DNA from: a virus | Taxonomy: Duplodnaviria; Caudoviricetes | IMG/VR virus record: IMGVR_UViG_3300020471_000096 | Span: 1 to 59,923 of that record | DNA length: 59,923 nucleotides | Direction: 5' to 3' (one strand) | Part shown: positions 1 to 59,923 of the stretch, piece after piece | Layout of the letters: each line of letters begins with the position of its first letter | Position numbering within the stretch: position 1 is the first letter of the stretch | Translations under genes and position numbers: made by a program | Notes under the pieces: generated by a model | Told to the model about the DNA's origin: nothing | Seen by the model: the letters and a program-made list of their open reading frames with translations, nothing else | Databases searched by the model: none

Positions 1-109
1 TTTAATTCTTTTGGAAAGCCTACATGTTGTATATTTTTTTTTTAGTTTTACCCTGCCATATTTTTTGCTGTTTAGTATAATCTTTCGGTTTATATGTATA
101 ACCATCAGC
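1..109. repeat. Terminal direct repeat, left copy (circular assembly overlap)
   Basis: 1-109 matches 59814-59923 except for the T-run length (T10 at 34-43 vs T11 at 59847-59857). Confidence 0.97.
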
Positions 110-589
110 CTTAGCTTGCTTTATCCATATACCTGCAACTAAAACAGTAAATCCACCAATTATGGCAGCTACAATTAACCAAGTTATAGCCTCGCCTATC
201 TGTCTTCTCAACTGTTGTTGTTTATAAACAGTTTCTTGTCTTTGCTTTCTTATCTGACCTTCCATAGCCAATAAATCATTGTATGCTTGCGGTCCGTAAG
301 TCATATTTAAAAACATTTTTAACTCGTATCTTTGTTCTTCGAGTTTCTTTTTTGCTGCATATGCAGCGAGAGCTGCTTCTTCTATAGATCCAGCTTTGAA
401 CAACTTTCCGAATAGGGGAGGATTCTTTGCTTGTTTTTCTGCATTGTCAATATCTGAGACAGCTCCCATCCATCTACCTATGTCCCCACTCATCTGTTCT
501 ATATCTCTTGCCGCTGCGAAGCCGCCTTTAATAGCCTTAAATGCGCTATTGGCTACACTCATTGCAGCAGTAATTGTTAATGGGTCCAT
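20..589 (-). CDS. Hypothetical protein with one C-terminal TM helix; 3' end probably mis-framed at a poly-A tract
   Basis: ORF with AAGGAA upstream; hydrophobic ITWLIVAAIIGGFTVLVAGIW; frame continues into 59643-59846 if the A-run is 9 or 12 nt. Confidence 0.8.
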   Translation of the reverse strand: MDPLTITAAMSVANSAFKAIKGGFAAARDIEQMSGDIGRWMGAVSDIDNAEKQAKNPPLFGKLFKAGSIEEAALAAYAAKKKLEEQRYELKMFLNMTYGPQAYNDLLAMEGQIRKQRQETVYKQQQLRRQIGEAITWLIVAAIIGGFTVLVAGIWIKQAKADGYTYKPKDYTKQQKIWQGKTKKKIYNM

Positions 590-601
590 ATTGTATTTTC
601 C

Positions 602-1384
602 TTATTTGTAGCCGCCACCTGCTTTCTTATAGGCTTTAGCCATCATCTGTGCTTTTCTGGCAGACCACTGACCGGGTCTTCCGCCCTTGCCGCCTGCTTT
701 AATTCTATTAAATATTCTTTTTCTAAGTCCGGGCTTGGTGTAATTACCAGCTTCGTTAACCCTGCTTTTTGTTTTACCACCCTCTTTCATATTCTTTTGC
801 ATTCTCTGCAAATTAGATGGTATTCTTGTTTTGCCCTCATTTATTCTTTTTTGTATTCTTCTTATTTCTTCAACAGTTAAGTCAGAGCCTGTCTTTTTTT
901 TCTTTTTGATAGCTCCTCCGGCTTTCATGCCATTGGCGCTTCCATCATCTATATTCTTTGCTGTCCTTAGTATTTGTAAGTCACCTGCATCAGTGCCTGA
1001 TGACACAAAGCCACCACTTTTTAATCTTTTAACTTTCATAATACCTCCTGCCTTTGCTTTTAATTTTCTAGGGACATCGGGATCTACTGATTCAGGTAAG
1101 TTATTTGGATTATAACGCCTTTGTCTTTGTGTATCCTTTGATTTTTTTCTTCTTATTGTTCTACCCGTATAAGTATCAGCTTTTTTCTTACTAGGGGATT
1201 TATTCATTGATTCTTCTGTTCCATGAAACTTTACAAATCCGTCATCATGAAATGGCTCTTTGTATTTTAAGTATGGCATATGATCTCTTCTAAATTTGTC
1301 TGCTCTAGTGTCGTAGACCAATTTACCGTCTATCATTTTGTATTTGCCAATAAGTTTTCTTTTTTTTGTTTTTTCTGCCATCAA
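602..1384 (-). CDS. Lys/Arg-rich protein with repeated K-x-G-G motifs and a C-terminal GGRPGQWSARKAQ module
   Basis: 260-aa ORF coupled to its neighbours; module recalled as DUF5872-like N-half. Confidence 0.75.
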   Translation of the reverse strand: MMAEKTKKRKLIGKYKMIDGKLVYDTRADKFRRDHMPYLKYKEPFHDDGFVKFHGTEESMNKSPSKKKADTYTGRTIRRKKSKDTQRQRRYNPNNLPESVDPDVPRKLKAKAGGIMKVKRLKSGGFVSSGTDAGDLQILRTAKNIDDGSANGMKAGGAIKKKKKTGSDLTVEEIRRIQKRINEGKTRIPSNLQRMQKNMKEGGKTKSRVNEAGNYTKPGLRKRIFNRIKAGGKGGRPGQWSARKAQMMAKAYKKAGGGYK

Positions 1385-1641
1385 GATTTCCTGTTTACTT
1401 TTCTAGCTTTACTAGTTCTTGCAAAAGATCTGTTTATTGACTTTGGCTTCACTGTGAGATTTTTTTTCTTATTATCTCTAGGGTTGCCATTCTTATGAGC
1501 AACATCTTTGCCGTCACCCTTCTTCACACGACCAGCAGTCTTCATCTTAGATCTAGCTGTATTCCTACTAGCTCTACGTTTCTTCTGATCTGTTTGCTTG
1601 TGGTAGTTGTCATACTCACCACGATAATTACGTTTTGGCAT
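1381..1641 (-). CDS. Small basic HNH-like protein
   Basis: DVAHKNGNPRDNKKKNL resembles an HNH beta-beta-alpha motif; GAGGA RBS. Confidence 0.65.
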   Translation of the reverse strand: MPKRNYRGEYDNYHKQTDQKKRRASRNTARSKMKTAGRVKKGDGKDVAHKNGNPRDNKKKNLTVKPKSINRSFARTSKARKVNRKS

Positions 1642-1786
1642 TATCCTCTACCCACTCGTATCCGTATTTACTTTGCCACTCAACATCAGTTGATATCAAG
1701 GCATTACATGTAATACATTGTACTTGCTTTTCTTTAGTGTCTTTTAAAGCTGTTTTGCATATAGGGCAAACTTCTTGTTTTATCAT
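1628..1786 (-). CDS. 52-aa zinc-ribbon protein (below ORF-track cutoff)
   Basis: MIKQEVCPICKTALKDTKEKQVQCITCNAL...: two CxxC pairs; fills the gap and overlaps the upstream stop (ATGA). Confidence 0.7.
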   Translation of the reverse strand: MIKQEVCPICKTALKDTKEKQVQCITCNALISTDVEWQSKYGYEWVEDNAKT

Positions 1787-2211
1787 ACTGCTCTAGTCTT
1801 TCCTCTCATAGCACAACCATCTATTGATCTTTTTCTTTTCATAGGTCCGCCTGCCATCATTCTTTGCATTTCAGTCATTCTATTAGATCCTGACATGTCT
1901 GCTTTTTGTCTTTTTCTTCTTTGCTGTTTTGCAAATGCCATTGGTAATATTCCACCCATTCCTGACTCAGCGAGTTTCATCATAGGTTTTTTACCCATAA
2001 TAGCAGGTATAAGGCCACTTCCTAATATTTTACCTATATTCTTTTTTATTACAGGTTTCTTTTTTATGTTTTTCATACCTAATAGTTTTTGACCTATTTT
2101 AGATATTGATTTTTTTGTGGATATTTTACCCCCACCTTTTGTTTTGTAATCTGGCATTCTATTACCTTTCATTTGTTGTCTCATAGAAGCTCTACTAATC
2201 AACACTTCCAC
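1783..2211 (-). CDS. Lys/Met-rich hypothetical protein (start probably ~2205/2202)
   Basis: ORF in the late operon; C-terminal IDGCAMRGKTRA motif. Confidence 0.7.
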   Translation of the reverse strand: MEVLISRASMRQQMKGNRMPDYKTKGGGKISTKKSISKIGQKLLGMKNIKKKPVIKKNIGKILGSGLIPAIMGKKPMMKLAESGMGGILPMAFAKQQRRKRQKADMSGSNRMTEMQRMMAGGPMKRKRSIDGCAMRGKTRAV

Positions 2212-2489
2212 CTTCTTCTAGCTTGTCTTAAACGACTATTAGGATTTTTTGCTGCTTTAGGAAACTTCTTCATTTGACCTGCAGATCTAGCACAGAAAGA
2301 CTTACGCCTCTTTGCAGCTTTACTGCCGGGCTTTACTTTTCCTGTAACTGCTGTCTTGAGTTTAGATCCGGGATTATCTCTTCGGTACTTTGCAACACCT
2401 TTTTTAGTCATACCTGCACCAGCTTTGGTGGGCCGCTTATGCCCACCGCTGATAGTGTGACCTTTCATAGTCCCTTTTTTTGTAGCCAT
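2199..2489 (-). CDS. Small highly basic phage protein
   Basis: AAKRRKSFCARS...RLRQARRRWKC; TAATG coupling with the upstream gene. Confidence 0.75.
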   Translation of the reverse strand: MATKKGTMKGHTISGGHKRPTKAGAGMTKKGVAKYRRDNPGSKLKTAVTGKVKPGSKAAKRRKSFCARSAGQMKKFPKAAKNPNSRLRQARRRWKC

Positions 2490-2773
2490 TACGATAAGAA
2501 CAAAGTTAACTTATTTCCAGATCCTGTAAAGGCATGTATGAAAGCACCGCTTTCTGCTAATATACCCTGATCTGGTATGTTCAAAGTGTGCAATCCTGTT
2601 GGAAAACTTTGAACTAATAAGTCTGCTCCTCCTGATCCATCTTTGATAGTTACCGCTCCTGCAGCGTTTCCAAAAATAACTACTTGTCTTATTCTTGTTC
2701 TATCTGGACCAACAACAGCAGCGCTGTCACCTTGGTTAAAGTTAAAGGCTTTTACGTCTGATCGACCTGCCAT
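2489..2773 (-). CDS. Hypothetical virion protein
   Basis: AGGAG RBS; beta-rich 94 aa downstream of capsid genes. Confidence 0.75.
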   Translation of the reverse strand: MAGRSDVKAFNFNQGDSAAVVGPDRTRIRQVVIFGNAAGAVTIKDGSGGADLLVQSFPTGLHTLNIPDQGILAESGAFIHAFTGSGNKLTLFLS

Positions 2774-2788
2774 TTAAGTCTCCTGTAA

Positions 2789-3415
2789 TTAAGCCTCATA
2801 GCCTATTAATTCAATTAATAGCTTACCTGCAGTATAGTCTGCATCTGTTGTTGACCCTAATGTTAGATACAAAAACTCATCTGCTGCTGGTAATCCAGTA
2901 AAATACACTTTTGTACCTATGGCTGCATTACCTGCATTGACTAATAATGTCTCTGTTAAACTTGAAATAGCGCCATCTTCCACACCAGTACCCTCTGTTG
3001 CAGAGTGTACGTTTATGTCATCTTCGCCACCTGCTGGGGTTTCAAAGCACTCCATACTACCAGCGATAATTGTGCCATTTTCTGCTGCTGTGATCTGGCC
3101 TATATGACAAACATTTGATGTGCCATCAACACCAATAATATCACCAGATGCTGTTGATCTTAGTCCAGTTAGGTCAATTAATATTCTTGTTGTTATAATT
3201 CCACCTTGTCTCATGACAGAGCTTCTGTAAATAGTTCCGGTTCCACCTGTGATACCAGTTCCTGCTTCTGTAGTGAGTTTATTAGCATCTAAAGATGCAA
3301 ATCCACTAGAATTAATACTTGATTGAGTTGTGATTGTTCCAGTTGTAGCGTTCTTGCTTATAGTGGTGAATCCACCCTCAGAACGGACCGGACCTGAGAA
3401 AGTTGTATTAGCCAT
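2789..3415 (-). CDS. Putative capsid decoration/minor structural protein
   Basis: MANTTFSGPVRS N-terminus; T/G/S-rich; directly after the major capsid gene; AGGAG RBS. Confidence 0.7.
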   Translation of the reverse strand: MANTTFSGPVRSEGGFTTISKNATTGTITTQSSINSSGFASLDANKLTTEAGTGITGGTGTIYRSSVMRQGGIITTRILIDLTGLRSTASGDIIGVDGTSNVCHIGQITAAENGTIIAGSMECFETPAGGEDDINVHSATEGTGVEDGAISSLTETLLVNAGNAAIGTKVYFTGLPAADEFLYLTLGSTTDADYTAGKLLIELIGYEA

Positions 3416-3468
3416 GTATAATCTCCTTGTCGTGGCAAATGTCTGCTAATGCAGTCAAGGGTTAAAGG

Positions 3469-3496
3469 AAGGGAGCCGGAAAGGAACAGCTCCCTT
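3469..3496 (-). terminator. Hairpin/attenuating terminator after the major capsid gene
   Basis: AAGGGAGC/GCTCCCTT 8-bp stem followed by CCTTTAA on the minus strand. Confidence 0.55.
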
Positions 3497-3503
3497 TAGG
3501 GGT

Positions 3504-4409
3504 TTATGCTCCCGGTGAACCAAACATTCCGAGAGGATCTGACACACCAAATGAGTATCTCTCACGGGCTTTGTATCTTACGTTACCTGTGTTGAAATCC
3601 CCATCCATTGATGTAGACATAGGTGTTCTCACGAACATCTTCATTCCATTAGGAACATCAGTTGTCAAGAAAAACGCATCTGTATCTGTTAAATAGTGAT
3701 TAACAGCAAAACCCTCTGGAATAGATCCGTTGGTTCTGATTGCGTTTAAGTCGTTATCTGCTGTTCCAACTCTTAGCTCTGATTGTAACACTCTAGTTGC
3801 AACAAACATTAGCGCTGGTGGAACGATAAGTTTTCTAGGTCTTGCTGCAATTAACAAACCTCTTTCGTCTACGAAAGCTGCAATGTCAATAACTGCTTGC
3901 TCTAAAGATGTCTCGTTCAAGTCAGCATTTGTTGTCAATCTATTTTTATTGTTACCACCAGCTACCGTTGGGTGAGCTGTGTTAAACAATGTTACACCAT
4001 CGCCACTAGTGAATGTATCAAAGCCTGTGTTAAGCAATGAAGCAGCTTTAGTCTGCTTTGTGTAAGCCATTGCTCTTGCTAGTGCTTTTGTATAACGAGC
4101 AGACAATGAATCATAAAGATTATCTTCCATTGCCTCTTCTGTTATTGAAAAGCCCATAGCCACAGTTTCGTGGTTGTACCTTGAAGTAAATGACTCTTGT
4201 GCAGAATCATAAGAAATAGCCGAACCCTCTGGCTTTACTGGGGCCGCCCCAAAGCCTGACAATTTGACTTCTTCTTCAAAACTACGCTCTGAGTTTTCTA
4301 CTTCATAAATTTCAGTATGTTCATCTTCATACTTCTCATACTCCAATCCAAACAATGCGTTTAGACCCGGTAATAGCTCCTTGAGGAGTTGCGCTCTTGA
4401 AATAGCCAT
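3504..4409 (-). CDS. Major capsid protein
   Basis: MAISRAQLLKELLPGLNALFGLEY ... YKARERYSFG, typical of this capsid family; GGAGG RBS; follows the scaffold gene. Confidence 0.9.
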   Translation of the reverse strand: MAISRAQLLKELLPGLNALFGLEYEKYEDEHTEIYEVENSERSFEEEVKLSGFGAAPVKPEGSAISYDSAQESFTSRYNHETVAMGFSITEEAMEDNLYDSLSARYTKALARAMAYTKQTKAASLLNTGFDTFTSGDGVTLFNTAHPTVAGGNNKNRLTTNADLNETSLEQAVIDIAAFVDERGLLIAARPRKLIVPPALMFVATRVLQSELRVGTADNDLNAIRTNGSIPEGFAVNHYLTDTDAFFLTTDVPNGMKMFVRTPMSTSMDGDFNTGNVRYKARERYSFGVSDPLGMFGSPGA

Positions 4410-4421
4410 ATTACAACCTCC

Positions 4422-5021
4422 TTAAGCTGCGCCACTAGTTGATGTAAGCTGATGATAATTGAATTTACAAACCAAGATTGGGAAGTTACTTCCTTTTTCA
4501 TCACCTAAGTCACCGCCTAGATAGTCTATTATTTTAATGCCGTCACCTGCATTTGTAGATATCTCAGAAGCGTCTAATGAAACACGGGATATACCTAATG
4601 TTGTATTAGCGGTTCCTTGAACTACAGGTGCGTTTTTACCGTATATGTCTCTTTCGTTTGAGAAAGATCCATCAGCTTGAATAGTAAATAATACGTTAGG
4701 ATCATCTACTACATAAGCCATTGCATCAGATGCTACGGTGCTTGCTGGAAAATGCTGACTAAAAGTCAACTGATTAGTATTTGGATCTGTAAATCGGCAA
4801 CCCATGAAAATACCACATAAGTCAGTTGCTGAACCATCCATAGTGCCTGTCATTTTTGCAATAGTAGTTGCATTACTGGCATTTACTAGCTGAACGATAT
4901 CGCCCTTAACTATAGCTGTGCTTTCACCAGATTTAATAGGATATTGTCTAAATACCTCTAATGAACCTGTGTCGAATCTACCGATAGGGTTTAATCCAAA
5001 TGGTGCTGCTGTGCTGCTCAT
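4422..5021 (-). CDS. Putative head decoration/minor capsid protein
   Basis: APFGLNP N-terminus; position immediately upstream of MCP; GAGG RBS. Confidence 0.7.
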   Translation of the reverse strand: MSSTAAPFGLNPIGRFDTGSLEVFRQYPIKSGESTAIVKGDIVQLVNASNATTIAKMTGTMDGSATDLCGIFMGCRFTDPNTNQLTFSQHFPASTVASDAMAYVVDDPNVLFTIQADGSFSNERDIYGKNAPVVQGTANTTLGISRVSLDASEISTNAGDGIKIIDYLGGDLGDEKGSNFPILVCKFNYHQLTSTSGAA

Positions 5022-5053
5022 TTTTACCTCTTCGGTTAATTTGTTAATATTTA

Positions 5054-5488
5054 TTACGAAGTGCGTGTGCTTTTCTCTGGTCTGAGTACTGGCATACGGG
5101 GGTCGGATTCCTTCATGTAACTATTGTCAACAGCCTGCATCTGTGATGATGCTTGGTTTTGCTGATAGTCCCTTCTGGCATCCATGTTTTCTGTTGAGTT
5201 CTTGCAAAGTAACAATCCTCCAACCTCTACATTACCTTTGAATTTGGAATCAACATCAGACATGATCTTCAACTCTGGATGATCTTCTAACTTTACAGGC
5301 TCCCAGCCTTCACGAAATTTTGATGACACATTTGTCATATCAGACTGTCCAAGGGCAGATGTACGAATCCATCGGAACTCTACACCCTCTTGTGGCGTTG
5401 GATCAGGTAAAGCTGACGGTCTTTGCCATGTTGCCTTACGTTCTGATTTTTCTCTTGTGTCTTCTGTGCGTGAATCTCTATTAGCCAT
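5054..5488 (-). CDS. Conserved head-module hypothetical protein
   Basis: FRWIR...REGWEPV...VGGLLL motifs; lies between scaffold and capsid genes. Confidence 0.8.
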   Translation of the reverse strand: MANRDSRTEDTREKSERKATWQRPSALPDPTPQEGVEFRWIRTSALGQSDMTNVSSKFREGWEPVKLEDHPELKIMSDVDSKFKGNVEVGGLLLCKNSTENMDARRDYQQNQASSQMQAVDNSYMKESDPRMPVLRPEKSTRTS

Positions 5489-6488
5489 TTAATGATTCCT
5501 TCAATAATTGTTGCGCATATTGTTCAGGGGTAAGCCCAAGCCTCTTTGCGAGAGAGATCTGGGTAGAGGTTAATTGCACCTTGCGTGGTTTTTTTGCACT
5601 TCGATTAACCGGGGCAACCACGTTACCAGCAGTGCGTTGAGGTGCTTCTACCTCTTCTGTCTCAACACTCTGCTTGTCTTCTTTATCATCTGATGTGAAA
5701 TAGCTTGGGAACGCTTTTCTAAGCGAGCTATCTACTCTTTGATAATACTCATCTGGTTCTAACAATGGATTGATGCCTGCTTTTACTAACTTAGCATGAA
5801 TACCATGAGCGTATCCTGTCATCTCTTCATATCCATCTTTGTTAAACCAATCATTTCTTTCAAGCCATTCTTTATCTTTTCCGGTTGGCTCTTTAACTTT
5901 TGGGGTAGCCGACTCCTGTGGAGGAACATCAGAAATCGGCTGGGTTCTTACCTGTGGCTTATAATTATCAACTCTATATTTTTCATTCTGTATATTACTT
6001 AATTTTTCTTGTGCCTCTACTAATTTATCAGGATCTCCTGATTCATAGGCTTCTTTGTATTCTTGTTTTGCTTTTGCAAGCTGGGCATCAACTCTTCCTT
6101 TTGCTTGCTCGACAAGGACACTCTCTCCATCATCAATAGTTTTTCTTAACTTTTTATTTTCTTCTACGAGTCTTTGCGCATGAGCCACAGCCTCATCACT
6201 TGTTCTTTTGGCTTCTTCTTTTTGCCTTCTTTCTTCGTGATACTCGTATTTAAGTTGCTTAATTCTTTTTTGTACATCACCTTTATACCCCCTTATCTCA
6301 TCTTCATCGGGTATATCTGGCTCTGTATTCTCTGCTCTTTTTGGTCTATTTCTGTCTTGTTCGGGTGTATCGTCTACAACCTCAACCTCAACAGGATCTT
6401 GATTTAATGCTATAGGCTGTTCTTTTGTCTGCTCTATATTATCGTCTATCTGAACTTCTTGTTCTAATTTTTCTGCTGTGTTTTCCAT
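5481..6488 (-). CDS. Capsid scaffolding protein
   Basis: Acidic coiled coil; C-terminal AKRLGLTPEQYA; position between portal and MCP. Confidence 0.75.
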   Translation of the reverse strand: MENTAEKLEQEVQIDDNIEQTKEQPIALNQDPVEVEVVDDTPEQDRNRPKRAENTEPDIPDEDEIRGYKGDVQKRIKQLKYEYHEERRQKEEAKRTSDEAVAHAQRLVEENKKLRKTIDDGESVLVEQAKGRVDAQLAKAKQEYKEAYESGDPDKLVEAQEKLSNIQNEKYRVDNYKPQVRTQPISDVPPQESATPKVKEPTGKDKEWLERNDWFNKDGYEEMTGYAHGIHAKLVKAGINPLLEPDEYYQRVDSSLRKAFPSYFTSDDKEDKQSVETEEVEAPQRTAGNVVAPVNRSAKKPRKVQLTSTQISLAKRLGLTPEQYAQQLLKESLNG

Positions 6489-6859
6489 TATGCCCTCGTA
6501 TATTCTCTAGGATCATCAACGACAGCCTCTACTGTGTCATCGTTAATAAGTCTAAATTCTTCGCCTCTTAGTTTAAATCTTGTTCCAGAATAAGATCTGA
6601 AAATAACAAAATCACCTTCTTTACAGTATGGTCCGTCAGGAAACTTCTCTGCGTCTTTGTACGCAGCATCTCCCAATGCGATGACCAAACCTATAATAGA
6701 TGCGGTTTGCTCTAATCCTTTTAACTTATCTGGAATAATAACACCACCTTGAGTTTTTTCTTCTAACTTAGGTATTGCTATCAATAATTTGTAACCTTTT
6801 GGCTCCGGTAATTTACGAGTAGTATCTTCGTCTAGTTCTATCTTTTCTGCAGAGTACAT
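6488..6859 (-). CDS. groES: Co-chaperonin GroES (Cpn10)
   Basis: PKGYKLLI...EEKTQGGVIIP...GDFVIFRSYSGT...RLINDDTVEA fits the Cpn10 pattern. Confidence 0.9.
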   Translation of the reverse strand: MYSAEKIELDEDTTRKLPEPKGYKLLIAIPKLEEKTQGGVIIPDKLKGLEQTASIIGLVIALGDAAYKDAEKFPDGPYCKEGDFVIFRSYSGTRFKLRGEEFRLINDDTVEAVVDDPREYTRA

Positions 6860-6963
6860 CTCTGATCCTTTTGCAGTGATTTAGGTTCACAGTCACCTTG
6901 CAGGCTTTAACGCCTGAATATCGTTATTTTAAATATACACAACTATTGACAAGTTGGGAACCC

Positions 6964-7158
6964 CTAATCGTCAATAAATCTTTTTTCAGTCTCTTGCAAC
7001 AATTCTCTAGCAATGGACAACCCCTCGATTTTTCCGACAAGTCTTTGATATTCCTCGAAATTACTAGGTCTGCCGGATGATAAATGGTCAGTGACAGCAT
7101 CCATTTCCTCCTGTATTTTTTTTATTACAGGTGTGTATATAGTTTCATTTCTACTCAT
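6964..7158 (-). CDS. Small hypothetical protein
   Basis: FEEYQRLVGKIEGL motif; overlaps the portal stop. Confidence 0.7.
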   Translation of the reverse strand: MSRNETIYTPVIKKIQEEMDAVTDHLSSGRPSNFEEYQRLVGKIEGLSIARELLQETEKRFIDD

Positions 7159-9574
7159 TTTGTAGTTGCTTTGCTGCTTCCATCACTAACTTTGCTTCTT
7201 CTTTTTGATCTTTAGAAGCGTCTGTTGCTAATTTAGCTGCTATTCTCACACCTTCTCTTCTGTCTTCAGATTCTAATCTTTCTGTTTGAATTTTTTCATT
7301 GTTTTTTGCTTTTAACGCATCTAGTTCTAATTTAGCTAAATCCATTTGTTTTTTATGTTCTAGCTCGTCTTCTTTAATTTTTAGTTCTCTTTGCTGTATT
7401 TGGGTCAAAGGATCTTGTTGTTGTTTTAGAGCCTCTTGCTGTTGCATCTCTGCAGTGTTTTGCTGCAATAATTTTTCCGCAGCTTGCGCAGTAATTCTTG
7501 AAAGCTCTTCTTCTGTGTCCTCTGGAAGTGGCTTTTCTTCACTAGGCATTGCAACACCAAGATTCTTTTCAATTTCTTTTCTATATTGAAATGCCACATG
7601 CTCTGTTATGTGAGCAGACAAAGCTGCCTGTATCGCACCTGCAAAAGGTGATTGCCCTACAATTTCTTTTAATTTAGGATCGTTTGCTGCAGCTAGGTGA
7701 ACCTTTATGTGAGCTTCATGATCCTGATACTTGAACGCTTTTACAGGCTCTTGTTTAAGTATTGCCATATTTTCTGTCACTGGATCTGATGGCTTAATGT
7801 CATCTGGTAATTTAATAATATCTTTGGCATCTTGTATTCCAAGCACTTCTAACATCTGTCTGTGTAACTTACCCATGTCGTATAGCTGTGGGGCTTGTTG
7901 TGCTAACTGAAGAGCAGCCTGATATTGCATTACCCTTTGTGACATTGTGGCTGCATTAGGATCTGACACAGGTATGACGTCAACTCTGTCATCAAAATCT
8001 TTTGCTCTATCAAAGTCACCTTCCATCTCATAAGCGTATACGCTGCCCATGTAGTCACGAATAACATTTGATAATAATCTTAACTCATTTTTTAAAGCTG
8101 CGTGTAGCCTAGCCTGAACGCCAGACATAACTTTCATGGATCTTTCCATAAGCGCAAGAGTAGTTCCTACTGGTGCTTGGGCGTTGATGTCTCCGACTTG
8201 TATATCTGCAACGGAGCCAATCCTTCTCCCCTCATCAACGATATTTCCGAGCAACTGGTACAAGACCGAGCTTGGTTCTTTGTAAGGTATGAAAGTAATA
8301 GCGTCACGAATTGCACCACCCGGGACATCAACGTCACGGAACTCACCCGGCATGAGAGGTGAATCATCCCCTTTGATACGAAGACCCCTAGCTTTAAGAC
8401 CAGCCGGTAAATTAGAGAGCGTACCTGCATCGATGAGTTGTCTGAGTATTGAGGTTGCGCTTTTTGCGAGTCCCCCGATGAGGTGTATAAGTCCTGTACC
8501 GTAAAAGCCCAACCCGGGGAGATACCTATAGTGGACAAAGTATTGTCGCTTTCTTTTCTTTTTGTCGTCTTCATAATAATTTCTCCTGATTGATAATATC
8601 TCTCTTGAAGATTTATCTATCGTAATAACATATGGTCTTGCTATCCCGTCTTCATCGTTGAACGGCTCTGGCATTTCCATATCAACATGCATTTCAAGCA
8701 GTGTGTGCCTGTCATCATCTTCTATTGTTGCTGATTCTCCATCAAGTTCATCGTACTTTTCTTGTATGTCTGACATATCTGGCTCAGGGTCAGGTAATTC
8801 TATATCTCTATAAAAACCATTGTTTTGTAATTTAGCTATATCATTTGCTGATTTTTTCATTACGTGAGTGTATCTCTCACATGTCATTAAATCAGATGCA
8901 CCATAAGAAACAACAAAGTCCTCTGCAGGCACAAACATTGCACATGGCCTTTCCATGATAGGATCATAATAAACTTTTTTAAAAGCAGAGCCTGCGAGAG
9001 GTAGCTTAAAAAGCATTTGCTCTGTCTCATCACGATACTCTGTCATCTCTTCTGTAAGCAGATAATTCATCTCGTTTTCTACTCGTGCAGCCTGCTCTGT
9101 TTTTTCAACAGACATCTTTCCAACTATCTTTGTTCTAACAGGACCAGATGCAGGGAATATCTCCCCCATAGCCTGTGCTTGAAATCTAACTATTGATTCT
9201 GTAAGTATTGGGTGAAATACACCGGATGATCCTGCCCAAGGCTGTTGTCTTTCTTCTATCTTCATACCAAGAAGATCTAAGCCTTTCACATAGCTTTTTG
9301 CCCATTCACTTCTTGATTGTCTGTCTGAATTAAAACTGGATATTAATTCACTTGCCATAGACTGTAGATCAGCCTCATCTATTTGATCTGCCAAGTTTGC
9401 ATCAAAACCACCTGACATAATTTCTTCTACTTGTTCTCCTGTGAAATCTATTATCATGCCACCATCTTCTGTTTCTATAGATACAGAATCAGGATTTTCA
9501 ACTTCTATGCTTACATCAGGTTCTGCCATTTCTTTAAATGTAGTAGCTGGTGTCATAACCTTTTCTATAGCCAT
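7151..9574 (-). CDS. Portal protein (P22-like, long C-terminal coiled coil)
   Basis: 807 aa after terminase; GSAFKKVYYDP and PGLGFYG motifs; Gln-rich barrel-like C-terminus. Confidence 0.88.
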   Translation of the reverse strand: MAIEKVMTPATTFKEMAEPDVSIEVENPDSVSIETEDGGMIIDFTGEQVEEIMSGGFDANLADQIDEADLQSMASELISSFNSDRQSRSEWAKSYVKGLDLLGMKIEERQQPWAGSSGVFHPILTESIVRFQAQAMGEIFPASGPVRTKIVGKMSVEKTEQAARVENEMNYLLTEEMTEYRDETEQMLFKLPLAGSAFKKVYYDPIMERPCAMFVPAEDFVVSYGASDLMTCERYTHVMKKSANDIAKLQNNGFYRDIELPDPEPDMSDIQEKYDELDGESATIEDDDRHTLLEMHVDMEMPEPFNDEDGIARPYVITIDKSSREILSIRRNYYEDDKKKRKRQYFVHYRYLPGLGFYGTGLIHLIGGLAKSATSILRQLIDAGTLSNLPAGLKARGLRIKGDDSPLMPGEFRDVDVPGGAIRDAITFIPYKEPSSVLYQLLGNIVDEGRRIGSVADIQVGDINAQAPVGTTLALMERSMKVMSGVQARLHAALKNELRLLSNVIRDYMGSVYAYEMEGDFDRAKDFDDRVDVIPVSDPNAATMSQRVMQYQAALQLAQQAPQLYDMGKLHRQMLEVLGIQDAKDIIKLPDDIKPSDPVTENMAILKQEPVKAFKYQDHEAHIKVHLAAANDPKLKEIVGQSPFAGAIQAALSAHITEHVAFQYRKEIEKNLGVAMPSEEKPLPEDTEEELSRITAQAAEKLLQQNTAEMQQQEALKQQQDPLTQIQQRELKIKEDELEHKKQMDLAKLELDALKAKNNEKIQTERLESEDRREGVRIAAKLATDASKDQKEEAKLVMEAAKQLQNE
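8167..8574 (-). CDS. Candidate overprinted 135-aa ORF nested in the portal gene
   Basis: AGGAG 8 nt before ATG; alternative frame open for 135 codons; host-frame codons locally GC3-rich. Confidence 0.4.
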   Translation of the reverse strand: MKTTKRKESDNTLSTIGISPGWAFTVQDLYTSSGDSQKAQPQYSDNSSMQVRSLIYRLVLKLGVFVSKGMIHLSCRVSSVTLMSRVVQFVTLLLSYLTKNQARSCTSCSEISLMRGEGLAPLQIYKSETSTPKHQ

Positions 9575-9583
9575 GATAATCTC

Positions 9584-9790
9584 CTATTTCATTCTCTCTA
9601 AAATTCTATCAATCTTTTCTTCTAGTCTATTAATTGCAACAGTAACATCATCACGCTTTGCGTAATCTTCTCTGGTTTTATTTAATAATATATCAATTCT
9701 TTTAATTTCTCTTGATTGTGTTGCCAAGAACCATCCTCCACCTAATACGATTATACCCATCAACCCATCGATAATATGCGCCATATCCAT
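9584..9790 (-). CDS. Small membrane/coiled-coil protein
   Basis: N-terminal TM segment followed by RLEEKIDRIL. Confidence 0.7.
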   Translation of the reverse strand: MDMAHIIDGLMGIIVLGGGWFLATQSREIKRIDILLNKTREDYAKRDDVTVAINRLEEKIDRILERMK

Positions 9791-11310
9791 TAATAATACT
9801 CCACAGGCCTTCTGTACTTAGGTTCATCATCCCAATCATCCATTGCGGTCCTTATCCAACCACCTTGTCTGAATCTTAACAGTGCCTGTGTAGTGGAGTC
9901 AACCAAGTCATCGTGATCTCCTGTAGGAAATGATGCGCATTCCTCTATCACTTCATCGGCCCACCTAGTGGGTGGACACCAAATAACACCACTAGCAAAT
10001 AAGTCTGTTACACTGTTAACTCTTGCTATCTTATCCTGTCCACGGCTCGGTGTAAACTCCGTAACTGGTATTCCCATCGCTCTAAGCTCAAAAATTAAGG
10101 GAGATCCTGCTGCTTTTGCCTCAATAATCATTTGATCTGGCTCGTATTCCCAGTATTTTTCGTATGCTGCACGTTTTAAATCAGGAAATTCCAATTTTTC
10201 TTTAAATGCATCGAGTAATATTAGATTTGGCCTGTCTGCACCATCATCATCCGGCAAATAAAAGATACCCCAAGTGGTACAGGCGCTATAATCTGCCCTT
10301 TGTGTCTTTAAAAACGCTGTATCCCATGATTGTATGATGGATTCACATGGTGGAAGGTCATCTTTTTCCCATTCTTGCCACCATTCACGCTTAATTAGCG
10401 CTCCCTCCTCGGATGTGGGGTCTTGCTGGTACTGTGCGTTCCATTTTGCCACTGGTAATTCAGCTCTGAGAGCGTCTAACTCTGATCTTTTCCAAAATTC
10501 TGGCCATAAAGTCTTGTTTGACGGCAGTATTGCAGGAAGTTGTATCAATTCCCAATCGTTAGAACCTTCTCTTTCGATAGATTTGTTGATTATCTGCCCT
10601 GTTAAATCTCTTTTTGACCATCTTGTCATCACAAGTATGATGGCACCACCCGGTTGTAGTCTCTGTCTAGGCCCTGATGTATACCATTCGTAAACTTTGT
10701 TATAAACTTCTGGGTTGTAATCTCCCATTGTGGCCTCCTGCTCGGAGTGGGGGTCATCAATAATTAAAATATCAGCACCCTTACCCGTAACTGCTCCACC
10801 AACACCTATAGCGAAGTAGTCACCACGCTTGTTTGTGTTCCATCTACCTGCCGCTTTACTGTCTGTGGATAACTCTATGCCCGGAAATACATGCTGGAAG
10901 TCTTCGTTCTGTATTAAATTACGAACCTTCCTGCCAAAACCAACAGACAGCTCTGCAGTGTGTGCGGTCTGTATAACTTTCTTTTCCGGATACTTTCCCA
11001 AAAACCATGCTGGGAATAAATAGCTTGCAAATTCTGACTTGGTATGACGGGGTGGCATGTTGATGATCAGTCTTTTCAAATCACCCCGGGCCACTTTCTC
11101 AAATGCCTCTGCCATTATCTCATGGTGCTTTCCATGAATAAAAGACGGCCACATAAGTTTAACAAAAGATAAAAAATTATCTCTTGCGTCTTCTCTTTCT
11201 TTTACGGATTCGTATTCTTCTACTAGTGCCAGAATCTCTTTTTGCTTCTCTGGTGGAAGCTCACTAATCTTATCTAGATTATCTTTTAAGATATTAGACA
11301 GATCATTCAT
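9790..11310 (-). CDS. terL: Terminase large subunit
   Basis: Walker A variant MPPRHTKS, Walker B LIIDDP, nuclease motifs SWDTA and HDDLVD. Confidence 0.95.
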   Translation of the reverse strand: MNDLSNILKDNLDKISELPPEKQKEILALVEEYESVKEREDARDNFLSFVKLMWPSFIHGKHHEIMAEAFEKVARGDLKRLIINMPPRHTKSEFASYLFPAWFLGKYPEKKVIQTAHTAELSVGFGRKVRNLIQNEDFQHVFPGIELSTDSKAAGRWNTNKRGDYFAIGVGGAVTGKGADILIIDDPHSEQEATMGDYNPEVYNKVYEWYTSGPRQRLQPGGAIILVMTRWSKRDLTGQIINKSIEREGSNDWELIQLPAILPSNKTLWPEFWKRSELDALRAELPVAKWNAQYQQDPTSEEGALIKREWWQEWEKDDLPPCESIIQSWDTAFLKTQRADYSACTTWGIFYLPDDDGADRPNLILLDAFKEKLEFPDLKRAAYEKYWEYEPDQMIIEAKAAGSPLIFELRAMGIPVTEFTPSRGQDKIARVNSVTDLFASGVIWCPPTRWADEVIEECASFPTGDHDDLVDSTTQALLRFRQGGWIRTAMDDWDDEPKYRRPVEYY

Positions 11311-11530
11311 TATTGCTCCACACTTCAGGAGGTCTGCTTTCTACAATCTTTTTTGCCAACTCAATCATCCACAAACTATCCTCTGTTTCAACTGAAGATG
11401 AGACATGCAATACCCTATCACCACTTTCATCAGTGGTCCATCCTATTACCAGAGCATCTTCTAACTCAAATTCTTCTATTATTTTAGGAGATTTTCTGTA
11501 ATCACTTAAGGTTACAATATTGTCTGACAA
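11303..11530 (-). CDS. Hypothetical protein
   Basis: TTG start with AGGA upstream; overlaps the terL start. Confidence 0.6.
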   Translation of the reverse strand: MSDNIVTLSDYRKSPKIIEEFELEDALVIGWTTDESGDRVLHVSSSVETEDSLWMIELAKKIVESRPPEVWSNNE

Positions 11531-11589
11531 ATAATTGTTCCTTTACAATATTTATAAATATAATATTTATAAACTTCTATAGGATATTA

Positions 11590-11620
11590 ATAAACTTCTT
11601 TAGGATATTTATAAATATTA
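11590..11620. repeat. 31-bp AT-rich element, inverted copy of 23086-23116
   Basis: Reverse complement matches 23086-23116 at 30/31 positions. Confidence 0.8.
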
Positions 11621-11697
11621 AAACAATAAATTTTATTTATACTATTTTTCAATAAATTTCAATAAAAAAAGAATCATATAGGCATTTTTTTTTAAAG

Positions 11698-11725
11698 TTG
11701 ACATTATATTACTTACACGTATATC
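11698..11725 (+). promoter_or_regulatory. Sigma70-like promoter pointing at the G-rich tract
   Basis: TTGACA-16-TATATC; 22/27 identical to the promoter at 23747. Confidence 0.45.
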
Positions 11726-11818
11726 TATTAACACTTTTAATAGGGGTACCCTTTGTGAAATTTTAGTATTTTCATGTACAAAATCATGTTGTGTTGTGTG
11801 TAGCCACGGCTGTGTGTC

Positions 11819-11842
11819 GGGGTGGGTAGGGAGTGGGTGGGG
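11819..11842 (+). other. G-quadruplex-forming motif
   Basis: GGGG-T-GGG-TA-GGG-AGT-GGG-T-GGGG: five G-runs with 1-3 nt loops. Confidence 0.75.
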
Positions 11843-11880
11843 TTAGCGACTAACAAAAAAAATTTAGAGCGACCACATTA

Positions 11881-11928
11881 AAAGAACTTATCGTTCCTAG
11901 CTGTAAAGAACTTATCGTAACTAGCTGT
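11881..11928. repeat. 24-bp tandem repeat x2
   Basis: AAAGAACTTATCGTTCCTAGCTGT / AAAGAACTTATCGTAACTAGCTGT (22/24). Confidence 0.9.
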
Positions 11929-11947
11929 AAAAGTTTACGTAACTTTT
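11929..11947. repeat. Dispersed TTACGTAA palindrome, copy 1
   Basis: AAAAGTTTACGTAACTTTT at the terS stop. Confidence 0.75.
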
Positions 11948-12468
11948 TATTTGGAAATTATACTGTTTAGCTTGTTCAGTAATTCGTTTTCTATTTCTAC
12001 TGATGACCTATCACGTTTATCATCCACCTTTAAAACGTCAGTAAATAATCCATGATGCTTTCCAAGTAATTCTAAACCTTTCAGCCGGACTGCATCAGTT
12101 ACATTTACATCATCAGCCATCTTTTCTATCTTCTGTAATATTACGTCACTCCTTTTGACGCTGTCCATGCTATGCAATTGCTGTTTATGCTCTAATAACT
12201 TATTTATTGTTAAGGTTATGTTAATGTCTGCTCTTAGCTTAGATGCCATTGCTCTTAAAGAATTACCTTTAGTTTTTTCTGATACATTATAGTTGTTACG
12301 ATATGCATCAATATACGTCATATCATTGAATACAATATCCCTACAAAATCCCATTTGCTTTGCTGTCAATTCTGATCCAATAACATTAGATTTTTTACTC
12401 TTATCTTTTTTCGCATTGTTATCACTTACCAATTTTAATTTAGGTTTATTATCTTTTTTATCTGACAT
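11947..12468 (-). CDS. terS: Terminase small subunit
   Basis: LTAKQMGFC...DAYRNNY HTH pattern and LKGLELLGKHHGLFTD; upstream of terL. Confidence 0.85.
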   Translation of the reverse strand: MSDKKDNKPKLKLVSDNNAKKDKSKKSNVIGSELTAKQMGFCRDIVFNDMTYIDAYRNNYNVSEKTKGNSLRAMASKLRADINITLTINKLLEHKQQLHSMDSVKRSDVILQKIEKMADDVNVTDAVRLKGLELLGKHHGLFTDVLKVDDKRDRSSVEIENELLNKLNSIISK

Positions 12469-12480
12469 ATTTTTATCCTC

Positions 12481-12500
12481 AAAAGTTTACGTAAAGTTTT
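12481..12500. repeat. Dispersed TTACGTAA palindrome, copy 2
   Basis: AAAAGTTTACGTAAAGTTTT abutting the terS RBS. Confidence 0.85.
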
Positions 12501-12749
12501 AATATCATGTTCCTTAGACCTGCGACCTTTACCAATGATAGCACTTTATTATCTTTGTTTGTAGTCTCATTTCGTGAAATATTCATTGCTGTCGATTTAA
12601 GAGGCATACAGCACATGTAAGCAGTTTAGGCTGTATTGCTACCTAAAAGTAAGTTTCAGCGTTTTTGTTGTCCACCTTGGATTACAGAAGATTTAGTCTT
12701 AGTAAGTAAAATAATGTTCCTATAAGTTAAATAATATCAACTTTAGTGC

Positions 12750-12778
12750 TTGTATTCTTAGTCTAAAAATTATATATA
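12750..12778 (+). promoter_or_regulatory. Putative early promoter
   Basis: TTGTAT-17-TATATA; predicted +1 near 12783-12785, at the first base pair of the leader RNA. Confidence 0.5.
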
Positions 12779-12784
12779 AATAGG

Positions 12785-12986
12785 ACAGCCTCTGTTTGGC
12801 AACTCGTTTGAACTGTAAAGCAAACATCCCTTTTTTAACCTACTTGGGAAATTAGGATCTCGGAGACCGGAACTTGTTTTGGTCATGACCTCGAAAAGGC
12901 AAGAGCGATACAGCCCCCACAATTCGGTCTGATGAGGATGACGATATGGGCTAGTAGTTTCTTACGAGTTTCCAAATAGAGGTTGT
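12785..12986 (+). ncRNA. ~200-nt structured leader RNA, family not recognised
   Basis: 12785-12807 pairs with 12964-12986 (20 WC, 2 GU, 1 mismatch); nested stems CATCC/GGATG, AGACCGGA/TTCGGTCT, CTTG/CAAG; possible AGCCC/GGGCT pseudoknot. Confidence 0.7.
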
Positions 12987-13023
12987 AACAATTCAAATCA
13001 ATCAAACAACAATGGAGATCATT

Positions 13024-13380
13024 ATGTACAAGAAATTAAATAAAGACGAAATCAAGTTACTCAGACTATTATCTGATGCTTACAACTTTGGAAACATTGC
13101 TGATGTAGATAGTCCAACAGCCACAGAGTTTGGTGGTAAGTTTGTTGGCAACTACGAGACAATGGATTTAGTAAATGGATTAGATCACAATCTAGTTTCT
13201 CAGATTTGTAATCCAATATCTCAGATCATAACCTCGATGATTGGTAAAGAGCTACATGATCTTTGGATCAATGGATCAAACTACGATGTAGATTGGTTAA
13301 TCAATTTTACAGACAGCCAAGAGACAGTTGGCATTGAGCCATCAGAATTTGGTGGATGGAATGTTCCAAATGAAAGTTAA
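13024..13380 (+). CDS. Early hypothetical protein (start MYKKL)
   Basis: GGAG RBS before ATG 13024; acidic. Confidence 0.8.
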   Translation: MYKKLNKDEIKLLRLLSDAYNFGNIADVDSPTATEFGGKFVGNYETMDLVNGLDHNLVSQICNPISQIITSMIGKELHDLWINGSNYDVDWLINFTDSQETVGIEPSEFGGWNVPNES

Positions 13381-13385
13381 AAAAA

Positions 13386-13407
13386 GGGGGGCAAGAAATT
13401 GCCCCTC
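13386..13407 (+). other. GC hairpin with GAAA tetraloop upstream of hammerhead 1
   Basis: GGGGCAA-GAAA-TTGCCCC; A-run on the left could make it a minus-strand terminator; no U-tract on the plus strand. Confidence 0.8.
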
Positions 13408-13460
13408 AACTGTCATCAAGTGTGTGCTTGATCTGATGAGACCAAAAGGTCGAAACAGTT
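13408..13460 (+). ncRNA. Type III hammerhead ribozyme HH1 (cleavage after GUC, C13414)
   Basis: Stem III AACTGT/ACAGTT; stem I ATCAAG-TGTGTG-CTTGAT; core CTGATGA; stem II GACC-AAAA-GGTC; GAAA. Confidence 0.95.
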
Positions 13461-13480
13461 AATCAACTATGGAGTATCAT

Positions 13481-13963
13481 ATGAATAAATATGAACAAAT
13501 TATTAAGAACTTAGAGCAAACCTTTGATGAGTTCGACAGAGAATACATTCAAAGAAAAATTAATGACTATCAAATGAAATACTCAGCCATTAAAAATTGG
13601 TGGAAAGCACCGACTAAAATTAATGGTCGTGTTGATTGGTATCATCTTCACAAAGTTGGTGGTGGCAAATCAATGGCTGAAAAATTGTATGGCATCAGCT
13701 TTCAGATGGTCAGAGAACTTGCTGTCAAAGATGCTGAGGCTGTCATCAAAGCTAGAAATAAAAAGATGGCTCTGAAACTGCAAAGTTTTGGCATCAATGA
13801 AATCTATAATACAAACCTCGTAATGAACTCTGATGGATTTCATGGTTACTACAATGTCAGAACTGACAAAGGTAATAAAACAATAACAATTAGCACAATC
13901 TTATGTGGTGGCTACAATATCCAAGCATTGCACTACAGAACATTGGTTAAAATATCTAAGTAA
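13481..13963 (+). CDS. Early hypothetical protein flanked by two hammerheads
   Basis: GGAG RBS before ATG 13481; C-terminal ILCGGYNIQALHYRTLV motif. Confidence 0.85.
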   Translation: MNKYEQIIKNLEQTFDEFDREYIQRKINDYQMKYSAIKNWWKAPTKINGRVDWYHLHKVGGGKSMAEKLYGISFQMVRELAVKDAEAVIKARNKKMALKLQSFGINEIYNTNLVMNSDGFHGYYNVRTDKGNKTITISTILCGGYNIQALHYRTLVKISK

Positions 13964-13968
13964 AATAT

Positions 13969-13988
13969 GGGGGCAAGAGATTGCCCCC
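13969..13988 (+). other. GC hairpin with GAGA tetraloop upstream of hammerhead 2
   Basis: GGGGGCAA-GAGA-TTGCCCCC; paralogous to 13386-13407. Confidence 0.8.
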
Positions 13989-14045
13989 TTAACTGTAATG
14001 CAATGTGTGTTGCATCTGATGATCTCAAAAGAGTGAAACAGTTAA
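13989..14045 (+). ncRNA. Type III hammerhead ribozyme HH2 (cleavage after GUA, A13997)
   Basis: Stem III TTAACTGT/ACAGTTAA; stem I ATGCAA-TGTGTG-TTGCAT; CTGATGA; T-CTC-AAAA-GAG-T; GAAA. Confidence 0.9.
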
Positions 14046-14063
14046 TCAAATATGGAGACAATC

Positions 14064-14519
14064 ATGAATAAAGAAAAATACTTAGAAAAATCTAAAATGC
14101 TAGTAAGACTATATACCAAATCAGTACAACAAGGTTTGGATGTAAAAGAACTCAGAAGAACAATGAAAAAAATAGCTATCGATGATATGCGATACTATCG
14201 TATTTGTGACGAGTTGGAAGAAAAGGCTAAGAGATTTTCTTACATCTATAAAAACTCAGAGGATGGATACGTTGTTCCTATTACTGAGGGATGCGATTGC
14301 GATGGTGTTCAATATCGAACTGTTGGTAAGCCACAAAAGGCTGTGCCTCTTGTTCTAGAAAAGAATGAAGACGAGGCTTACGAATGGGCAGATGGAACAA
14401 TGGACATTTATTATGTCAAACCATCTGTGGCATTGAGGATGGAAAATAAATCTGTTGATCGTGTAGCTGAGGCTTACGAAAATGGGCATCCACATTCAAT
14501 AACTTTATCAAGCATTTAA
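14064..14519 (+). CDS. Early hypothetical protein (start MNKEK)
   Basis: GGAG RBS; GCDCDGV and AEAYENGHPH motifs. Confidence 0.8.
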   Translation: MNKEKYLEKSKMLVRLYTKSVQQGLDVKELRRTMKKIAIDDMRYYRICDELEEKAKRFSYIYKNSEDGYVVPITEGCDCDGVQYRTVGKPQKAVPLVLEKNEDEAYEWADGTMDIYYVKPSVALRMENKSVDRVAEAYENGHPHSITLSSI

Positions 14520-14547
14520 CCAACCAACTGCAAGAGGAGATACTATA

Positions 14548-15174
14548 ATGCAGAAAACTAAATCAATCATTGCTGACGATGTCGTTAAGCAATTAGCTAA
14601 ACAAGAGCAACAGCACAACCTTTTAAAAGGATCTAACAAGCAGAACTCTGCTGACATGAGTGCTATTAGATTGGATCAGTATGCGACAGCAATGATACCA
14701 ATTAATTCAATACCTAGATCTGATACCGGTAATATTTCAGAGGATGCGACCAATGAATTATTGACCACGTTTCAGACACGATGCGATATGACAAAAGGTC
14801 AAGCTGACTTGTTTAAAAGACATTGTGTACTTTTTACAAACAAGCATGACCTACCATCAAGCAATCTTACCAAGACCTACATCTTGGATCTGTTTGCTAA
14901 GTTGGATATCAAATCCCAAGCTAGTTTGATTAATCACAATAAAGGAGAGGATGTTAAATCTCCATTGGATACAATCATCGATAAGCTAGTAGGTCTGAAG
15001 ACTAAGACCGGTAAGCAAAGAGATGGTTTGATTATGACAGCAAAAGAACTTGAAGAGTTCGAGGTCAGACTAAAGAACAGATTTGAGATTGCTGACAAAG
15101 GTAGGAAAGCAATTGATGATGCTGAGAAAGAGCAGAAAGTTGTAGACAAAACTGTTGAGGCTTTACTCTCTTAA
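14548..15174 (+). CDS. Early hypothetical protein
   Basis: GAGGAG RBS; 208-aa ORF. Confidence 0.85.
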   Translation: MQKTKSIIADDVVKQLAKQEQQHNLLKGSNKQNSADMSAIRLDQYATAMIPINSIPRSDTGNISEDATNELLTTFQTRCDMTKGQADLFKRHCVLFTNKHDLPSSNLTKTYILDLFAKLDIKSQASLINHNKGEDVKSPLDTIIDKLVGLKTKTGKQRDGLIMTAKELEEFEVRLKNRFEIADKGRKAIDDAEKEQKVVDKTVEALLS

Positions 15175-15228
15175 TCAAATGCACAAATTGAGGCACGATT
15201 AATTTCGTGTCTCTGCTTGTTCATTTGA
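15175..15228 (+). other. Long interrupted intergenic hairpin (RNase III-site-like)
   Basis: TCAAATG/CATTTGA, ACAA/TTGT, 3x3 internal loop, GAGGCACGA/TCGTGTCTC; no U-tract. Confidence 0.65.
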
Positions 15229-15260
15229 ACAACAACGACAATAAACAGAGGAGATATTAA

Positions 15261-15566
15261 TTGTCACAAAAAAAAATATTAGAAGATAAACTAATACAAA
15301 GAACAGCTAAACTAGTTGATGCACAAAATGATTTGAAAGATCTTAAATTCAAATTGCATGAGGCTAATACTAAACTAGTTGAAACTGAGGCTCTGCTGAA
15401 AAATGCAGAGTTTATAGTTGATCATGCCATAGAAAATTTCATGGTTAATCAGCTAGAACATCTGACTAATGACCAAGCAATTGATCTAGTCGCTAAGTAT
15501 TTTGGTACAGAATATAAATCAAAGGCTGTATCAATTATGAATAAATTTATCAATCAATCTAAATAA
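15261..15566 (+). CDS. Early coiled-coil hypothetical protein
   Basis: GAGGAG RBS, TTG start. Confidence 0.75.
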   Translation: MSQKKILEDKLIQRTAKLVDAQNDLKDLKFKLHEANTKLVETEALLKNAEFIVDHAIENFMVNQLEHLTNDQAIDLVAKYFGTEYKSKAVSIMNKFINQSK

Positions 15567-15576
15567 GGAGTATCGT

Positions 15577-16653
15577 ATGCGAATACATGAAATGAGAACA
15601 GCAATCAAAAGCTGTATTATGAATAATTGGAGAGTAAGAGCCAATGGGGGCAGTAAGGATAACCTAGTCCATCCTTATGCTGAGAGTGGTGTTGGTCAAG
15701 GCAAGACAACATCTGTCAGATCATTGGTTACTGATCCGGATTTATTATCTTTAGCTAAAGAATTATTTGGCTACGATAAGGATAAGCTAGGCTTTTTAAA
15801 TTTTAGCTTGGCACAGCTAGATCCTAATGAGTATGCCGGTTGGTTAGTACCGGCTAAAGATGGCGAAAGCATGAGAAGATTACGACCTATGTTTGTGCCT
15901 ACTGAGGGATGTGGAATTATATTTGCTGACGAGGTCGCTCAAGCAAACCAAGTTCTGCACAACCTTTTTGGTCAAGCTGTAGATGAGCATCGTGTTGGAG
16001 ATTTTATCATTCCGGATGGATGGGTAATTGTTTCAGCCGGTAATCCTTTATCTGCAAGAGCCGGATCTAATAAGTTGCCATCACAACTTGCTGACAGATT
16101 TGATTTTCTTAATCTTGAGGTCAATACTGACGATGTATTAAGTTACTATGCATCCAATAATGTTGATCACAGAATTACATCATGGATTAAGTTTGATGAT
16201 CAGCATCTGCATAACTTTGATGTATCAGCAACCGGTAATGCTACACCAAGATCTTGCCAACGTGCCGGTGTTTTAATTGGCATGGATATAGATCACAGTA
16301 CATTACGAGGCATGTTGAATGGTCAGATTGGCGAGACAGCATCAGCTAGTTTAATGGCTCACATAAAGCTGTATGAAAAGCTACCGGATTTTGACAGCAT
16401 TGTTAAAGATCCTAGCACTACACAAATACCGGAAGATCGTGGTGTTTTATTTGCTTTGTGTGGATCACTAGCTAGTAAGATGAACATGACAAACTGTGCA
16501 AGTATCCTAACTTATATCCAAAGGATACCGGAGCAAGAGTTCATGGCATTTATGCTTAAAGATGCAGTACTAAGAAACAAGACCTTGGTTACTCATCAAG
16601 CTATGAAACAAGTATTAGGATCTCAAGGTAACTTGAAAGATCTATTACTTTAA
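15577..16653 (+). CDS. MoxR/dynein-related AAA+ ATPase
   Basis: Walker A variant SGVGQGKT, Walker B IIFADE, sensor SAGN, LADRF, TPRS. Confidence 0.88.
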   Translation: MRIHEMRTAIKSCIMNNWRVRANGGSKDNLVHPYAESGVGQGKTTSVRSLVTDPDLLSLAKELFGYDKDKLGFLNFSLAQLDPNEYAGWLVPAKDGESMRRLRPMFVPTEGCGIIFADEVAQANQVLHNLFGQAVDEHRVGDFIIPDGWVIVSAGNPLSARAGSNKLPSQLADRFDFLNLEVNTDDVLSYYASNNVDHRITSWIKFDDQHLHNFDVSATGNATPRSCQRAGVLIGMDIDHSTLRGMLNGQIGETASASLMAHIKLYEKLPDFDSIVKDPSTTQIPEDRGVLFALCGSLASKMNMTNCASILTYIQRIPEQEFMAFMLKDAVLRNKTLVTHQAMKQVLGSQGNLKDLLL

Positions 16654-16662
16654 AACTTTATA

Positions 16663-16694
16663 TCTGTGGTACTGCGTACCTGTAGTGCCACAGA
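16663..16694 (+). other. 13-bp intergenic hairpin
   Basis: TCTGTGGTACTGC/GTAGTGCCACAGA with GU pairs. Confidence 0.65.
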
Positions 16695-16696
16695 CA

Positions 16697-16716
16697 AAAA
16701 CTTTACGTAAACTTTT
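16697..16716. repeat. Dispersed TTACGTAA palindrome, copy 3
   Basis: AAAACTTTACGTAAACTTTT just upstream of the RBS of the VWA gene. Confidence 0.85.
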
Positions 16717-16729
16717 TTTGGAGATTTTA

Positions 16730-17950
16730 ATGCAGAATTTAAAACTAGAAGATAAGTTCTCAAAGATTAGGATACAGCTACTATGGGATCGTGACGATAA
16801 AGGTCATGCTTTTTATGGTGCTGTCTTAGTCAAGATGAAGATTATCGAAAAGAACAGCATCCCAACATTTGCAACTGATGGGCGAGACATATTCTATAAC
16901 AAAGAATTTGCTGAGAGTTTAGATTTCGAGCCACTCAAAGGTGTAGTTGTTCATGAGGTTGGTCATAGATTTCTTATGCACCATACAAGACAGCAAGAAC
17001 GTGATGCTGAGATTTGGAACATAGCATGTGATTTATCAATGAACCAAGTTCTTAAAAGATCCGGTTTTGTTTTACCAAAAGGTGCTTTGTTTGATCCACA
17101 GTTTGATGGATGGATGGCTGAAAAGATTTATAACTTTATCTATCCACAGATCAAAGCTAAACAGCAACAGCAACAGCAACAAGGTCAAGATGGTCAAGGC
17201 GATCAAGGGGATCAATCAGATAATGGCGATCCAACTTGGTTACAGCCACAATCATGGGGCAACATCGAAGACAATGTTACTGAGGGCATGTCTCAAGCTG
17301 AGATCAGCGAAGAAGAGGCTGATGTTAAAGAGGAGATATTCCAAGCTGTCAGACAAGCTAAAGAACGTGGAACATTACCGGCAGAGGTCAAGCAAATGGT
17401 CAAGGTTATGAAACGTGCTGAGATCAATTGGGAAGACGTTGTTGAAAGGCATCTTGAGGGCGATGTTCCTCATAATTATAGCTATCGCAGAATACATAAA
17501 AAGTTCTACTACACTCATGAGATGATTGCTCCAACACTTGAGCATATTGGTGTTGGTCATATTGTTGTGGCTGTGGATAGTTCCGGCTCTGTATCAAATA
17601 AAGAGTTGCAGTATTTTCTTGGTGGTCTCAATGCTATGGCATTAGATCTTAAACCAAAATCTATAACTGTAATTACATGCGACAGCAAAATACAAAATGT
17701 TATCAAGTATGATCAAGGCGATGAAATAAAAATGATATCTGCTGATGGTCGTGGTGGTACATGTGTTATGCCGGTGTTCAACTACATTAAAGAAAATGAT
17801 CTTGAGGTAGACAGCTTTATTTATTTTACTGACATGGGCATATATGATTTTCCTACAGAGGAACAGCCATATCCGGTTCTGTGGGTAAGCACAGACCTAC
17901 GTGCTGATAATGCACCTATTGGTCAAACAACCTATCTGAAAGTGGCTTAA
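16730..17950 (+). CDS. HExxH metallopeptidase-like + VWA domain protein (DUF2201-type), partner of the AAA ATPase
   Basis: TFATDG, HEVGH, WNIACD, Q-rich linker, MIDAS VDSSGS, GRGGT, YFTD; GGAG RBS before ATG 16730. Confidence 0.88.
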   Translation: MQNLKLEDKFSKIRIQLLWDRDDKGHAFYGAVLVKMKIIEKNSIPTFATDGRDIFYNKEFAESLDFEPLKGVVVHEVGHRFLMHHTRQQERDAEIWNIACDLSMNQVLKRSGFVLPKGALFDPQFDGWMAEKIYNFIYPQIKAKQQQQQQQGQDGQGDQGDQSDNGDPTWLQPQSWGNIEDNVTEGMSQAEISEEEADVKEEIFQAVRQAKERGTLPAEVKQMVKVMKRAEINWEDVVERHLEGDVPHNYSYRRIHKKFYYTHEMIAPTLEHIGVGHIVVAVDSSGSVSNKELQYFLGGLNAMALDLKPKSITVITCDSKIQNVIKYDQGDEIKMISADGRGGTCVMPVFNYIKENDLEVDSFIYFTDMGIYDFPTEEQPYPVLWVSTDLRADNAPIGQTTYLKVA

Positions 17951-17976
17951 TGCTACTTTTAGATAAAAACAAGGCT

Positions 17977-18029
17977 CTAGGAACGTCACACAGAGGCGAA
18001 ACGATATGTCTGTGTGTGATTGTACCTAG
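17977..18029 (+). other. Hairpin upstream of hammerhead 3
   Basis: CTAGG/CCTAG outer stem and CACACAGA/TCTGTGTG inner stem. Confidence 0.6.
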
Positions 18030-18042
18030 GGATTTTAACGAT

Positions 18043-18095
18043 GCTGATATAGGAATGTGTGTTCCTACTGATGATTGCGAAAGCATGAAATCAGC
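18043..18095 (+). ncRNA. Type III hammerhead ribozyme HH3 (cleavage after AUA, A18049)
   Basis: Stem III GCTGAT/ATCAGC; stem I TAGGAA-TGTGTG-TTCCTA; CTGATGA; T-TGC-GAAA-GCA-T; GAAA. Confidence 0.9.
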
Positions 18096-18123
18096 CAACT
18101 ACTATCATTATATGGAGTATTTT

Positions 18124-19116
18124 ATGATACATAATTTTGGAAAAAAACAAGATCCTAAATCTCAAGAGTTTAAGGATCAAATAGTCTTAAAGCATTATCT
18201 CAACTTTTTAAACGAGGGATACAAAGCATTTGGATTAAACGAAAACCAAAAAGCTAGTCTAGTAAAAGCCGGATCTAATTATTCATATCATGCAGACGAT
18301 TTATCTGCTGAAGAAAAAGATTTTGTTTTTATGTTTACCAAGCACAAAGATCATTTTGGCAATCATGGTTTAGACAGCATTTACAATTGTAGTGCTTGGA
18401 TCAAGCAACACAGAAAGGCTCGTAAAGATAAGTCTGCCATTTACAGCAATAAGATTGATGGCAAAAAAGTATTTCGTAAAGAACGTAATTACGAGCATGG
18501 TTTCTTCAATGGTCAAGCTGTTAACAGCAAGTATGCTGTACTCACTAATGCCTTTGCTAAAAAATGGTGGGATGACAATATGGCTAGAACCAATGTCAAG
18601 ATTAGTGCTGATGCATTAAGAGCAGAAACAGCTATTAAACCATCTACTGTAGGAAGAGCAGATAATTGGCAGTACTACGAGCATTTCAATGAGGTTTCTT
18701 TGTCTCCATCATGGTTTAAAAATGTCTACATGAAAGGTTTGGCAACAACAGTATACAAAAGCAAAACAGCATTTGTTGCTAGTGCCAAGCCTCTCAAAGT
18801 TTCTGACAGAATTACAGCTAATGGTCTTGAGGCTTATACTGTTGATATCATTACAAGCCACGATGGTATTATCAGCATGGAGAAAGATCTGTATTATTTG
18901 GTTTACCAAACAAAGGCTTGGACAATTGAAGAAACACAGCAAGGCATGGGCAATATACCTTTTAGGGGCAACGACAGAGAAACTGCTCAAACTTACAATA
19001 ATCGTAGGTATAACATAGCTGAGACTATAAACTGTGCATCCTCAAACTTTAGAAGAGCAGAGAATGTCATGAGTGGCAGAGTTCAGCGAAACATACTTAA
19101 TGCAATGGGAGTGTAA
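18124..19116 (+). CDS. Early hypothetical protein (true start MIHNF, not 17950)
   Basis: Leader TATGGAGTATTTTATG matches the other ribozyme-linked leaders. Confidence 0.8.
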   Translation: MIHNFGKKQDPKSQEFKDQIVLKHYLNFLNEGYKAFGLNENQKASLVKAGSNYSYHADDLSAEEKDFVFMFTKHKDHFGNHGLDSIYNCSAWIKQHRKARKDKSAIYSNKIDGKKVFRKERNYEHGFFNGQAVNSKYAVLTNAFAKKWWDDNMARTNVKISADALRAETAIKPSTVGRADNWQYYEHFNEVSLSPSWFKNVYMKGLATTVYKSKTAFVASAKPLKVSDRITANGLEAYTVDIITSHDGIISMEKDLYYLVYQTKAWTIEETQQGMGNIPFRGNDRETAQTYNNRRYNIAETINCASSNFRRAENVMSGRVQRNILNAMGV

Positions 19117-19117
19117 A

Positions 19118-19573
19118 ATGCAAAAAATAAAATTACAAAAGCATCATAAGGATTTGGCTCATGATTTAATTTATGAGGGGATGTCAGACTATGAAAGGAT
19201 GACATGCCCTTATGTTTATCATTCCGGATTTCTGCAAAGAGAATTAGGCAGAAATTATGATGCTGTCAGAACTAAGTTTATGTCCAAAAAAGACAAAGCT
19301 AGAAAACTAAGTAACATCAGAAAGTATAGGTTTTTGCACTTGCAGTATAAAGATCCATTACTAGAGGAGTTACAATCAGCTAATATTCTACTTAATGTAA
19401 AGCAACATCTTAAAGATGAAATTAATTCATATGAAGAGATGCAAGATAGAATTGATGGTGGAGAGCATTGGGAAAATGTTTGCGATCAACCGGAGATTTT
19501 TTCCGGTAGAAATGAACTTGCTGAGAGTTTACTTGATAATATTAATAAATGGGAGAAATCTGATGAGGAATAA
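19118..19573 (+). CDS. Hypothetical protein
   Basis: GGAG RBS before ATG 19118. Confidence 0.7.
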   Translation: MQKIKLQKHHKDLAHDLIYEGMSDYERMTCPYVYHSGFLQRELGRNYDAVRTKFMSKKDKARKLSNIRKYRFLHLQYKDPLLEELQSANILLNVKQHLKDEINSYEEMQDRIDGGEHWENVCDQPEIFSGRNELAESLLDNINKWEKSDEE

Positions 19574-19763
19574 TCCGGATGATTTATCTAATCAGCTTAT
19601 AGCTGTGATTAAAAAAGAAATATCTTCAGAGATAAAAACTTATAAATCACACAGCCATGAAGACGATGTTGATAGTCGAGAATTAGGTATTCTTGATGGT
19701 CGATATGAAATGGCTGTGGAATTAAAAAATGTAATAAAAAAATGGGAGAAAGATAATGGATAA
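19563..19763 (+). CDS. Small protein paralogous to the C-terminus of the preceding ORF
   Basis: GGAG RBS; shared GRxExAxxLxxxIxKWEK motif. Confidence 0.7.
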   Translation: MRNNPDDLSNQLIAVIKKEISSEIKTYKSHSHEDDVDSRELGILDGRYEMAVELKNVIKKWEKDNG

Positions 19764-19947
19764 ATTAGATAGAATATTCTTATTTCTCTTAGGCATTTGT
19801 GTTATGCTTATGTCATTAGTTACTTTGTCTGATCCTAATGGATATTATATGCAGAGTGTAGAGGGCATACTGTTTACATTGTTTATAGGATCAATTGGTT
19901 TAACCATGATACTTGTAAGTTTTTACAGTATCTATTTTAAAGAATAG
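19756..19947 (+). CDS. Small two-TM membrane protein
   Basis: Two hydrophobic segments; GGAG RBS. Confidence 0.75.
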   Translation: MDKLDRIFLFLLGICVMLMSLVTLSDPNGYYMQSVEGILFTLFIGSIGLTMILVSFYSIYFKE

Positions 19948-20240
19948 GGGGAGAGACCACTCCATAATGTGGGCAAAAGTGGATGCCTTTGGTTTATGCA
20001 TTAACCATACGTCAATGCTGTACATCCCTAGATACGTGTACCCTCAAATGTTTTTATTGCACTTGTATTGTGGGCAAAACTGAGGTCTCTTTAAAAATGG
20101 TTCAGTTAATGTACGGAAAGCCACAAAATATGTGCTATGTTCACGATAAAACCTCCATTCGTTATCCAGCGAGGTTTAAGCACATAAAAAAAGGCTCTCA
20201 GAGCCTCGTACAGAGGGGTTGGCAGACCTCTCTGTACGAA
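19947..20240 (+). ncRNA. Candidate structured non-coding region
   Basis: At least six stems, TGTGGGCAAAA twice, and AGAGACC/GGTCTCT complementarity. Confidence 0.4.
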
Positions 20241-20302
20241 ACCTACCAAATCAACCTAGATGCTCTGTACGAAGAGTATTCGCTTATTAAGGGGAAATTC
20301 AC

Positions 20303-20554
20303 ATGACAACAACATACAGCAAACTAAAAGGTAGATCTAAAGGCTACCGGTATCGTAATTCTATTGTAGATCTGCAACGTGAACTCTATCAACGTAATTC
20401 CAAAATGACACCAAAAGAATTAGGAATGGATGAAAGATTTGAAGATGATCCTAGAGCCATTCGTGAAATTGATGTTGGAAGAGTAATTAGAAAACCAACT
20501 GAGGTTATTAAAGGGGCAGTTAATTCTATTTATAATAGTAATAATGGCGAATAA
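20303..20554 (+). CDS. Hypothetical protein
   Basis: AAGGGG RBS; ERFEDDPRA motif. Confidence 0.7.
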   Translation: MTTTYSKLKGRSKGYRYRNSIVDLQRELYQRNSKMTPKELGMDERFEDDPRAIREIDVGRVIRKPTEVIKGAVNSIYNSNNGE

Positions 20555-20588
20555 ATTACTCTTACATTACCCCCTACAGTAGCAGACT

Positions 20589-20608
20589 AAAACTTTACGT
20601 AAAGTTTT
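20589..20608. repeat. Dispersed TTACGTAA palindrome, copy 4 (perfect 20-mer)
   Basis: AAAACTTTACGTAAAGTTTT. Confidence 0.9.
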
Positions 20609-20611
20609 CAC

Positions 20612-20647
20612 AAAAAAAGAGCCAATCGAGGAGATGATTGGCTCTTT
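20612..20647. terminator. Bidirectional terminator between convergent operons
   Basis: A7-GAGCCAATC...GATTGGCTC-TTT. Confidence 0.7.
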
Positions 20648-20715
20648 GTGTGTAGCATAATAGTATATGAGAAATAATACTCACACTTAATTAATAAGTG
20701 CCACCAAAGCATTAG

Positions 20716-21225
20716 TCAACTATTTCCCCAAAATTTATAAAACTTTTCCACGTGATTGCATATAAAATCAAAGTTCCCATCCACAGCAATCCATTCATTT
20801 TCCCATTTCGTGATTTCTTCATCGTGTATAATTTTTTTAAAAATTTTATATGCTGTTTTGTTTCCAGTTTTTTTTACGTAAGAGAAACAATCCATAACTT
20901 TTCTTTTTATCATCATATGTTTCTCGCTCAATCCCTCGTGTGTAGCCTCGATCCTAGGATTGTAATTTGATGCCCTAACTCCAACAAATCCGGATTTGCA
21001 ATAATCAGAATAAAGTCTATCCATTATTCTATAATTTGCTAATGATATACTATCATGCATGAGTAGCCGGTCTAAACATGTCTGATCTAATATCTTTATC
21101 CTAGCCTTATTAGTATTTCCTACAAACTCTGCTTTTGCAGTATGTTGTCCATCATATACTCTAAACTCATCGTAATTTTTTTTACTTTTTTTAGAAATCG
21201 ATGTCTTTGTATTCTTTTGGCTCAT
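20716..21225 (-). CDS. Hypothetical protein
   Basis: 169-aa ORF overlapping the helicase 3' end. Confidence 0.7.
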   Translation of the reverse strand: MSQKNTKTSISKKSKKNYDEFRVYDGQHTAKAEFVGNTNKARIKILDQTCLDRLLMHDSISLANYRIMDRLYSDYCKSGFVGVRASNYNPRIEATHEGLSEKHMMIKRKVMDCFSYVKKTGNKTAYKIFKKIIHDEEITKWENEWIAVDGNFDFICNHVEKFYKFWGNS

Positions 21226-23014
21226 AATAATTATTGTATTGCTTGTCTTTTGGTTTTGGTTTCAACATCTTAGCAACGTCTGATATTGCATCATATCTAG
21301 ATGTAAGTTTATCATATTCTAATTCACATTCTCCAATAGCACCAACCCAAGAAAATCTACATTTCCAAACAAGTATTTCTGTAACATTGCTTTCAGATGG
21401 ATTTGTTCTATGCACAGTTAATCCAACATCTGATTTACTAAAGAAACTTGCAGAACCGGCAATGTCGTAACCTTTTGGTGGTGGCACAGTTCCATCTTCT
21501 CTTCTAACCATCTTTGTTGGATGAGCGACAAACCATATGTGGATACCATGTGCTTGTGCAAATACTCTAAGTTTTGTTAGCATATCAGATATCCAATCAG
21601 TTTCAGACGTAGTGATATCTTTTGCTATATAATTGTATGGATCTATAACACAGCCTCTAATACCAAATCTTAGAACAGCAGTTTTAAGTCTTTCTAGTAT
21701 GCTGTCTAACGTGGATAGCGAACCATCTGCTTGATAGAGAAAACAAAAATTATCTGACACAAACTTTTTGCCATTCTGTAATTCTTGTGTAGTCATTCTA
21801 GGTGTCATCCCACTAAAAAAAGGTTTTCCAATATACTTGCTGATTAACTTAGCAATATGTATTCTTGGCTCGTTTTCAAAAGAACAAATACCAAATTTCC
21901 AACCTTTTTGTTTAGATATGTTTATCATTATTTGATCTACAAACTCTGATTTACCGGAGGATGGATGACCGGTAACAACTGTAAGCTGACCCTCTACTAC
22001 TGTGTATAGATTATCAACGTCTTTATATCCGGTGCTTGTTCCACTACCAACACCATTTTCAAATATCTCATCTACTTGATCATAAAAATGTTCTGCATCG
22101 TATAAACCTGAAACCGGATATGGGATAGAGTTTTTTACAATATCTTTTAATTTATCTATGCCATGTTTTGTTAATATCTCGTTTGCATCTTTACAATCTT
22201 TTGGATAAACAATTTTAAAACATTTATCTTTACCAACTCTTCTAGCTATTTCTTCTTCCATAGCTTGTCCAGCTTGATCGTTGTCCATAGCTATTATTAT
22301 TTTTTTACAAGTGTCTAGCTTTTCTTTTGAGTTCCAAATAAATTTAAATTTATTATCGTCACGAGGATCTATTTTACCATCAACAACTTTCATGACAGCA
22401 CCATGTGGTATTGAGATGCTGTTTGTGTAGCCTACTTCCATAAAAGATAGGCAATCCATCTCTCCCTCACAAATTATTATGTCTTCATCTTTATTTATGT
22501 TTTCTACGTTATAAAATTTATCTGCTTTACCAAAGCTAGAAAAACCTTTGTCCGGAAAAGATCTTACTTTGGCAAACTGATACCCACCATTGTTGTTTTG
22601 ATATGGGAAAACCAAACAAGAAACTTCTTTTTTTATTGATCCAATATATTGTTTCGTAAATTTTAAACCGGCTTTTTCTGCTGTTTCTTTGGATATACCT
22701 CTGCTGTTTAAGTATTCTAAGCAATCATTATTTTCTTCAATGCCAATCCATTTATCAGCTACATTCTTATTGATGCTTACAACCTTTTCTTCTTCCACAG
22801 ATTTTCTCCTCGCCATATTGTCATCATTGAATTTTATGCCACCATCTTCCCCACAATGCCAACAGTAATACATAATCACATCATCGTGTACTTTTAACGA
22901 TAATGTTTTTTGCTCTCTCTTTTTTCTTGTATGGGAACAGAATGGGCATATTGCCTTGTGTTGCCCATCTCCTAATTTGTAGGCAACACTTCTTAGTGAG
23001 TGTTTTATCTCCAT
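21191..23014 (-). CDS. T7 gp4/Twinkle-type primase-helicase
   Basis: Zn ribbon CPFC...CWHC, TOPRIM EGEMD/DND/KDANE, SF4 Walker A GHPSSGKS, IDPYN, VAHPTK; AGGAG RBS before MEIKH. Confidence 0.93.
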   Translation of the reverse strand: MEIKHSLRSVAYKLGDGQHKAICPFCSHTRKKREQKTLSLKVHDDVIMYYCWHCGEDGGIKFNDDNMARRKSVEEEKVVSINKNVADKWIGIEENNDCLEYLNSRGISKETAEKAGLKFTKQYIGSIKKEVSCLVFPYQNNNGGYQFAKVRSFPDKGFSSFGKADKFYNVENINKDEDIIICEGEMDCLSFMEVGYTNSISIPHGAVMKVVDGKIDPRDDNKFKFIWNSKEKLDTCKKIIIAMDNDQAGQAMEEEIARRVGKDKCFKIVYPKDCKDANEILTKHGIDKLKDIVKNSIPYPVSGLYDAEHFYDQVDEIFENGVGSGTSTGYKDVDNLYTVVEGQLTVVTGHPSSGKSEFVDQIMINISKQKGWKFGICSFENEPRIHIAKLISKYIGKPFFSGMTPRMTTQELQNGKKFVSDNFCFLYQADGSLSTLDSILERLKTAVLRFGIRGCVIDPYNYIAKDITTSETDWISDMLTKLRVFAQAHGIHIWFVAHPTKMVRREDGTVPPPKGYDIAGSASFFSKSDVGLTVHRTNPSESNVTEILVWKCRFSWVGAIGECELEYDKLTSRYDAISDVAKMLKPKPKDKQYNNYYEPKEYKDIDF

Positions 23015-23085
23015 ATTAATCTCCTTGCTACACAATTCATAATTATTTTAAAACAAAGAAATCGTCAACAAAAAAATTTCTAGTA

Positions 23086-23153
23086 TAATATTTATAAATA
23101 TTCTAAAGAAGTTTATATATATTATTTATATATATATTAATATTTATAAATAT
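23086..23153. repeat. AT-rich element with two AATATTTATAAATATT palindromes
   Basis: Palindromes at 23087-23102 and about 23139-23154; 23086-23116 is an inverted copy of 11590-11620. Confidence 0.75.
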
Positions 23154-23479
23154 TACATACTGCATGTTTTGTTTTGAATTACCTTTCTAAGTTTCTCCCC
23201 TAAATATCTAGCCACTACCGGCTTACTAGTTAATATTTCTTTTATTAATTTTTCCATCCTATCAGAATTTAAAGAACTTAAATCACATACCATAATAAAA
23301 TCATCTGATACAATCCATTGACCTACAGCAAGTTTTTGTCTTTTGTTTCCAAGATATGAATCAGAAATCGCTTGGCAAATCACATGTTTCCAAAGTCGAG
23401 ATTCTGATGTGAGTTCGTGGTGCGTTTCTGTCCAACCCCCAATAAACGATTTTTTGTTTGACTTGTCTGTCATTAACAT
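23153..23479 (-). CDS. Hypothetical protein
   Basis: LWKHVICQAISD motif; start uncertain because it overlaps rusA. Confidence 0.6.
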   Translation of the reverse strand: MLMTDKSNKKSFIGGWTETHHELTSESRLWKHVICQAISDSYLGNKRQKLAVGQWIVSDDFIMVCDLSSLNSDRMEKLIKEILTSKPVVARYLGEKLRKVIQNKTCSM

Positions 23480-23753
23480 AAATTTTTCCTTGCATACAAT
23501 CTAGAACAACACTTTCGTCTAGATCCGGTCTTCTTGATGCATAGTATATAATTAACTCTACTTTCACATTTGTTTCAATAAGATTTTCTAATTGAGGGCA
23601 TTGCTTTGCAAAATTCTTTTCATAATCTCTAGCTTTTTGAGATTTTATAAGTGCCATTCTTTTACCAAAATGCACTATTTTTCTTGAGTTTCCTTTGGAT
23701 GCCGGTTCTCCATAAACTATAAAATTAAAACTTTTATTTATTTGTATTGACAT
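23361..23753 (-). CDS. rusA: RusA-family Holliday junction resolvase
   Basis: GEPASKGN, RRPDLD, LD, NDRQV motifs. Confidence 0.85.
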   Translation of the reverse strand: MSIQINKSFNFIVYGEPASKGNSRKIVHFGKRMALIKSQKARDYEKNFAKQCPQLENLIETNVKVELIIYYASRRPDLDESVVLDCMQGKIYVNDRQVKQKIVYWGLDRNAPRTHIRISTLETCDLPSDF

Positions 23754-23774
23754 TATTTTACCTATATATATATT
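23747..23774 (+). promoter_or_regulatory. Sigma70-like promoter of the recombination operon
   Basis: TTGACA-16-TATATT upstream of the AGGAG RBS of 23800. Confidence 0.55.
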
Positions 23775-23799
23775 TATTGTAGCATAATAGGAGAAAAAT

Positions 23800-24705
23800 A
23801 TGAAAATTACCAATAAGTTTGGTATGCCACAACCTTTCGTAGACTTTGCCATAAACGACAAATACAGTAAAGGTAAAGCTGACATATCAGTAACGTCATT
23901 AATCGATAGTCCAAGAGTTAGAATAATGAAAGATGTCTACAAAGAAGACATCGAAATAGATGCTGTTGACATGGTTTGGGCATTATTTGGAACTGCTGTA
24001 CATTCAGTTTTAGAACAATCAAATCCATCAAAAGATATAATTACAGAGGAGAGATTATATTCTAAATTAAATGGTTGGATTATATCCGGTGCTTTGGATA
24101 GGCAAGAAATAGTAGATGGAATTTCAACGATAATTGATTATAAGGTTACATCTGTTTGGTCAGTTATTTATGGAAAGGTAGAGTGGGAAAGACAGCTTAA
24201 TTGTTATGCTTGGCTGTGCAGAGACAAACACAAATTTACTCAGCATAAAGTTGGTGCTTTAAAAATATGTGCAATCCTCAGAGATTGGAACAGAAGAGAT
24301 GCTGAGAAAAAAGAGAACTACCCTCAAGCACCAATAGTATTTGTTGATATACCTATGTGGGATGATGAGGTGGCACACAAATACGTATCAGATAGATTAT
24401 CATTACATCAAGAGGCTCAAGTTAATTATGACTTGAATGAAGAACTTCCATTCTGTTCTGACGAAGAAACATGGAAGAAAAACGATACTTGGGCAGTAAA
24501 GAAAAAGGGTCAGAAAAGAGCATTGAGAGTTTTAGATAGTGAGGAAGAGGCTAATCAATATATGGGTTGGCACAATGAAACTGACAAAGCATATACAAAG
24601 AAAACAGATTTAGAATTAGAGTTTCGTAGTGGCGAGTACACACGTTGTGGCAACTATTGTTCAGTTGCTGATTTTTGTAATCAATATAAGGAGAGAATAA
24701 AATGA
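23800..24705 (+). CDS. PD-(D/E)XK (RecB/Cas4-like) exonuclease
   Basis: GTAVHSVLE, SGALD, IDYK, QLNCYAWL and C-terminal RCGNYC...FC. Confidence 0.85.
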   Translation: MKITNKFGMPQPFVDFAINDKYSKGKADISVTSLIDSPRVRIMKDVYKEDIEIDAVDMVWALFGTAVHSVLEQSNPSKDIITEERLYSKLNGWIISGALDRQEIVDGISTIIDYKVTSVWSVIYGKVEWERQLNCYAWLCRDKHKFTQHKVGALKICAILRDWNRRDAEKKENYPQAPIVFVDIPMWDDEVAHKYVSDRLSLHQEAQVNYDLNEELPFCSDEETWKKNDTWAVKKKGQKRALRVLDSEEEANQYMGWHNETDKAYTKKTDLELEFRSGEYTRCGNYCSVADFCNQYKERIK

Positions 24706-24932
24706 AAGAACAAAAAACAAAAAAAGTGGTTAGAAAAGTTAAGAAGAGTGGCTTTGTTAAATTAAAGCCAAAGATATCCGGAATGAGAGAAAAGGATAAA
24801 TCTTTAATTGCTGATCACATAGAAGAGGCTACTAACAAAGGAAAGCCTATTAAAAAGTTTTTCTTAATTAGATGGTTTAATTACGTGGGCAAGAAATACA
24901 ACGAGTTCGTTGACAGAATGTTTGGTATGTAA
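24702..24932 (+). CDS. Basic hypothetical protein
   Basis: ATGA-type coupling within the operon. Confidence 0.6.
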   Translation: MKEQKTKKVVRKVKKSGFVKLKPKISGMREKDKSLIADHIEEATNKGKPIKKFFLIRWFNYVGKKYNEFVDRMFGM

Positions 24933-24933
24933 G

Positions 24934-25170
24934 ATGAGCGATAGAATTGATTTATGTTACTTACCAACAAGAGGATTGTGCAGAATAAACGAGGTTTTAG
25001 ATGAAAGTTTTTTTCCACAGAACAAGGGCGATATCATTACACAAGAATTGATAACCTATGAAAGAGTGGATACCGGAATAAAGAAAACTACATTCCAAAG
25101 AAATTTTCTCAAGACCTCGCATTATGACAGCACAAGGACAGAAATATTTTCTACAGAGGAGAAAGGTTAG
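24934..25170 (+). CDS. Hypothetical protein
   Basis: Fills the operon gap; start MSDRID. Confidence 0.6.
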   Translation: MSDRIDLCYLPTRGLCRINEVLDESFFPQNKGDIITQELITYERVDTGIKKTTFQRNFLKTSHYDSTRTEIFSTEEKG

Positions 25171-25173
25171 TAG

Positions 25174-25866
25174 ATGAAAAGTGATATACCGGAAAAGGTA
25201 GCAGATACCTTGAGAGAAATAGGCATGACACCAAAACAAGCCGGTTGGAATTGTCATGGTACTTACGTGTTACTGCATAAAGCATTGGAAAAAGTTGCTG
25301 TACACAGAAAAATAGTTTTTAAAGAGCCAACAATTTTAGAATGTAATTCTGAAAAAAAAGTCGTCAGTTTACTTGTCACCGGAACTATGGGAGACAAATC
25401 AGAATGGTCTATTGGAGAGGCATCTCCATCCAATAATAAGAATAGCTATCCATATGCCATGGCTGAAAAGAGAGCCAAGGACAGAGTTGTCTTAAAATTA
25501 GTTGGTCTTCATGGCGATGTGTATGCAGAAGATGAGGCAGATGCATTTAAAGAAGAAAGACCGGCTGAAATTAAAGGTGGAACTTTAGACAATGGATCTG
25601 ATGAAGAAGAAAAAACTATAGGTGTTACAGATATTAAAACAGAAAAGGTTCAATATATATCTACAAAAAAAGGTGCTGAAGAGGTTAAAGAGATATTCTT
25701 AACATTTATGCCGGACACCAACATTGATGAACTTAGAAGTTTTAAAAATTCTAATGCAAAGGCTCTAACGGCACTAAAAGAATTTGACCCTAATGTTTTT
25801 GGAGAGGTCTCCAAGGCTTTTATAGAGAGGGCAGATAAACTCAAATCACAACAAAAGGAGAGTTGA
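25174..25866 (+). CDS. Putative single-strand annealing/recombination protein
   Basis: GEASP...AMAEKRAKDRVVLK motif and position between exonuclease and SSB-like gene; function inferred. Confidence 0.55.
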   Translation: MKSDIPEKVADTLREIGMTPKQAGWNCHGTYVLLHKALEKVAVHRKIVFKEPTILECNSEKKVVSLLVTGTMGDKSEWSIGEASPSNNKNSYPYAMAEKRAKDRVVLKLVGLHGDVYAEDEADAFKEERPAEIKGGTLDNGSDEEEKTIGVTDIKTEKVQYISTKKGAEEVKEIFLTFMPDTNIDELRSFKNSNAKALTALKEFDPNVFGEVSKAFIERADKLKSQQKES

Positions 25867-26184
25867 ATGAGTGAAGAAAAAAAAGACTATCCACCTAGTG
25901 GAACTTTGTTTATGAGTAAAAATAAGAGATCTGATAGATCTCCGGATTACACCGGTCAATTTGAATTGTCATACGATGTAATAGAAGACTTAGTAAGGCA
26001 AATGAAAGATGGTGTAAAGAAACCCCAATTTAATATATCCGGTTGGAAAAAATACAGTAACAAAACCGGAACATCATTTTTATCTTTGAGGGCAAACATA
26101 TATGATCCACCTAATAAAGATGAAGAGAAAAAAGAAGAAAAGCCAAAAGAAGACTTTTCTGCACTAGAAGAAATAACATTTTAA
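25867..26184 (+). CDS. Putative ssDNA-binding protein (DUF736-like)
   Basis: SPDYTG, ISGWKK, FLSL and an acidic tail ending in F. Confidence 0.6.
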   Translation: MSEEKKDYPPSGTLFMSKNKRSDRSPDYTGQFELSYDVIEDLVRQMKDGVKKPQFNISGWKKYSNKTGTSFLSLRANIYDPPNKDEEKKEEKPKEDFSALEEITF

Positions 26185-26195
26185 AGGAGATTGTA

Positions 26196-26429
26196 ATGGA
26201 TGATATTTCAACAAAAACAGATGTGCCTAACGTGAGTTTCGAGGCTGTTAAAACATCTATGATGCAAGATAAAAACGGAACTAACATAAGGCTTACCATA
26301 CATCCCAACGATGTTCCGGCTGAGTTACACAAGGATTGGGTTGGCTCTAGGTACATGGTTGTTATGGTTAAGTTAAAAGAAGATGGTACTCCGGATAAGG
26401 GGGATGAAAATGCCACGGAAGAGATCTAA
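26196..26429 (+). CDS. Hypothetical protein
   Basis: AGGAG RBS; IHPND...VGSRYMVV. Confidence 0.75.
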   Translation: MDDISTKTDVPNVSFEAVKTSMMQDKNGTNIRLTIHPNDVPAELHKDWVGSRYMVVMVKLKEDGTPDKGDENATEEI

Positions 26430-26649
26430 AGACGAGATTGTTGAAAATGCTGAGTATATTACACTTGATGGTCTAGCACATATGCTCATGGTTTCAAAAC
26501 AGTCAGTATACAAGATCGTAAATACCAAGGAACGTAACTTTCCCAAGCCATTCCCTCTGATGAAATCTGAAAAAAGAGAAAAGAATATTTGGAGTAAAGA
26601 AGAGGTTAAAAAGTGGCTTGAAGAACAACGTAGTGAAAAAGTTACGTAA
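26410..26649 (+). CDS. AlpA/excisionase-like winged-HTH regulator
   Basis: LAHMLMVSKQSVYK...FPKP...WSKEEVKKWL. Confidence 0.8.
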   Translation: MPRKRSKDEIVENAEYITLDGLAHMLMVSKQSVYKIVNTKERNFPKPFPLMKSEKREKNIWSKEEVKKWLEEQRSEKVT

Positions 26650-26653
26650 AGTT
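26636..26653. repeat. Dispersed TTACGTAA palindrome, copy 5 (degenerate)
   Basis: AAAAAGTTACGTAAAGTT directly before ATG 26654. Confidence 0.6.
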
Positions 26654-27097
26654 ATGCCTAGGAAAAAATACGAATCGGAAGATAACCTAGATAAAGAAAA
26701 AAATGTTTTAAGGCACATGTCAGTAAAATGGGATGTGTCTTATTCTAAGTTACCAATATCCTATAAATTAGATTATGCCATGTACAGAGATGAAAAGCTG
26801 TTGGGTTTTGCTGAAGTGAAATGTAGACAGAACTCGATACATGATTTTTCAACTTACATAATATCTTTGTCTAAGGTAATTAAAGCCAGACGTCTGGCAT
26901 CTGTTACCGGAACAAAATCTGTTTTAATTGTAAGTTGGTCTGATGCTACCGGTTGGATAAATTTCTTTTCAGACTTTGATGTAAAGCAAGGTGGTAGATC
27001 AGATAGAGATGATTGGCAAGATCAAGAGCCGGTTTGCCACTTTGATATTAAGGATTTTAAAATAATTTCACACTCTGATTTGTCGGCAGCCAAATAA
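26654..27097 (+). CDS. PD-(D/E)XK endonuclease-like protein
   Basis: LDY...FAEVKCR catalytic pattern; GGRSDRDDWQDQEP. Confidence 0.7.
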   Translation: MPRKKYESEDNLDKEKNVLRHMSVKWDVSYSKLPISYKLDYAMYRDEKLLGFAEVKCRQNSIHDFSTYIISLSKVIKARRLASVTGTKSVLIVSWSDATGWINFFSDFDVKQGGRSDRDDWQDQEPVCHFDIKDFKIISHSDLSAAK

Positions 27098-27106
27098 AGG
27101 ACAGAC

Positions 27107-27655
27107 ATGAAAATTGATAAAAAAGTAGAAAACATGCCATGCAAAGTAAATGGAGTTAAACAAAATCTCAATGGCTATATTATTTCTTCTATTGGCTATA
27201 CTGAAGAAGAGATATCCAAACAAATTAAACTAAATCACTTGGCAAAGCATTTAAGGGATCTAGCAGACAAGCTAGAGAGTCAAACTAATTTTAACAAAGA
27301 CTTAGATAGTTTCTTGGTTAGAAACTCTTTAGAAATGAATTTGACCCAAAAGAAAGCAAAGAACGATGCAGAAGAAAGATTTAAAAACAAAGCTAGTAAC
27401 AGATTAAATGCTAGGAGAAAAGCTGAGAAAAGGTTGCAAGTTAGTGCTTACAAACAAGAAGTGGGGTGTATGGCTTGTGGATACAAAGACAATCCGGACA
27501 TACTACATTTTCATCACAGAGACCCTAACACCAAGATTGATAATATTTCTAGATTGGTTGGCAAGAACCATTCTATGGAAAAGATAAAAGCAGAAATAGC
27601 TAAATGTGACTTGCTTTGCATTAGCTGTCATCACAAGGAGCATGGACTAAAATGA
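27107..27655 (+). CDS. HNH endonuclease-domain protein
   Basis: CMACG...LHFHHRDP...KCDLLCISCHHKEH. Confidence 0.8.
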   Translation: MKIDKKVENMPCKVNGVKQNLNGYIISSIGYTEEEISKQIKLNHLAKHLRDLADKLESQTNFNKDLDSFLVRNSLEMNLTQKKAKNDAEERFKNKASNRLNARRKAEKRLQVSAYKQEVGCMACGYKDNPDILHFHHRDPNTKIDNISRLVGKNHSMEKIKAEIAKCDLLCISCHHKEHGLK

Positions 27656-27912
27656 AACTAGCAGACGGATACGAAGATGCTTTTGTTGGCACTACCATAA
27701 GTGCCTTCAGTAGGAAACAAGTGGCATTATATGATTATGATAAATGTATAATGATACTCATGAATGATAACAATTGGGATGAAGACGAGGCTATAGAGTG
27801 GTTTAACTTTAACACAATAGGATCTTGGGTAGGAGAAGATACTCCCATATTTGTTAATATGCATAAACTAGATGTCATAAACGATTTCTTGGAAGACGAT
27901 GAAGAAACTTAA
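27652..27912 (+). CDS. Conserved small acidic phage protein
   Basis: ADGYEDAFVG...EAIEWFNFNTIGSWVGEDTP. Confidence 0.8.
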   Translation: MKLADGYEDAFVGTTISAFSRKQVALYDYDKCIMILMNDNNWDEDEAIEWFNFNTIGSWVGEDTPIFVNMHKLDVINDFLEDDEET

Positions 27913-28357
27913 AACCATACCAATGAGTATTCAAGAAGCTAATGAGTTCGTTGCGAACTTTCACAGACATAGTAAACCAACTCAAGGTGGAAAATTTTCT
28001 ATTGGAGCTTCTTTAGATGAATTGCATGGTGTAGCAATTGTGGGTAGACCAATTGCAAGAAGATTAGATGATGGATTTACAGCAGAGGTATTGCGTGTGT
28101 GCGTAAAACCAAATGCCCCAAAAAATACTTGTTCGTTTTTGTATGGAAGATGTTGGAGAATATGGCAACAAATGGGTGGATTAAAAATGATTACATATAC
28201 ATTGCAAAAAGAATCTGGTGCTAGTCTTCGTGGTGTAGGTTGGAAGATAATGGGAGAAACTGGTGGTTGGAAAGAAAACAAAGGTTGGACTACTAGACCG
28301 AATAGAGATTGGTTGCCAATTCATGGACAACTTAAATTTAGATGGGAGATAAAATGA
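27899..28357 (+). CDS. XF1762-family (Mom/GNAT-like) protein
   Basis: ANEFVANFHRH, GVAIVGRPIAR, AEVLR, CSFLYG, ITYT...ESGASLR motifs. Confidence 0.75.
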   Translation: MKKLKTIPMSIQEANEFVANFHRHSKPTQGGKFSIGASLDELHGVAIVGRPIARRLDDGFTAEVLRVCVKPNAPKNTCSFLYGRCWRIWQQMGGLKMITYTLQKESGASLRGVGWKIMGETGGWKENKGWTTRPNRDWLPIHGQLKFRWEIK

Positions 28358-28575
28358 ATAAAGATAATGTAAACAGACCAAGCCACTACAGAAAAGGTAA
28401 AGTAGAATGTATTGATGCGATTAAATCAGCCCTAGGCGAGGGCTACGAGTATTACCTACAAGGAAATATAATTAAATATGTTTGGAGATACAGGCACAAG
28501 CACAAGAATAGTTTAGAAGATTTGATGAAAGCAGAATGGTATCTCAAAGAATTAATAAAAATAAAAAAGAAATGA
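28354..28575 (+). CDS. DUF3310 (T7 gp1.7-like nucleotide kinase) protein
   Basis: VNRPSHY...ECIDAI...GNIIKYVWR...EDLMKAEWYL. Confidence 0.85.
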   Translation: MNKDNVNRPSHYRKGKVECIDAIKSALGEGYEYYLQGNIIKYVWRYRHKHKNSLEDLMKAEWYLKELIKIKKK

Positions 28576-28588
28576 CTATGAAAAGTCG

Positions 28589-28605
28589 TTCCCCGGCACG
28601 GGGAA
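28589..28605. terminator. Hairpin between convergent middle and late operons
   Basis: TTCCCCG-GCA-CGGGGAA. Confidence 0.55.
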
Positions 28606-28613
28606 GCTAGACT

Positions 28614-28633
28614 AAAACTTTACGTAAACTTTT
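28614..28633. repeat. Dispersed TTACGTAA palindrome, copy 6
   Basis: AAAACTTTACGTAAACTTTT preceded by AGACT, as in copy 4. Confidence 0.85.
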
Positions 28634-28695
28634 GCTCTTATACTCCAACAGCTCAACGGATTTAAATATACTAGTAAAAATAAGCTGTACTACTA

Positions 28696-31600
28696 TCATG
28701 CAGTTTGTCTTATGCCCACACTTCTCATTAACTGAATACCTTTTCTCATGATCTCTTGTATTCGTTCTCTACGTAATTTAATAAGTTTTTGTCTGACATC
28801 ATCTGACAGTCGAAGATTTCGTTCTAACTCCTTGATCTGTCTCAACAATCTGTTTCTTGCGTTGTCTAAAGCCTTAAATCTACCATATATGCGTACCTCG
28901 TCATCGTACCTAGCGATAAGTTTACGTATAGTTTCGGGATCACCTCTTCTTCTTGCTAAGTCAATTCTAGAAAATATCGTGTATAGCTCTTTTCTCTTTT
29001 CTAAATAATTTTGTGTATCTACTCTATCTGACGGCTGTTTTATTACTTTTCTAACAAATGGTATTCTGTTTGGTAAGTTACCCTCAAAGTCTCCGGAAGC
29101 TATAGCCGGTATGACATCAAAAACTAGATTAGCTGATCTACCTATAAAAGCACCAGCACCTCCTATTACATACTCATAAAAATATTCTATCGTGTCAGGA
29201 GATATGTCAATCAAACCACTTTCTACTTCATCTCCAAATGTTAAATCATTTATAGTTTGTACTATAAATTTAGATACAGCACCGGTATTTGTCCAATGTG
29301 TATAAGCATCAGGAACATTCGTTGTTGAGTACATAGGCGTTTCTTTGTATATAGGATCGTTTCTGTAATTTTTATTAATATACATTTCTACTGCCGGTTT
29401 AAAAGCAGTTGGTATTACGTATGTTTCAAAGTTCTCTATTGCACCAAAAGGAGATAATGTTTCCATAGTTGTGTCAAAAATACTATTTGCTGCTTGACCA
29501 AAAGTATATTCGCCTCGTGTGTAGCGGCTAAGAGATCTGCCTAAATTAAATGGCATATTAAGTCCATAAGCCAATGGTATTGCTATAAACTTATCTTCCA
29601 TTAAACCAAAAGATGGAAATATTAAATTATGCTCTAAATCATATTCATTTAATTTATCATAAGTTATTGGATCATCATCTTCTGACGGATCGTCTAAAAA
29701 TGCTAATAGTTGATCTTGCAAAAATCCATAAACTATTATGCCACCTAATATTTTTCTTACCTTTTTAGATTTATAAGCCGCATTGTATATAGCCATACTA
29801 CCTTGCAAGGATGCGTTATAAAATAAATACAAAGAGTTCATAAATACTTTATCTTCACCACCTTTGGCAAAGTTTACCGTTACGTTCCTAGCTGCTTCGG
29901 CAGCCCTAGCATCAGTAAATCCTCTTTTTTTCAAATTAGTAAACGTGGCAACACGTACACCATTCTCAATAACAGTATTGTAATCTTCTAAAAACTGTAA
30001 AAGACTTCTTCCTTTTTTTCTAAAGAATCCATTTCTTTTAAATCCTAATGTTTTAGCTTCACTAATATCCATTAACAACTTACTAAGATTCTCCATTTGA
30101 TCTTGCACAGTTCCCATTTGGTTAGTGGCGTTCTTGCCACCTGCCTTTACAAATTTTAAATATTCTTGTGACCAATAACTAGATGTGTCTGGCGTTCTTT
30201 TGCCAAAAGGATTTGCACCAACACCAAAAACTTTTCTAATCCCATTTATAGCACCAGCAACATCTCTAGTTATCTCTTTTGTAATACCTTCTGCATCATG
30301 TTGTTGTATATTTACTAAAGCTGTTTCCAAGTCTTTTGCAAAGTTTGGAATAACGAAAGCTGGGTTGTAAGAAGTATTAACATTAGATAAAAATCTATTT
30401 AATTTAGATAAAGTTCTAAATGCAACATGATGTGTTTTAGGTTCGTAATGATGCTTGAAAGATCTGGACATACTTTCTCTGTAAAAGTTTACGTAAACTT
30501 GTTGACCATTCTCTTTTATTGCAATCTGATGTGGGTCCATAGGTTCTGCTTCAGTTGTTATTTCTGCAAAATTTTGCTGTAAATCTGTAGCCAACGCATC
30601 GTTTATAGCCGTGCTACCATCAGGTTGTTCTTCTTGACCTCTTAATAATCTTAAAAGACTCTGACCTACTTTATTTCTTTCTGATCTATCTATCGCTCTT
30701 TGGTTTTGGGCAATAACTGATGCAAAAATATTTTCTGCATACTTAATACCACGGCCTCTAGCTACTTTGTCCTCTCTTCCTAAAGCGCCAAAGTAATTAG
30801 TTGTTTTACGTAATGTATTTTGTCTATCCTCTTTCATCTCAACATCAATGTCTAAATCACCACGTAAAGGTACATAGTATTTAAATCTAGCACCCTCTTG
30901 ATGCTCATCGTATTCTGCTTTATCTATTAATCCACTTTCATATCTAATATTATTAGTACTATTAACTATTCTTCTAGTTTGTTTATTGATAAATTGAAAA
31001 ATATCTTTATTTGATTGATCTAAACTGTCAAACCAATCTAATATTACATCAGCTTCAGCCTTTGATAATCCTGAACCATTAGGTCTGGCATAGCGATTTG
31101 CTATATCTATATTTCTCTCTTTTGCATGCATAGCGTAAAGATATATATCTGTTAAAGCTAACTTAACATCTATTGAAGAATCTATAGTTTTGTTAACTAA
31201 TCCCTCTCCTTGCTCTTGCGCAGCGGCTCTAGCAGAGGCATTTTTTAATTCTGTTAATTTTTCATCCGAAACTTTTATTTTTTTAATTTCTTCAATAGTT
31301 GGTTTAACTATAGTTTCTTCTAAATCAGTTAATTTATCTCCTATAATACCTGAAGAATTTACTTCTCTTAGATAAGGGTCCATAGCATCAGCTATTGTGT
31401 AGCCTTTATCACGCAACTCATCCATCATTGCGCCAACAGGTTGAAAAGAGTCTTGATATTTTTGCACTATCTTTTGTGCGGCCTGCGCTCTAGTGTTGCC
31501 AAATAAAAATGACTCAGGCACTACTTTAAATGCTTTAGCCAAAACCCCTGCTAAATTATTATATCTTATATTTAACTGAGCCTGTGCAATGTCACGATCA

Positions 31601-34600
31601 TTTTGCTGTGCCTGTCTTTGTCTCTCACTAGAAGGTGTTGCTCTTATTCTTGAGCGTCTAGTCTCAGGTGTTCCGGTAGAGTCTCTTCCAATTCCGCTGT
31701 CATTTCTGGTATTCCTTCCGGATACATAAGGTCTAGGTAGTTCTGTCTCGTAACTGGCATCCCTACTGAATTGAGGTATTGTATTAGGGGGTCTTGCCCA
31801 ACTTGGTTCCGCAAATCCATCTGGCGTAGCATTTATTATCTCCTGTCTTGTTTGATCTAAAGTTAATCCACCATCTACATATGATCTCCATATGTTATTT
31901 ATTCTTTCAACATTTTGTGTTTCATTTTTAAATGTATCAGGAAACAAACCTCTTATAGCTTCCCATGTTATTGATTGCATTTGCCTTGGCAAAATACCTC
32001 TTTGTTCTGCGGCTCTTGCATAGGCATCATATATTAATCCATACATGCCTCTAACACCTGTAACAGAGGAATTAGGTATGATTCCGTATAGGTCCGCTCT
32101 ACCCTTCGCAGTATATAATCCAAAATTTTGATCTACTTCAAAAGATTTACCACTTAAAGGTTTAAAAAATGCTACTGCAACCGCATGCGTATCTATTGTA
32201 GAATGACCGTCTGGAGACATAGGCGTAATTATATTATTAAAAAAACTTCTAACTTTATGCCTGTCACCAAGTAATACAGATACTTGTTGTAAAGAATTGT
32301 CACCACGCAACTCTAATAACTGCATAGCTTTATCTATAGTATTATTAGAACCCCAACCTGTGCCTTTAGGATCGCCTTGAACACCAAATATGGATTCATA
32401 ATTTGATAGCGTCTTTTTTCCTAACTGTGCTTTCGATGGTTTTTTTCTTGCGTAATCTAAAAATTCACCCTCTGGAGTTATTACTCTATGACCTCTGTCA
32501 TTATATGTTTCATCAAATATTCTAACCCAAAGAGCTTTGTGAAAAGAAAACTGTAAACTATCTAGGCTTGTAGAATCTCTATTAGGATTAGATATGTGCT
32601 TTATAGCAGCTTGTATTGCTTTATTTTTACCGTATATCCTCTTTGCTGTTTTTACCATCTCTGGTGTAAAGTCTTTATCACTATGATTTCTAGCGATATC
32701 CATAACCCTTTCAGCTAATGAAACATTCATATACCAATCTTTTTGTGGTGACTGCACTGCCATAACCGCAGCAACTACTTCAGGAGGATAATTATACGTT
32801 TTTGAAAACTTATCTACTATGTTTCTTGCGCCATCGTACCAAAGAGAAGATCTTTCTCTAATTGTAGGATCTATGGAATCATGAACAAATAATATGTTAT
32901 TTGTCATAGCCTGAATGTGATCTTCTATAATTTCTTCATTTGAAAAGTTTACGTAACGTTTTGCATTTTCTGATAAATTATATTTTTTAATTATATCAGC
33001 AGCATTTTTTGCAAGTTTAGAATCATTCTTTATAAGATCTCCATTTATAAATAACAACTCAGCAGATGGATCTGCCTCTCTTGCTTTTGCGGTAGGAAAT
33101 CTTGTGCTAACTGTATGTTCTTGTCCCACAACTCTGGTTCTAGATCTCATGGTTCTTTTTGCATCAACACCACGTTTTTGGTTTATACCATCTTTATATG
33201 CTTGATCATACTTCTTAGCTTGATACGTCTCTGGCACTCTCAACTCATAAAACATAGCCGCCATAGTTCCACGGAAAGGATCATTTATCCAATAACCCGT
33301 AGCGCCAGACTCTTTAATCATCCTTTCTTTAGCAGTAGTTATGTAATTAACACGACCAGTTGGGTCTTTGATATCAGGTCTACTTTTATCTAATTCTGCA
33401 TTTGCTGCATCGTTGAATTTTTCTGGGTCTGCTTCCCAATCATACATACCTTCATACGGTACATCCAATTCGTATATATTATCTCCTAAGTTTTGTTCCG
33501 GATTATAACCATTAGGATCAGATATATTTACAGCAAAATAGCTTCTAGCAGGATATCCCTCAAAAGTTCTTCTCCTCTCTTCTCCCCGCATAAATAAATT
33601 AGACCTTTGTTTTTCTGGGTCTATGCTTTGGAGGCCCTCGATAGGAGAGAAGTGTGTTAGCTTGACTGTCCTTTGCGGAGATAACTCAGGTTCCCTCCTT
33701 TCTTTTGTCGATTCAATCGTGCTTCGTATAACGCTGCGTCTTCCATCTCTTCTTGCATCTCTTCCTCTGTCAGTTGCATCATCTCTTGTTTCACTAAATC
33801 GTTCATCTTCTTGAATTGCTCTTTCATCTACTGCTCCCTCTATATTATTAGCTAATCCCTCTGTTTGCACAAAATCAGACAGTAAAGTTATCTTTTGATC
33901 TGCGTATATTGTTTCTTCAGCTTTATTTTTGCTATTTCTATTATGGTCTCCAACAGCATCACTGTAGTTAAGCCATGAGTTTTGTCCTCTTGTTTCTGTG
34001 GTCATAGCTCTAGCGGCTAACGGGGTATACATACGGCTATGTGCCTGCCAAGCATTTTCTTCACCTCTAGCTGAAAAAGTAGCACCCTCTAATGCGTGAC
34101 CAAAGTAATCATGAACTATTCTAAATAAATCATTATATCGAGCATCACGACCATCAATTATCTCACCAGTTGTCTGTAATAATGGGTTCTCTGCTATATC
34201 TTGGTCCGTTATAGCATCACTGCCAAAACCATCGTCTGTAGCAAAAACCCACATATGATTATTATTGATATCTTCTAATAAATCTTTAGATGCTCTTGGG
34301 TATGGGTTTGCTTGATTTGGCTTAATAAATTCTATTTGTATTCCTGTATCTTTTATAAATAACCATTGATTAAATGTTTCATCAGCCATAGCTTTGTATG
34401 CTTGTATTACCTCTGGATTAGTTGGGTCATGCTTTGCTTCGTCAAAGTCTTTAGCTATTCTTCTAGCTAACTCTTCATTTACTTGCACATACCTATCAGG
34501 CCTTGTATTAGGCATACCTATCGATTGTAAATATCTAGACTTAACAACATGCGCTATAGGTAAGGGTCCTATAGAACCTCTGTGTAAATCTGGTAATCTA

Positions 34601-37320
34601 TCAATAATTATACGTGATCTACGTGGCTCAGTAACAGTTTCAGGATCATCCGGCTTTCTATCTCTTCTACCTATCTGCTTTTCTATCTCTGTTGTGCCTA
34701 TATTTTCAAAAATTTGTTCTGTCTGTGTAAAACCTTGATCTGCATGCGAACCAAATATAGCTTTGAAAAAAGCAACAATTCTATCAAAAAGACTCTTTGG
34801 TTTACCGCCAAATTTAAGTTTACCATCAGTATAGTCTCTATACATCTCTGCAATAGCTTCTTCTACTATTTGTTCATTTGGCATACCATCACGTATATAA
34901 GCATGAGTAGCTCTTTCATAATATGTATAACTTCTTGTTGTATCTGTGCCTTTTGATCTTTTGACATATTTTCTTGTCATTGCAGCTTTTTTTAATATGT
35001 CATATTCCTGATCTGTAAAAACATTTAAACTTTTTAATGCATGAATAATTTCATGATTCATGACACTTCCTAACTTTGCCTGCAACTCAGCATCAGTCAT
35101 ATTAGGATCGTATATTTCCATTGCTAACGCTATGATACGTTTGCCATCAGGTGAAACTTCTTGTATGCCTTCAGTTATACCTATGTCTTGTCCTCTTGAA
35201 AGGTCTTCTGTTAACTGTGCAGCATCTAATAATGGTCTACCTTCTAACCTTACATCAGTTAATCCTATTCTATTTAGCTCTGCTCGTAGAGCATCAAGAA
35301 CACGCTTTTGTTTTAATACATATTCTGGAGTTTCTTTTGTTTTAGTAGCTTGATCAAAGACCTTTTTAGGCGCAAGTGCAGGAGCTATTCTTCTAGCTTG
35401 TATTGTTTGTTGACCTTGCACAGCCTGATTAGCTTTATTTTCTAAATTAAAGGCCTCTAATTGTATATCACTATATCTTTTTTGTAATAAATCTAATTGT
35501 TGACTGTTAGTTTCAAGATTAACTGGATCATTACGAAATATGTTTCTTTGCTTTCTTAGTCTATCATCAGCTTCTCTTATTTGCCTTGCTCTTTCAGATA
35601 AAGCTCTTGCCTGTTCAATAAAATCTAAATTTACATCTACCTGATTTCTAGGTGAATATCTACCTTTTCCATCATACTGCAATAAACCAGATCCTAACAT
35701 TTGAGCCAATGCACCATCAGCAATATCATCTGGCATTTTTTCTTTGTATAGTTTTTGATATACTCTTTTTGCTGCAGCTCTATTAATTATTTTTTGTTTT
35801 AATAGATTTTCTTGAAATTTTATTACTTGTTCTTTTGTTTCTTGTGTGATGCGCTCTGCTTCTAATTCAGCATCTGATATTTCCTCTAATGCAGGCACTT
35901 TATTTAAAGTAGGTTTTTGTAAAATTTTTTCTCTTAAAGATGCTTCAGGGCCAACAACTTCTTCTAATTCTTGTATTGTTACGGGATCATCTACAGGTAT
36001 GCCTTTTTTTAATTCTATTCTTTGTTTACGTATTTTAAACGCTTCATCTTCTGGCAAACTCTCTAATTTCACAGGATTATATGGAGTTGTAGCCTCTCTT
36101 GCAGCCTGTAATGTATCTTCAGTATTTTTTCTTTTTTGATTTTCTTGGGCATCAACTGCTGATTGATTGTCTATATCAGTAACAGGATCGCCAGATGGTA
36201 GGATAATTGGAGCATCGGGTGCAGGCAATCCAAGGCCCGGACCCTCTATTAGTTTTACTTGTTTATCTTCTTGGGTTTTTAAATAATCTTTTGCATTTTG
36301 AGCCATACTAGCATTTTCTCTAGCAGCTTCATCTGCATCATTATCTAATTCTTTTTGTTTCTTTTCGTATTGATTTACTCTTCTGCCTCTAATACTGTCT
36401 AATATTAAATTTAAAGCAAAACCTGCGCCACCACCATAAACGGCATCATCATATGCACTTTGTCCAACTTGAACATCTGGGTTGTAAATATTTTTTTCAG
36501 TTAAATCTTGAAGTATACCTGCAACTAACTCTTGAGTACCCTCTCCAATACCAACACCAATGCTTCTTTTTATTCTGCCGCCTATAGTTTTTACTGCTTC
36601 ATCTATATCTTTTTTGTCTACTTTTTTTAAAATTTTTAAAGAAGCTCCTAAGCTCTTGCTTAACGCAGCAAAAGGTATAGCCTCTGATGTACCAATTAAA
36701 GCGCTTAATAATACAGCATCTGCTTTTTGCGAACCGTCTATAACACCGCCATTTTCTAAAAAATTAGCAATCCTATTCATCTGATCTTGTGATGTTAAAG
36801 CCGCACCCTGTGTTGCAACAGTGCCTAAACCTAAATATGAAGCAATTTTAGGGGCAGCGCCTGCAACTGCCAAACCACTTTTAACAGCCCATCCACCTGC
36901 TAAAAAAGAGGCAAGAGACCCACCTGCTTGACCAAATTTACTATAAGGACTTTCATTAAAATCAAAAGTATCTGCTAAAGCTCTACTAGCGCCTTTAGAA
37001 AAATTTTGTGCAGCTTCTCCTAATCCTGTCTCACCGGGTGCTACATCGAAGCCTAATCTTTGCCCAACGCCTTCACCTATTGAGGCTATACCACCGGGTA
37101 AATCTGTAAAACCTCTTATAAAACTTCCAACAAAACTTTTAGGGACATCAATAAGACTCCCTTCTTCTTCCGCTGTTTCAGGCGCTTCTAATAAAACACC
37201 ATCTTCTCTAGCAATATATTTTTGTATAAATTGGTCTTCTGCTGCAGTGGGCCTGTTACCAGCTATCAATATAGGGTATGTTTTACCAGTTAAGTTACTT
37301 TTTACATTAATTGTACCCAT
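28696..37320 (-). CDS. 2874-aa large polyvalent internal virion (ejection) protein
   Basis: Last gene of the structural operon; Gly/Ala-rich N-terminus, HEIIH and HDYFGH motifs, LPD38-like C-terminus. Confidence 0.8.
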   Translation of the reverse strand: MGTINVKSNLTGKTYPILIAGNRPTAAEDQFIQKYIAREDGVLLEAPETAEEEGSLIDVPKSFVGSFIRGFTDLPGGIASIGEGVGQRLGFDVAPGETGLGEAAQNFSKGASRALADTFDFNESPYSKFGQAGGSLASFLAGGWAVKSGLAVAGAAPKIASYLGLGTVATQGAALTSQDQMNRIANFLENGGVIDGSQKADAVLLSALIGTSEAIPFAALSKSLGASLKILKKVDKKDIDEAVKTIGGRIKRSIGVGIGEGTQELVAGILQDLTEKNIYNPDVQVGQSAYDDAVYGGGAGFALNLILDSIRGRRVNQYEKKQKELDNDADEAARENASMAQNAKDYLKTQEDKQVKLIEGPGLGLPAPDAPIILPSGDPVTDIDNQSAVDAQENQKRKNTEDTLQAAREATTPYNPVKLESLPEDEAFKIRKQRIELKKGIPVDDPVTIQELEEVVGPEASLREKILQKPTLNKVPALEEISDAELEAERITQETKEQVIKFQENLLKQKIINRAAAKRVYQKLYKEKMPDDIADGALAQMLGSGLLQYDGKGRYSPRNQVDVNLDFIEQARALSERARQIREADDRLRKQRNIFRNDPVNLETNSQQLDLLQKRYSDIQLEAFNLENKANQAVQGQQTIQARRIAPALAPKKVFDQATKTKETPEYVLKQKRVLDALRAELNRIGLTDVRLEGRPLLDAAQLTEDLSRGQDIGITEGIQEVSPDGKRIIALAMEIYDPNMTDAELQAKLGSVMNHEIIHALKSLNVFTDQEYDILKKAAMTRKYVKRSKGTDTTRSYTYYERATHAYIRDGMPNEQIVEEAIAEMYRDYTDGKLKFGGKPKSLFDRIVAFFKAIFGSHADQGFTQTEQIFENIGTTEIEKQIGRRDRKPDDPETVTEPRRSRIIIDRLPDLHRGSIGPLPIAHVVKSRYLQSIGMPNTRPDRYVQVNEELARRIAKDFDEAKHDPTNPEVIQAYKAMADETFNQWLFIKDTGIQIEFIKPNQANPYPRASKDLLEDINNNHMWVFATDDGFGSDAITDQDIAENPLLQTTGEIIDGRDARYNDLFRIVHDYFGHALEGATFSARGEENAWQAHSRMYTPLAARAMTTETRGQNSWLNYSDAVGDHNRNSKNKAEETIYADQKITLLSDFVQTEGLANNIEGAVDERAIQEDERFSETRDDATDRGRDARRDGRRSVIRSTIESTKERREPELSPQRTVKLTHFSPIEGLQSIDPEKQRSNLFMRGEERRRTFEGYPARSYFAVNISDPNGYNPEQNLGDNIYELDVPYEGMYDWEADPEKFNDAANAELDKSRPDIKDPTGRVNYITTAKERMIKESGATGYWINDPFRGTMAAMFYELRVPETYQAKKYDQAYKDGINQKRGVDAKRTMRSRTRVVGQEHTVSTRFPTAKAREADPSAELLFINGDLIKNDSKLAKNAADIIKKYNLSENAKRYVNFSNEEIIEDHIQAMTNNILFVHDSIDPTIRERSSLWYDGARNIVDKFSKTYNYPPEVVAAVMAVQSPQKDWYMNVSLAERVMDIARNHSDKDFTPEMVKTAKRIYGKNKAIQAAIKHISNPNRDSTSLDSLQFSFHKALWVRIFDETYNDRGHRVITPEGEFLDYARKKPSKAQLGKKTLSNYESIFGVQGDPKGTGWGSNNTIDKAMQLLELRGDNSLQQVSVLLGDRHKVRSFFNNIITPMSPDGHSTIDTHAVAVAFFKPLSGKSFEVDQNFGLYTAKGRADLYGIIPNSSVTGVRGMYGLIYDAYARAAEQRGILPRQMQSITWEAIRGLFPDTFKNETQNVERINNIWRSYVDGGLTLDQTRQEIINATPDGFAEPSWARPPNTIPQFSRDASYETELPRPYVSGRNTRNDSGIGRDSTGTPETRRSRIRATPSSERQRQAQQNDRDIAQAQLNIRYNNLAGVLAKAFKVVPESFLFGNTRAQAAQKIVQKYQDSFQPVGAMMDELRDKGYTIADAMDPYLREVNSSGIIGDKLTDLEETIVKPTIEEIKKIKVSDEKLTELKNASARAAAQEQGEGLVNKTIDSSIDVKLALTDIYLYAMHAKERNIDIANRYARPNGSGLSKAEADVILDWFDSLDQSNKDIFQFINKQTRRIVNSTNNIRYESGLIDKAEYDEHQEGARFKYYVPLRGDLDIDVEMKEDRQNTLRKTTNYFGALGREDKVARGRGIKYAENIFASVIAQNQRAIDRSERNKVGQSLLRLLRGQEEQPDGSTAINDALATDLQQNFAEITTEAEPMDPHQIAIKENGQQVYVNFYRESMSRSFKHHYEPKTHHVAFRTLSKLNRFLSNVNTSYNPAFVIPNFAKDLETALVNIQQHDAEGITKEITRDVAGAINGIRKVFGVGANPFGKRTPDTSSYWSQEYLKFVKAGGKNATNQMGTVQDQMENLSKLLMDISEAKTLGFKRNGFFRKKGRSLLQFLEDYNTVIENGVRVATFTNLKKRGFTDARAAEAARNVTVNFAKGGEDKVFMNSLYLFYNASLQGSMAIYNAAYKSKKVRKILGGIIVYGFLQDQLLAFLDDPSEDDDPITYDKLNEYDLEHNLIFPSFGLMEDKFIAIPLAYGLNMPFNLGRSLSRYTRGEYTFGQAANSIFDTTMETLSPFGAIENFETYVIPTAFKPAVEMYINKNYRNDPIYKETPMYSTTNVPDAYTHWTNTGAVSKFIVQTINDLTFGDEVESGLIDISPDTIEYFYEYVIGGAGAFIGRSANLVFDVIPAIASGDFEGNLPNRIPFVRKVIKQPSDRVDTQNYLEKRKELYTIFSRIDLARRRGDPETIRKLIARYDDEVRIYGRFKALDNARNRLLRQIKELERNLRLSDDVRQKLIKLRRERIQEIMRKGIQLMRSVGIRQTA
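30483..30500. repeat. Dispersed TTACGTAA palindrome, copy 7 (intragenic)
   Basis: AAAAGTTTACGTAAACTT, with a perfect 16-bp core. Confidence 0.75.
31644..31832 (-). CDS. Overprinted 62-aa acidic ORF nested in the giant gene
   Basis: AGGAG 7 nt before ATG; globular-looking sequence while the main frame is a low-complexity linker. Confidence 0.65.
   Translation of the reverse strand: MLRQMDLRNQVGQDPLIQYLNSVGMPVTRQNYLDLMYPEGIPEMTAELEETLPEHLRLDAQE
32943..32962. repeat. Dispersed TTACGTAA palindrome, copy 8 (intragenic)
   Basis: AAAAGTTTACGTAACGTTTT. Confidence 0.7.
33657..33827 (-). CDS. Overprinted 56-aa ORF nested in the giant gene
   Basis: GAGGGAG 6 nt before ATG; MKEQFKKMNDLVKQEMMQLTEEEMQEEMEDAALYEARLNRQKKGGNLSYLRKGQSS. 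Confidence 0.55.
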   Translation of the reverse strand: MKEQFKKMNDLVKQEMMQLTEEEMQEEMEDAALYEARLNRQKKGGNLSYLRKGQSS

Positions 37321-37330
37321 TTATGCGCCT

Positions 37331-38302
37331 TTAAGATGATATGGCTGTTGCAACAGGTAAATCTATACCATAATCCTCTTTTAGAAGATTCATTAAAAAT
37401 CTTTCTTGTGCCATTAATTGATTCCTAGTTTTATCATCAATTTCTGATTTGATGTAAGCCAAGTCACCGGGCTTACCATAAAGCTGCTCTCTAGTTTTAT
37501 TAAGATTGCTCATGATGTCACTTGCAGTTAACTTACCTTTCTTTCTACCAGACGCAATCTTCGCTCTAGCATTTATTAAATCAACAACACCTTCTTGATA
37601 TCTTTTATTAGCATCTCTATAGGCTTCTAGGCCCGTAGAAGCCCCTTCACCCACTGCTTGTCCCAAAGTTGGTGCATCTGATGCCAAAATACCAAAACCT
37701 GCCTGTGCGATAGCTAAAGCTCTATCTAAGGCTCTTTCTTTCTGCAGTCCTTTTTGTAAATTTAAAATATCTTGTTCTACGGAATCAGATACTAAAGGTA
37801 TTATATCAGGCTCTATAGTATAATTAGGCACATTACCTCTTACTCCTGTATTCTGTGTAGTTACGTCTTTTGATATATTCTCTACATCAGCATTTTCATC
37901 TATCTTTGCTTTATCTTTTTCTTCTAATCTATCTAATATTTGTTGTGAAGTACTACCAGTACCAGCAAAACCATTAGATGCTTTTATAACGCCACCATTG
38001 TTCATAGTTTGTGGCATCATAGACCCAATACCACCTGAATTTACACTTGCAGGAGCCATTGCCTCTGACATACCCATCATACCAGACTGAGGAACACCAG
38101 CGGCAGCCACAACTTCTTGTGCAACTGTAGGCTCAGTCTGAGCTTGTCTAGCTGCAAATTCACCTTTAACTCTTTTACGTCTATTTAATTCTGATAATAC
38201 AAGGAACTGAGGCGCAGAGCCACTTGGCTGTTGCATTTCTTTTATTAACTGATCTTCAGAAAAGTTTTTTAAATCATCTTGTATTTGTAAAACATTCATC
38301 AT
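37331..38302 (-). CDS. Putative internal virion/DNA-ejection protein
   Basis: PQFLVLSELNRR N-terminus; helical; directly upstream of the giant gene. Confidence 0.7.
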   Translation of the reverse strand: MMNVLQIQDDLKNFSEDQLIKEMQQPSGSAPQFLVLSELNRRKRVKGEFAARQAQTEPTVAQEVVAAAGVPQSGMMGMSEAMAPASVNSGGIGSMMPQTMNNGGVIKASNGFAGTGSTSQQILDRLEEKDKAKIDENADVENISKDVTTQNTGVRGNVPNYTIEPDIIPLVSDSVEQDILNLQKGLQKERALDRALAIAQAGFGILASDAPTLGQAVGEGASTGLEAYRDANKRYQEGVVDLINARAKIASGRKKGKLTASDIMSNLNKTREQLYGKPGDLAYIKSEIDDKTRNQLMAQERFLMNLLKEDYGIDLPVATAISS

Positions 38303-39237
38303 CCGCCTGTTAATCCTCTGTATAATCCTAATCCAGCTATACCTGTACCTAATAAGTCTTTCACAGGATTGTATTGTTGAAATTTAGTTGTTTCTGTTGA
38401 TGGCTGTACAGGAACACCACGGAGAATAGATGACAGGAATGTTAAATCTTCTCTTGGCATGTCTCTTTGTCTAACAAAATCTTCATATGCCAAGTCTAAT
38501 CCAGCTTGTTCTCTTGCCTGTCTATCTTTAGCAATTTTTTCTAACAACTGTGCAGACTCAATATCACCTGCTCTAGCCTTTTCACCTAACGCAGCAAGTT
38601 GTGCTGATTGACCAGACAAACTTTCTGCTGCAGATAACCCTTGTCTTTCTGCCGCTAGTTGTGCCGCTCTATCTCTTTCAAACTGTTGCTGTGCTTGCTC
38701 AAATGCTTTTTGTTGGCCAACAGCTTGTATTTCACCTAGTTGTCTTTGCAAGCCTTCTCCAGCAAGAGCTTGAGCTACAGCTTGTCTTGAGCCGCCAAAC
38801 GCACCAGCCTGAACGGCATCAGCATCTCTGCCTGCTTGTTGTCTGTTAAAATCTAATATAGCCTGTCTTTTTTGTACGTCTAACACGTTTTGCAAATACG
38901 GAGACATATATTGTCGTGCTTGATCAGATCCAAAATCTTGTGATTGAAATCCTAAGCCCTCTATAGCTCTACCCATACCTGCTGTAGTGCCTGCTGTTGC
39001 TTGACCTAGGCCCGGTATACCGCCCTCTGCCACAGCTCTAGCTATTTCTCTTGATCTAGCTGTATCAGTGTTTTCATCTGCAAGTCTTTGGCCTTCATAT
39101 GGAATATATTCTCTTTTTGATTCAGCTTCAGCCCTTTTTATCATGTCTATAGCATAAGGCTCAAAATATTTAGGTAATGAGCTTTGTACTATATTTTGTT
39201 CTGTAGGCTGCTGTGGCCTTGATCTACCTTTACCCAT
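38299..39237 (-). CDS. Putative DNA-transfer (ejection) protein
   Basis: Gln/Ala-rich with YMSPY...AGAFGGSRQA motif. Confidence 0.75.
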   Translation of the reverse strand: MGKGRSRPQQPTEQNIVQSSLPKYFEPYAIDMIKRAEAESKREYIPYEGQRLADENTDTARSREIARAVAEGGIPGLGQATAGTTAGMGRAIEGLGFQSQDFGSDQARQYMSPYLQNVLDVQKRQAILDFNRQQAGRDADAVQAGAFGGSRQAVAQALAGEGLQRQLGEIQAVGQQKAFEQAQQQFERDRAAQLAAERQGLSAAESLSGQSAQLAALGEKARAGDIESAQLLEKIAKDRQAREQAGLDLAYEDFVRQRDMPREDLTFLSSILRGVPVQPSTETTKFQQYNPVKDLLGTGIAGLGLYRGLTGG

Positions 39238-39658
39238 TATTAATCTCCATACGATAAGCTATATATTCAGGTTCCCAATTATATTTTTTTAATATTTTTA
39301 TCCATGCTTTTCTGCCATAGCCTTCTAGGTGACTGCAATCACAGTCTTTTGCAAAACTAGATAATTTTTCCATAGCTATAGGCAGCCACTCCATCATTCT
39401 TTTACCGCCTATCCAATCCATAGCCATAGCTTTTCTATTTGGATATTCTATTATTCTTGTGGTTATCGCTGCTATAACTTTTTCTCCATCTTTATTATCT
39501 ACTATTAACCAAAGATTATAATAACCTTTCATTAAATCCTGATAAATATCATCAATATGATACTTACCCTTACTAGTTATTATAGCTTTGTTAAGCATAT
39601 TGCTAACATCGCCCCAAACTATGTCTATTGCCTCACGAGGCACTGCTGTGCATATCAT
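39230..39658 (-). CDS. Putative GNAT-fold acetyltransferase-like protein
   Basis: WIGGK...AKDCDCSHLEGYGRKAW, typical of the small gene preceding podovirus internal proteins. Confidence 0.6.
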   Translation of the reverse strand: MICTAVPREAIDIVWGDVSNMLNKAIITSKGKYHIDDIYQDLMKGYYNLWLIVDNKDGEKVIAAITTRIIEYPNRKAMAMDWIGGKRMMEWLPIAMEKLSSFAKDCDCSHLEGYGRKAWIKILKKYNWEPEYIAYRMEINNG

Positions 39659-40671
39659 GCAGGCAACATCATCTCATCAGGTATAGCAGGCGGCTGTGTC
39701 TTACCGCCAGTTCTTAGTTCTCTAACTCTATCCATCATATCTTCTAATTTATCAGCACCTGCATCTGAGGAGCCGTTTCCGAGGCCACTAACAACGTCAG
39801 CAGGCACAACAAACTCACCATCAGAAAGTAATACATCTTGATCTCCTTCCATTGAGGCGGGTATCATATCAGCCATGCCATCACCTGCACCGCTAACCAT
39901 ACCATCGCCCTCGCTAGGAATAGCTGGTATTTCACCAGATTCAACTTTATTAATTAAATCTTGTAACGCTTCTTGACCAAACTGAGCTACAAATTGTGCT
40001 AGTATTACACTTTGTCTGTCAGTGTCTATTATTTCACCTTGTAATACGTCAATAGCGCTACTAATTAATTCTTTATCATTCATACCATCATTCATCATGC
40101 CACCAATACCTGCATCCATAGGCATAATATCGCTTTCTACTTCTCCACCTTCTGCAAAGTTTCTAGGTATTCTATAGTTAAACTCACCCATTTTGCCTGC
40201 GTCATAACCCATCTCTGGAAATATAGATGTGTTCTTTATAGGCATACCTCTTGGCATTTCTGGATCTTCTTTATCATCTCTAAATTTTGGCATTATCATA
40301 GAATCAGCAGCTAATCCACCTATACCAGCACCTAAAGCCTCTGGTCTTGTTAACATCTCTGTAAAACCCGGAACCGCACCTGTGGTCCCTCCTTGCATTG
40401 TCATAGCGGATGGCAAATTGGAGCCAACAGCACCTGTAGAAACGCCTGTAGTAGGAGCGGCTGGATTACCACCAAATGCACTAGAACCACCTATGGCGCT
40501 ACCAATGCCACCTAAAGCAGCACCTGTTAAAATATCTTCTGTATCTCCTCCTTGTAATAGAGATCCCAAGCCGCCACCTATTGCGCTTGCAAACATTGGA
40601 CTTATTCCAGTTGCTAAACCGGCTGGCCCTAATATTGCCGGTGCTGCTAAACTAAGTATTGCTGATAACAT
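39655..40671 (-). CDS. Putative internal virion protein
   Basis: Gly-rich N-terminus; GDGMADMIPA...LSDGEFVVPADVV module. Confidence 0.7.
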   Translation of the reverse strand: MLSAILSLAAPAILGPAGLATGISPMFASAIGGGLGSLLQGGDTEDILTGAALGGIGSAIGGSSAFGGNPAAPTTGVSTGAVGSNLPSAMTMQGGTTGAVPGFTEMLTRPEALGAGIGGLAADSMIMPKFRDDKEDPEMPRGMPIKNTSIFPEMGYDAGKMGEFNYRIPRNFAEGGEVESDIMPMDAGIGGMMNDGMNDKELISSAIDVLQGEIIDTDRQSVILAQFVAQFGQEALQDLINKVESGEIPAIPSEGDGMVSGAGDGMADMIPASMEGDQDVLLSDGEFVVPADVVSGLGNGSSDAGADKLEDMMDRVRELRTGGKTQPPAIPDEMMLPA

Positions 40672-40672
40672 G

Positions 40673-41119
40673 TTACGCTCCTAATGCTTTCATTCTATTT
40701 ATTAAACGCTCTGCTCTGTTTGGCACTTGTGTTCTCCATTTCGAGTCATACATCTGATTTGCGCTCTCAGTAAAATCCATAATTGATATACTTGCTCTAA
40801 GTTTACTAAATTTACTTAGTCTTGTGTACCCCAAATTGTACATCATATTACATAAAATTAATTGCGCCTCTTCTGGCAAGTCATCAAAGTTATTAAATAA
40901 ATTTTTACAATCTGTTATAGTTCCTTGTATATCGCTGTCAAAACAGCTATTTACACGCTCTTCACTTACAGGTGTGCCTACAGGCTGTCCATATTCTGGA
41001 TCAGAATCAAGAACCAAATGGCCAATCCCAAAAGTAGGCAGGTTAAGGTGATCCAAGTAAATTGCATGTACTTTCCCTTCATCAGCTTCTAATTCTTGTC
41101 TTAATTTATCAATGTCCAT
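40673..41119 (-). CDS. T4-type (GH24) lysozyme/endolysin
   Basis: DEG...YLDHLNLPTFGIGHL catalytic E-D-T pattern; SKWRTQVPNRAERL. Confidence 0.9.
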   Translation of the reverse strand: MDIDKLRQELEADEGKVHAIYLDHLNLPTFGIGHLVLDSDPEYGQPVGTPVSEERVNSCFDSDIQGTITDCKNLFNNFDDLPEEAQLILCNMMYNLGYTRLSKFSKLRASISIMDFTESANQMYDSKWRTQVPNRAERLINRMKALGA

Positions 41120-41129
41120 AACTACCTCC

Positions 41130-41149
41130 AAAACTTTACGTAAAGTTTT
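41130..41149. repeat. Dispersed TTACGTAA palindrome, copy 9 (perfect 20-mer)
   Basis: AAAACTTTACGTAAAGTTTT abutting the lysozyme GGAGG RBS. Confidence 0.9.
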
Positions 41150-41435
41150 ACTTTTTGTGCGCTTTCCTTATGCTTTCTTTGCCTCTTTTAAATATACTAG
41201 CTACTTTATTTTTACCCATCACCTTTGCTCTCTGCTCACCAACTGTAAGAATCTGTATCTTTCTCGCAAAAGGTTTACTGACTCTCTTAACTTTTGCAAC
41301 CGTAGCTCTTGCGTCTGCTTCTGTGGCAAATTTGATACCGACTGTATCTTTTGGGTTCTCATCTGTGTATAAGCGTCTGCCAGAACCTTTTGGTTTTTTT
41401 CCTGTTCCAACTTTAGGATCTCTTTTTTTTGCCAT
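41148..41435 (-). CDS. Small basic hypothetical protein
   Basis: RRLYTDENPKDTVGIKF motif. Confidence 0.75.
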   Translation of the reverse strand: MAKKRDPKVGTGKKPKGSGRRLYTDENPKDTVGIKFATEADARATVAKVKRVSKPFARKIQILTVGEQRAKVMGKNKVASIFKRGKESIRKAHKK

Positions 41436-41550
41436 CTTTCTTAGCCTTACTAGGTAATAACCCTTTATTTACTGCTCTTGCTCTTTCACTAAATCCTAGC
41501 TTTTGTTTTTTTGCTAATTTTCTTCTAATTGTGTGAAGTTTAGCTACCAT
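41413..41550 (-). CDS. 45-aa basic protein (start MVAKL)
   Basis: LGFSERARA motif; starts just after the upstream stop. Confidence 0.55.
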   Translation of the reverse strand: MVAKLHTIRRKLAKKQKLGFSERARAVNKGLLPSKAKKDGKKKRS

Positions 41551-41551
41551 T

Positions 41552-41692
41552 TTATTTCTTTCTTTGTGTTTTTTTGGCTTGTGCAAAGTTTTTGGATGTA
41601 GGTGCGCCCTTTGCACCTGCTTTACGCATCTGTTCTCCACTACCAGCCTTAATTCTTCTTCTTTTTTTATGTATGTTTGCATATAAACTCAT
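41552..41692 (-). CDS. 46-aa basic protein (below ORF-track cutoff)
   Basis: MSLYANIHKKRRRIKAGSGEQMRKAGAKGAPTSKNFAQAKKTQRKK; AAGGA RBS. Confidence 0.7.
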   Translation of the reverse strand: MSLYANIHKKRRRIKAGSGEQMRKAGAKGAPTSKNFAQAKKTQRKK

Positions 41693-41727
41693 AACATGTA
41701 TCCTTAAATGTCTAAATAAATCTTGTA

Positions 41728-42123
41728 TTACTTTGTTAAACCTTTTTGCTTCTCATAGGTTCTGAGTGTTCCGATTCCTAACATGCCACCGAGAACAGTT
41801 AAAAGTGTACCCATATCGAAATCAGGCAAATCTGGTAGTTCTAAACCAGCGAAACTTGCACCAAATATAATTAAATCTTTTACGATAAAATGATAGGCAA
41901 AAGCAATCGCACAGACCCACCCAACTGCTGGGCGCCAGCCGCCTTTAAATATAGAGCCACTTGCAGCCTCTGCTTTGTTTATTTCTAACTGAGCAAGCAA
42001 AGCCTCTTGCGCATGTTTTTCAGACATTGTGGCTATCTCGTGTGCCAACTTAGCCTTTTGATCTGCATCAGGTATAAACTTATCTAGTAATCCTGTAACT
42101 GGTCCTATAAGAGCTTGTAACAT
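41728..42123 (-). CDS. Holin of the 3-TM (GTA-type) family
   Basis: EAASGSIFKGGWRPAVGW...LGGMLGIGTLRTYEK. Confidence 0.8.
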   Translation of the reverse strand: MLQALIGPVTGLLDKFIPDADQKAKLAHEIATMSEKHAQEALLAQLEINKAEAASGSIFKGGWRPAVGWVCAIAFAYHFIVKDLIIFGASFAGLELPDLPDFDMGTLLTVLGGMLGIGTLRTYEKQKGLTK

Positions 42124-42323
42124 TAATATACCCTCACTTTATCTGTATTAACATATGGTACAAGTTTACATATGCATTCATATTTATATTGTTCATTGTC
42201 TTTCATATATGTTTGATTACTTAACATTTGACTAAAATCCATACATGATGCGGCACTTCTAAAATATATTCCATCTCTATCAGCTATTCCATTAAGATAA
42301 CATGCTAATATAAATGCTGTCAT
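42123..42323 (-). CDS. Small Cys-containing hypothetical protein
   Basis: TAATG-coupled on both sides. Confidence 0.65.
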   Translation of the reverse strand: MTAFILACYLNGIADRDGIYFRSAASCMDFSQMLSNQTYMKDNEQYKYECICKLVPYVNTDKVRVY

Positions 42324-42742
42324 TACAAATCTACCTGTGGTGTTCTTACTACAGCAAACTCTTGTATACTCAAAATAACCTGTATTCTATCTGCATGTCC
42401 TGCTTGCACTTTGACAACTTCTCCAGAATTTAAAATAAGCTCTTTAGCAACATCTGGTAAAAACTCAAATGTTGTAAATGCAGCCACAGTAGAATTTGTA
42501 GTATAAAAAAATTCATGATTAGTTACAGCTCCAGATCCACCATCTACACCATCCCCAGTTATAGTAACAGTAAGAGTACTTGCACTGCTAGAAGTATTCA
42601 TAACTAATATTGAATGTATACTAGACACATTAAAGTCTGCATTAGAAGGCGCTGTATATATAGTTTTTTTATCTGTTGTTGTTAAATCTACTTTGACATT
42701 AAGCAGTCCTTGAACATATTGTGGTATACTTGTAACTAACAT
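42323..42742 (-). CDS. Hypothetical tail-associated protein
   Basis: Beta-rich; resembles 52589-52945. Confidence 0.7.
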   Translation of the reverse strand: MLVTSIPQYVQGLLNVKVDLTTTDKKTIYTAPSNADFNVSSIHSILVMNTSSSASTLTVTITGDGVDGGSGAVTNHEFFYTTNSTVAAFTTFEFLPDVAKELILNSGEVVKVQAGHADRIQVILSIQEFAVVRTPQVDL

Positions 42743-44883
42743 TATCTTCTTCCATCTTGCACAATATTTACTTGAGGTGAACCTAATTTAAATTTTGTGC
42801 CTATCTCTGTTGCCTCAACACGCATAGCAAATGTTCTACCTCTAACCCGTACATCTAATTTTTCTGTATATACCTCTACAGGTGTAGTTGCTGTTCTTTG
42901 TGATGTATTGCTGTCATCTGTCTGCGTAAAACCAGATCCTGAGTGTGTTCTAGCTTTTATTGTAAAATCAACTTGTGGATTAATTGATGTAGATCCTGCA
43001 AAACTAATATCTGGAACTATCCTATTAATAGACGCAAACCTTTCTGCTCCACCTAAAGCCATTGGAGCAGACTCAACAAATGATGTCATAGCACTGCCAT
43101 CATCATCAAAACCAGTTTCGTGATTAAATAAATATTGACCACCTGTAGCTATTGGTAGTGACCTTATACCTCTATCAAGCCATGCCTGTCTAGCAAGTGT
43201 ACCAAAATACCATATGTTTTCTAAATAATTGTAAATTACATATTTGTCTATTTCTGTGCTGATTGCGCTAGGATAAAACCACCATACCTCACTAAACTCT
43301 GTATTAGCGCCAACATGTACTTTGTTTCTTTCTTCAACATTTAAATCAAGAAATACCTTGTCTTTTACAGTACATTGCAACTGCTGTGTTTGTCCTGAGT
43401 AAATATAAAATGTATCAACACCCATCCAATAAACGTTATCATCTATAGCTATGGCTGATGATGGACTCATTATTGTTATATTCTTTGACAGTTCTTTGAT
43501 ACCAAAAGTAAATGGAGGTCCAATAAATCTCATGGCGTGTAATGTTTTGTTTGTGAAAACTAATATCTGTTCTTTCGTTTCTACAGCTTGCACAAATGTA
43601 GACCCACCACCTAACCTAAGATCTCCTGCCGTGTTAGTCGTTGTTGGAAAGAAATCAACAGGATTTTCTTGTGATGAGAATCTAACTAACAATGGATCTT
43701 GCACCCCGTCACCTTGTGTTGCTGTAGGCGTTGCTCCCAATCCATCACAACCAAAAACAATAACATGTCTATCTTGGTCTGACACAAGAACCTGTTTAGC
43801 TATTGTTGGGACACTTGTTTCTCCTGAAAATGTGCTTGTAGCACTAAGTTCTATAGCTCTGTTACCAAGTCCAGTAGTTTTATCCCAATAAAACAATCCA
43901 CCATCTCTAGGATTTATAATTAGATCCTCACCAAAATTATCATGTGACCATGTTCTAATTTGCGCACCCGGAACTGTAACCGATGCAGCATTGCCCCATC
44001 CAACAAAATCATTGGCAGAATCTGCATTGCCAACAGCTAATCTTACAAGAGTGTTATCTGCATGTGTTGTTGCAGTAGTGCCACTATGTCCACGAGTAAC
44101 AGTCATAGTATTGTCATCAGCAGTAGCTGATACAAGCATAAGCTCTTCTTCTACAAGTATTACATCATTAGCAGTATTCATGCCTGTTTCATCGTCAACA
44201 TCTACGCCAGTTTCACTTGCATCTAATGCTTCATTTAACTGTGTTGCTAAAGCACCAGATGTTGTTCCACTCCACTGACCAGCGCCCCATCCTGTACCAC
44301 CAACTGTAACATCTAGTCCTACATTTAGCTGATATGTACCAACAACACTTCCGCCACCGTTACCTGTGTCAGATGAATTAGCTGCAACACTAGATGTTAT
44401 TGTATAAGCATTAGAACTTATCAATGATGTTATTTGAAACTCTGCATTTAATATTGTAGCTGTTATTGTGCCACCTAAAGTTGCTGCACCAGAAAATGTT
44501 ACAAAGTCTTTTTCATTTGCACCATGTGCTGGATCTGTAACTGTTATTGTTGTAGATCCATTTGTTGCAGAAAAAGTTACATCACCTGCACTTGTAGTGT
44601 TTCTAATTGGTGTTATGTCATTAAATGTTTGACCTTCTTCTATGTAATATTTTAAATGTGTACCGATACCCATAAAGTCAGAACCATCTAATGCAACCCA
44701 GTTGTGTAGCCTTCTAGCGCTACCTAGATATGTATTAGTACTAAACTTCTCCCAACCACCTATCTTTTCTGGAGAACCTAGTCTAAATCTTATTTTATCG
44801 CCATCAACAAAACCACCCTCATTACTATAAGGTGTGATATCTGATACAATGCCTGATTTAAATGTTATTTTGTTCAAAGGCAT
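42742..44883 (-). CDS. Tail nozzle/tubular protein B-like (beta-propeller)
   Basis: 713 aa; RFRLGSPEKIGGW N-terminus, VWWFYPS, RVRGR C-terminus; position before lysis and internal proteins. Confidence 0.7.
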   Translation of the reverse strand: MPLNKITFKSGIVSDITPYSNEGGFVDGDKIRFRLGSPEKIGGWEKFSTNTYLGSARRLHNWVALDGSDFMGIGTHLKYYIEEGQTFNDITPIRNTTSAGDVTFSATNGSTTITVTDPAHGANEKDFVTFSGAATLGGTITATILNAEFQITSLISSNAYTITSSVAANSSDTGNGGGSVVGTYQLNVGLDVTVGGTGWGAGQWSGTTSGALATQLNEALDASETGVDVDDETGMNTANDVILVEEELMLVSATADDNTMTVTRGHSGTTATTHADNTLVRLAVGNADSANDFVGWGNAASVTVPGAQIRTWSHDNFGEDLIINPRDGGLFYWDKTTGLGNRAIELSATSTFSGETSVPTIAKQVLVSDQDRHVIVFGCDGLGATPTATQGDGVQDPLLVRFSSQENPVDFFPTTTNTAGDLRLGGGSTFVQAVETKEQILVFTNKTLHAMRFIGPPFTFGIKELSKNITIMSPSSAIAIDDNVYWMGVDTFYIYSGQTQQLQCTVKDKVFLDLNVEERNKVHVGANTEFSEVWWFYPSAISTEIDKYVIYNYLENIWYFGTLARQAWLDRGIRSLPIATGGQYLFNHETGFDDDGSAMTSFVESAPMALGGAERFASINRIVPDISFAGSTSINPQVDFTIKARTHSGSGFTQTDDSNTSQRTATTPVEVYTEKLDVRVRGRTFAMRVEATEIGTKFKLGSPQVNIVQDGRR

Positions 44884-46070
44884 TAGAACGCACTCACTGA
44901 TTTAGTTCCAGTATAGGCATCTTCATTAACGCTACCACTTCCATCATTTATGTCTTTTAAAGCAAAAGGTCTACTACTGCCATCACTACCAGATATAGTA
45001 CCAGTTAAACTAAAAGATCCATCTGTTGAATCTCTGTTTACAGTATTCGTAGCACCAGCAGATACTGTTGCACTAAATGGATCACTGCCAGATAATGTGC
45101 ATGATATTGCTAAATTATTTGTAAATATAAATCGTCTGCCTGCTGTTGGACCTGTAACACTTACGTTTTTAATTTGGTTAAATGCTCCACGACCACCTAT
45201 AATGGCAACCACTGCTTTACCAGTTGCAGAGTCTATAAACATTTCAATATCGAAACTACCTATGTTACCAGTATTTACACCAACTAAAGCGTCATCCCAT
45301 TTCATAAAACGATATGTGCCACCTGCATGAGAATGAGTTGTATTTGTACTTGGTCGTTTTGAAGTGCCACCATCAAATGTGCTTGTGCCTCCTGTTCCAC
45401 CTGAAGTTGATGGACCAGAGATACGACCACTTATGGGTGTACCATCTTCCATAAAAGCATGAGTAAAGGACATACCAAAATCAGATCTATCTATGTTATC
45501 AAGTCCTACTCCACCAAAAAGAGTTGTAAAACCTGTAGTATAATATGTCTCATTTACAAGCATTGCAGAATTACTGCCAGTATTTGGCTTTGTTACAGTT
45601 GTATTACCATCACCAAAACTAACACCACCACCAGATCCAGAAGAAGCACCAGAACCTCTAGAATCACTAACTAATGCAGTATCAAAAGTATGTGTGTCAG
45701 TCTGTACAACAACTGTAGAATTATCTGCCTCACTTATTGTAGTTGTACCAGAGTTTCCAGTAGAACTTTGAGACGATGTAAATGTTTTTAATGTAGATTG
45801 CACATTACCACTACCTTTTAATTCTAATGCAACACTAGAGTTGTTTGTTAAAGGTGAGCCAGAAGAATTGGTAATATTATTCCCATTTGTGTCTAATATT
45901 ATTTTTTTATGAGCAGAATCGTTATTCATTTGCAAATTACCACTAATAGCTCCAGATAATTTAAATAACTGTATAGGCAATTTATTTGCTCCTGTGCTAG
46001 CTTTATCGTTTAAAACACCAGATGAGCTAACTTCAGTAAATCCTACATTTGTTATTAATGGTATCGCCAT
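44883..46070 (-). CDS. Ser/Gly/Thr-rich tail fibre/spike protein
   Basis: Composition and position. Confidence 0.6.
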   Translation of the reverse strand: MAIPLITNVGFTEVSSSGVLNDKASTGANKLPIQLFKLSGAISGNLQMNNDSAHKKIILDTNGNNITNSSGSPLTNNSSVALELKGSGNVQSTLKTFTSSQSSTGNSGTTTISEADNSTVVVQTDTHTFDTALVSDSRGSGASSGSGGGVSFGDGNTTVTKPNTGSNSAMLVNETYYTTGFTTLFGGVGLDNIDRSDFGMSFTHAFMEDGTPISGRISGPSTSGGTGGTSTFDGGTSKRPSTNTTHSHAGGTYRFMKWDDALVGVNTGNIGSFDIEMFIDSATGKAVVAIIGGRGAFNQIKNVSVTGPTAGRRFIFTNNLAISCTLSGSDPFSATVSAGATNTVNRDSTDGSFSLTGTISGSDGSSRPFALKDINDGSGSVNEDAYTGTKSVSAF

Positions 46071-46077
46071 ACATCAC

Positions 46078-46962
46078 CTAAAACTTTACTGATTCCACAA
46101 AAGTAAATATGCTTCCATTTTGATTTATTGCTATTGCAAAAGACACTGAATTACCAAGACTTACACCTTGTGAGTTAGATGGATAACTTAAAGTTAATGT
46201 ATTAGATGAACTTGTCTTATCCACAATTATGTATTGACCTATTGCTAAACTGCCTATCGCTAAAGTTAAAGCTACGTTGTTACTTGATGTATCTACTTTC
46301 TGATATATTGATTGAGCAGAAGATGGTGTAAGCGTGGCTGAAGAAGATGTTATAGCACTTGGCACTGTTACAAGATTTGCATTGAAATATGTAGAAAAAG
46401 TAGCAGCAGTAGTTTGTCTCATTGTGCCACCATCATTTGTTACAATACCATCTCCATCTGCAACTGCTGTTGTTCCAGCACTTGTACCACCATCTATAAG
46501 ATTTAACTCTGCTGCTGTTGCAGTTAACTTAGTACCACCAAATGTTAAACTATCTAATAAATCTACAACTGCTGCACCCGATCCTGCACCATCTGCATAT
46601 ATTAATGCCTTTGCACCAGCAGGCACATTTACATTACCACCAGACCCTTGTGTAAATGTAGCAGTCTGACTTGTGCTATTGTGAACAAAGAACATTTTGT
46701 CTTGATCGTTAGGTGATATTGTTATTGTATTTGCACCAGATGGTGATCCGCCTAATACAAGAACTTTGTTACCACCTTCTGATAATGTACCATCGCTAGT
46801 TGTTAAGGTATGTGTTGTGCCAGATAAGGTTATAGCTCCTACACCATTAATGGCTCTGTCTATTATATCTAAGTTGTTGTTTGTAGTATTACCCCATGTA
46901 CCAGCTTGTTCACCAGCACCTATCTTTTCAACTCCTAGATTTGATGTATATGTACTTGCCAT
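46078..46962 (-). CDS. Tail fibre-related structural protein
   Basis: GEQAGTWGNTTNNNL N-terminus; LTATAAELNLIDG fibre motif. Confidence 0.7.
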   Translation of the reverse strand: MASTYTSNLGVEKIGAGEQAGTWGNTTNNNLDIIDRAINGVGAITLSGTTHTLTTSDGTLSEGGNKVLVLGGSPSGANTITISPNDQDKMFFVHNSTSQTATFTQGSGGNVNVPAGAKALIYADGAGSGAAVVDLLDSLTFGGTKLTATAAELNLIDGGTSAGTTAVADGDGIVTNDGGTMRQTTAATFSTYFNANLVTVPSAITSSSATLTPSSAQSIYQKVDTSSNNVALTLAIGSLAIGQYIIVDKTSSSNTLTLSYPSNSQGVSLGNSVSFAIAINQNGSIFTFVESVKF

Positions 46963-46964
46963 GC

Positions 46965-47444
46965 TTACCTCACTATTTCAGTATATGTCTCTGTGCCACT
47001 AGGCGTAATCTCTGTCCATGTCTCTGTACCACTTGGTGTAATCTCTGTATATGTCTCCGTTGTGGCATCTGTTACAACATCTATAAACATTATATCTCCA
47101 GAAGATGTTTTTGTAAAATTCAAATCTGCTGTAGCTGATGTTATAGCTATTAATGTGCCATCTGCTGTTTGTGTAAAATCTGCACTTATATCTATTTCTG
47201 TAACATCTAATCTGTTAGCAGCAGTTGTTTGTGTAAAGTCAGCACTAATATCAGCAGACGTAACACCAACAAATAAAGCGGTAGATGTCTGTGTAAAGTT
47301 ACCACTCAAATCTGCTATACCAGCTAATATACCAACACCTACAGATGTTTTAGATGCTACACCATTTAGCTCTGCACTAGCTGCAAGTAAGTTACCACCT
47401 ACATCAGCAATGGCTGCTTCGGCTATGGCAGCGTGACCAAACAT
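46965..47444 (-). CDS. Repetitive structural protein
   Basis: Repeated ADISADFTQT and TETxTEITPSG units. Confidence 0.7.
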   Translation of the reverse strand: MFGHAAIAEAAIADVGGNLLAASAELNGVASKTSVGVGILAGIADLSGNFTQTSTALFVGVTSADISADFTQTTAANRLDVTEIDISADFTQTADGTLIAITSATADLNFTKTSSGDIMFIDVVTDATTETYTEITPSGTETWTEITPSGTETYTEIVR

Positions 47445-47620
47445 TAATCGGCATCCTCTATTGTAAGTGTACCCTCTTTAACTTGTTTCAGTATTTCTGC
47501 ATAGTGTCTGTTAGCAGGGTCTAATGGTACAGACATTTCTTGACCATCAACTACGATATTAATTGAAACATTTTCCCCTGTTTTCATATCTGTATAATAT
47601 TTTGCACTTTGTATATTCAT
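47444..47620 (-). CDS. 58-aa tail-fibre-associated protein (below ORF-track cutoff)
   Basis: MNIQSAKY...VPLDPANRHYAEILKQV...; AAGGA RBS. Confidence 0.75.
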   Translation of the reverse strand: MNIQSAKYYTDMKTGENVSINIVVDGQEMSVPLDPANRHYAEILKQVKEGTLTIEDAD

Positions 47621-47628
47621 TTTATTCC

Positions 47629-48759
47629 TTAAAGTTCAGCATCAAAAGGCGCTCTTTTATTAGATTCAATGTAAACATTTCCTGCATTTGAAGTTGTCAT
47701 GCCACCTGCATTAACAGTCCAATTCATGCCACCACCTACTGAACTTAAACCATTAGCAGCAAAACCTGTACAAACTCTATTCGTAGCTCCTTCATAAATT
47801 GAAAAATCAGCAGCAGCTCCTGTAAGTGTAGTTGTAGGAGTTGCTCTCATTTCAACTGGAAATCTTACATGAGAAATAGCAATTGTGCTATTATAAACTG
47901 CACACGACATAATGTAAGGACTATTTGGAGCTGCACCTGAAGCAGGATTTATATCAAAACAATACCTTTGACACAAAAGCAGTTCTTCTCCAAATGACCT
48001 ATGCTCAAATGGTGTGGCTTGTGAGCCTACTTCTAGTTGGACTTGTGTTAAATAAAAATTGTTAGAGGTGCTATCCATCCAATTAACTTGATTGCTCGAT
48101 GCGTATGTATTAGTATCACTTGACCAAGTATTACTTGTTCCTATGGCATAAGTAGAACCTTGACCAAGACCAAATGATAACTCAAGTCCAATACCATTAT
48201 CATTATCAATTGCACCAGCAGAAGCAGTGATAAATGAAGTGCTACCAGCAGTTGGAGTTATAATTATTTCCTTTTGCTCCCAAGTATTTGCACTACTAAT
48301 TGTGTATTCGTGAATAAAATGATAAGCTGTATTATCTGGTTTTCTTAAAAGAATAGAATATATTCCAGTTTTGTTTGACTTTACCCAAAATGAAAGTGCT
48401 AAAGTTTTTGCAGAGGATGTTCCATACGATAACTGCTGTAAATTTTGTGCTTCAATTCTTTGAATAATTCGTGAAAACTGAGTGCCTGAAAGGCTTGTGT
48501 CTGCTGTTGTAACTTGACACTTTAAAGAGTTACCAGTTCCAAAAGGATTGTCCGTTGACTTTTCAGTAGTAAAAGCACCATCAGTGCTTGTGTCTCCTCT
48601 AAATCTGTCAACAGTAGTATAACCAGAACTAACTGCTGTGGCAGAAGTTGCCCTTTGAAAAATTTGCATTGCACCATTAATTACAATGTTGCGTCTCCCC
48701 CCAATCTGACTATTGGTTAGGACTTCACCCATCTTTGCTAATTCTGCTGCTTTGGTCAT
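47629..48759 (-). CDS. Tail fibre/receptor-binding protein with a carbohydrate-binding-like domain
   Basis: RRNIVINGAMQIFQR...VQLEVGSQATPFEHRSFGEELLLCQRY. Confidence 0.75.
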   Translation of the reverse strand: MTKAAELAKMGEVLTNSQIGGRRNIVINGAMQIFQRATSATAVSSGYTTVDRFRGDTSTDGAFTTEKSTDNPFGTGNSLKCQVTTADTSLSGTQFSRIIQRIEAQNLQQLSYGTSSAKTLALSFWVKSNKTGIYSILLRKPDNTAYHFIHEYTISSANTWEQKEIIITPTAGSTSFITASAGAIDNDNGIGLELSFGLGQGSTYAIGTSNTWSSDTNTYASSNQVNWMDSTSNNFYLTQVQLEVGSQATPFEHRSFGEELLLCQRYCFDINPASGAAPNSPYIMSCAVYNSTIAISHVRFPVEMRATPTTTLTGAAADFSIYEGATNRVCTGFAANGLSSVGGGMNWTVNAGGMTTSNAGNVYIESNKRAPFDAEL

Positions 48760-49050
48760 TTATATCTCTTGGCTTTCTACAAATGTTTTATAATTAACTT
48801 TGACTGTATCTGTCCACACAGCATTAGCTACTGCTTGTACTTCACTAGCTTCTTTGCTTATGTCAGTGTCTGTATGTGTCCACTTGCCATCACTATCTTT
48901 TGATGATGTACAAGGTTGTAGAACATGCCTATGCCTTGACCTACTAATCTCTGTGCCATCTTCTTTAATGACTGTATCTGTAGCTACTTGAACATTCCAC
49001 TTCTGTACAACCTCTATTTTTGATATTTCTAATGTTTTTGATATTGCCAT
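48760..49050 (-). CDS. Small tail-fibre-associated protein
   Basis: EDGTEISRSRHRHV...VANAVWT. Confidence 0.75.
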   Translation of the reverse strand: MAISKTLEISKIEVVQKWNVQVATDTVIKEDGTEISRSRHRHVLQPCTSSKDSDGKWTHTDTDISKEASEVQAVANAVWTDTVKVNYKTFVESQEI

Positions 49051-49064
49051 TTTTTATTCCTACT

Positions 49065-50375
49065 CTATGTTGCATAATATGTTATCGATACACCTATATT
49101 ATTTACTCCACTTGATGCCTGACCAGAATTAGAGGAGTGTATATACATAGTAGAAGAATAAAGATAAACACTACCACCACTACTAGACGCTACAGAATCT
49201 CCACTCCAAGCACCTGCATAATTTATAGTACCAGAAGGCTGTGTAGCAGTAAAAGGCATACCAGTAATAGCATAATATCCAGCAGTTGAACTAAATCGCA
49301 TACCAGAACCATTAATACTACAGTGTACATTTACTAATCGCCCAACTTTAGTATATGTGCCAGTAAGTGATGAACCCCAAGTTCCAACTGTTGAAGAAGG
49401 CTGACTAAGAGCTGGTGTCCAAGTGCCTTCTTCATAATCGTCAAGTAAATTAGCATCAGCTACTGCGCCAAAATAAACACCACTATTTGTAAATATTTCT
49501 CCATCTTCATCTACAGAAAATTTTACTGTATTGCTACCAGTAGTGGTTGTTTGTAACATAATTTGATTTGCAGTAGGGCTTTCGTGATGAATACGAACAA
49601 CTGGTGTAGTCAAGTTTGCATTTGTTGCAGAAAAAACAGCAACATTATTAGGACTTGTTCCACTTGCTGGTGCTACCTCAACATACAAACCTCTTTCTTG
49701 CGCTCCTGCAGCCTCATTTCGTAAAGATAACTTACCGTAGTTTCCAGCATTATCACCTATTTTAACATTATCTTCACCTGCATCTATCAATAATAAATTG
49801 GCTTCACCATTACCCTCAACACGGAAGTTTACATCTGCACTACCTTGATTTATTACAACTTCATTTGAAACACCTTGAAAAATATTAACATCCCCAGCAG
49901 TCAAGTCTATTTGATTATCTGCTAGTGCTATATGAGTGTCAGTATCACCTGAGTGAATAATTTTTTGTGGTATGGTTAAGTCACCAGTAAATGTTGTATC
50001 ACCTGACACACCACCTGTTAAGGTAGTAGCACCTGTTACACCAAGTGTACCTGCCATTGTAACATTGCCATCAAACTGTCCACCATCTGCTTTGCTTACA
50101 GTGTCTGCGGCACTAAAAGCATCAAAAACTATTATTTCTAGGAGGTCATCAACTGACGCTCCTTGAGCTAAAACGATAGCTGTGCCACTTGTAGATGTGT
50201 AGTCGGCATCACCTAACTTTACACCATTTTGATATACATCAACAAAGTTAGAGTCTTTATAACTTAATGTTGCGCCCTCTGACCCTGCACCACTGAAACT
50301 AGTTTGCCCAGCAGTAGCGGTATAAGTGTGCTTTCTTCTAACTCCAAACTGTGGACTGACTCCTATGTATGGCAT
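49065..50375 (-). CDS. Tail fibre/receptor-binding protein
   Basis: MPYIG anchor; LDDYEEGTWTP...YTKVGRLV C-terminal domain. Confidence 0.78.
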   Translation of the reverse strand: MPYIGVSPQFGVRRKHTYTATAGQTSFSGAGSEGATLSYKDSNFVDVYQNGVKLGDADYTSTSGTAIVLAQGASVDDLLEIIVFDAFSAADTVSKADGGQFDGNVTMAGTLGVTGATTLTGGVSGDTTFTGDLTIPQKIIHSGDTDTHIALADNQIDLTAGDVNIFQGVSNEVVINQGSADVNFRVEGNGEANLLLIDAGEDNVKIGDNAGNYGKLSLRNEAAGAQERGLYVEVAPASGTSPNNVAVFSATNANLTTPVVRIHHESPTANQIMLQTTTTGSNTVKFSVDEDGEIFTNSGVYFGAVADANLLDDYEEGTWTPALSQPSSTVGTWGSSLTGTYTKVGRLVNVHCSINGSGMRFSSTAGYYAITGMPFTATQPSGTINYAGAWSGDSVASSSGGSVYLYSSTMYIHSSNSGQASSGVNNIGVSITYYAT

Positions 50376-50378
50376 ATT

Positions 50379-50672
50379 TTAACCTTTCGGATATTTATCT
50401 TTTACTGCTTTAATTGTTGTTTTCCAACCATCTATACCATTGTGATACAAATCATCTAATTGGTCTACTATAGATGGATAAGCTGTTTCTCTATCTCTTT
50501 GATACTTATTATTTTCATATGCAGTTTCTAATTCTTTTTGTTTAGCAAGTATATCTTTTTCAGATATAGGTGTTGTGTCATTGTGCCAAGTTATTTGTTT
50601 TACATCATTTTCACGAACAGTAACTTCTGCTTTTGGATTTATCGCTAATATTGCTGATGTTATATTAATCAT
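50379..50672 (-). CDS. Tail-fibre assembly chaperone-like small protein
   Basis: YQRDR...YPSIVDQLD...IKAVKDKYPK. Confidence 0.75.
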   Translation of the reverse strand: MINITSAILAINPKAEVTVRENDVKQITWHNDTTPISEKDILAKQKELETAYENNKYQRDRETAYPSIVDQLDDLYHNGIDGWKTTIKAVKDKYPKG

Positions 50673-51157
50673 CCTGCGATCTCTATAAGTGTGAGTGTGC
50701 TTGGGGTGCTGTTAGGGCATATGCTAAGTGTTCCACCTAGACCAACAGCACTGAAATAAATTTTATATTCAGTAGCACTCGTTGTGTTTGGCGAATCTAA
50801 GTAAGTCGGAGTATGATGGTTCACATGATTAGATCCTCCTCCGTATCCATAAGCGTAGCCATAAGTTGCACTGTCTGAGACACGAGAACCTCCTCTATAA
50901 AGTGTAATAGAACTTACACCACCTGCTGTATTTTGCCACATACTACACGCTGCTAACACAAAAATTTTACTACTTGTTGATGATGGCGTTATCGTTGCTG
51001 CAAGACCAGTATCAACAAAAGAACTACTTGTCGTTGCAGTTAAAGTCGAATATGTATTAGTTACAATTTGTATCACACTCCCTGCTGACATATTAGCATC
51101 AGCAAACTGATTAGTTACAGTTCCAATTCCACTACCTATTACTTTTGTTAATGCCAT
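50669..51157 (-). CDS. Short receptor-binding/fibre tip protein
   Basis: GSVIQ...ITPSSTSSKI...DSPNTTSATEYK...LIEIAG. Confidence 0.72.
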   Translation of the reverse strand: MALTKVIGSGIGTVTNQFADANMSAGSVIQIVTNTYSTLTATTSSSFVDTGLAATITPSSTSSKIFVLAACSMWQNTAGGVSSITLYRGGSRVSDSATYGYAYGYGGGSNHVNHHTPTYLDSPNTTSATEYKIYFSAVGLGGTLSICPNSTPSTLTLIEIAG

Positions 51158-51166
51158 TCGTTACTC

Positions 51167-51466
51167 CTAGCTTATGCTACTTGCATCATCTCTTTGTTTG
51201 CGTGTTTTATAATCACTTCTTGCAGTTACAAGTGCAACAAAGTCTGCTTGGTTGCTTGGTATGGGGTCTGTGAAGCTACTGTCGTTCATCAACTTTGTAG
51301 TCCACTCTGTCTGCATACGCTTCCAACAGTTGTTTAACTTTCCATTGATTGCACCATCCAACCACTCGTCTATACCTTTGTTGTCTGATGTATCATTGTA
51401 TAAATCATTAGACAGAATCTTTTGTTGTAAATCTGTTAATGTTATTGTCTTTGTGTGATTTGCCAT
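51167..51466 (-). CDS. Small tail-fibre-associated protein
   Basis: AGGAG RBS; follows the C1q-like fibre gene. Confidence 0.7.
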   Translation of the reverse strand: MANHTKTITLTDLQQKILSNDLYNDTSDNKGIDEWLDGAINGKLNNCWKRMQTEWTTKLMNDSSFTDPIPSNQADFVALVTARSDYKTRKQRDDASSIS

Positions 51467-51503
51467 TTTATAACTCCTTTATGTTACGTTGTTTCACTAT
51501 TGG

Positions 51504-52589
51504 CTAACAGACTAAAAAGCCTGAAAAAAATGAAGTTGCATTTATGTCTAGTTGTGCCGTACCAAGTGGTTGCAATATATTAATTTTACAAGTGTCATTA
51601 GCATCCATGTCAACAAACTGGCTTAAAGTAAGTGTCCAATAATTAAGATCAGCAGAAAATCTCGCTGTATCAATAATATTATACATAGGTCTGTTACTTG
51701 TTGATAAAGTTGTGTAAACGTATGCACTAGCACTATCTACACTTTCAAGATACAAATTGACATTAAATTGATATCTTCCTGTAATTGGTGCTGTAAAAGT
51801 ATAGTTAGATGTATCAAAATCTGAATTTTGGTCAAATATTTCACTATCAAACTCAACAGCAGTATCTGAATTAACAGGAATATTAAATTGTTTGTCAGAT
51901 AGCTTTACAAAAAAAGCAGGTTGAAGTGGTTTGGTTACAGCGCCTATAGAATCAACTTCTATAACAGAACTGGCTGATGTTCCAAATGTCATTTTATCAA
52001 TATTATGGTCGTATTTTAGAAACCCACGATAAGCTGCGTTACCACTTGTACCATCAGCGAAACAAATATAATTTGAATGGGTTGTGCCAGTTACGAATGT
52101 CATACCACCTTCATCAGCAGCAGTTACAACTAATTCATCGCTATAGTAGTCACTAGGACTTGCAGTGTTAATACCTACTTTATCATTAGTTGTATCTACT
52201 TTTAACGTATCTGTGTCCACTGTTAAGTCTGCTGTTAAAGTAGTAGCACCTGTAACATTAAGTGCTGAACTAAACGTACCATCTGTTGCCTGTAATGATG
52301 ATGTAGATGGATGGTCAACTGTGGCTACAGTTCTAAATAAATAATACACAAAGATATTATTACCTGAGTTACTTGATGGTGCAGCGGTAAATGTAAGTGT
52401 AGTTCCGTTGCTTACTGCATATGCTACAGATGGTTCTTGGATAACACCATCTACAGATACAAGTATATCTTCATCAGAACCTACTCCATGATCTAGTGTA
52501 AATGCAGTTGTGGAACCATCACCAGAAAACTGTGTGGCTGCTTTACTGGCTACAAATCTATTTCCTGCTTGATTACCTAAATATGGCAT
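51504..52589 (-). CDS. Tail fibre protein with C-terminal C1q-like domain
   Basis: MPYLG anchor; QPAF...FDSEIFD...FTAPITGRYQF...FSGFL. Confidence 0.78.
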   Translation of the reverse strand: MPYLGNQAGNRFVASKAATQFSGDGSTTAFTLDHGVGSDEDILVSVDGVIQEPSVAYAVSNGTTLTFTAAPSSNSGNNIFVYYLFRTVATVDHPSTSSLQATDGTFSSALNVTGATTLTADLTVDTDTLKVDTTNDKVGINTASPSDYYSDELVVTAADEGGMTFVTGTTHSNYICFADGTSGNAAYRGFLKYDHNIDKMTFGTSASSVIEVDSIGAVTKPLQPAFFVKLSDKQFNIPVNSDTAVEFDSEIFDQNSDFDTSNYTFTAPITGRYQFNVNLYLESVDSASAYVYTTLSTSNRPMYNIIDTARFSADLNYWTLTLSQFVDMDANDTCKINILQPLGTAQLDINATSFFSGFLVC

Positions 52590-52945
52590 TATGTAATCTC
52601 CATATAACTCATGGTCACTGATAATTTATCTGCAACAGAACAATCTATCTTTACTATATCGCCTACATTTAAAACTATCTTATTACCAGCCATAATCTCA
52701 ACTGATGATCCAACTGGCACTGGTATGTCTTTTACAATATGTGCTGTAGTATTTTGTGTTTGAGATGTTTGTGTTGTTGTACTTACAAGTTGAACTGTAC
52801 CAGTAACTTGTGCAGTATGTACATTTGCCAATGTTAATCCCAATACAATAATTGTGCTACCAGTTTGAACTGTATAAAGAGTTTCTGGCGATCCAGCAGA
52901 GGCTGGAGCAACATCTCTTGTAATTACTTTGAATGTATTTGCCAT
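52589..52945 (-). CDS. Tail-associated structural protein
   Basis: MANTFK...GNKIVL...SYMEIT. Confidence 0.75.
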   Translation of the reverse strand: MANTFKVITRDVAPASAGSPETLYTVQTGSTIIVLGLTLANVHTAQVTGTVQLVSTTTQTSQTQNTTAHIVKDIPVPVGSSVEIMAGNKIVLNVGDIVKIDCSVADKLSVTMSYMEIT

Positions 52946-52949
52946 ATCA

Positions 52950-54245
52950 TTATCCTAACGCTATTGCTAAAGCTGTAGCCTCATCCGCTGCTGCCGAAGC
53001 AGTTGTTGCACCTATGTCAGACAGCACTTCTGATGCACTTCTACTCTCTAAACCGTTTGCAGTAAATCTTGCAAACTCATCATCTGCCACACTAGAACTA
53101 TCTATCTTCACTGCGTTTGTGTTTGATATACCAAAAGTTAATGAGGCTTGACCACCAATATCACTTAATACTTCAGATGCACTTCTGCCTTCTATTGATG
53201 TACCATCAACTTTTAAAAAGTCATTATCTGCAACACCACTTGTTGCAACTAATACATTGCCATTAGATATACCAGTTGATAAGGTGGCAGTTGTTGTAAT
53301 TGCTGTACCATTTAATGTCATCGCATCTGCTTCTAGTGTACCATCTATATCTGCATCACCAGATATGTCTAATTCAGTGGCAATAATTTTATTGTTAAAT
53401 GTAGCTGCGCCTGCATCAGCCATATCAATGTCAAGAGCAGTTATCGCACTAGACCCATCTGTTCCTTTTATTTGAAAGTTTTTATCGGCAGTGCTTACAC
53501 GGAGACTTACATCACCAGAACTATTGCCTATGTCAAGTATTTCTGTACCATCATCTTTAAATAAAACATTTGCACCACCTGCATCAAGAGTAATATCTGA
53601 GGCTGCATTTAATGTTATGGATGAGCCATTGGTAATCTCTGCAATCACTGGAGTAGTTAAAGTCTTGTTTGTTAAGGTTTGTGTAGTATCTACAGCAACT
53701 AAATCTTGTGTGCCACTATCTCCACTATTAGGTAGCCTTAATGTATTAGCCGCAGCAGCAGAGTGTGGCTGTGCAGTTAGTGTTTGTGCATGAGCATTAC
53801 TAACTTCACAATAAAATTTAATTTGTGACGCTGATCCACTGTTAGATCTAAGATCAATTAATCCACCCTCTATCGTAAGATCGTCACCCACAGATAAATC
53901 TGCACCAACTGAAACATTGCCACTTGCATCTAAAAACACTGATTTTGATGCAGGTATTGTACAGAATATATTTTTTGTACCAGCACTAAAGTTGACTGCA
54001 CTGTCACTGTTAGAGCTACTAATAATTGTAGTCCTTGCTATCGTGCTAGAGTCACTACTTAATGTTCCTAAACCAACCTCAAACTCGGCAGAGCCGGGAA
54101 GTATAACAGCGTAATATGTTGTGTTAGAATTACCTATACCTGCTGCAAAAGTCTCAAAACCAGTTACTGCACCACCTAATGTAAGTGTGCCAGTACCAGT
54201 TGTGGTTGTGGTTTCTTTTACTCTATCATTTAATACAAGTGCCAT
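52950..54245 (-). CDS. Tail fibre protein with duplicated RSASEVLSDIG unit
   Basis: DRVKETTTTTGTGTLTL N-terminus; ALAIALG C-terminus; two repeat units 49 codons apart. Confidence 0.78.
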   Translation of the reverse strand: MALVLNDRVKETTTTTGTGTLTLGGAVTGFETFAAGIGNSNTTYYAVILPGSAEFEVGLGTLSSDSSTIARTTIISSSNSDSAVNFSAGTKNIFCTIPASKSVFLDASGNVSVGADLSVGDDLTIEGGLIDLRSNSGSASQIKFYCEVSNAHAQTLTAQPHSAAAANTLRLPNSGDSGTQDLVAVDTTQTLTNKTLTTPVIAEITNGSSITLNAASDITLDAGGANVLFKDDGTEILDIGNSSGDVSLRVSTADKNFQIKGTDGSSAITALDIDMADAGAATFNNKIIATELDISGDADIDGTLEADAMTLNGTAITTTATLSTGISNGNVLVATSGVADNDFLKVDGTSIEGRSASEVLSDIGGQASLTFGISNTNAVKIDSSSVADDEFARFTANGLESRSASEVLSDIGATTASAAADEATALAIALG

Positions 54246-54676
54246 TATTTAAGCTCTATTGTTAAGTTATCTGCGTTAATTCTAAATATATCACCACTAG
54301 CTATTGTCTTACTTGCATCTAATGCACCAACAAAAAGTATGTTACCACTAGTTGATGCGTCTGCAATAAACACATGTGTGATTGTATTACTGGTGCCGCC
54401 AGATGCCGGAAACTCTATATTTGCTGCGTTCTTTGCAGTTTGTGTGTCTGTTGAATCTGCCCCTATTGTGGTCCAGTTTGCCGCAGTAACTTGTTGTCTT
54501 GCATAGTTTGTAAACGTAGCTTCTGTCAATGAACCTGTTTCTGCTGCGCTAACTGCTGTCGCAAGTCCTACATAAATACTGTCACCCGGACTAGAAAAAC
54601 TAAGAGAGTTATTTTTAAATAAAAAATGTAGTATTCTTCTCTCAAGATAATTTGTCGCTGCATTTGCTGTTGCCAT
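54245..54676 (-). CDS. Tail structural protein
   Basis: NYLE...YVGL...YARQ...DASTSGNIL pattern; AGGAG RBS. Confidence 0.75.
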   Translation of the reverse strand: MATANAATNYLERRILHFLFKNNSLSFSSPGDSIYVGLATAVSAAETGSLTEATFTNYARQQVTAANWTTIGADSTDTQTAKNAANIEFPASGGTSNTITHVFIADASTSGNILFVGALDASKTIASGDIFRINADNLTIELK

Positions 54677-54685
54677 ATTTTACTC

Positions 54686-55333
54686 CTATGTTCTCTGCGC
54701 TCTTGGTAGACCCTCAGAGTAAGCGTCAGTATTTTCTCTTGCCTCTCCGTAATCTTTAAGTCTTGTTAATTGATCCATAAACCTTTTTTCATATTGTTGT
54801 ATCAAATCAGGCTCACCCTTCATAAAAATATACGCATCTACTAATGATCCAAACAATAATGCAAATGGCGCATTAGTGCTTAACCATGTTGTACCACTAT
54901 CTGCACCAGCAGTTAAACTAGTTGGTCTGTAATAATAATGTAATTCTATTGCATAATTTGAGTTTGGGGTAGGGCCAACGATAAAATTATTTGCATCAAA
55001 CTGCGCATAAAATCTTGGCTTTGCTGTGGAGGATGAAGCATCATATGCTTCTTGTATGAAGTTTACATCTTTTTGCAAAAGGAATGATTCACTGCCTGCT
55101 GTAGTGATTTGAAATGAAAAAGACGCTAAATAATCTGCTGGTATTGTTACAAACTTGTCACTTGTTGTTAATGCTGATGTAACATTCTTTCTAAATATCT
55201 CTAAATCAACATTCTTAAATATTCTTTCTTCTGCCGCTTTTATAAAGTCAGATAGATGATTTACAAAGGATGTTTCTGAATTATCAGTGTAATCCTGTAT
55301 TGCTGTTTTTAATTGCGCAAATGTAAAGCTCAT
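54686..55333 (-). CDS. Head-tail adaptor-like protein
   Basis: LKTAIQDY...AEERI...PTPNSNY...LLFGSL pattern. Confidence 0.7.
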   Translation of the reverse strand: MSFTFAQLKTAIQDYTDNSETSFVNHLSDFIKAAEERIFKNVDLEIFRKNVTSALTTSDKFVTIPADYLASFSFQITTAGSESFLLQKDVNFIQEAYDASSSTAKPRFYAQFDANNFIVGPTPNSNYAIELHYYYRPTSLTAGADSGTTWLSTNAPFALLFGSLVDAYIFMKGEPDLIQQYEKRFMDQLTRLKDYGEARENTDAYSEGLPRAQRT

Positions 55334-55855
55334 CTAAGCCTCCAAAGTAACTGGTCCTACTGTAGCAAACACACCACCACCTGTTATAGATCCAGATGTA
55401 GATTCTGCAGCAACAGTAATAGTATATGTATCATCTGTTAATTTAGTTATAGCATATCCTGTAGCTAAGTTAAAGTTAGCCGCTGTTAATCCATCAAAAC
55501 CTAAACAGTTTCTAAATCTTACTGTATCCGATGTAGATCTTCCGTGATCTTTCTCTGTTACTGTAACAACAGTACTACCGCCTACTGCAGCGGCTGTTGT
55601 AAATGGATCAACCAGTAGCAGCCTCTCTGTTGCAGGTTCTATTCTATCTGGCCTTGCATTTAACAAAGACTGACTGTCATCTGTTTTAAATTTTCCTAAA
55701 TGGTTCTGAGGATGGTCTGGATCAACCACATCATACCCGACCATCATGCCAGTTTTAGCGCCATTTCTAATCTCTGGTATTAGTTCTCTAAGCGGATACC
55801 TAAATCCTGTTTTGTCACATATACCATATGCATATTTACCAACTGAGTAAGGCAT
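55334..55855 (-). CDS. Virion-associated hypothetical protein
   Basis: AYGICDKTGFRY N-terminus; HGRSTSDTV beta-barrel-like C-terminus. Confidence 0.7.
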   Translation of the reverse strand: MPYSVGKYAYGICDKTGFRYPLRELIPEIRNGAKTGMMVGYDVVDPDHPQNHLGKFKTDDSQSLLNARPDRIEPATERLLLVDPFTTAAAVGGSTVVTVTEKDHGRSTSDTVRFRNCLGFDGLTAANFNLATGYAITKLTDDTYTITVAAESTSGSITGGGVFATVGPVTLEA

Positions 55856-56502
55856 TACTTTTCTTTCTTAGTTTTATAAAAATACTCATCGCTATCACCA
55901 AATCTATCTAATTTACCTTCGTTTTCAACTTGATAATAGTCTGTGCTGACTAAAAAATCAGGTGTTAGAGGCTTATCTGGTGTTAAGCTATTATCGTATA
56001 TTCTTGTTCTATTATTTGGATACAAACAAAATTGACCGTTTTCTAATTCCAATAAATTATGTGACTTGTGTTCTTGTGGTGTTTCGCTTGTGCTAAAATC
56101 AACTGTATCTATGTCACCATGATAATTATCTAATGTAGCTATATAACTGCCTTTGAGACTACCTGCATCTCTCGTATATATTTCATATGTCATTGATCCT
56201 ATAAACTGCTTTTGTATGCAGGTTACATTGTAATCCATGCAATTCCAAAACTGTAAATTATACAAATCTAAGTCTGGCTCTGGCGTTTTTGGCTCACTAA
56301 CAAAAGCGCTTATTGGTAGTTTGTCAAACATAGCACCGTATTCTGGTAAATATGTTTCAAAATAAAAAGCTCTACCGGGCAAAGATTTACAAGAGACCCA
56401 TATACCTTTTACAAACTTGCCATGTCCGTCTTCATGATCACGTAAATATTCTTTTCTAACCCATACTTGGACAGCAGGTAAATTGCATATTAATCTCGAC
56501 AA
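55855..56502 (-). CDS. Conserved hypothetical protein
   Basis: KLPISAF, EHKSHN, YPNNR motifs; TTG start with GAGG. Confidence 0.75.
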   Translation of the reverse strand: MSRLICNLPAVQVWVRKEYLRDHEDGHGKFVKGIWVSCKSLPGRAFYFETYLPEYGAMFDKLPISAFVSEPKTPEPDLDLYNLQFWNCMDYNVTCIQKQFIGSMTYEIYTRDAGSLKGSYIATLDNYHGDIDTVDFSTSETPQEHKSHNLLELENGQFCLYPNNRTRIYDNSLTPDKPLTPDFLVSTDYYQVENEGKLDRFGDSDEYFYKTKKEK

Positions 56503-57447
56503 CTAGTAACCTCTATTAAATCTGAGTCCTTTTGTAGCAGCTCCCCCACCACGCATTTTAATAACTTTGCCACCTTTTTTCATGTATCCCATTTTGTTAA
56601 CTACATCAGGTCTTTCTCTTTTTAACGCTTGAAGACCTTTGGCCTCTGGTGGAATAGGTTTTTTCATAGTGCCGCCTCCTGCTTTCTTTTTAACTTTTGC
56701 ATAATTTTCTGGTGACATTCTTGCTTTTGCAAACTTTTTACCACCTCTCTTCACTAAATTATCATAAGTAAACTGTGCATCGTAAGATGAAGTAGGCTTA
56801 CCTCCCTTTTGAACAATATTACTTCTTTTCTTTTTTACAGGAGCTTTTTTTGGAGCAACTTTTGGTGTTTTTTTCTTTTTAGGTAAATCAAGTTCAGGAC
56901 CTGTAACAACACCTTTGGTCTTTTTAGTTTTAGGTTTAGTGTCTGCAACAGATTTTTTAGGCTTTACTAGCTCAGAAATACCTGAAGTTAAAACAGCCCT
57001 GTTAACCATCTGCTGAAATCTTTTAGCATTTGTTGGTGACATACGAGATACGTTAGATCTAGGTGTCACTGCTGTACTAGGTTTTTTTAACTGAGTTGCC
57101 CTTGGCTTTGTTACTGCTGTAGACCTTAAACTCTTTGGTCTAGGCTTTGGCAATGGCTGTGTTTTGGTTCTTTGTGTATTAGTAACAAGTCTTTGGAATC
57201 TTTGAGATGGTTTTAATATTCTAGGTAATTGACTTAAAAATTTTGGTATTCTTGAAAATGGTAACACACCCATACCAATATTCATCATATCTTCTTTTGT
57301 TATTCTTCTTTTGTTAGGCCCTGTCTGTACATTTTTATCTTTTTCTATTCTGCCAGACATGACATTATAATTAGGGTCATTTATTTTTCTCTTAGCTTCT
57401 TCAAGAGTTAAACCGCCTGTTTTTATTTTTTTCTTTTTCACAGCCAT
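56503..57447 (-). CDS. Very basic low-complexity protein
   Basis: K/R/P-rich with repeated KxGG motifs. Confidence 0.75.
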   Translation of the reverse strand: MAVKKKKIKTGGLTLEEAKRKINDPNYNVMSGRIEKDKNVQTGPNKRRITKEDMMNIGMGVLPFSRIPKFLSQLPRILKPSQRFQRLVTNTQRTKTQPLPKPRPKSLRSTAVTKPRATQLKKPSTAVTPRSNVSRMSPTNAKRFQQMVNRAVLTSGISELVKPKKSVADTKPKTKKTKGVVTGPELDLPKKKKTPKVAPKKAPVKKKRSNIVQKGGKPTSSYDAQFTYDNLVKRGGKKFAKARMSPENYAKVKKKAGGGTMKKPIPPEAKGLQALKRERPDVVNKMGYMKKGGKVIKMRGGGAATKGLRFNRGY

Positions 57448-58370
57448 TATTTTTTCCTCTTCATAACTTTAGATTGAAACTCGACCTTTGAATCAGGTGC
57501 TTTTCTCATGTCTTTACCAGATACACCGCTACCTTCTTTCATAAACATTTTTTTCTTACCTATAGATTTTGGTCTTGGCTTAGGCTTAGTCATCATTGGT
57601 CTTGGTTTAGGAGTTGGTGTAGTTGTTTTTTTCTTAGGCTTAGATCCTGCAACACCTAAAGCACTAAGTGTAGGCTTTGGTGTTTTTCTTAAACCTTGCG
57701 CTGTCTGTGAAGATCTTTTGCTTATACCGCTTATAGTTTTGCCTTTACCGGGCTTTTTTGGCACCATTCTGTATTGACCACCTCTTTGTGGCTGTGTTTT
57801 AGCTGTTCCTGTTGTTGCGGCACCCACATCTTTTGCAGTCTTTATAACCCTTTTTGCAACTTGGCCAGCTCCTTTTATAAGTCTTGCTTGTGGTGTAATA
57901 GCGATTGTGCCTAGAATAGCTTTTTCTACTTTACCTGCTCTTCTTCCCTTCTTACCCATGCTTTCAGCTTTTTTCTGGTTAATATTACCTTTTCTACCAG
58001 ACATTACATTGTAATCAGGATCAGTGATTTTTTTCTTTGCAGCTTCTAATTTTCCACCTTTTTTCTTAGCTAAAACTAATTCTCTAATTTTCTTTTGAGC
58101 CTCTGCTTTACTAATTGCACCTGATCTAGCTGCGTTAGCTAAATTTTTAAACTGCCCTATTTTTGCTGGACCAACTCTATCTTTTCTTATTCTAGTTACC
58201 TTGCCACCACCAGCTAGTCTTGGATCACTGCCTTTTGGGCTGGTTCTTGGACTAACTCTTTTCTTCATGGGTCCTCTTGGGTCCATGCTTTTTGGCTTGG
58301 ACATTCCTCTTGGTTTTGGCTTTGGCTTCATAGGCGTTAATTTTTTTCTTGGTTTGATTTGTAAGGGCAT
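57447..58370 (-). CDS. Very basic low-complexity protein
   Basis: K/P-rich; GGAGG RBS; shares DPxYNVMSGR with the next gene. Confidence 0.75.
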   Translation of the reverse strand: MPLQIKPRKKLTPMKPKPKPRGMSKPKSMDPRGPMKKRVSPRTSPKGSDPRLAGGGKVTRIRKDRVGPAKIGQFKNLANAARSGAISKAEAQKKIRELVLAKKKGGKLEAAKKKITDPDYNVMSGRKGNINQKKAESMGKKGRRAGKVEKAILGTIAITPQARLIKGAGQVAKRVIKTAKDVGAATTGTAKTQPQRGGQYRMVPKKPGKGKTISGISKRSSQTAQGLRKTPKPTLSALGVAGSKPKKKTTTPTPKPRPMMTKPKPRPKSIGKKKMFMKEGSGVSGKDMRKAPDSKVEFQSKVMKRKK

Positions 58371-58372
58371 AA

Positions 58373-59056
58373 TTAACCTCCATAAAATGTATTGTAAGGA
58401 ACAAATCTAGCAGAAGAGCTGTCTTGGTCTTCTCCTGCCGCTAACTCAAACTGAAACTCGTACTCTTGTTTAAGAGGAGCAACTCTGTTTGCAACTTCTG
58501 GTCTCTTCATAGCAATGTAATAAGCCAATCCAGAAACAAGACATGGTGCAAATCTTGGTGGTACAAAAGATGTTGTTGTCCCATCAATACCAGATGAAAT
58601 ACCATCTATTCCCACAATTCTAAAAAAAGATAAAGTATATGTGTCTGCACTGTCTGGGACAGGCCACATCGTAACTGTTACAGAACCAGCAAGCCTTTGT
58701 ACGAATATCTGTGTAGGCTTACCTTGTGTGTTCTTTGCGCTTTGTTGTGCATATGTTGATACACTAATTCTTGTTAGGTTTGTATCTACCTGACTTGTAC
58801 CAGTTCCAGTTCTAATCTGATGCTCTAATATATCCACAGTATCTGTAGGCATAGTGTATGTCGCTGTTCCTGAGCTAAGTGACAATGTGCCAGATGCTAT
58901 TGTCCAAAGATTTAGTCCTCTATTCTGCCACTCCATAGTTAATAAGTTAAAACTACGTCTGGCATTTCTTAAATCATTACCTGTTCTTAATTCTAACCCT
59001 GCTCTTGCATACGCCTCTTCAAACAGGTCTGGTATATCTGGAACTACTACTGCCAT
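58373..59056 (-). CDS. Head-tail connector / tail tubular A-like protein
   Basis: ARRSFNLL...WQNRGLNLWT...WPVPD...GLAYYIA pattern. Confidence 0.75.
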   Translation of the reverse strand: MAVVVPDIPDLFEEAYARAGLELRTGNDLRNARRSFNLLTMEWQNRGLNLWTIASGTLSLSSGTATYTMPTDTVDILEHQIRTGTGTSQVDTNLTRISVSTYAQQSAKNTQGKPTQIFVQRLAGSVTVTMWPVPDSADTYTLSFFRIVGIDGISSGIDGTTTSFVPPRFAPCLVSGLAYYIAMKRPEVANRVAPLKQEYEFQFELAAGEDQDSSSARFVPYNTFYGG

Positions 59057-59320
59057 TTATTTGACCTTTCTATAAGCTCTCGTCTTTCTTGCAATCTTCT
59101 TTGGCTGTTTAGATACTTGTTTACCTGCTCTAGTTGCTTTTCGCTTAGCAGCCGTAGAACGGGCATATTCAGAGGGCGAAAGAGCCTTAATTGCTTTTTC
59201 AGGTAAGTAACGCTCACCTGTTGCTTTTGGCCCTTGTGTACTAGGTTTACCACTTTTGGTTCGCCACTTCTGTTTACCCCAAGCCTTTAAACTCCTTTGT
59301 GGTTTTTTCAATCCGCCCAT
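59057..59320 (-). CDS. Small basic protein (DUF5872 C-half-like)
   Basis: QRSLKAWGKQKWRTKSG...GERYLPEKA. Confidence 0.7.
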   Translation of the reverse strand: MGGLKKPQRSLKAWGKQKWRTKSGKPSTQGPKATGERYLPEKAIKALSPSEYARSTAAKRKATRAGKQVSKQPKKIARKTRAYRKVK

Positions 59321-59646
59321 TACTTTTTATTCATCCAAGCTGTTGTACCCATGTATGCACCCACGATGCCTGCGCCTGAAATGTAGAAAAGTGAAGAAAT
59401 TTCTGCAAGTGCATTAATTCTTTCTATACTAATAAAAGGCATGAACATCATAAAAGTAAATAATCCCATAGCTATTAAAGTATACCTTGCCATTCTTAGT
59501 TGAGCAAGGTTTTTGCGTAAGGCTGTTTCTGTTTCTTTTATCTCTTTCATATTAGAAAGCTCTGCATCAGAAACAATGCCATCTCCATCTATATCATACT
59601 CATTGTACTTACTTGATGATTGTAATTTCTTTTGTTTCGTTTTCAT
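59320..59646 (-). CDS. Two-TM membrane protein with an EF-hand-like loop
   Basis: DIDGDGIVSDAE followed by two hydrophobic helices. Confidence 0.75.
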   Translation of the reverse strand: MKTKQKKLQSSSKYNEYDIDGDGIVSDAELSNMKEIKETETALRKNLAQLRMARYTLIAMGLFTFMMFMPFISIERINALAEISSLFYISGAGIVGAYMGTTAWMNKK

Positions 59647-59846
59647 TTGTTCTTAACCGCACTATTTAGTGAATTTATAACATCATCTATATTAGGCTCT
59701 TTTTGCCAAGGATTGTAAACACATTTAAACTTCTTTGGACACCAGCTTTCGATCATCATCTCGTATGTTTCATTGCCACCTTTGTAAATACACGCCATCA
59801 TACCAGTTTTTGATTTAATTCTTTTGGAAAGCCTACATGTTGTATA
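59643..59846 (-). CDS. Probable C-terminal Cys-rich part of the 20-589 gene across the circular junction
   Basis: Open frame YTTCRLSKRIKSKTGMMACIYKGGNETYEMMIESWCPKKFKCVYNPW...KNK*; its TGA overlaps the ATG at 59646. Confidence 0.6.
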   Translation of the reverse strand, partial: YTTCRLSKRIKSKTGMMACIYKGGNETYEMMIESWCPKKFKCVYNPWQKEPNIDDVINSLNSAVKNK

Positions 59847-59923
59847 TTTTTTTTTTTAGTTTTACCCTGCCATATTTTTTGCTGTTTAGTATAATCTTTC
59901 GGTTTATATGTATAACCATCAGC
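59814..59923. repeat. Terminal direct repeat, right copy
   Basis: Matches 1-109 with one extra T. Confidence 0.97.

Follow-up and report, generated by a model that had tools for sequence, protein, structure and literature searches.

Genome-wide avoidance of restriction sites and palindromes by phages is known from classical work. The systems closest to the one described here are those in which the position of a site matters. In the accessible text of one report, T5 and BF23 (Tequintavirus) resist type I, II, and III restriction for sites located outside the terminal repeats (PMC10644984), and a second report, as excerpted, states that EcoRI sites matter for T5 only in the first-step-transfer DNA (10.1101/866236). 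For Murciavirus (Autographiviridae), the available part of a study reports that the motif of a type I system (Mme2I) matters only in the early-injected region, and its authors propose sub-genomic selection on the first-injected DNA (PMC12455610). Conjugative plasmids provide a further comparison. According to the accessible portions of two studies, their leading regions are first-entering DNA that carries anti-defence genes (PMC11541004), and the leading regions of 1,751 enterobacterial plasmids were not consistently depleted in short palindromes (PMC13478746).

The window analyzed here (the whole stretch of 59,923 nucleotides) is the circular assembly of a marine podophage genome of 59.9 kb. 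In one zone of 14 to 19 kb, or between a quarter and a third of its length, both strands are cleared of several dozen words of 4 to 6 nt. As in the excerpted accounts of T5 and BF23, sites are cleared from one segment and kept in the remaining genome, and the cleared segment would be the first to enter. The T5 segment border is marked by a repeat-rich noncoding region; here, such a region lies at the left edge of the zone and conserved palindromes lie around the right one. However, the T5 segment makes up 7.9% of its genome and lies in a terminal repeat of ~10 kb, whereas we saw no long repeat in the genome assembly. Unlike T5, the phage has a podovirus-like virion, and stepwise entry is presumed. 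PHROG and Pfam scans of the phage genes named no T5 A1 or A2. Going by the available part of the Murciavirus study, both are marine phages with restriction motifs tied to a leading region, presumed in ours, but that case concerns one bipartite type I motif, experimentally shown, while ours concerns dozens of short words and comes from sequence alone. As in classical phage avoidance, short palindromes are missing, here genome-wide for 6-bp palindromes, CGCG, and CCWGG. Unlike in classical avoidance, the main effect is limited to one segment, and nonpalindromic tetramers are among the words involved. In contrast to plasmid leading regions as those portions describe them, depletion in the phage zone is nearly complete.

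Extent and gene content of the zone

A preliminary description had placed a block poor in CCWG/CWGG at 11950 to 28600. The block is real but wider. Scrubbing runs from ~11.5 kb to 25 kb, and the fade-out is complete by ~31 kb, with three parts:

11531..11946, no strand: left step, noncoding, holding the sharp zone edge
11750..25400, no strand: clean core, with terS, early genes, and replication genes
25400..31000, no strand: right ramp, with a gradual return of banned words

An index of banned words narrowed the left edge to a step at ~11.53 to 11.75 kb, where the count per 500 nt falls from 24 (11001 to 11500) to 5 and then to 1. The noncoding stretch at this step contains AT-rich direct and inverted repeats (11541 to 11634) and a G-rich tract (~11806 to 11845); it may be a genome end or packaging site. 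Between 13611 and 25375 (11.8 kb), we counted 10 banned-word matches, while the late density of ~19 per 500 nt predicts ~450. On the right, the index per 500 nt from 25001 onward reads 1, 1, 2, 4, 3, 3, 9, 12, 7, 10, 11, 11, and 22, and this ramp crosses the last early genes and then ~2.4 kb of the 3′ end of a giant gene. The zone is therefore asymmetric, with a step within ≤500 nt on the left versus a ramp of 5 to 6 kb on the right. The main genes in and around the zone are as follows:

9790..11310, minus strand: terL, large terminase (phrog_38, E 1e-100)
11947..12468, minus strand: terS, small terminase subunit (phrog_51, E 9e-8)
13012..13380, plus strand: first early ORF, 122 aa, acidic (pI 4.2, net charge −12)
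15577..16653, plus strand: MoxR-type AAA ATPase (phrog_1297, E 3e-52), with 11 CCGG
16685..17950, plus strand: DUF2201 gene with metallopeptidase-like and VWA-like domains (PF13203, E 1e-36; PF09967, E 4e-18), partner of the MoxR-type ATPase
21191..23035, minus strand: primase-helicase (phrog_239, E 2e-98) with Toprim and DnaB_C domains
27899..28357, plus strand: Mom-like DNA modification gene (phrog_1384, E 1e-32)
28696..37320, minus strand: polyvalent virion protein, 2874 aa, with LPD38 and DUF7178 domains

terL lies just outside the zone and has a normal density of banned words. terS is a late-function gene inside the zone with a single banned word, at 12158, and the 3′ end of the giant virion-protein gene falls in the ramp. 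Since it takes in both of these, the zone is set by position and not by gene class. The early and replication genes are located in the zone, which also codes for a RusA resolvase, a PD-(D/E)XK exonuclease, and other nucleases; HNH and PD-(D/E)XK nucleases are encoded by the phage. All late genes and the block 20716 to 23885 are opposite in strand to the early plus-strand genes. The podovirus-like virion is indicated by an SU10 adaptor, a T7 tail-fibre N terminus, a GP4 fibre, and an ejection protein adjoining the giant protein, in which Pfam domain scans found no nuclease domain. Around the ramp, the conserved palindrome AAASTTTACGTAAASTTT occurs at 28620, 30489, and 32949 and is retained even inside the giant gene. 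The Mom-like gene is absent from some strains, as contigs of runs X2 and X3 join 27893 directly to 28363.

No anti-restriction protein was recognized among the zone genes by PHROG and Pfam scans or by the fold of the first early ORF. This ORF has 18 homologues, none named, and its predicted fold (pLDDT 66, low confidence) gave no structural match with E ≤0.001. We considered it only as a candidate that may be a DNA-mimic anti-restriction protein.

Missing words and codon choice

The interval from 13000 to 20550 contains exactly the two CCWG/CWGG sites first described, at 16679 and 20166. Both had been called noncoding, which is correct for 16679 (intergenic), but 20166 lies within a doubtful 107-aa ORF. 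The “handful” reported up to 28600 amounts to eight sites (20864, 22107, 22269, 26886, 26894, 28215, 28260, and 28491). In 300 shuffles that preserved the protein and codon counts of each gene, with the zone taken as 11451 to 29800, 99.7 ± 6.5 CCWG/CWGG were expected (minimum, 81) and 14 were seen. Outside the zone, 529 were seen against 562.7 ± 11.8, in line with the richness claimed for the late genes. Thus, the depletion survives control for codon composition and is not genome-wide. Markov expectations for 11951 to 29500 gave the same picture for CCAG/CTGG (8 seen versus 87.6) and CAGG/CCTG (6 versus 60.5).

The avoidance is larger than first described and covers many short words, not CCWG alone. 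The preliminary description was right that the motif goes beyond CCWGG, which is absent genome-wide, but the vocabulary is also far broader than CCWG. Missing words include CCAG/CTGG, CCTG/CAGG, GGCC, GCGC, GGWCC, GGNNCC, GCWGC, GCNNGC, GANTC, CCGC, ACGC, GGTGA, CCTTC, and CASTG, and many banned words are short or interrupted palindromes. Against a simple composition expectation, the zone contains 0 GGCC (17 expected), 0 GGNCC (17), 1 GGNNCC (17), 0 GCNNGC (21), and 6 GANTC (62). Codon shuffles predict 8.0 ± 2.4 GCGC, with 0 seen and 63 in the remaining genome, and for zone pentamers GGTGA (1 versus 17), CCTTC (1 versus 17), and CACTG/CAGTG (0 versus 10) behave likewise. Late blocks of zone size served as controls, a class being depleted at ≤25% of expectation. 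By this measure, depletion affects 7 of 134 tetramer classes of the zone versus 0 of 135 in each late block, and 38 of 469 pentamer classes versus 1 to 3 of ~460.

The palindromic words and pentamers counted above match the specificities of the named type II enzymes HaeIII, Sau96I, NlaIV, HhaI, Cac8I, HinfI, HphI, HpyAV, and TspRI. No named type II enzyme is known to us for the nonpalindromic tetramers CCAG, CCTG, ACGG, CCGA, and ACGC, and a literature search turned up no report of CCAG as a recognition sequence. CCWG itself is two independent words, CCAG/CTGG and CCTG/CAGG, and has no single reader. These are two among several dozen banned words.

The loss of words is achieved via context-dependent synonymous codon choice. 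In the zone, glutamine is written CAG in 0 of 56 cases when a G-starting codon follows and in 48 of 136 otherwise. Proline uses CCG in 23 of 27 cases ahead of G and in 4 of 125 otherwise, and NCN codons are NCC in 29 of 35 cases ahead of glycine and in 64 of 743 otherwise. The avoidance is strand-symmetric, and selection operates at the DNA level, as had been proposed.

CCGG had been described as over-used and as the replacement of CCWG. The over-use is confirmed, with 61 copies versus 15.6 by Markov expectation (11951 to 29500) and 21.4 ± 2.9 by codon shuffles (maximum, 30; 11451 to 29800), as are the 11 copies in the ATPase gene. The excess is nevertheless a forced by-product of the bans and not a chosen replacement target. 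Once CCAG, CCTG, and CCCG are banned, a proline preceding a G-starting codon must be CCG-G, and serine, proline, threonine, or alanine followed by glycine must be NCC-GGN, so that CCGG is the only synonymous escape. Of the 56 coding CCGG, 52 lie in these two contexts. Synonymous recoding with CCHG/CDGG forbidden yields 47 to 50 CCGG versus 57 seen, while recoding without the ban yields 7 to 10.

In E. coli, very-short-patch repair raises CCWGG and lowers its T:G neighbours. The zone is similar in that CCGG is in excess and that CTGG/CCAG and TCGG/CCGA, each one transition away from it, are depleted. We rejected a repair bias of this kind because ban-constrained recoding reproduces the CCGG excess, because the copies lie in forced contexts, and because such a bias would not halt at a positional border.

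Relatives and possible explanations

As the preliminary description had proposed, the analysis was repeated in relatives, which were found with the MoxR-type AAA ATPase gene as an anchor. The zone is kept in four lineages (ATPase identities of 94 to 100%, 72%, 63%, and 59%), with the step at the same position in all 12 loci containing the terL start and the same ramp in all 20 loci profiled. The word lists differ partly among the four lineages, while the zone itself is conserved. In lineage C (L022), CCAG/CTGG is at 0 versus 52 expected, but CCTG/CAGG is at 40 versus 51, and T comes next after CCTG in 39 of the 40; this lineage tolerates CCTGT and GCNNGC. The modules recombine, since within the same contigs terS is 66 to 75% identical versus 82 to 100% for the terL N terminus. 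Such a zone was absent in both of the more distant phages examined, which counts against the explanation that we favor below.

Assembled contigs were inspected for the ends of the molecule. The contig was assembled as a circle whose ends overlap by ~110 nt; no physical genome end was found, and no clustering of molecule ends was reported. One contig of run X1 (assembled, not raw reads) spans the step, and contig depth in run X5 falls ~5-fold there. Nine of 20 relatives' contigs terminate within 11.25 to 12.55 kb, for which strain variation could equally account.

We think it probable that the zone represents restriction-site avoidance limited to a chromosome segment exposed to host restriction-type nucleases before the phage is protected, and we propose this exposure as the reason that it was cleared. 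Packaging would give the genome fixed ends, with one end inside the repeat-rich stretch 11531 to 11946. This end would enter the cell first, entry would proceed rightwards along the early plus-strand genes, and the remaining genome would follow late or slowly. Early products would then neutralize restriction, so that late DNA could keep its sites, and the ramp would reflect exposure declining with time of entry. Such entry would be nearer to the two-step transfer of T5 than to that of T7, since, unlike in T7-type genomes, late genes face against the proposed entry direction. Transcription-driven entry of the remaining genome, as in T7, was excluded because the late genes and the block 20716 to 23885 oppose that direction.

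The region-specific depletion, the many palindromic banned words, the ordinary avoidance in the whole genome, the codon choices that show selection on DNA, the conserved zone with turnover of its word list, the asymmetric step and ramp, the podovirus-like virion, and the published precedent count in favor of early exposure. Module recombination, the circular assembly in which no physical end was found, and the bridging X1 contig count against it, as do the scans that recognized no anti-restriction gene, the genes transcribed against the proposed entry, a leading segment larger than the 7.9% of T5, and the nonpalindromic tetramers for which no named enzyme is known to us. Evasion of a host defence by first-entering DNA, one of two ideas offered at first, thus remains the best-supported reading, though not with a single CCWG reader and with first entry presumed.

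It is unlikely that the whole genome enters together and that the early segment alone has to escape cutting for long enough to express anti-restriction and recombination-repair functions, late cuts being tolerated or mended. The exonuclease, resolvase, and further nucleases of the zone would suit this scheme, as would contigs with no sign of fixed ends or stepwise entry, but it predicts buffers on both sides and not a step on one side and a ramp on the other. Moreover, a cut anywhere opens ends to host exonucleases that would quickly reach the zone, and the many frequent-cutter sites of late DNA would fragment the genome. Recombining modules, with terS and terL identities uncoupled, the drop in X5 depth, and the late DNA's own word gaps could also suggest an early module shaped by a different host range or restriction landscape before it was joined to the late module. 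We regard such an inherited contrast as quite unlikely. Zone, step, and ramp persist in lineages as distant as 59% protein identity, a divergence that saturates synonymous sites, yet the word list changes between lineages; a decaying signature would not remain at 0 of ~50 expected, and a recombination joint should be sharp on both sides and not form a gradient through a gene.

Another DNA-level reader (methylation with methyl-dependent nucleases, nucleoid proteins, or other sequence-reading defence), at least for the nonpalindromic tetramers, would fit the strand symmetry, the empty search for CCAG, and the fact that no named type II enzyme is known to us for these tetramers. However, most remaining banned words are classical palindromic sites, and the same positional explanation would be needed, with only the identity of the reader changed; we consider this very unlikely. 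The other idea offered at first was a phage-delivered factor attacking CCWG, which we found to be unsupported, as a single factor would account neither for so many unrelated words nor for the way they change from lineage to lineage. In its general form, a phage-brought or early-made nuclease would destroy host DNA at the banned words, and phage DNA then present must lack them. The excerpted T5 report floats a comparable self-immunity hypothesis for protein A1 (10.1101/866236), and our phage has genes for HNH and PD-(D/E)XK nucleases as well as for a giant protein of injected type. Still, several dozen unrelated words would not be read by one or a few nucleases, the list varies between close lineages, the giant protein has no detected nuclease domain, and stepwise entry would be required here as well, making this extremely unlikely.

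Returning to early exposure, a more specific version, which we put forward tentatively and hold to be doubtful, is that an uncultured marine podovirus clade independently evolved T5-like two-step delivery, with a leading segment of 14 to 19 kb, an end beside terS, and the AAASTTTACGTAAASTTT palindrome array as a stop or pause signal. If this were true, the word list of the zone would be a readable catalogue of the nucleases of the host population, including undescribed readers of nonpalindromic 4- to 5-nt words (CCAG; CCTG followed by A, C, or G).

Avoidance in the remaining genome

Ordinary genome-wide restriction-site avoidance is present too. AAGCTT, CAGCTG, GAATTC, GGATCC, CCWGG, CGWCG, and CGCG have 0 copies in the genome, and in late DNA the codon-preserving expectation is 15 for CGCG and 25 for CCWGG. 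Of the 64 six-base palindromes, the zone lacks 31 (shuffle mean, 16.1) and late DNA lacks 23 (shuffle mean, 6.2). Late DNA keeps the banned words of the zone and avoids a smaller set, namely, CGCG, CCWGG, CGWCG, GGACG, and several 6-bp palindromes. A Pfam scan of the 71 ORFs and of segments of the giant protein detected no DNA methyltransferase domain. CAATTG is avoided in late DNA (2 versus 15 expected) and not in the zone (10 versus 6), which runs against a simple rule that the zone bans all that late DNA bans and counts against early exposure. Late DNA also contains a 10-kb stretch without CCGG.

Depletion of short words and the CCGG excess

The preliminary description had reported that the early and middle genes of this marine phage are almost free of CCWG/CWGG and use CCGG in their place, and all of its counts were correct on recount. 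Under a third-order Markov model of 11951-29500, we found 8 CCAG/CTGG where 87.6 were expected, 6 CAGG/CCTG where 60.5 were expected, and 61 CCGG where 15.6 were expected. We also compared the zone, the segment cleared of many short words (here 11451-29800), with codon shuffles (n = 300) that left every protein and the codon counts of each gene unchanged. The zone held 14 CCWG/CWGG compared to 99.7 ± 6.5 in the shuffles (lowest shuffle, 81) and 61 CCGG compared to 21.4 ± 2.9 (highest shuffle, 30), while the rest of the genome held 529 CCWG/CWGG compared to 562.7 ± 11.8. Thus, the depletion persists after amino acid and codon control, which rules out composition of either kind as its cause, and it is not genome-wide.

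The idea that CCGG is a replacement word did not hold, as the bans alone reproduced its excess. Nearly all CCG and CGG in the zone lie within DCCGGH; among the 61 CCGG, the preceding base is C in 1 and the next base is G in none. With CCAG, CCTG, CCCG, CAGG, CTGG, and CGGG forbidden, CCG-G and NCC-GGN (the hyphen marking the codon boundary) are the sole synonymous spellings left, and they account for 52 of the 56 CCGG found in coding sequence of the zone.

Codon choice by context in the zone
Pro before a G-starting codon: CCG in 23/27; in other contexts, 4/125
Ser(TCN), Pro, Thr, or Ala before Gly: NCC in 29/35; in other contexts, 64/743
Gln before a G-starting codon: CAG in 0/56; in other contexts, 48/136

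In a recoding simulation, zone codons were re-drawn from the codon usage of the late genes, with or without bans. CCGG came to 7 to 10 without a ban, 29 to 37 with a CCWG/CWGG ban, and 47 to 50 with a CCHG/CDGG ban, compared to 57 observed. Together with the codon contexts, this implies that the CCGG excess is a shadow of the bans rather than a chosen replacement or a repair bias; a drive toward CCGG resembling VSP repair was ruled out by the same counts and simulation. Between 62 and 76 CCGH/DCGG remained in the simulation compared to 15 observed, so these words are banned in their own right. That an excess word can be the mere shadow of neighboring bans calls for caution in scans that read enriched words as signals.

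The ban in the zone is much broader than CCWG. From simple composition, ~17 each of GGCC, GGNCC, and GGNNCC were expected, and 0, 0, and 1 were found; likewise, GCNNGC occurred 0 times (21 expected), GCNGC 4 times (21 expected), and GANTC 6 times (62 expected). CCNGG occurs once. GCGC, absent from the zone with 8.0 expected from codon shuffles, is found 63 times in the rest of the genome. The shuffles also gave higher expectations for CCGC/GCGG (2 compared to 16.5), ACGC/GCGT (9 compared to 31.9), CCGA/TCGG (8 compared to 39.5), and ACGG/CCGT (10 compared to 41.6). Pentamers containing none of these tetramers are depleted as well, namely, GGTGA/TCACC (1 compared to 17.1), CCTTC/GAAGG (1 compared to 16.8), CACTG/CAGTG (0 compared to 10.3), GAAGC/GCTTC (3 compared to 21.9), and GAGCT/AGCTC (3 compared to 18.1). 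An unbiased tally placed 7 of 134 tetramer classes, and 38 of 469 for pentamers, at or below a quarter of expectation in the zone; two late blocks of the same size gave 0 of 135 tetramers and 1 to 3 of ~460 pentamers.

A smaller set of words is avoided genome-wide, with CGCG, CCWGG, CGWCG, GGACG/CGTCC, AAGCTT, CAGCTG, GAATTC, and GGATCC all absent, and late DNA (the window outside the zone) lacks 23 of the 64 six-base palindromes compared to a shuffle mean of 6.2. For CAATTG the contrast is reversed, with 2 in late DNA where 15 were expected and 10 in the zone where 6 were expected. GATC is somewhat more frequent than expected in the zone (86 at 11451-29800 compared to 69.0 ± 4.6) and reaches 11 to 14 per kb around the gene for the MoxR-type AAA ATPase in the lineage labeled D. 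The late tail/fiber region has word gaps of its own, 10.1 kb without CCGG (43968-54094) and 3.9 kb without GATC (46745-50678), which may be swapped modules of other histories.

Gene layout, borders of the zone, and relatives

The assembly is one contig of 59,923 bases, all of which the window covers. Its ends (1-110 and 59814-59923) overlap by ~110 nt with a single homopolymer difference (T10/T11), so the assembly is circular, its ends are arbitrary, and the true length is ~59.8 kb. The window is a tailed phage with the following layout.

1-11310 and 28696-59646, minus strand, structural and lysis genes
7151-9574, minus strand, portal
9790-11310, minus strand, terL
11947-12468, minus strand, terS
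13012-28357, mostly plus strand, early block
28696-37320, minus strand, 2874-aa polyvalent protein (LPD38, DUF7178), the giant protein

The early block holds small unknown ORFs, the ATPase, a DUF2201 protein, a primase-helicase, RusA, PD-(D/E)XK nucleases, an HNH nuclease, and a Mom-like protein. SU10-type adaptors, a T7-type tail-fiber N terminus, and a GP4-type fiber point to a podovirus. Megablast gave no match among named phages; the best terL match is seawater phage 023Pt_psg01 (56% identical), with HTVC023P-type pelagiphages next, and the public runs containing the phage DNA are marine metagenomes. Rfam and tRNA scans of the window returned no RNA genes, and none of the ORFs scanned gave a hit to a DNA methyltransferase domain. 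The Mom-like modification gene (within 27893-28363) is missing from some strains; in contigs from two of the public runs (X2 and X3), 27893 is connected to 28363 through 14 unrelated letters.

We traced the borders with an index of hits to banned words per 500 nt, for which the choice of words is circular, yet which is informative on borders. The index stands at ~19 in late DNA, and at the left border it drops from 24 (11001-11500) to 5 and then 1. Just 10 hits were counted from 13611 to 25375. Starting at 25 kb, successive values are 1, 1, 2, 4, 3, 3, 9, 12, 7, 10, 11, and 11, and then 22 from 31 kb. The left step falls within a 416-nt noncoding stretch (11531-11946) that carries a G-rich tract and AT-rich repeats, both direct and inverted, and is flanked by a 75-aa ORF preceding terL and by the end of terS. 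The fold of the boundary DNA is not special (z-score, -1.0). The zone is set by position, not by gene class; it includes terS, a late function, and part of the virion-protein gene.

Relatives were drawn from IMG/VR, with 23 loci found by the ATPase, 4 more by a four-ATPase alignment, and 26 loci by the C terminus of the giant protein. The zone is kept in four lineages, at ATPase identities of 94 to 100%, ~72%, 63%, and 59%. Each of the 12 loci that include the start of terL has its left step between that gene and terS. On the right, words return gradually in all 20 loci profiled, across the final 2.4 kb of the giant gene and the next 1.8 kb past its stop codon. Synonymous sites are saturated at these divergences, so the zone is being maintained rather than inherited. 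No such zone was found in two more distant phages, 023Pt_psg01 and Vibrio phage 252E42.2 (26% identical in the giant-protein C terminus).

The word list is not fixed and varies between lineages. In the 59% lineage, CCAG/CTGG is banned (0 compared to 52), CCTG/CAGG is mostly kept (40 compared to 51), and GCNNGC is present. This rules out a single reader of CCWG. At locus L022, 39 of 40 CCTG have T as the next base, as do 31 of 32 at locus L021, which implies that CCWG is two words and that the second is banned there only as CCTGV.

A proposed origin of the zone

Our best reading of these sequence patterns is that the zone probably consists of DNA exposed to host restriction-type nucleases at a time when the phage is not yet protected. 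One genome end would lie at the step and enter the cell first, and exposure to nucleases would fall with distance from this end, which would account for the zone having a step at its left border and a ramp at its right. As the late genes face against this direction of entry, a T5-like second step would fit better than T7-like transcription-driven entry. T5 and BF23 are reported to resist restriction unless sites are placed in the first-entering terminal repeat (PMC10644984; 10.1101/866236). In Murciavirus, a type I system is reported to restrict only via motifs in the early-injected region, and the authors point out that avoidance of this local kind would be meaningful only in phages with fixed ends (PMC12455610).

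No anti-restriction gene was recognized from the charge and predicted fold of the first early ORF (13012..13380, plus strand; 122 aa, acidic). With regard to this ORF as a possible DNA mimic, the fold predicted from 16 sequences had a mean pLDDT of 66, and Foldseek found no match in the PDB at E ≤ 0.001. The host search in genome collections gave one weak 35-residue match, in a Planctomycetes MAG.

Assembled contigs of four of the 24 public runs listed showed no places where molecules start or end, and the step is bridged by one contig. A hit-and-run variant, in which entry would not be stepwise, is unlikely in our estimate. Recombination between early and late modules is clear, as a mosaic history would have it, and in one run (X5) contig depth (at least 90% likeness, summed) drops at the step from ~54 over 10301-11634 to ~5 to 12 over 11635-30300, which implies that the late module is common to more strains than the early one. 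However, the zone is maintained and its words turn over across the four lineages, and we consider mosaicism quite unlikely as its origin. Many of the banned words are specificities of named type II enzymes, and our literature search did not find CCAG as a recognition sequence; that something other than restriction reads the nonpalindromic words seems very unlikely. Hardly any credence is due to self-immunity, the suggestion in the preliminary description that a phage-delivered factor attacks CCWG-containing DNA and spares the genes needed first.

If exposure before protection is the correct reading, sequence alone would reveal the DNA delivery of an uncultured, widespread marine phage group, including its fixed ends, its leading end, and the rough amount entering before protection, and the banned words would be a list of the restriction specificities that the group meets in nature. 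Avoidance of restriction motifs in leading regions is already known, and the present phage would be a new and unusually clear example. The case is unusually clean and also wide in extent (several dozen words, a core of 14 kb, a step as well as a ramp, and word turnover between lineages). Conjugative plasmids are reported to have a leading region that is not consistently depleted in short palindromes (PMC13478746), so clean phage cases are useful test beds.

Repeated elements in and around the zone

The G-rich tract (11790-11850) consists of GGG/GGGG runs 1 to 3 bases apart, just inside the zone and in AT-rich noncoding surroundings. The 14-nt palindrome ATATTTATAAATAT has only four copies, in two pairs, at 11548 and 11605 (the step) and at 23088 and 23140, the latter pair lying between genes, upstream of that for the primase-helicase. 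An 18-nt palindrome, AAASTTTACGTAAASTTT, with the 13-nt core TTACGTAA, occurs at 9 places within 2 core mismatches (18 strand-wise matches compared to 1.9 expected), including 11935, 12487, 16703, 20595, 28620, 30489, 32949, and 41136. Most copies are intergenic or flank terS, and relatives have them at matching positions, two of these within the giant gene. This palindrome could serve as an operator, as a two-way terminator, or as a pause site for entry. A scan of the zone for sigma-70-type promoters found 62 sites compared to 79.6 ± 8.2 in shuffles. Two consecutive early ORFs, both starting ME..M, have the common upstream string GAAACAGTTAATCAA (13439-13468 and 14022-14051), which could represent a start region present twice or a regulatory site.

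What the first reader, a model, noticed from the sequence alone, without database searches (positions are those of the whole stretch)
12785..12986. Unrecognised ~200-nt multi-stem RNA at the very start of the early transcript
Seen: a 23-position closing helix begins right at the predicted +1 of a TTGTAT-17-TATATA promoter. Its two GU pairs favour RNA on the plus strand. It encloses CATCC/GGATG, CCTA/TAGG, AGACCGGA/TTCGGTCT, CTTG/CAAG with an inner CCT-CGAAA-AGG, and a crossing AGCCC(12912)/GGGCT(12948) pairing that would be a pseudoknot. It is GC-richer than its surroundings, has no ORF, and is followed by the same AATCAA...ATGGAG leader as the hammerheads. Inference: it occupies the ribozyme slot of the first cassette, so it may be a new ribozyme, riboswitch or decoy RNA, or an RNase III-released small RNA.
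Basis: partly seen in the sequence, partly recalled or inferred. Interest (0 to 1): 0.78.

Follow-up and report, generated by a model that had tools for sequence, protein, structure and literature searches.

The report
New structured leader RNA in marine phages
The first 200 bases of this marine phage's early transcript fold into a conserved, uncatalogued RNA whose paired parts co-evolve and whose unpaired parts barely change, so it is a real RNA gene of unknown job rather than a chance hairpin.

Summary
The element at 12785-12986 is real. It is one of 37 distinct sequences (174-253 nt) of a conserved plus-strand RNA found in viral and marine metagenome contigs. All lie between terS and the first early gene of phages whose large terminase is about 54-56% identical to that of Pelagibacter phage HTVC027P and phage 023Pt_psg01.

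Covariation supports six helices:
- a closing stem with 22-27 standard pairs
- five inner helices (P2-P6)

The unpaired junctions and loops are almost invariant. No Rfam family matches, even in a search of the element alone.

Three of the five inner pairings it proposed are not conserved, and the "pseudoknot" clashes with a covarying helix. The CUGAUGA inside the element is not a hammerhead core.

Two context results bear on function. The gene downstream differs among relatives (about 11 families). A near-identical sister phage carries an unrelated leader RNA plus a hammerhead in the same slot.

I read the element as a self-contained non-coding module, probably freed by double-strand cleavage of its long stem. 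Its target is unknown. Expression is untested.

The parts
12750..12778 (+). Putative sigma-70-type early promoter: TTGTAT, 17-nt spacer, TATATA.
   Evidence: Read. Similar boxes sit at the same place in relatives. The scan does not list it, because its rule needs a T at the sixth -10 base.
12785..12812 (+). P1 5' strand (P1a 12785-12799, P1b 12801-12807, P1c 12808-12812). Its first 17 nt are also the 5' motif shared with unrelated leader types.
   Evidence: helix 1: 27 pairs, 92.6% of cells paired, 7 pairs changed on both sides. 22-27 standard pairs per sequence. Shared motif.
12959..12986 (+). P1 3' strand.
12813..12821 (+). P2 5' strand (12813-12817 and 12820-12821, with a 2x2 internal loop). 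Pairs with 12905-12906 and 12909-12913.
   Evidence: helix 2: 5 of 8 pairs changed on both sides. Predicted independently by RNAalifold and by the MFE fold of a minimal member.
12822..12828 (+). Junction AAACAUC, invariant in 31 sequences. CAUC (12825-12828) is complementary to the P5 loop (candidate pseudoknot PK1).
   Evidence: Invariance. PK1: helix 3, no covariation; 5 cells unpaired, all in the F-type.
12829..12836 (+). P3 5' strand. Pairs with 12893-12899.
   Evidence: helix 4: 98.4% paired, 5 of 7 pairs changed on both sides.
12839..12856 (+). P4 hairpin (12839-12842 with 12853-12856). Its loop carries an invariant UGGGA; UGGG (12845-12848) is complementary to CCCA at 12916-12919 (candidate PK2).
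   Evidence: helix 5: 4 of 4 pairs changed on both sides. Helix 6 (PK2): never covaries, one G-U.
12857..12892 (+). Subtype-specific insertion, absent from minimal members.
   Evidence: Alignments. Pair counts. Constrained folds.
12893..12913 (+). P3 3' strand (12893-12899), invariant CAAGA junction (12900-12904) and P2 3' strand (12905-12913).
12914..12925 (+). C-rich junction CCCCCACAAUUC, invariant among 31 sequences except one C-to-U. 12920-12921 and 12924-12925 form the 5' strand of P6.
   Evidence: P6: helix 7, 100% paired, 2 of 4 pairs changed on both sides (both in the F-type).
12927..12939 (+). P5 hairpin (12927-12930 with 12936-12939) with the GAUGA loop (12931-12935). The loop is invariant in 36 of 37 sequences.
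   Evidence: helix 8: 4 of 4 pairs changed on both sides. L288 has GAUAA in the loop.
12942..12950 (+). Conserved CGAUAUGGG. 12943-12944 and 12947-12948 form the 3' strand of P6.
   Evidence: An alternative nested pairing of CCCA with this UGGG was predicted.
12987..13026 (+). Unstructured A-rich linker, ribosome site GGAG (13014-13017) and the likely true start ATG (13024) of the first early gene.
   Evidence: Homologues align from residue 4. The distance from element to start codon is 33-64 nt in 41 contexts.
13406..13463 (+). Type III hammerhead 1, preceded by a GC hairpin at 13388-13405.
   Evidence: Rfam Hammerhead_1: 22.2 bits, below the gathering score of 34. Three-stem fold. Hairpin.
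13990..14046 (+). Type III hammerhead 2, preceded by a GC hairpin at 13969-13988.
18031..18098 (+). Type III hammerhead 3, followed by GGAG and ATG at 18125.
   Evidence: three-stem form in the centroid fold.

Best explanation
Shown: 12785-12986 encodes a plus-strand structured RNA that belongs to a conserved, uncatalogued family of 174-253 nt.

Its architecture is:
- P1, a closing stem with 22-27 standard pairs.
- A three-way junction above P1.
- One arm made of P2, an invariant internal loop, P3 and P4. Some members carry an optional extra hairpin here.
- A second arm made of P6, a conserved internal loop and P5.
- An invariant GAUGA loop on P5 that is complementary to an invariant CAUC in the first arm.
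- A UGGG in the P4 loop that is complementary to CCCA at the junction.

Inferred: it is a self-contained non-coding module, the first 'cassette' of the early transcript. It is not a regulator of one particular gene. In sister phages the same slot holds a different structured leader that a hammerhead would cut off the mRNA. Here no hammerhead follows. I propose that the long P1 stem is cut by a double-strand-specific RNase (RNase III). That would release a compact core RNA of about 150-180 nt and leave a trimmed early mRNA.

Speculative: the released RNA acts in trans early in infection on a host or phage partner that is still unknown. Its invariant loops and junctions would be the contact or active surface.
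For: Real family and fold:
- 37 distinct sequences.
- On the MAFFT alignment, which was not fitted to any model, 95.8% of cells are paired. 16 pairs changed on both sides, against 4.9 (sd 1.5) in shuffles (0 of 500 reach it) and 1-4 when partners are slid.
- RNAalifold on the same alignment predicts P1, P2, P3 and P5 unaided; 15 of its 44 pairs are compensatory.
- On the model-fitted alignment of 37 sequences, 93.9% of cells are paired. 27 of 62 pairs changed on both sides, against 16.6 (sd 2.1) in shuffles and 6-8 slid.
- The MFE fold of a minimal 175-nt member recovers P1-P5.
- Plus strand: 110 G-U cells against 28 A-C cells.

Functional core: 47 of 72 ungapped unpaired columns are invariant, against 19 of 46 inner paired columns.

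Not gene-specific: 41 distinct element-plus-downstream contexts carry 18 different N-termini, which I group by eye into about 11 gene families.

A swappable module:
- L164 is about 99% identical to the window over 12469-12688.
- It shares the first 17 nt of the element and the ribosome-site leader.
- In between it carries an unrelated leader of about 230 nt, a GC hairpin and a hammerhead.
- 0 of 41 contexts have a hammerhead between this element and the start codon.

Long stem: 22-27 standard pairs of 27 in every one of 31 sequences.

Precedent: phage transcripts cut into gene-length pieces by hammerheads (Perreault 2011, PMC3088659, passages read).
Against: - No expression or processing data exist. 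No RNA run holds the stretch, so even transcription is inferred from the promoter-like boxes and from covariation.
- RNase III cleavage is inferred from stem length alone, and I did not check that the presumed SAR11-type host has the enzyme.
- P1 carries recurrent mismatches at two positions: 17 and 14 of 37 sequences.
- A long stem could simply insulate the fold.
- The sequences fall into about six subtypes from one phage clade, so the number of independent compensatory events is far smaller than the cell counts. The F-type accounts for all the covariation in P6 and most of it in P4.
- The two pseudoknots never covary, and PK1 loses one or two pairs in the F-type.
- The equivalence with 'leader plus hammerhead' rests on one sister-phage comparison and the general layout.
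- Nothing points to a target.
Confidence: 0.4

Rival explanations
1. It is a cis-acting sensor or operator in the 5' leader. Either it is a riboswitch-like aptamer, or it is the binding site of a host or phage protein that sets the output of the whole early operon.
For: - It always lies in the early leader.
- It has a three-way junction with two arms bridged by complementary loops. Its junctions are nearly invariant (47 of 72 unpaired columns). This is the layout of many aptamers (recalled knowledge).
- Optional peripheral hairpins surround a fixed core.
Against: - There is no expression platform. A 33-64 nt A-rich linker separates it from the start codon, and no terminator-like site lies between 12986 and 13024.
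- P1 has 22-27 standard pairs, far too stable to be opened or closed by a ligand.
- The downstream gene varies.
- Near-identical phages do without the element.
- No Rfam riboswitch matches.
Confidence: 0.2
2. It is a new class of self-cleaving ribozyme that does for the first cassette what the hammerheads do for the later ones.
For: - Three hammerheads lie in the same operon.
- In L164 the same slot holds a leader plus a hammerhead.
- It has a conserved core and candidate pseudoknots.
- Recalled: new ribozyme classes were found before by looking near hammerheads.
Against: - No match to any Rfam ribozyme model at E up to 10.
- The minimal size of 174 nt is large for this kind of ribozyme.
- Sequence beyond either end of P1 is not conserved, so no boundary cleavage site stands out.
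- In the window and the F-type the RNA starts at or near +1, so a 5' cut would achieve nothing.
- The CUGAUGA is not conserved. Other subtypes have AGAGAUGA or UCGAUGA in its place.
Confidence: 0.1
3. It is a passive 5' structure. It protects the early mRNA from 5'-end-dependent decay or from Rho, and it insulates the ribosome site from upstream sequence. It has no specific partner.
For: - It lies at or near the 5' end, with a very stable stem.
- The later cistrons likewise start with a folded hammerhead remnant and end in GC hairpins.
- The shared first 17 nt can form a small hairpin on their own. One compensatory change is seen in the L011 type.
Against: - A simple hairpin would do the job.
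- Six covarying helices, about 47 invariant unpaired positions and conserved loop-loop complementarity point to a specific surface.
- Unpaired positions are more conserved than paired ones.
Confidence: 0.15
4. It is a promoter-proximal processive antitermination RNA (put-like) that modifies RNA polymerase, so that the enzyme reads through the hairpins between the early genes.
For: - It lies directly downstream of the early promoter.
- GC hairpins follow each early gene.
Against: - The intergenic hairpins have their T-runs on the minus strand, not the plus strand, so they are not evident plus-strand terminators.
- Sister phages with the same hairpins lack the element.
- Its size and fold are unlike the put RNAs (recalled).
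Confidence: 0.05
5. It is a DNA-level signal (packaging site, origin or operator), or a chance palindrome, and not an RNA.
For: It lies in the divergent region next to terS, beside other conserved non-coding blocks.
Against: - Compensatory changes keep the pairing intact, with G-U tolerated on the plus strand only: 110 G-U cells against 28 A-C cells.
- Nested, non-palindromic helices covary.
Confidence: 0.02

Closest known systems
Hammerhead-flanked gene cassettes in phage and prophage genomes (Perreault et al. 2011, PMC3088659; passages read)
   Same: The operon layout is the same: short genes separated by self-cleaving ribozymes just upstream of the next ribosome site. The window has three type III hammerheads. 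The element sits where sister phages have a leader plus a hammerhead.
   Different: The element is not a hammerhead. It has no conserved core, a different topology and three to four times the size, and no model matches.
phi29-type packaging RNA (pRNA). Recalled, not tested against a reference sequence.
   Same: Both are phage RNAs of roughly 120-175 nt made from the first early promoter. Both have a long helix formed by the 5' and 3' ends, a three-way junction, and two loops with complementary four-base sequences.
   Different: pRNA phages package protein-primed DNA without a small terminase, whereas this phage has terS and terL. There is no sequence or model match in Rfam. Whether the CAUC/GAUG pairing here is within or between molecules is unknown.
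RNase III-processed early leaders of T7 and lambda. Recalled.
   Same: A long, imperfect double-stranded stem lies in an early leader and separates an upstream piece from the mRNA.
   Different: Those sites are simple stems. This stem encloses about 120-200 nt of conserved, covarying structure.
Orphan large structured RNAs linked to phages (GOLLD, ROOL) and the phage motifs in Rfam such as manA and wcaG
   Same: All are phage-borne, have strong covariation, have highly conserved unpaired nucleotides, and have no known function.
   Different: No Rfam match at all. This element is smaller than GOLLD or ROOL and has a fixed position at the head of the early operon.
Three-way-junction riboswitch aptamers. 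Recalled as an architecture.
   Same: A closing stem carries two arms held side by side by a loop contact, and the junction is invariant.
   Different: The closing stem has 22-27 standard pairs, there is no expression platform, and the downstream gene varies.

Membership tests
Hammerhead ribozyme | A conserved catalytic core (CUGANGA and GAAA strands) joining three stems. | tested here: not met
   CUGAUGA occurs in the window (12929-12935), but its first bases form the P5 stem. They change to AGAGAUGA or UCGAUGA in other subtypes. No GAAA strand sits in the required position.
Hammerhead ribozyme | A match to the Rfam hammerhead covariance models. | tested here: not met
   No hammerhead hit on the element at E up to 10. 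In the same scan the true hammerhead at 13427-13467 scores 22.2 bits.
Other self-cleaving ribozyme families held in Rfam release 15 | A match to the family's covariance model. | tested here: not met
   Scans of the element alone against every Rfam 15 family, in the window and in the minimal member L030, return only noise at about 12 bits. I did not list which ribozyme families that release holds.
Any self-cleaving ribozyme | Site-specific self-cleavage. | not testable with these tools
   This needs in vitro transcription assays.
Known riboswitch classes | A match to an Rfam aptamer model. | tested here: not met
Riboswitch (generic) | An expression platform: a terminator, or sequestering of the ribosome site, coupled to the aptamer's closing stem. 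| tested here: not met
   No terminator-like site lies between 12986 and 13024. The linker is 33-64 nt with no conserved pairing to P1. P1 has 22-27 standard pairs.
RNase III substrate | A double-stranded stem of about two helical turns (20 bp or more). | tested here: met
   22-27 standard pairs of 27 in all 31 sequences counted. The 20-bp threshold is recalled.
RNase III substrate | Staggered cleavage in the stem by the host enzyme. | not testable with these tools
   No RNA data. Presence of the host enzyme was not checked.
put-type antitermination RNA | Plus-strand intrinsic terminators downstream that must be read through. | tested here: inconclusive
   The intergenic GC hairpins score as terminators on the minus strand only. 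A few weak plus-strand sites lie inside genes.
phi29-type pRNA | A phage with protein-primed packaging and no small terminase; the RNA binds the portal. | tested here: not met
   terS (phrog_51), terL (phrog_38) and portal are present. Binding is not testable here.

The most novel reading that the evidence does not exclude
The element is the founding member of a new functional RNA class. It would be a compact RNA of about 150-180 nt with a ribozyme- or aptamer-grade conserved core, made as the very first product of infection and released from the early transcript. It would then act in trans, by catalysis, by binding a small signalling molecule, or as a decoy for a host factor, to take over or disarm the host cell. 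It would be one of several interchangeable non-coding 'cassettes' that these abundant marine phages swap at the head of their early operon.
Probability: 0.2. Interest if true: 0.8.

Novelty: new variant of a known kind. Interest (0 to 1): 0.6.

Why it matters
These phages are relatives of Pelagibacter (SAR11) phages, which are reported to be among the most abundant viruses in the sea. Almost nothing is known about how they start an infection.

A leader RNA with six covarying helices and an almost frozen unpaired core is the signature that has led in the past to new ribozymes, riboswitches and RNA-protein machines.

Near-identical phages carry either this RNA or a different structured leader plus a hammerhead. 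That suggests a swappable slot for non-coding RNA at the head of the early operon, alongside the shuffling of protein-gene cassettes.

The finding is directly testable: the family is small, and a 175-nt minimal form exists.

Tried and rejected
- **Rfam.** Gathering scan of the whole window: 0 hits. E-value scans of 2 kb, of the whole window and of the element alone found nothing for the element.
- **tRNA/tmRNA scan.** 0 genes.
- **blastn of 12600-13400 against 50,697 phage records.** No match.
- **Hammerhead reading of the internal CUGAUGA.** Rejected, see the membership test.
- **An HDV-like nested double pseudoknot.** Considered by eye. The 9 nt between the would-be P2 and P4 cannot hold P3, L3 and P1', so I dropped it.
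- **Loose pattern scan.** Model R1 was run on the 99 new loci and accepted only one of them, a truncated copy in L125.
- **Model R1 on other phage records.** No match at E up to 1 in HTVC027P, 023Pt_psg01 or three related IMG/VR records.
- **Two pattern scans of 185,579 species genomes.** One found 0 stretches. The other found 1, and R1 rejects it.
- **Metagenome scan.** 29 stretches: 28 are members and 1 (L215) is chance.
- **Expression.** No RNA holder is listed. Laying four runs gave DNA-like contigs from one run and nothing from three metatranscriptome runs. This is no evidence either way.
Its cells are 79-81% paired among the 16 insertion-bearing sequences. There is one possible compensatory event, because G at 12926 occurs only in the window type. 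The other insertion type offers a 6-nt complement that is broken in some members. I keep it only as a possible alternative conformer.
- **Pseudoknots PK1 and PK2.** Complementary and conserved, but with no covariation. They remain hypotheses.
- **Pfam and PHROG scans of 27 proteins in three calls, 23 of them not structural or packaging.** No RNA-binding or RNA-repair enzyme turned up.
- **Literature.** Searches found no paper that links pelagiphages with ribozymes or structured RNA. A term search of the main text of PMC12753301 and PMC9599517 found none of ribozyme, noncoding or intergenic. Supplements were not seen.
- **Strand folding.** I did the fold in a script instead.

Full report
**Setting.** The window is a complete IMG/VR virus record of 59,923 bases. 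Its large terminase is 54-56% identical to those of Pelagibacter phage HTVC027P and phage 023Pt_psg01. The element lies in the divergent region between terS (11947-12468, minus strand; phrog_51) and the first plus-strand gene. That gene's likely true start is ATG 13024, behind GGAG at 13014-13017.

**Observation.** The simple promoter scan does not list the site, because its -10 box ends in A.
- The plus strand folds to -68.5 kcal/mol (z -3.65; 0 of 200 shuffles as good). The minus strand gives -54.5 (z -2.16).
- GC is 0.45 against 0.27-0.38 around it.
- There is no plus-strand ORF of 30 aa or more.
- Two type III hammerheads follow the first and second genes. Each comes after a GC hairpin and before the same AAUCAA...GGAG leader. 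A third lies at about 18031-18098.
- Rfam scores the first hammerhead at 22.2 bits, below its gathering score of 34.

**Relatives.** I collected members in five ways:
- The 122-aa downstream protein brought 21 loci.
- A motif scan of viral contigs gave 41 stretches, 36 of them with the element.
- A metagenome scan gave 29 stretches, 28 of them members.
- terS-related loci: 21 of 26 carry the element. Of the other five, three are cut short and two carry another leader.
- The 80 closest terL relatives added two divergent subtypes, which I call E and F. The F-type scores only about 60 bits.

In all there are 37 distinct sequences of 174-253 nt. By my hand tally, 21 of the 34 terL-relative loci that hold at least 1.9 kb of upstream sequence carry the element. 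The model finds nothing in HTVC027P, 023Pt_psg01 or three related records. Two pattern scans of the species-genome collection found no member.

**Structure.**
- On a MAFFT alignment of 16 sequences, made before any model existed, my structure has 95.8% of cells paired. 16 pairs changed on both sides, against 4.9 (sd 1.5) in shuffles (0 of 500 reach it) and 1-4 when partners are slid.
- RNAalifold on that alignment predicts P1, P2, P3 and P5 on its own, with 15 compensatory pairs of 44.
- The MFE fold of a 175-nt minimal member recovers P1-P5 unaided.
- On the model-fitted alignment of all 37 sequences, 62 pairs are 93.9% paired. 27 pairs changed on both sides (shuffles 16.6, sd 2.1; slid 6-8), and the covariation score is 0.301 against 0.103.

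Pairs that changed on both sides, per helix:

| Helix | Pairs changed on both sides |
|---|---|
| P1 | 7 of 27 |
| P2 | 5 of 8 |
| P3 | 5 of 7 |
| P4 | 4 of 4 |
| P5 | 4 of 4 |
| P6 | 2 of 4 |

- The divergent F-type can adopt every helix with standard pairs. Its constrained fold is -53.8 kcal/mol against an MFE of -60.1, and the covariance model aligns it the same way.
- G-U cells outnumber A-C cells 110 to 28, so the RNA is the plus strand.

Caveats:
- The 37 sequences form about six subtypes of one clade, so independent events are few.
- The F-type supplies all the covariation in P6 and most of it in P4.
- The large alignment is fitted to the model.

**Conserved single strands.** 47 of 72 ungapped unpaired columns are invariant, against 19 of 46 inner paired columns (31 sequences). 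The invariant blocks are AAACAUC, UGGGAAA, CAAGA, the C-rich junction, GAUGA and CGAUAUGG.
- The GAUGA loop of P5 is complementary to CAUC. The UGGG of the P4 loop is complementary to CCCA at the junction.
- Neither pairing covaries. The first loses one or two pairs in the F-type. A nested alternative for the second was predicted by RNAalifold.
- I therefore list both as candidates only.

The closing helix and CCTA/TAGG stand. CATCC/GGATG (47% of cells paired), CTTG/CAAG (19%) and CCT/AGG (64%) do not. AGCCC/GGGCT is 86% paired, but it never covaries and it overlaps P2.

The strong AGACCGGA/TTCGGTCT helix lies in an insertion that only some members have, and it competes with P5. A second insertion type has a 6-nt complement to the same target, and G at 12926 is peculiar to the window type. 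An alternative conformer therefore cannot be excluded.

**Not a known family.** Rfam gives nothing at gathering score. It gives nothing meaningful at E up to 10 on the element alone, in two subtypes. The internal CUGAUGA is partly the P5 stem and changes in other subtypes, so it is not a hammerhead core.

**Context and function.**
- The element is always in the early leader, but it starts 6 to about 35 nt after the -10 box, depending on the phage.
- It is followed by a 33-64 nt A-rich linker.
- No hammerhead follows it in any of 41 contexts.
- Eighteen different N-termini follow it, which I group into about 11 gene families.
- L164 is about 99% identical to the window over 12469-12688. It shares the element's first 17 nt and the ribosome-site leader. 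In between it has an unrelated leader of about 230 nt, a GC hairpin and a hammerhead.
- That 'type-1' leader occurs as 8 distinct sequences in 13 loci. It has a compensatory helix of its own and no Rfam match.
- Other relatives carry further leader kinds.

The head of the early operon is therefore a slot for interchangeable non-coding modules. In the other modules a hammerhead would cut the leader off the mRNA.

By analogy, and because P1 keeps 22-27 standard pairs in every sequence, I propose that this element is released by double-strand-specific cleavage of P1 and then acts as a free RNA. That step and any target are inference.

**Rivals.** A cis-acting sensor or operator lacks an expression platform and faces a very stable P1. 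A new ribozyme has no model match and no conserved boundary site. A passive protective structure is too elaborate an explanation for this fold. A put-like antiterminator fails because the intergenic hairpins are terminator-like on the minus strand only.

**Expression** could not be tested. No RNA run holds the stretch.

**Literature.** Perreault et al. 2011 describe hammerheads flanking genes in prophage genomes (PMC3088659; passages read). Four searches listed no paper linking pelagiphages with ribozymes or structured RNAs. Term searches of the main text of two papers found none of ribozyme, noncoding or intergenic. Supplements were closed.

**Verdict.** This is a genuine, well-supported new structured RNA family at the head of the early transcript of a clade of marine phages.

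Noticed in passing
window 3413-3460 (-): Sub-threshold match to the Rfam Mu-gpT-DE RNA (42.7 bits, gathering score 49, E 1.7e-6). It lies just downstream of the 301-aa ORF at 3504-4409, whose identity I did not check.
   Followed up: no
L164:1401-1685 (-); also L011, L272, L334, L313, L361, L385: A second uncatalogued structured leader ('type-1') occupies the same slot in sister phages. There are 8 distinct sequences in 13 loci. It has a compensatory helix of its own (four different complementary strand pairs) and no Rfam match. It is always followed by a GC hairpin and a hammerhead. It holds a 13-19 aa mini-ORF that loses its ATG in L172.
   Followed up: partly
L013:about 2700-2960; L015:about 2650-2950; L347: Further unrelated leader modules sit in the same slot. 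L011 and L013 have near-identical flanks but different leader cores of about 230 nt.
   Followed up: no
window 12785-12801, and the same place in type-1 and type-2 leaders: Unrelated leader types share the first about 17 nt of the transcript. These bases can form a small hairpin (3-bp GC stem, 7-nt loop), with one compensatory swap in the L011 type.
   Followed up: partly
window 12570-12690: A conserved non-coding block between terS and the early promoter is shared with L011, L028, L045 and L164, and is about 99% identical in L164. AGTAAATAAT-like repeats follow it upstream of the promoter. It may be a packaging or regulatory site.
   Followed up: no
window 13388-13405 and 13969-13988: The GC hairpins after the early genes score as intrinsic terminators on the minus strand, with T-runs on that side, although the genes are on the plus strand.
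   Followed up: no
window 17950-19116: The listed 388-aa ORF probably starts at ATG 18125, after the third hammerhead and its GGAG site.
   Followed up: no
L164 (reverse strand), about 920-990 nt into the region upstream of terS: A type I hammerhead lies before another early gene, so both hammerhead topologies occur in one phage group. Relatives also carry CUGACGA core variants.
   Followed up: no
window 28696-37320 (-): A single ORF of 2,874 aa. I did not examine it.
   Followed up: no

Follow-up and report, generated by a model that had tools for sequence, protein, structure and literature searches.

A gene nested in a giant phage polyvalent-protein gene encodes a probable small acidic partner of the DUF7178 domain

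The viral DNA analysed here (Duplodnaviria; Caudoviricetes; IMG/VR record IMGVR_UViG_3300020471_000096, positions 1 to 59,923; this whole stretch of 59,923 nucleotides is termed the window) carries a small gene in the +1 frame of a giant polyvalent-protein gene. By sequence comparison the small gene, nested-1, is conserved in many marine phages. It is almost certainly a genuine gene, translated in its own right from an internal ribosome-binding site, and its product is probably a small, acidic partner of DUF7178, a domain at the end of whose coding region the gene starts. The best explanation of the observations as a whole, which is held tentatively, is that nested-1 is a gene, that its product binds DUF7178 and that this binding would mask the domain in the producing cell.

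Results

The giant host gene (28696..37320, minus strand) encodes a protein of 2874 aa that matches PHROGs families of giant proteins, and it hosts both nested genes described below. The protein contains an LPD38 domain (29128..29661, minus strand; residues 2554-2731; Pfam, 1.6e-29), which is a marker of phage-type polyvalent proteins (PMC5512222), and in a complete phage genome the giant gene adjoins a ‘DNA ejection protein’ gene. Its length, its LPD38 domain and this neighbour are the features by which a polyvalent protein is recognized; a Pfam search of separate segments of the giant protein found no further domains. The polyvalent proteins described in the available part of PMC5512222 are likewise giant and multidomain, with LPD38 and a likely metallopeptidase motif, as in this giant protein. 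Packaging, and delivery upon infection, have been proposed for them (Iyer et al. 2017, PMC5512222), and the giant protein is probably packaged in the virion and ejected. A word search of the available text of that paper found no description of genes embedded in inter-domain linkers.

Nested-1 (31644..31832, minus strand) comprises 62 codons and a stop, with its ATG at 31832-31830 and its stop codon at 31646-31644. The start is offset by 5488 nucleotides from that of the giant ORF (37320..28696), leaving a remainder of 1, i.e., the +1 frame. A Shine-Dalgarno-like AGGAG (31840..31844, minus strand) lies 7 nt upstream of the ATG, embedded in the giant ORF's codons for R-Q-E. The first-pass annotation had described precisely this motif, spacing and same-strand alternative-frame ORF, all of which were found where it had placed them; the peptide that it quoted corresponds to residues 14-53 of the translation. 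It had also described an overprinted gene beginning where a glycosylase-like domain ends. Such a gene is real, and its start is at giant residue 1830, which is 14 codons inside the conserved end of DUF7178 (...EPSW, residue 1843). The product has a computed mass of 7.2 kDa, a pI of 4.3 and a charge of -7.4, and is thus strongly acidic; its model has a confident predicted fold over residues 12-55 (pLDDT 84-92). The phage is uncultured, and no RNA run was found to contain the sequence.

No other +1-frame ORF in the giant gene is as long as nested-1; the next has 56 codons. Its length is unremarkable, as 27% of 2000 synonymous-codon shuffles gave a +1 ORF of at least 62 codons, and about 0.8 such open stretches would be expected in the +1 frame (an estimate from ORF counts). 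Both figures favor the possibility that nested-1 is no gene and merely a chance open frame in a T-poor, and hence stop-poor, linker. The case for a gene consequently rests on comparative results, i.e., openness of the frame, dN/dS and diversity by codon position, and these all contradict a chance origin. The nested-1 frame was open, with its ATG and stop conserved, in all 35 relatives that span the site, whose main-frame identity ranges from 91% down to 34%; interruption in close relatives, which would have spoken against the gene, was thus not seen. Within the overlap, the median alternative-frame dN/dS was 0.195 (~0.20), which indicates purifying selection on the nested-1 frame, compared with 1.35-1.46 for the main frame (two computations). 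In the flanks the main-frame value was 0.17-0.21 and alternative-frame controls gave 1.1-1.2, so that the main frame in the overlap resembles a non-coding frame. The main-frame linker (31645..31791, minus strand; giant residues 1844-1892), which reads across nested-1, is open and unconstrained in sequence; the proposal that the main frame degenerates into a linker was accordingly borne out.

The distribution of diversity over main-frame codon positions gave the same picture. In the flanks, position 3 (about 0.4) exceeded position 1, whereas inside nested-1 position 1 (0.28-0.40) exceeded position 3 (0.07-0.14). A strong reversal of this kind occurred only at nested-1 and nested-2 among 483 windows along the giant gene; this gene-wide scan served as the control, replacing a 56-codon ORF that had first been picked as a negative control. 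Across the linker, the window and one relative (L026) had an identity of 0.31 when read in the main frame, compared with 0.71 for the nested frame. Nearly all relatives had a GGAG/GAGG-type motif at a distance of 5-10 nt upstream of the ATG, and this held for all three gene architectures (nested, partly overlapping and stand-alone), and it was kept even in stand-alone genes in which the upstream protein sequence differs. The non-overlapped parts of stand-alone homologues had dN/dS values of 0.07-0.61. Together with a family of 1,820 representative clusters (50% identity) and a confident predicted fold, these results make a chance frame hardly credible, and it is refuted as far as sequence comparison reaches.

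The 56-codon ORF that had been chosen as the negative control is itself nested-2 and carries signals like those of nested-1. Nested-2 (33657..33827, minus strand) comprises 56 codons and a stop in the +1 frame, with GAGGGAG 6 nt upstream, and overlaps an R/D/E-rich linker (giant residues 1165-1221). The ORF, with its ATG and ribosome-binding site, was present in all 23 unique relatives, in 7 of which its end is shifted by up to three codons. Its alternative-frame dN/dS was 0.30, compared with 0.91 for the main frame, and its codon-position diversity was reversed. The presence of two nested genes within one giant ORF suggests that the arrangement is no one-off.

The region upstream of nested-1 (31792..32955, minus strand; giant residues 1456-1843) matches Pfam DUF7178 (3e-24), and it is to this family that the motifs WYDGAR, SPQKDW, TIDTHA and QSITW belong. 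The DUF7178 model (pLDDT 80.7) has a fold like that of HhH-GPD DNA glycosylases. All of the top 22 VIA-align matches were HhH-GPD glycosylases or the related queuine-salvage enzyme DUF2419, with Z from 8.8 to 5.0 (helical models can reach Z below 13 by chance, a range that includes 8.8) and alignments spanning 166-221 residues; the next matches, dropping to Z 4.4, were to unrelated proteins. The best Foldseek match was Pa-AGOG (E 0.12, probability 0.91). DUF7178 has an invariant K234 (..HK.R..) and an invariant D255 (..TIDTHA..) 21 residues apart, with the loop TPMSPDGHS between them and D255 one residue before helix 256-262; compared by eye, its ..IDTH.. resembles the ..VDTH.. of E. coli Nth, in which the Lys and Asp are 18 residues apart. 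The modelled fold and, by eye, the local Lys/Asp motifs appear similar to those of HhH-GPD glycosylases (Endo III/Nth, OGG, AlkA, MagIII) and DUF2419. However, DUF7178, at about 390 aa, is larger than those glycosylases, has extra variable inserts and has no detectable sequence homology to them: the Pfam HhH-GPD model PF00730 had no match within the window, hhalign of DUF7178 against E. coli Nth gave a probability of 0.1, and a PDB sequence profile search with DUF7178 found no match. The domain models as DNA-glycosylase-like, and the earlier description of a glycosylase-like domain is supported at the level of the predicted fold only.

Binding of the small protein to DUF7178 was examined by complex prediction. 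The pair scored 0.65 (0.63-0.73 in three runs), compared with 0.02 for the best control, in which the DUF7178 chain was swapped for an unrelated protein; a score of 0.65 was attained by 116 of 157 solved complexes and by 2 of 215 mismatched pairs. The three runs shared at least 77% of their contacts, with a pLDDT of at least 73 for the partner. The multimer prediction that had been proposed as a check thus supports binding, and it is likely that the small protein binds the DUF7178 domain. Four invariant residues (P70, Q71, S203 and K234) take part in the predicted interface, as does a variable helix rich in lysine; the predicted contacts include residues 15-20 and 34-37 of the small protein and residues 135-139 and 203-208 of the domain. 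Most of the predicted interface falls within a variable segment (column conservation averaging 0.45, compared with 0.59 elsewhere), and no confident contact is predicted for the catalytic-like D255. The predicted binding is equally compatible with a chaperone, a subunit or an inhibitor.

A homologous ORF of 52-78 aa with its own ribosome-binding site follows the DUF7178 domain at 72 of 79 loci, where it is immediately downstream of, and co-oriented with, the DUF7178 coding region; two of the remaining loci end before the site and five have no small ORF. This linkage was tested from the DUF7178 side only. Among 73 classifiable loci, the small gene was nested at 43, partly overlapping at 6, stand-alone at 19 and absent from 5. 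Stand-alone versions downstream of the same domain, which had been put forward as a test of the gene, therefore exist. The lineage of Rhodobacteraceae phage LS06-2018-MD07 has a weak nested homologue. The stand-alone genes overlap the upstream stop by 23-62 nt, and at three loci (L048, L065 and L066) the small gene shares the reading frame of its upstream neighbor and lies past that neighbor's stop, which favors a separate polypeptide. At stand-alone loci the small gene lies between two separate virion-protein genes, whereas giant genes enclose it within a single uninterrupted frame. Through at least three architecture changes, as read on a quick, unrooted tree, it kept its place at the extreme end of the DUF7178 coding region. 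Fusion of the flanking genes across the small gene would fit these architectures, although the tree, being unrooted, is compatible with either direction of change (fusion or fission). In addition, blastp found no match between the C-terminal part of the giant protein and the proteins downstream of stand-alone small genes, and a simple history in which the same two genes fused is therefore not supported.

The small proteins are uniformly acidic: each of the 33 family members in the alignment carries a net negative charge, and the pI lies below 6 in 31 of them (4.05-5.85), the others having values of 6.4 and 7.0. An exhaustive search found a few longer proteins with tandem copies of the small domain or unrelated extensions, and one in-frame fusion of the domain end with the small protein (P0131), a singleton on one 2.6-kb metagenomic contig; among proteins of 138-2000 aa no in-frame fusion with the small domain was found, which is weak evidence for a separate polypeptide. 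The small protein had no credible match in Pfam or PHROGs, the best Pfam match among the 33 family members being Agd3_C (E 0.0036, far below its cut-off). No match was found in a PDB sequence profile search or in a DNA-level search of a phage collection, and fold searches with the model gave at best a VIA-align Z of 2.8 and a Foldseek E of 2.9, neither of these matches being an inhibitor. The ESM Atlas contains one unnamed viral cluster with a score of 0.83 for the small protein, which is a lead only.

Discussion

Proof of an embedded gene is rare, and such genes are passed over by gene callers. In the proposed mechanism, the product of nested-1 would be made together with the giant protein and would bind DUF7178 non-covalently, at a surface containing some of the invariant motif residues. 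It would thereby mask DUF7178 in the producing cell as a cognate, ‘immunity-like’ inhibitor and, being a separate polypeptide, could stay behind or be released during packaging and ejection of the giant protein. The small protein may act as an inhibitor, although this role and its purpose are inferred. Two elements of the first-pass annotation are not supported. It had proposed that an effector and inhibitor cassette was inserted into the polyprotein, which fits poorly with the stand-alone small gene between two separate virion-protein genes, and it had invoked polymorphic (variable-tip) toxin systems, whereas DUF7178 is internal and conserved. Nor is DUF7178 always accompanied by the small gene: five of the 73 loci, forming one clade, and the cultured Roseobacter phage CRP-738 have DUF7178 alone, and the two members of this clade in the alignment retain all invariant DUF7178 residues. 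DUF7178 can thus do without the small protein, which is hence no obligatory antidote.

A somewhat unlikely alternative is that the small protein is an assembly chaperone, a packaging adaptor or a stable subunit of DUF7178, possibly co-packaged and co-ejected, rather than an inhibitor. Small assembly factors are common in internal-virion/ejection-protein modules, and the locus lies in such a module. The evidence for the gene, its linkage and its predicted binding serves this role equally well; moreover, the predicted interface is mostly on variable surface and off the invariant Asp, one clade lacks the small gene and one fused form exists. Against it, the small protein is kept separate even where the neighboring genes are fused across its gene, in a class of polyvalent proteins that otherwise fuses domains freely, and its strong acidity and its predicted contacts with K234, P70 and Q71 fit the masking of a DNA-binding face.

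It is improbable that the small protein has an independent function, e.g., as a DNA mimic or a host-takeover factor directed against a host protein, with its linkage to DUF7178 serving co-expression only. A small, acidic, helical protein does resemble known DNA mimics, and some of the 1,820 clusters have unrelated extensions or tandem copies; however, the position at the DUF7178 coding end stayed fixed while the architecture changed, and the complex prediction was lost when the DUF7178 chain was swapped. A programmed +1 frameshift or read-through, by which a shorter DUF7178 product would acquire the peptide as a C-terminal extension, is very improbable. It would account for the fact that the small ORF overlaps the conserved domain end with its own conserved N-terminal portion, and for the one metagenomic protein with both fused in frame. 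That protein is a singleton on a short contig, though, and most relatives examined have one or two +1-frame stops directly before the ATG, which is itself conserved with its ribosome-binding site across the three architectures. Nor can a +1 shift operate at L048, L065 and L066, where the small gene follows a stop with no change of frame from the upstream gene. Masking by a small acidic partner is retained as the preferred, if tentative, reading.

Three further known types of system are comparable in part. The lambda-type spanins Rz/Rz1, like DUF7178 and its partner, involve a small partner gene that has its own start and lies in the +1 frame of a larger phage gene, occur in embedded, overlapped and separated forms, and have products that interact (PMC6139136), an interaction that is predicted for the pair described here. 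Embedded spanin genes were missed by gene callers, and the available part of the spanin survey reports no family that mixes embedded with other forms (PMC6139136), whereas one homologous family shows all three architectures here. Spanins are lysis proteins and the giant host is a virion/ejection protein, with no sequence or functional relation between them; the host gene here is also an 8.6-kb polyvalent gene, unlike those of spanins, and its overlapped frame is a neutral linker.

Effector-immunity pairs of polymorphic toxins, including phage MuF toxins (PMC5576092, available part), share with this locus a small gene directly after an effector-like enzymatic domain of a large, head-associated phage protein, the binding here being predicted. 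Unlike in those pairs, DUF7178 is internal and conserved, with no variable C-terminal tip, and the small gene, which one clade lacks, lies partly or wholly within the putative effector gene instead of following it. Ugi, phi29 p56 and SAUGI, as described in the available parts of PMC3711442 and PMC3902945, are phage-encoded acidic proteins of ~60-80 aa, as is the small protein, for which occupation of a glycosylase's DNA-binding face is likewise proposed. Those inhibitors target host family-1 uracil-DNA glycosylase, whereas the proposed target here is the phage's own HhH-GPD-like domain, and PDB sequence, VIA-align and Foldseek searches found no fold or sequence similarity between them and the small protein.

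One homologous pair is thus seen stand-alone, overlapping and fully embedded. When embedded, it shows a clean exchange of the selection signal between the two frames, the host frame in the overlap behaving as a neutral spacer. A large unnamed family of small proteins is now tied to DUF7178, a domain of unknown function, which itself gains a testable assignment as a putative DNA-glycosylase-like enzyme delivered with phage DNA. It is also conceivable, if rather unlikely, that linker-embedded ‘keeper’ genes, of which there are two here, each encode a protein that binds and silences the effector domain just upstream until packaging. Were that true, effector genes could fuse only where the keeper is read through in a different frame, the antidote would remain a detachable polypeptide, the DUF7178 pair would provide the first inhibitor of an HhH-GPD-type glycosylase, and the biology of polyvalent proteins would have a general layer of embedded inhibitors that has been overlooked. 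An inhibitory role of the small protein, if real, would represent a new class of glycosylase inhibitor and a new rule for keeping polyvalent effector proteins harmless in the producing cell.

The nested gene and its conservation

The first-pass annotation had proposed a small gene overprinted directly after the glycosylase-like domain (Pfam DUF7178) of the giant virion protein, and its ORF, start and AGGAG-7nt-ATG signal were all found exactly as described. This ORF (nested-1) lies on the minus strand in the +1 frame of the giant gene, with its ATG at 31832, its stop at 31646-31644 and a length of 62 codons; AGGAG sits 7 nt 5' of the ATG. The start falls at giant residue 1830, 14 codons ahead of the conserved DUF7178 end (...EPSW, residue 1843). 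It is the longest +1 ORF of the giant gene (the runner-up has 56 codons), and its length is not significant, as +1 ORFs of at least 62 codons arose in 27% of 2000 synonymous-codon shuffles.

Nested-1 was compared across 79 related loci from an IMG/VR scan. The segment is spanned by 35 of these loci, with main-frame identities between 91% and 34%, and a search for interruptions of the +1 frame found none in them; the ATG was kept in all 35, and the stop position is the same in nearly all. When the window is compared with its most distant relatives among the giant genes, the nested peptide shows 71% identity, against 31% for the main-frame peptide encoded by the same bases. Frame-specific dN/dS, calculated as the median Nei-Gojobori value over pairs of 28 unique sequences, was 0.195 for the nested frame and 1.46 for the main frame within the overlap, and a second alignment gave 0.20 and 1.35, respectively. 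The flanking main frame yielded 0.17 upstream and 0.21 downstream of the overlap, and control +1 frames in the flanks yielded 1.1-1.2. On these sequence comparisons, the main frame of the giant gene across nested-1 is a neutral spacer.

Nucleotide diversity by main-frame codon position told the same frames apart. In the flanks, diversity at position 3 (about 0.4) exceeded that at position 1; inside nested-1, position 1 (0.28-0.40) exceeded position 3 (0.07-0.14), as should be the case if translation uses the +1 frame. A strong reversal of this kind occurred at only two places among 483 windows scanned over residues 441-2870: nested-1 and a second +1-frame ORF, nested-2. Nested-1 is almost certainly a genuine gene, and the comparative support for the overprinted gene is much stronger than the sequence alone could give.

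Nested-2 (33827..33657, minus strand, 56 codons) had been chosen as a negative control and behaves like nested-1. The ORF and its conserved ATG were kept in all 23 unique relatives, within a linker that is A/G-rich and has few stop codons in every frame, a caveat for the open frame; the end shifts by at most 3 codons in seven of them. Most relatives have GAAGGAG or GAGGGAG 6-7 nt before the ATG. Codon-position diversity was again reversed (position 1, 0.35; position 3, 0.09-0.18), and dN/dS was 0.30 in the nested frame and 0.91 in the main frame. The overlapped segment is an R/D/E-rich linker that follows a conserved domain (giant residues 973-1125, phrog_3170). Searches yielded only three called homologues, and none of them is evidently a stand-alone gene. 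Nested-2 is probably a second embedded gene of the giant ORF, judging from the alignments.

Three gene architectures

Searches with tblastn and a peptide HMM detected a homologous ORF where the DUF7178 coding region ends in 72 of the 79 loci; two of the others end before the site and five have no small ORF. The 33 aligned members are 52-78 aa counted from the ATG, and nearly all have a GGAG/GAGG-type site 5-10 nt before it, including those in which the protein encoded upstream has another sequence. Among 73 loci with a near-complete domain, the small gene is fully nested in a longer ORF in 43, partly overlapping in 6, essentially stand-alone at the end of the same domain in 19 and absent in 5, which form one clade. 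The search for stand-alone versions that the annotation had called for was thus productive.

At stand-alone loci, the DUF7178 gene terminates right after ...GGINPPSW, and the small gene starts in the +1 frame with its ATG 23-62 nt before this stop; at three loci (L048, L065 and L066) the small gene is in the same frame as the DUF7178 gene, just past its stop. The gene order is a DUF7178 protein (638-787 aa), the small gene and then a large 'internal virion protein' or amidase; blastp found no similarity between these downstream proteins and the C-terminal part of the giant protein. Non-overlapped parts of stand-alone genes gave dN/dS of 0.07-0.61, so the other frame cannot account for the conservation. 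The nested state changed at least three times on a quick, unrooted domain tree, which gives no direction of fusion or fission.

In the clade without a small ORF (L052, L053, L054, L056 and L062), numerous stops interrupt the +1 frame, and what follows ...PSW in the proteins is a tail of another kind, about 120 aa long; these loci form a natural 'knock-out' set for comparison. In Rhodobacteraceae phage LS06-2018-MD07 (OP947163.1), the DUF7178 domain lies in a giant ORF that is annotated 'methyltransferase' and spans the record start; at 4959-5201 the small-gene HMM also has a weak, unannotated match in the +1 frame (E 3e-4).

The small protein and its predicted partner

The nested-1 product is a 7.2 kDa protein with a pI of 4.3 and a charge of -7.4. 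Net charge is negative in all 33 aligned relatives and pI is below 6 in 31, and Q10, G12, P26, T28, R29, Y32, E47 and P53 are near-invariant. The AlphaFold model is compact and helical (mean pLDDT 79.7; 84-92 over residues 12-55). Neither sequence searches of Pfam, PHROGs and the PDB nor a structural search with the model (best Z 2.8) returned a match. The family comprises 169 clusters at 90% identity, in which any name given by the source is 'hypothetical protein', and at 50% identity it has 1,820 representatives with E values no higher than 1e-3, most of them 55-80 aa long. A few longer members have tandem copies, as in the metagenomic proteins P0128 and P0133, or carry unrelated extensions. 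The DUF7178 C-terminus and the small protein are fused in frame in one metagenomic protein, P0131, a singleton on a 2.6-kb contig; a word-indexed search of longer proteins, a weak form of evidence, found no fusions.

An alignment of 26 DUF7178 domains contains many invariant residues, including SPQ.DW, GW.S, HK.R.F..N, TIDTHAV and MQSI.WE. The AlphaFold model is all-helical (pLDDT 80.7), and Foldseek ranks the 8-oxoguanine glycosylase Pa-AGOG first (E 0.12, probability 0.91). In an independent structure search, the top 22 matches were all HhH-GPD DNA glycosylases or a related queuine-salvage enzyme (Z 8.8-5.0, 154-221 aligned residues), with unrelated folds at 4.4 or below. Invariant D255 (domain numbering) lies 21 residues past invariant K234 and one residue before model helix 256-262; by eye, K234, the Gly/Pro-rich loop and D255 resemble K120...D138 of E. 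coli endonuclease III (..GRKTAN..VDTHIFRV..). Sequence methods detect no relationship with glycosylases, and the label 'glycosylase-like' therefore stands as a fold-level lead.

The complex of the small protein with DUF7178 was predicted with a score of 0.65 (0.63, 0.65 and 0.73 in three runs), and the best control reached 0.02. Of 157 solved complexes, 116 attained that score, as did 2 of 215 mismatched pairs; the calibration is only rough, given the custom alignments used. The runs agreed in at least 77% of contacts, with partner pLDDT of at least 73. In the confident part of the interface, residues 4-52 of the small protein contact residues 70-71, 107-139, 203-212, 227, 232 and 234-235 of the domain. 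Invariant P70, Q71, S203 and K234 are among the named contacts and D255 is not, but most of the interface is formed by a lysine-rich helical segment of variable sequence, with a mean column conservation of 0.45 compared with 0.59 elsewhere. These models suggest that the small protein probably binds the domain.

Possible roles of the small protein

With its start inside or at the end of its partner's coding region, the small gene would be expressed from the same message as the domain. Access to the small frame by frameshifting is unlikely, because most relatives have stops immediately ahead of the ATG, because start signals are conserved and because the small gene follows a stop in the same frame at three loci. 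In the reading that we prefer, the acidic protein would dock on DUF7178 and mask its DNA-facing surface during virion assembly; being a chain of its own, it would not have to accompany the effector on ejection. An inhibitory role is a tentative proposal, somewhat short of an even chance. The main rival, a chaperone, adaptor or subunit, appears less likely still, and the modelled interface would fit inhibitor, chaperone or subunit alike. Against an obligatory antidote stand the five-locus clade and phage CRP-738, which lack the gene and keep the domain's invariant residues, together with the mostly variable surface of the predicted interface and the existence of one fused form. Of the built-in immunity proposed by the annotation, a real, conserved partner gene adjoining the glycosylase-like domain stands, with binding supported by modelling; the inhibitor role and the history as an inserted cassette remain hypotheses, and the complex prediction does not single out an inhibitor.

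Functionally, the idea is close to effector-immunity pairs such as the MuF polymorphic toxins (PMC5576092) and to acidic DNA-mimic glycosylase inhibitors such as Ugi and p56 (PMC3711442); the small protein would be a candidate member of either group. The closest genetic architecture is that of the Rz/Rz1 spanins, in which a small +1-frame partner that gene callers miss may be embedded, overlapped or separated; the spanin survey found no family in which the embedded and other architectures are mixed (PMC6139136), whereas the small-gene family has all three.

The giant gene and its setting

The window is a complete virus record of 59,923 bp with terminase, portal, capsid, tail-fibre, holin and DNA-ejection genes, and its sequence was found repeatedly in marine metagenomes. 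The giant ORF (37320 to 28696, minus strand, 2874 codons) matches LPD38 (1.6e-29) and DUF7178 (3e-24) in Pfam and families of giant proteins in PHROGs, and is therefore a phage 'polyvalent' protein as described in PMC5512222. According to that paper, such proteins often include a processing metallopeptidase. An HExxH motif (..MNHEIIHALK..) occurs at about residues 730-830 (window 34471-35970, minus strand), where a Peptidase_M13 match is sub-threshold (E 7.5e-4; 19.6 bits, cut-off 24.5); this region may be the processing metallopeptidase. Adjoining the 3' end of the giant gene is a Mom-like DNA modification gene (27899-28357, plus strand; phrog_1384, 1.2e-32), neighboured by an HNH endonuclease gene; modification of the genome's bases could bear on the substrate of a virion-delivered glycosylase-like domain.

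A search of article main texts found no paper that mentions DUF7178, and the papers listed by searches for embedded or overlapping phage genes include nothing on the small gene/DUF7178 system; the words 'overlapping', 'frameshift', 'small protein' and 'glycosylase' are absent from the main text of PMC5512222. An embedded partner gene is a known type of arrangement, found here inside a polyvalent virion protein.
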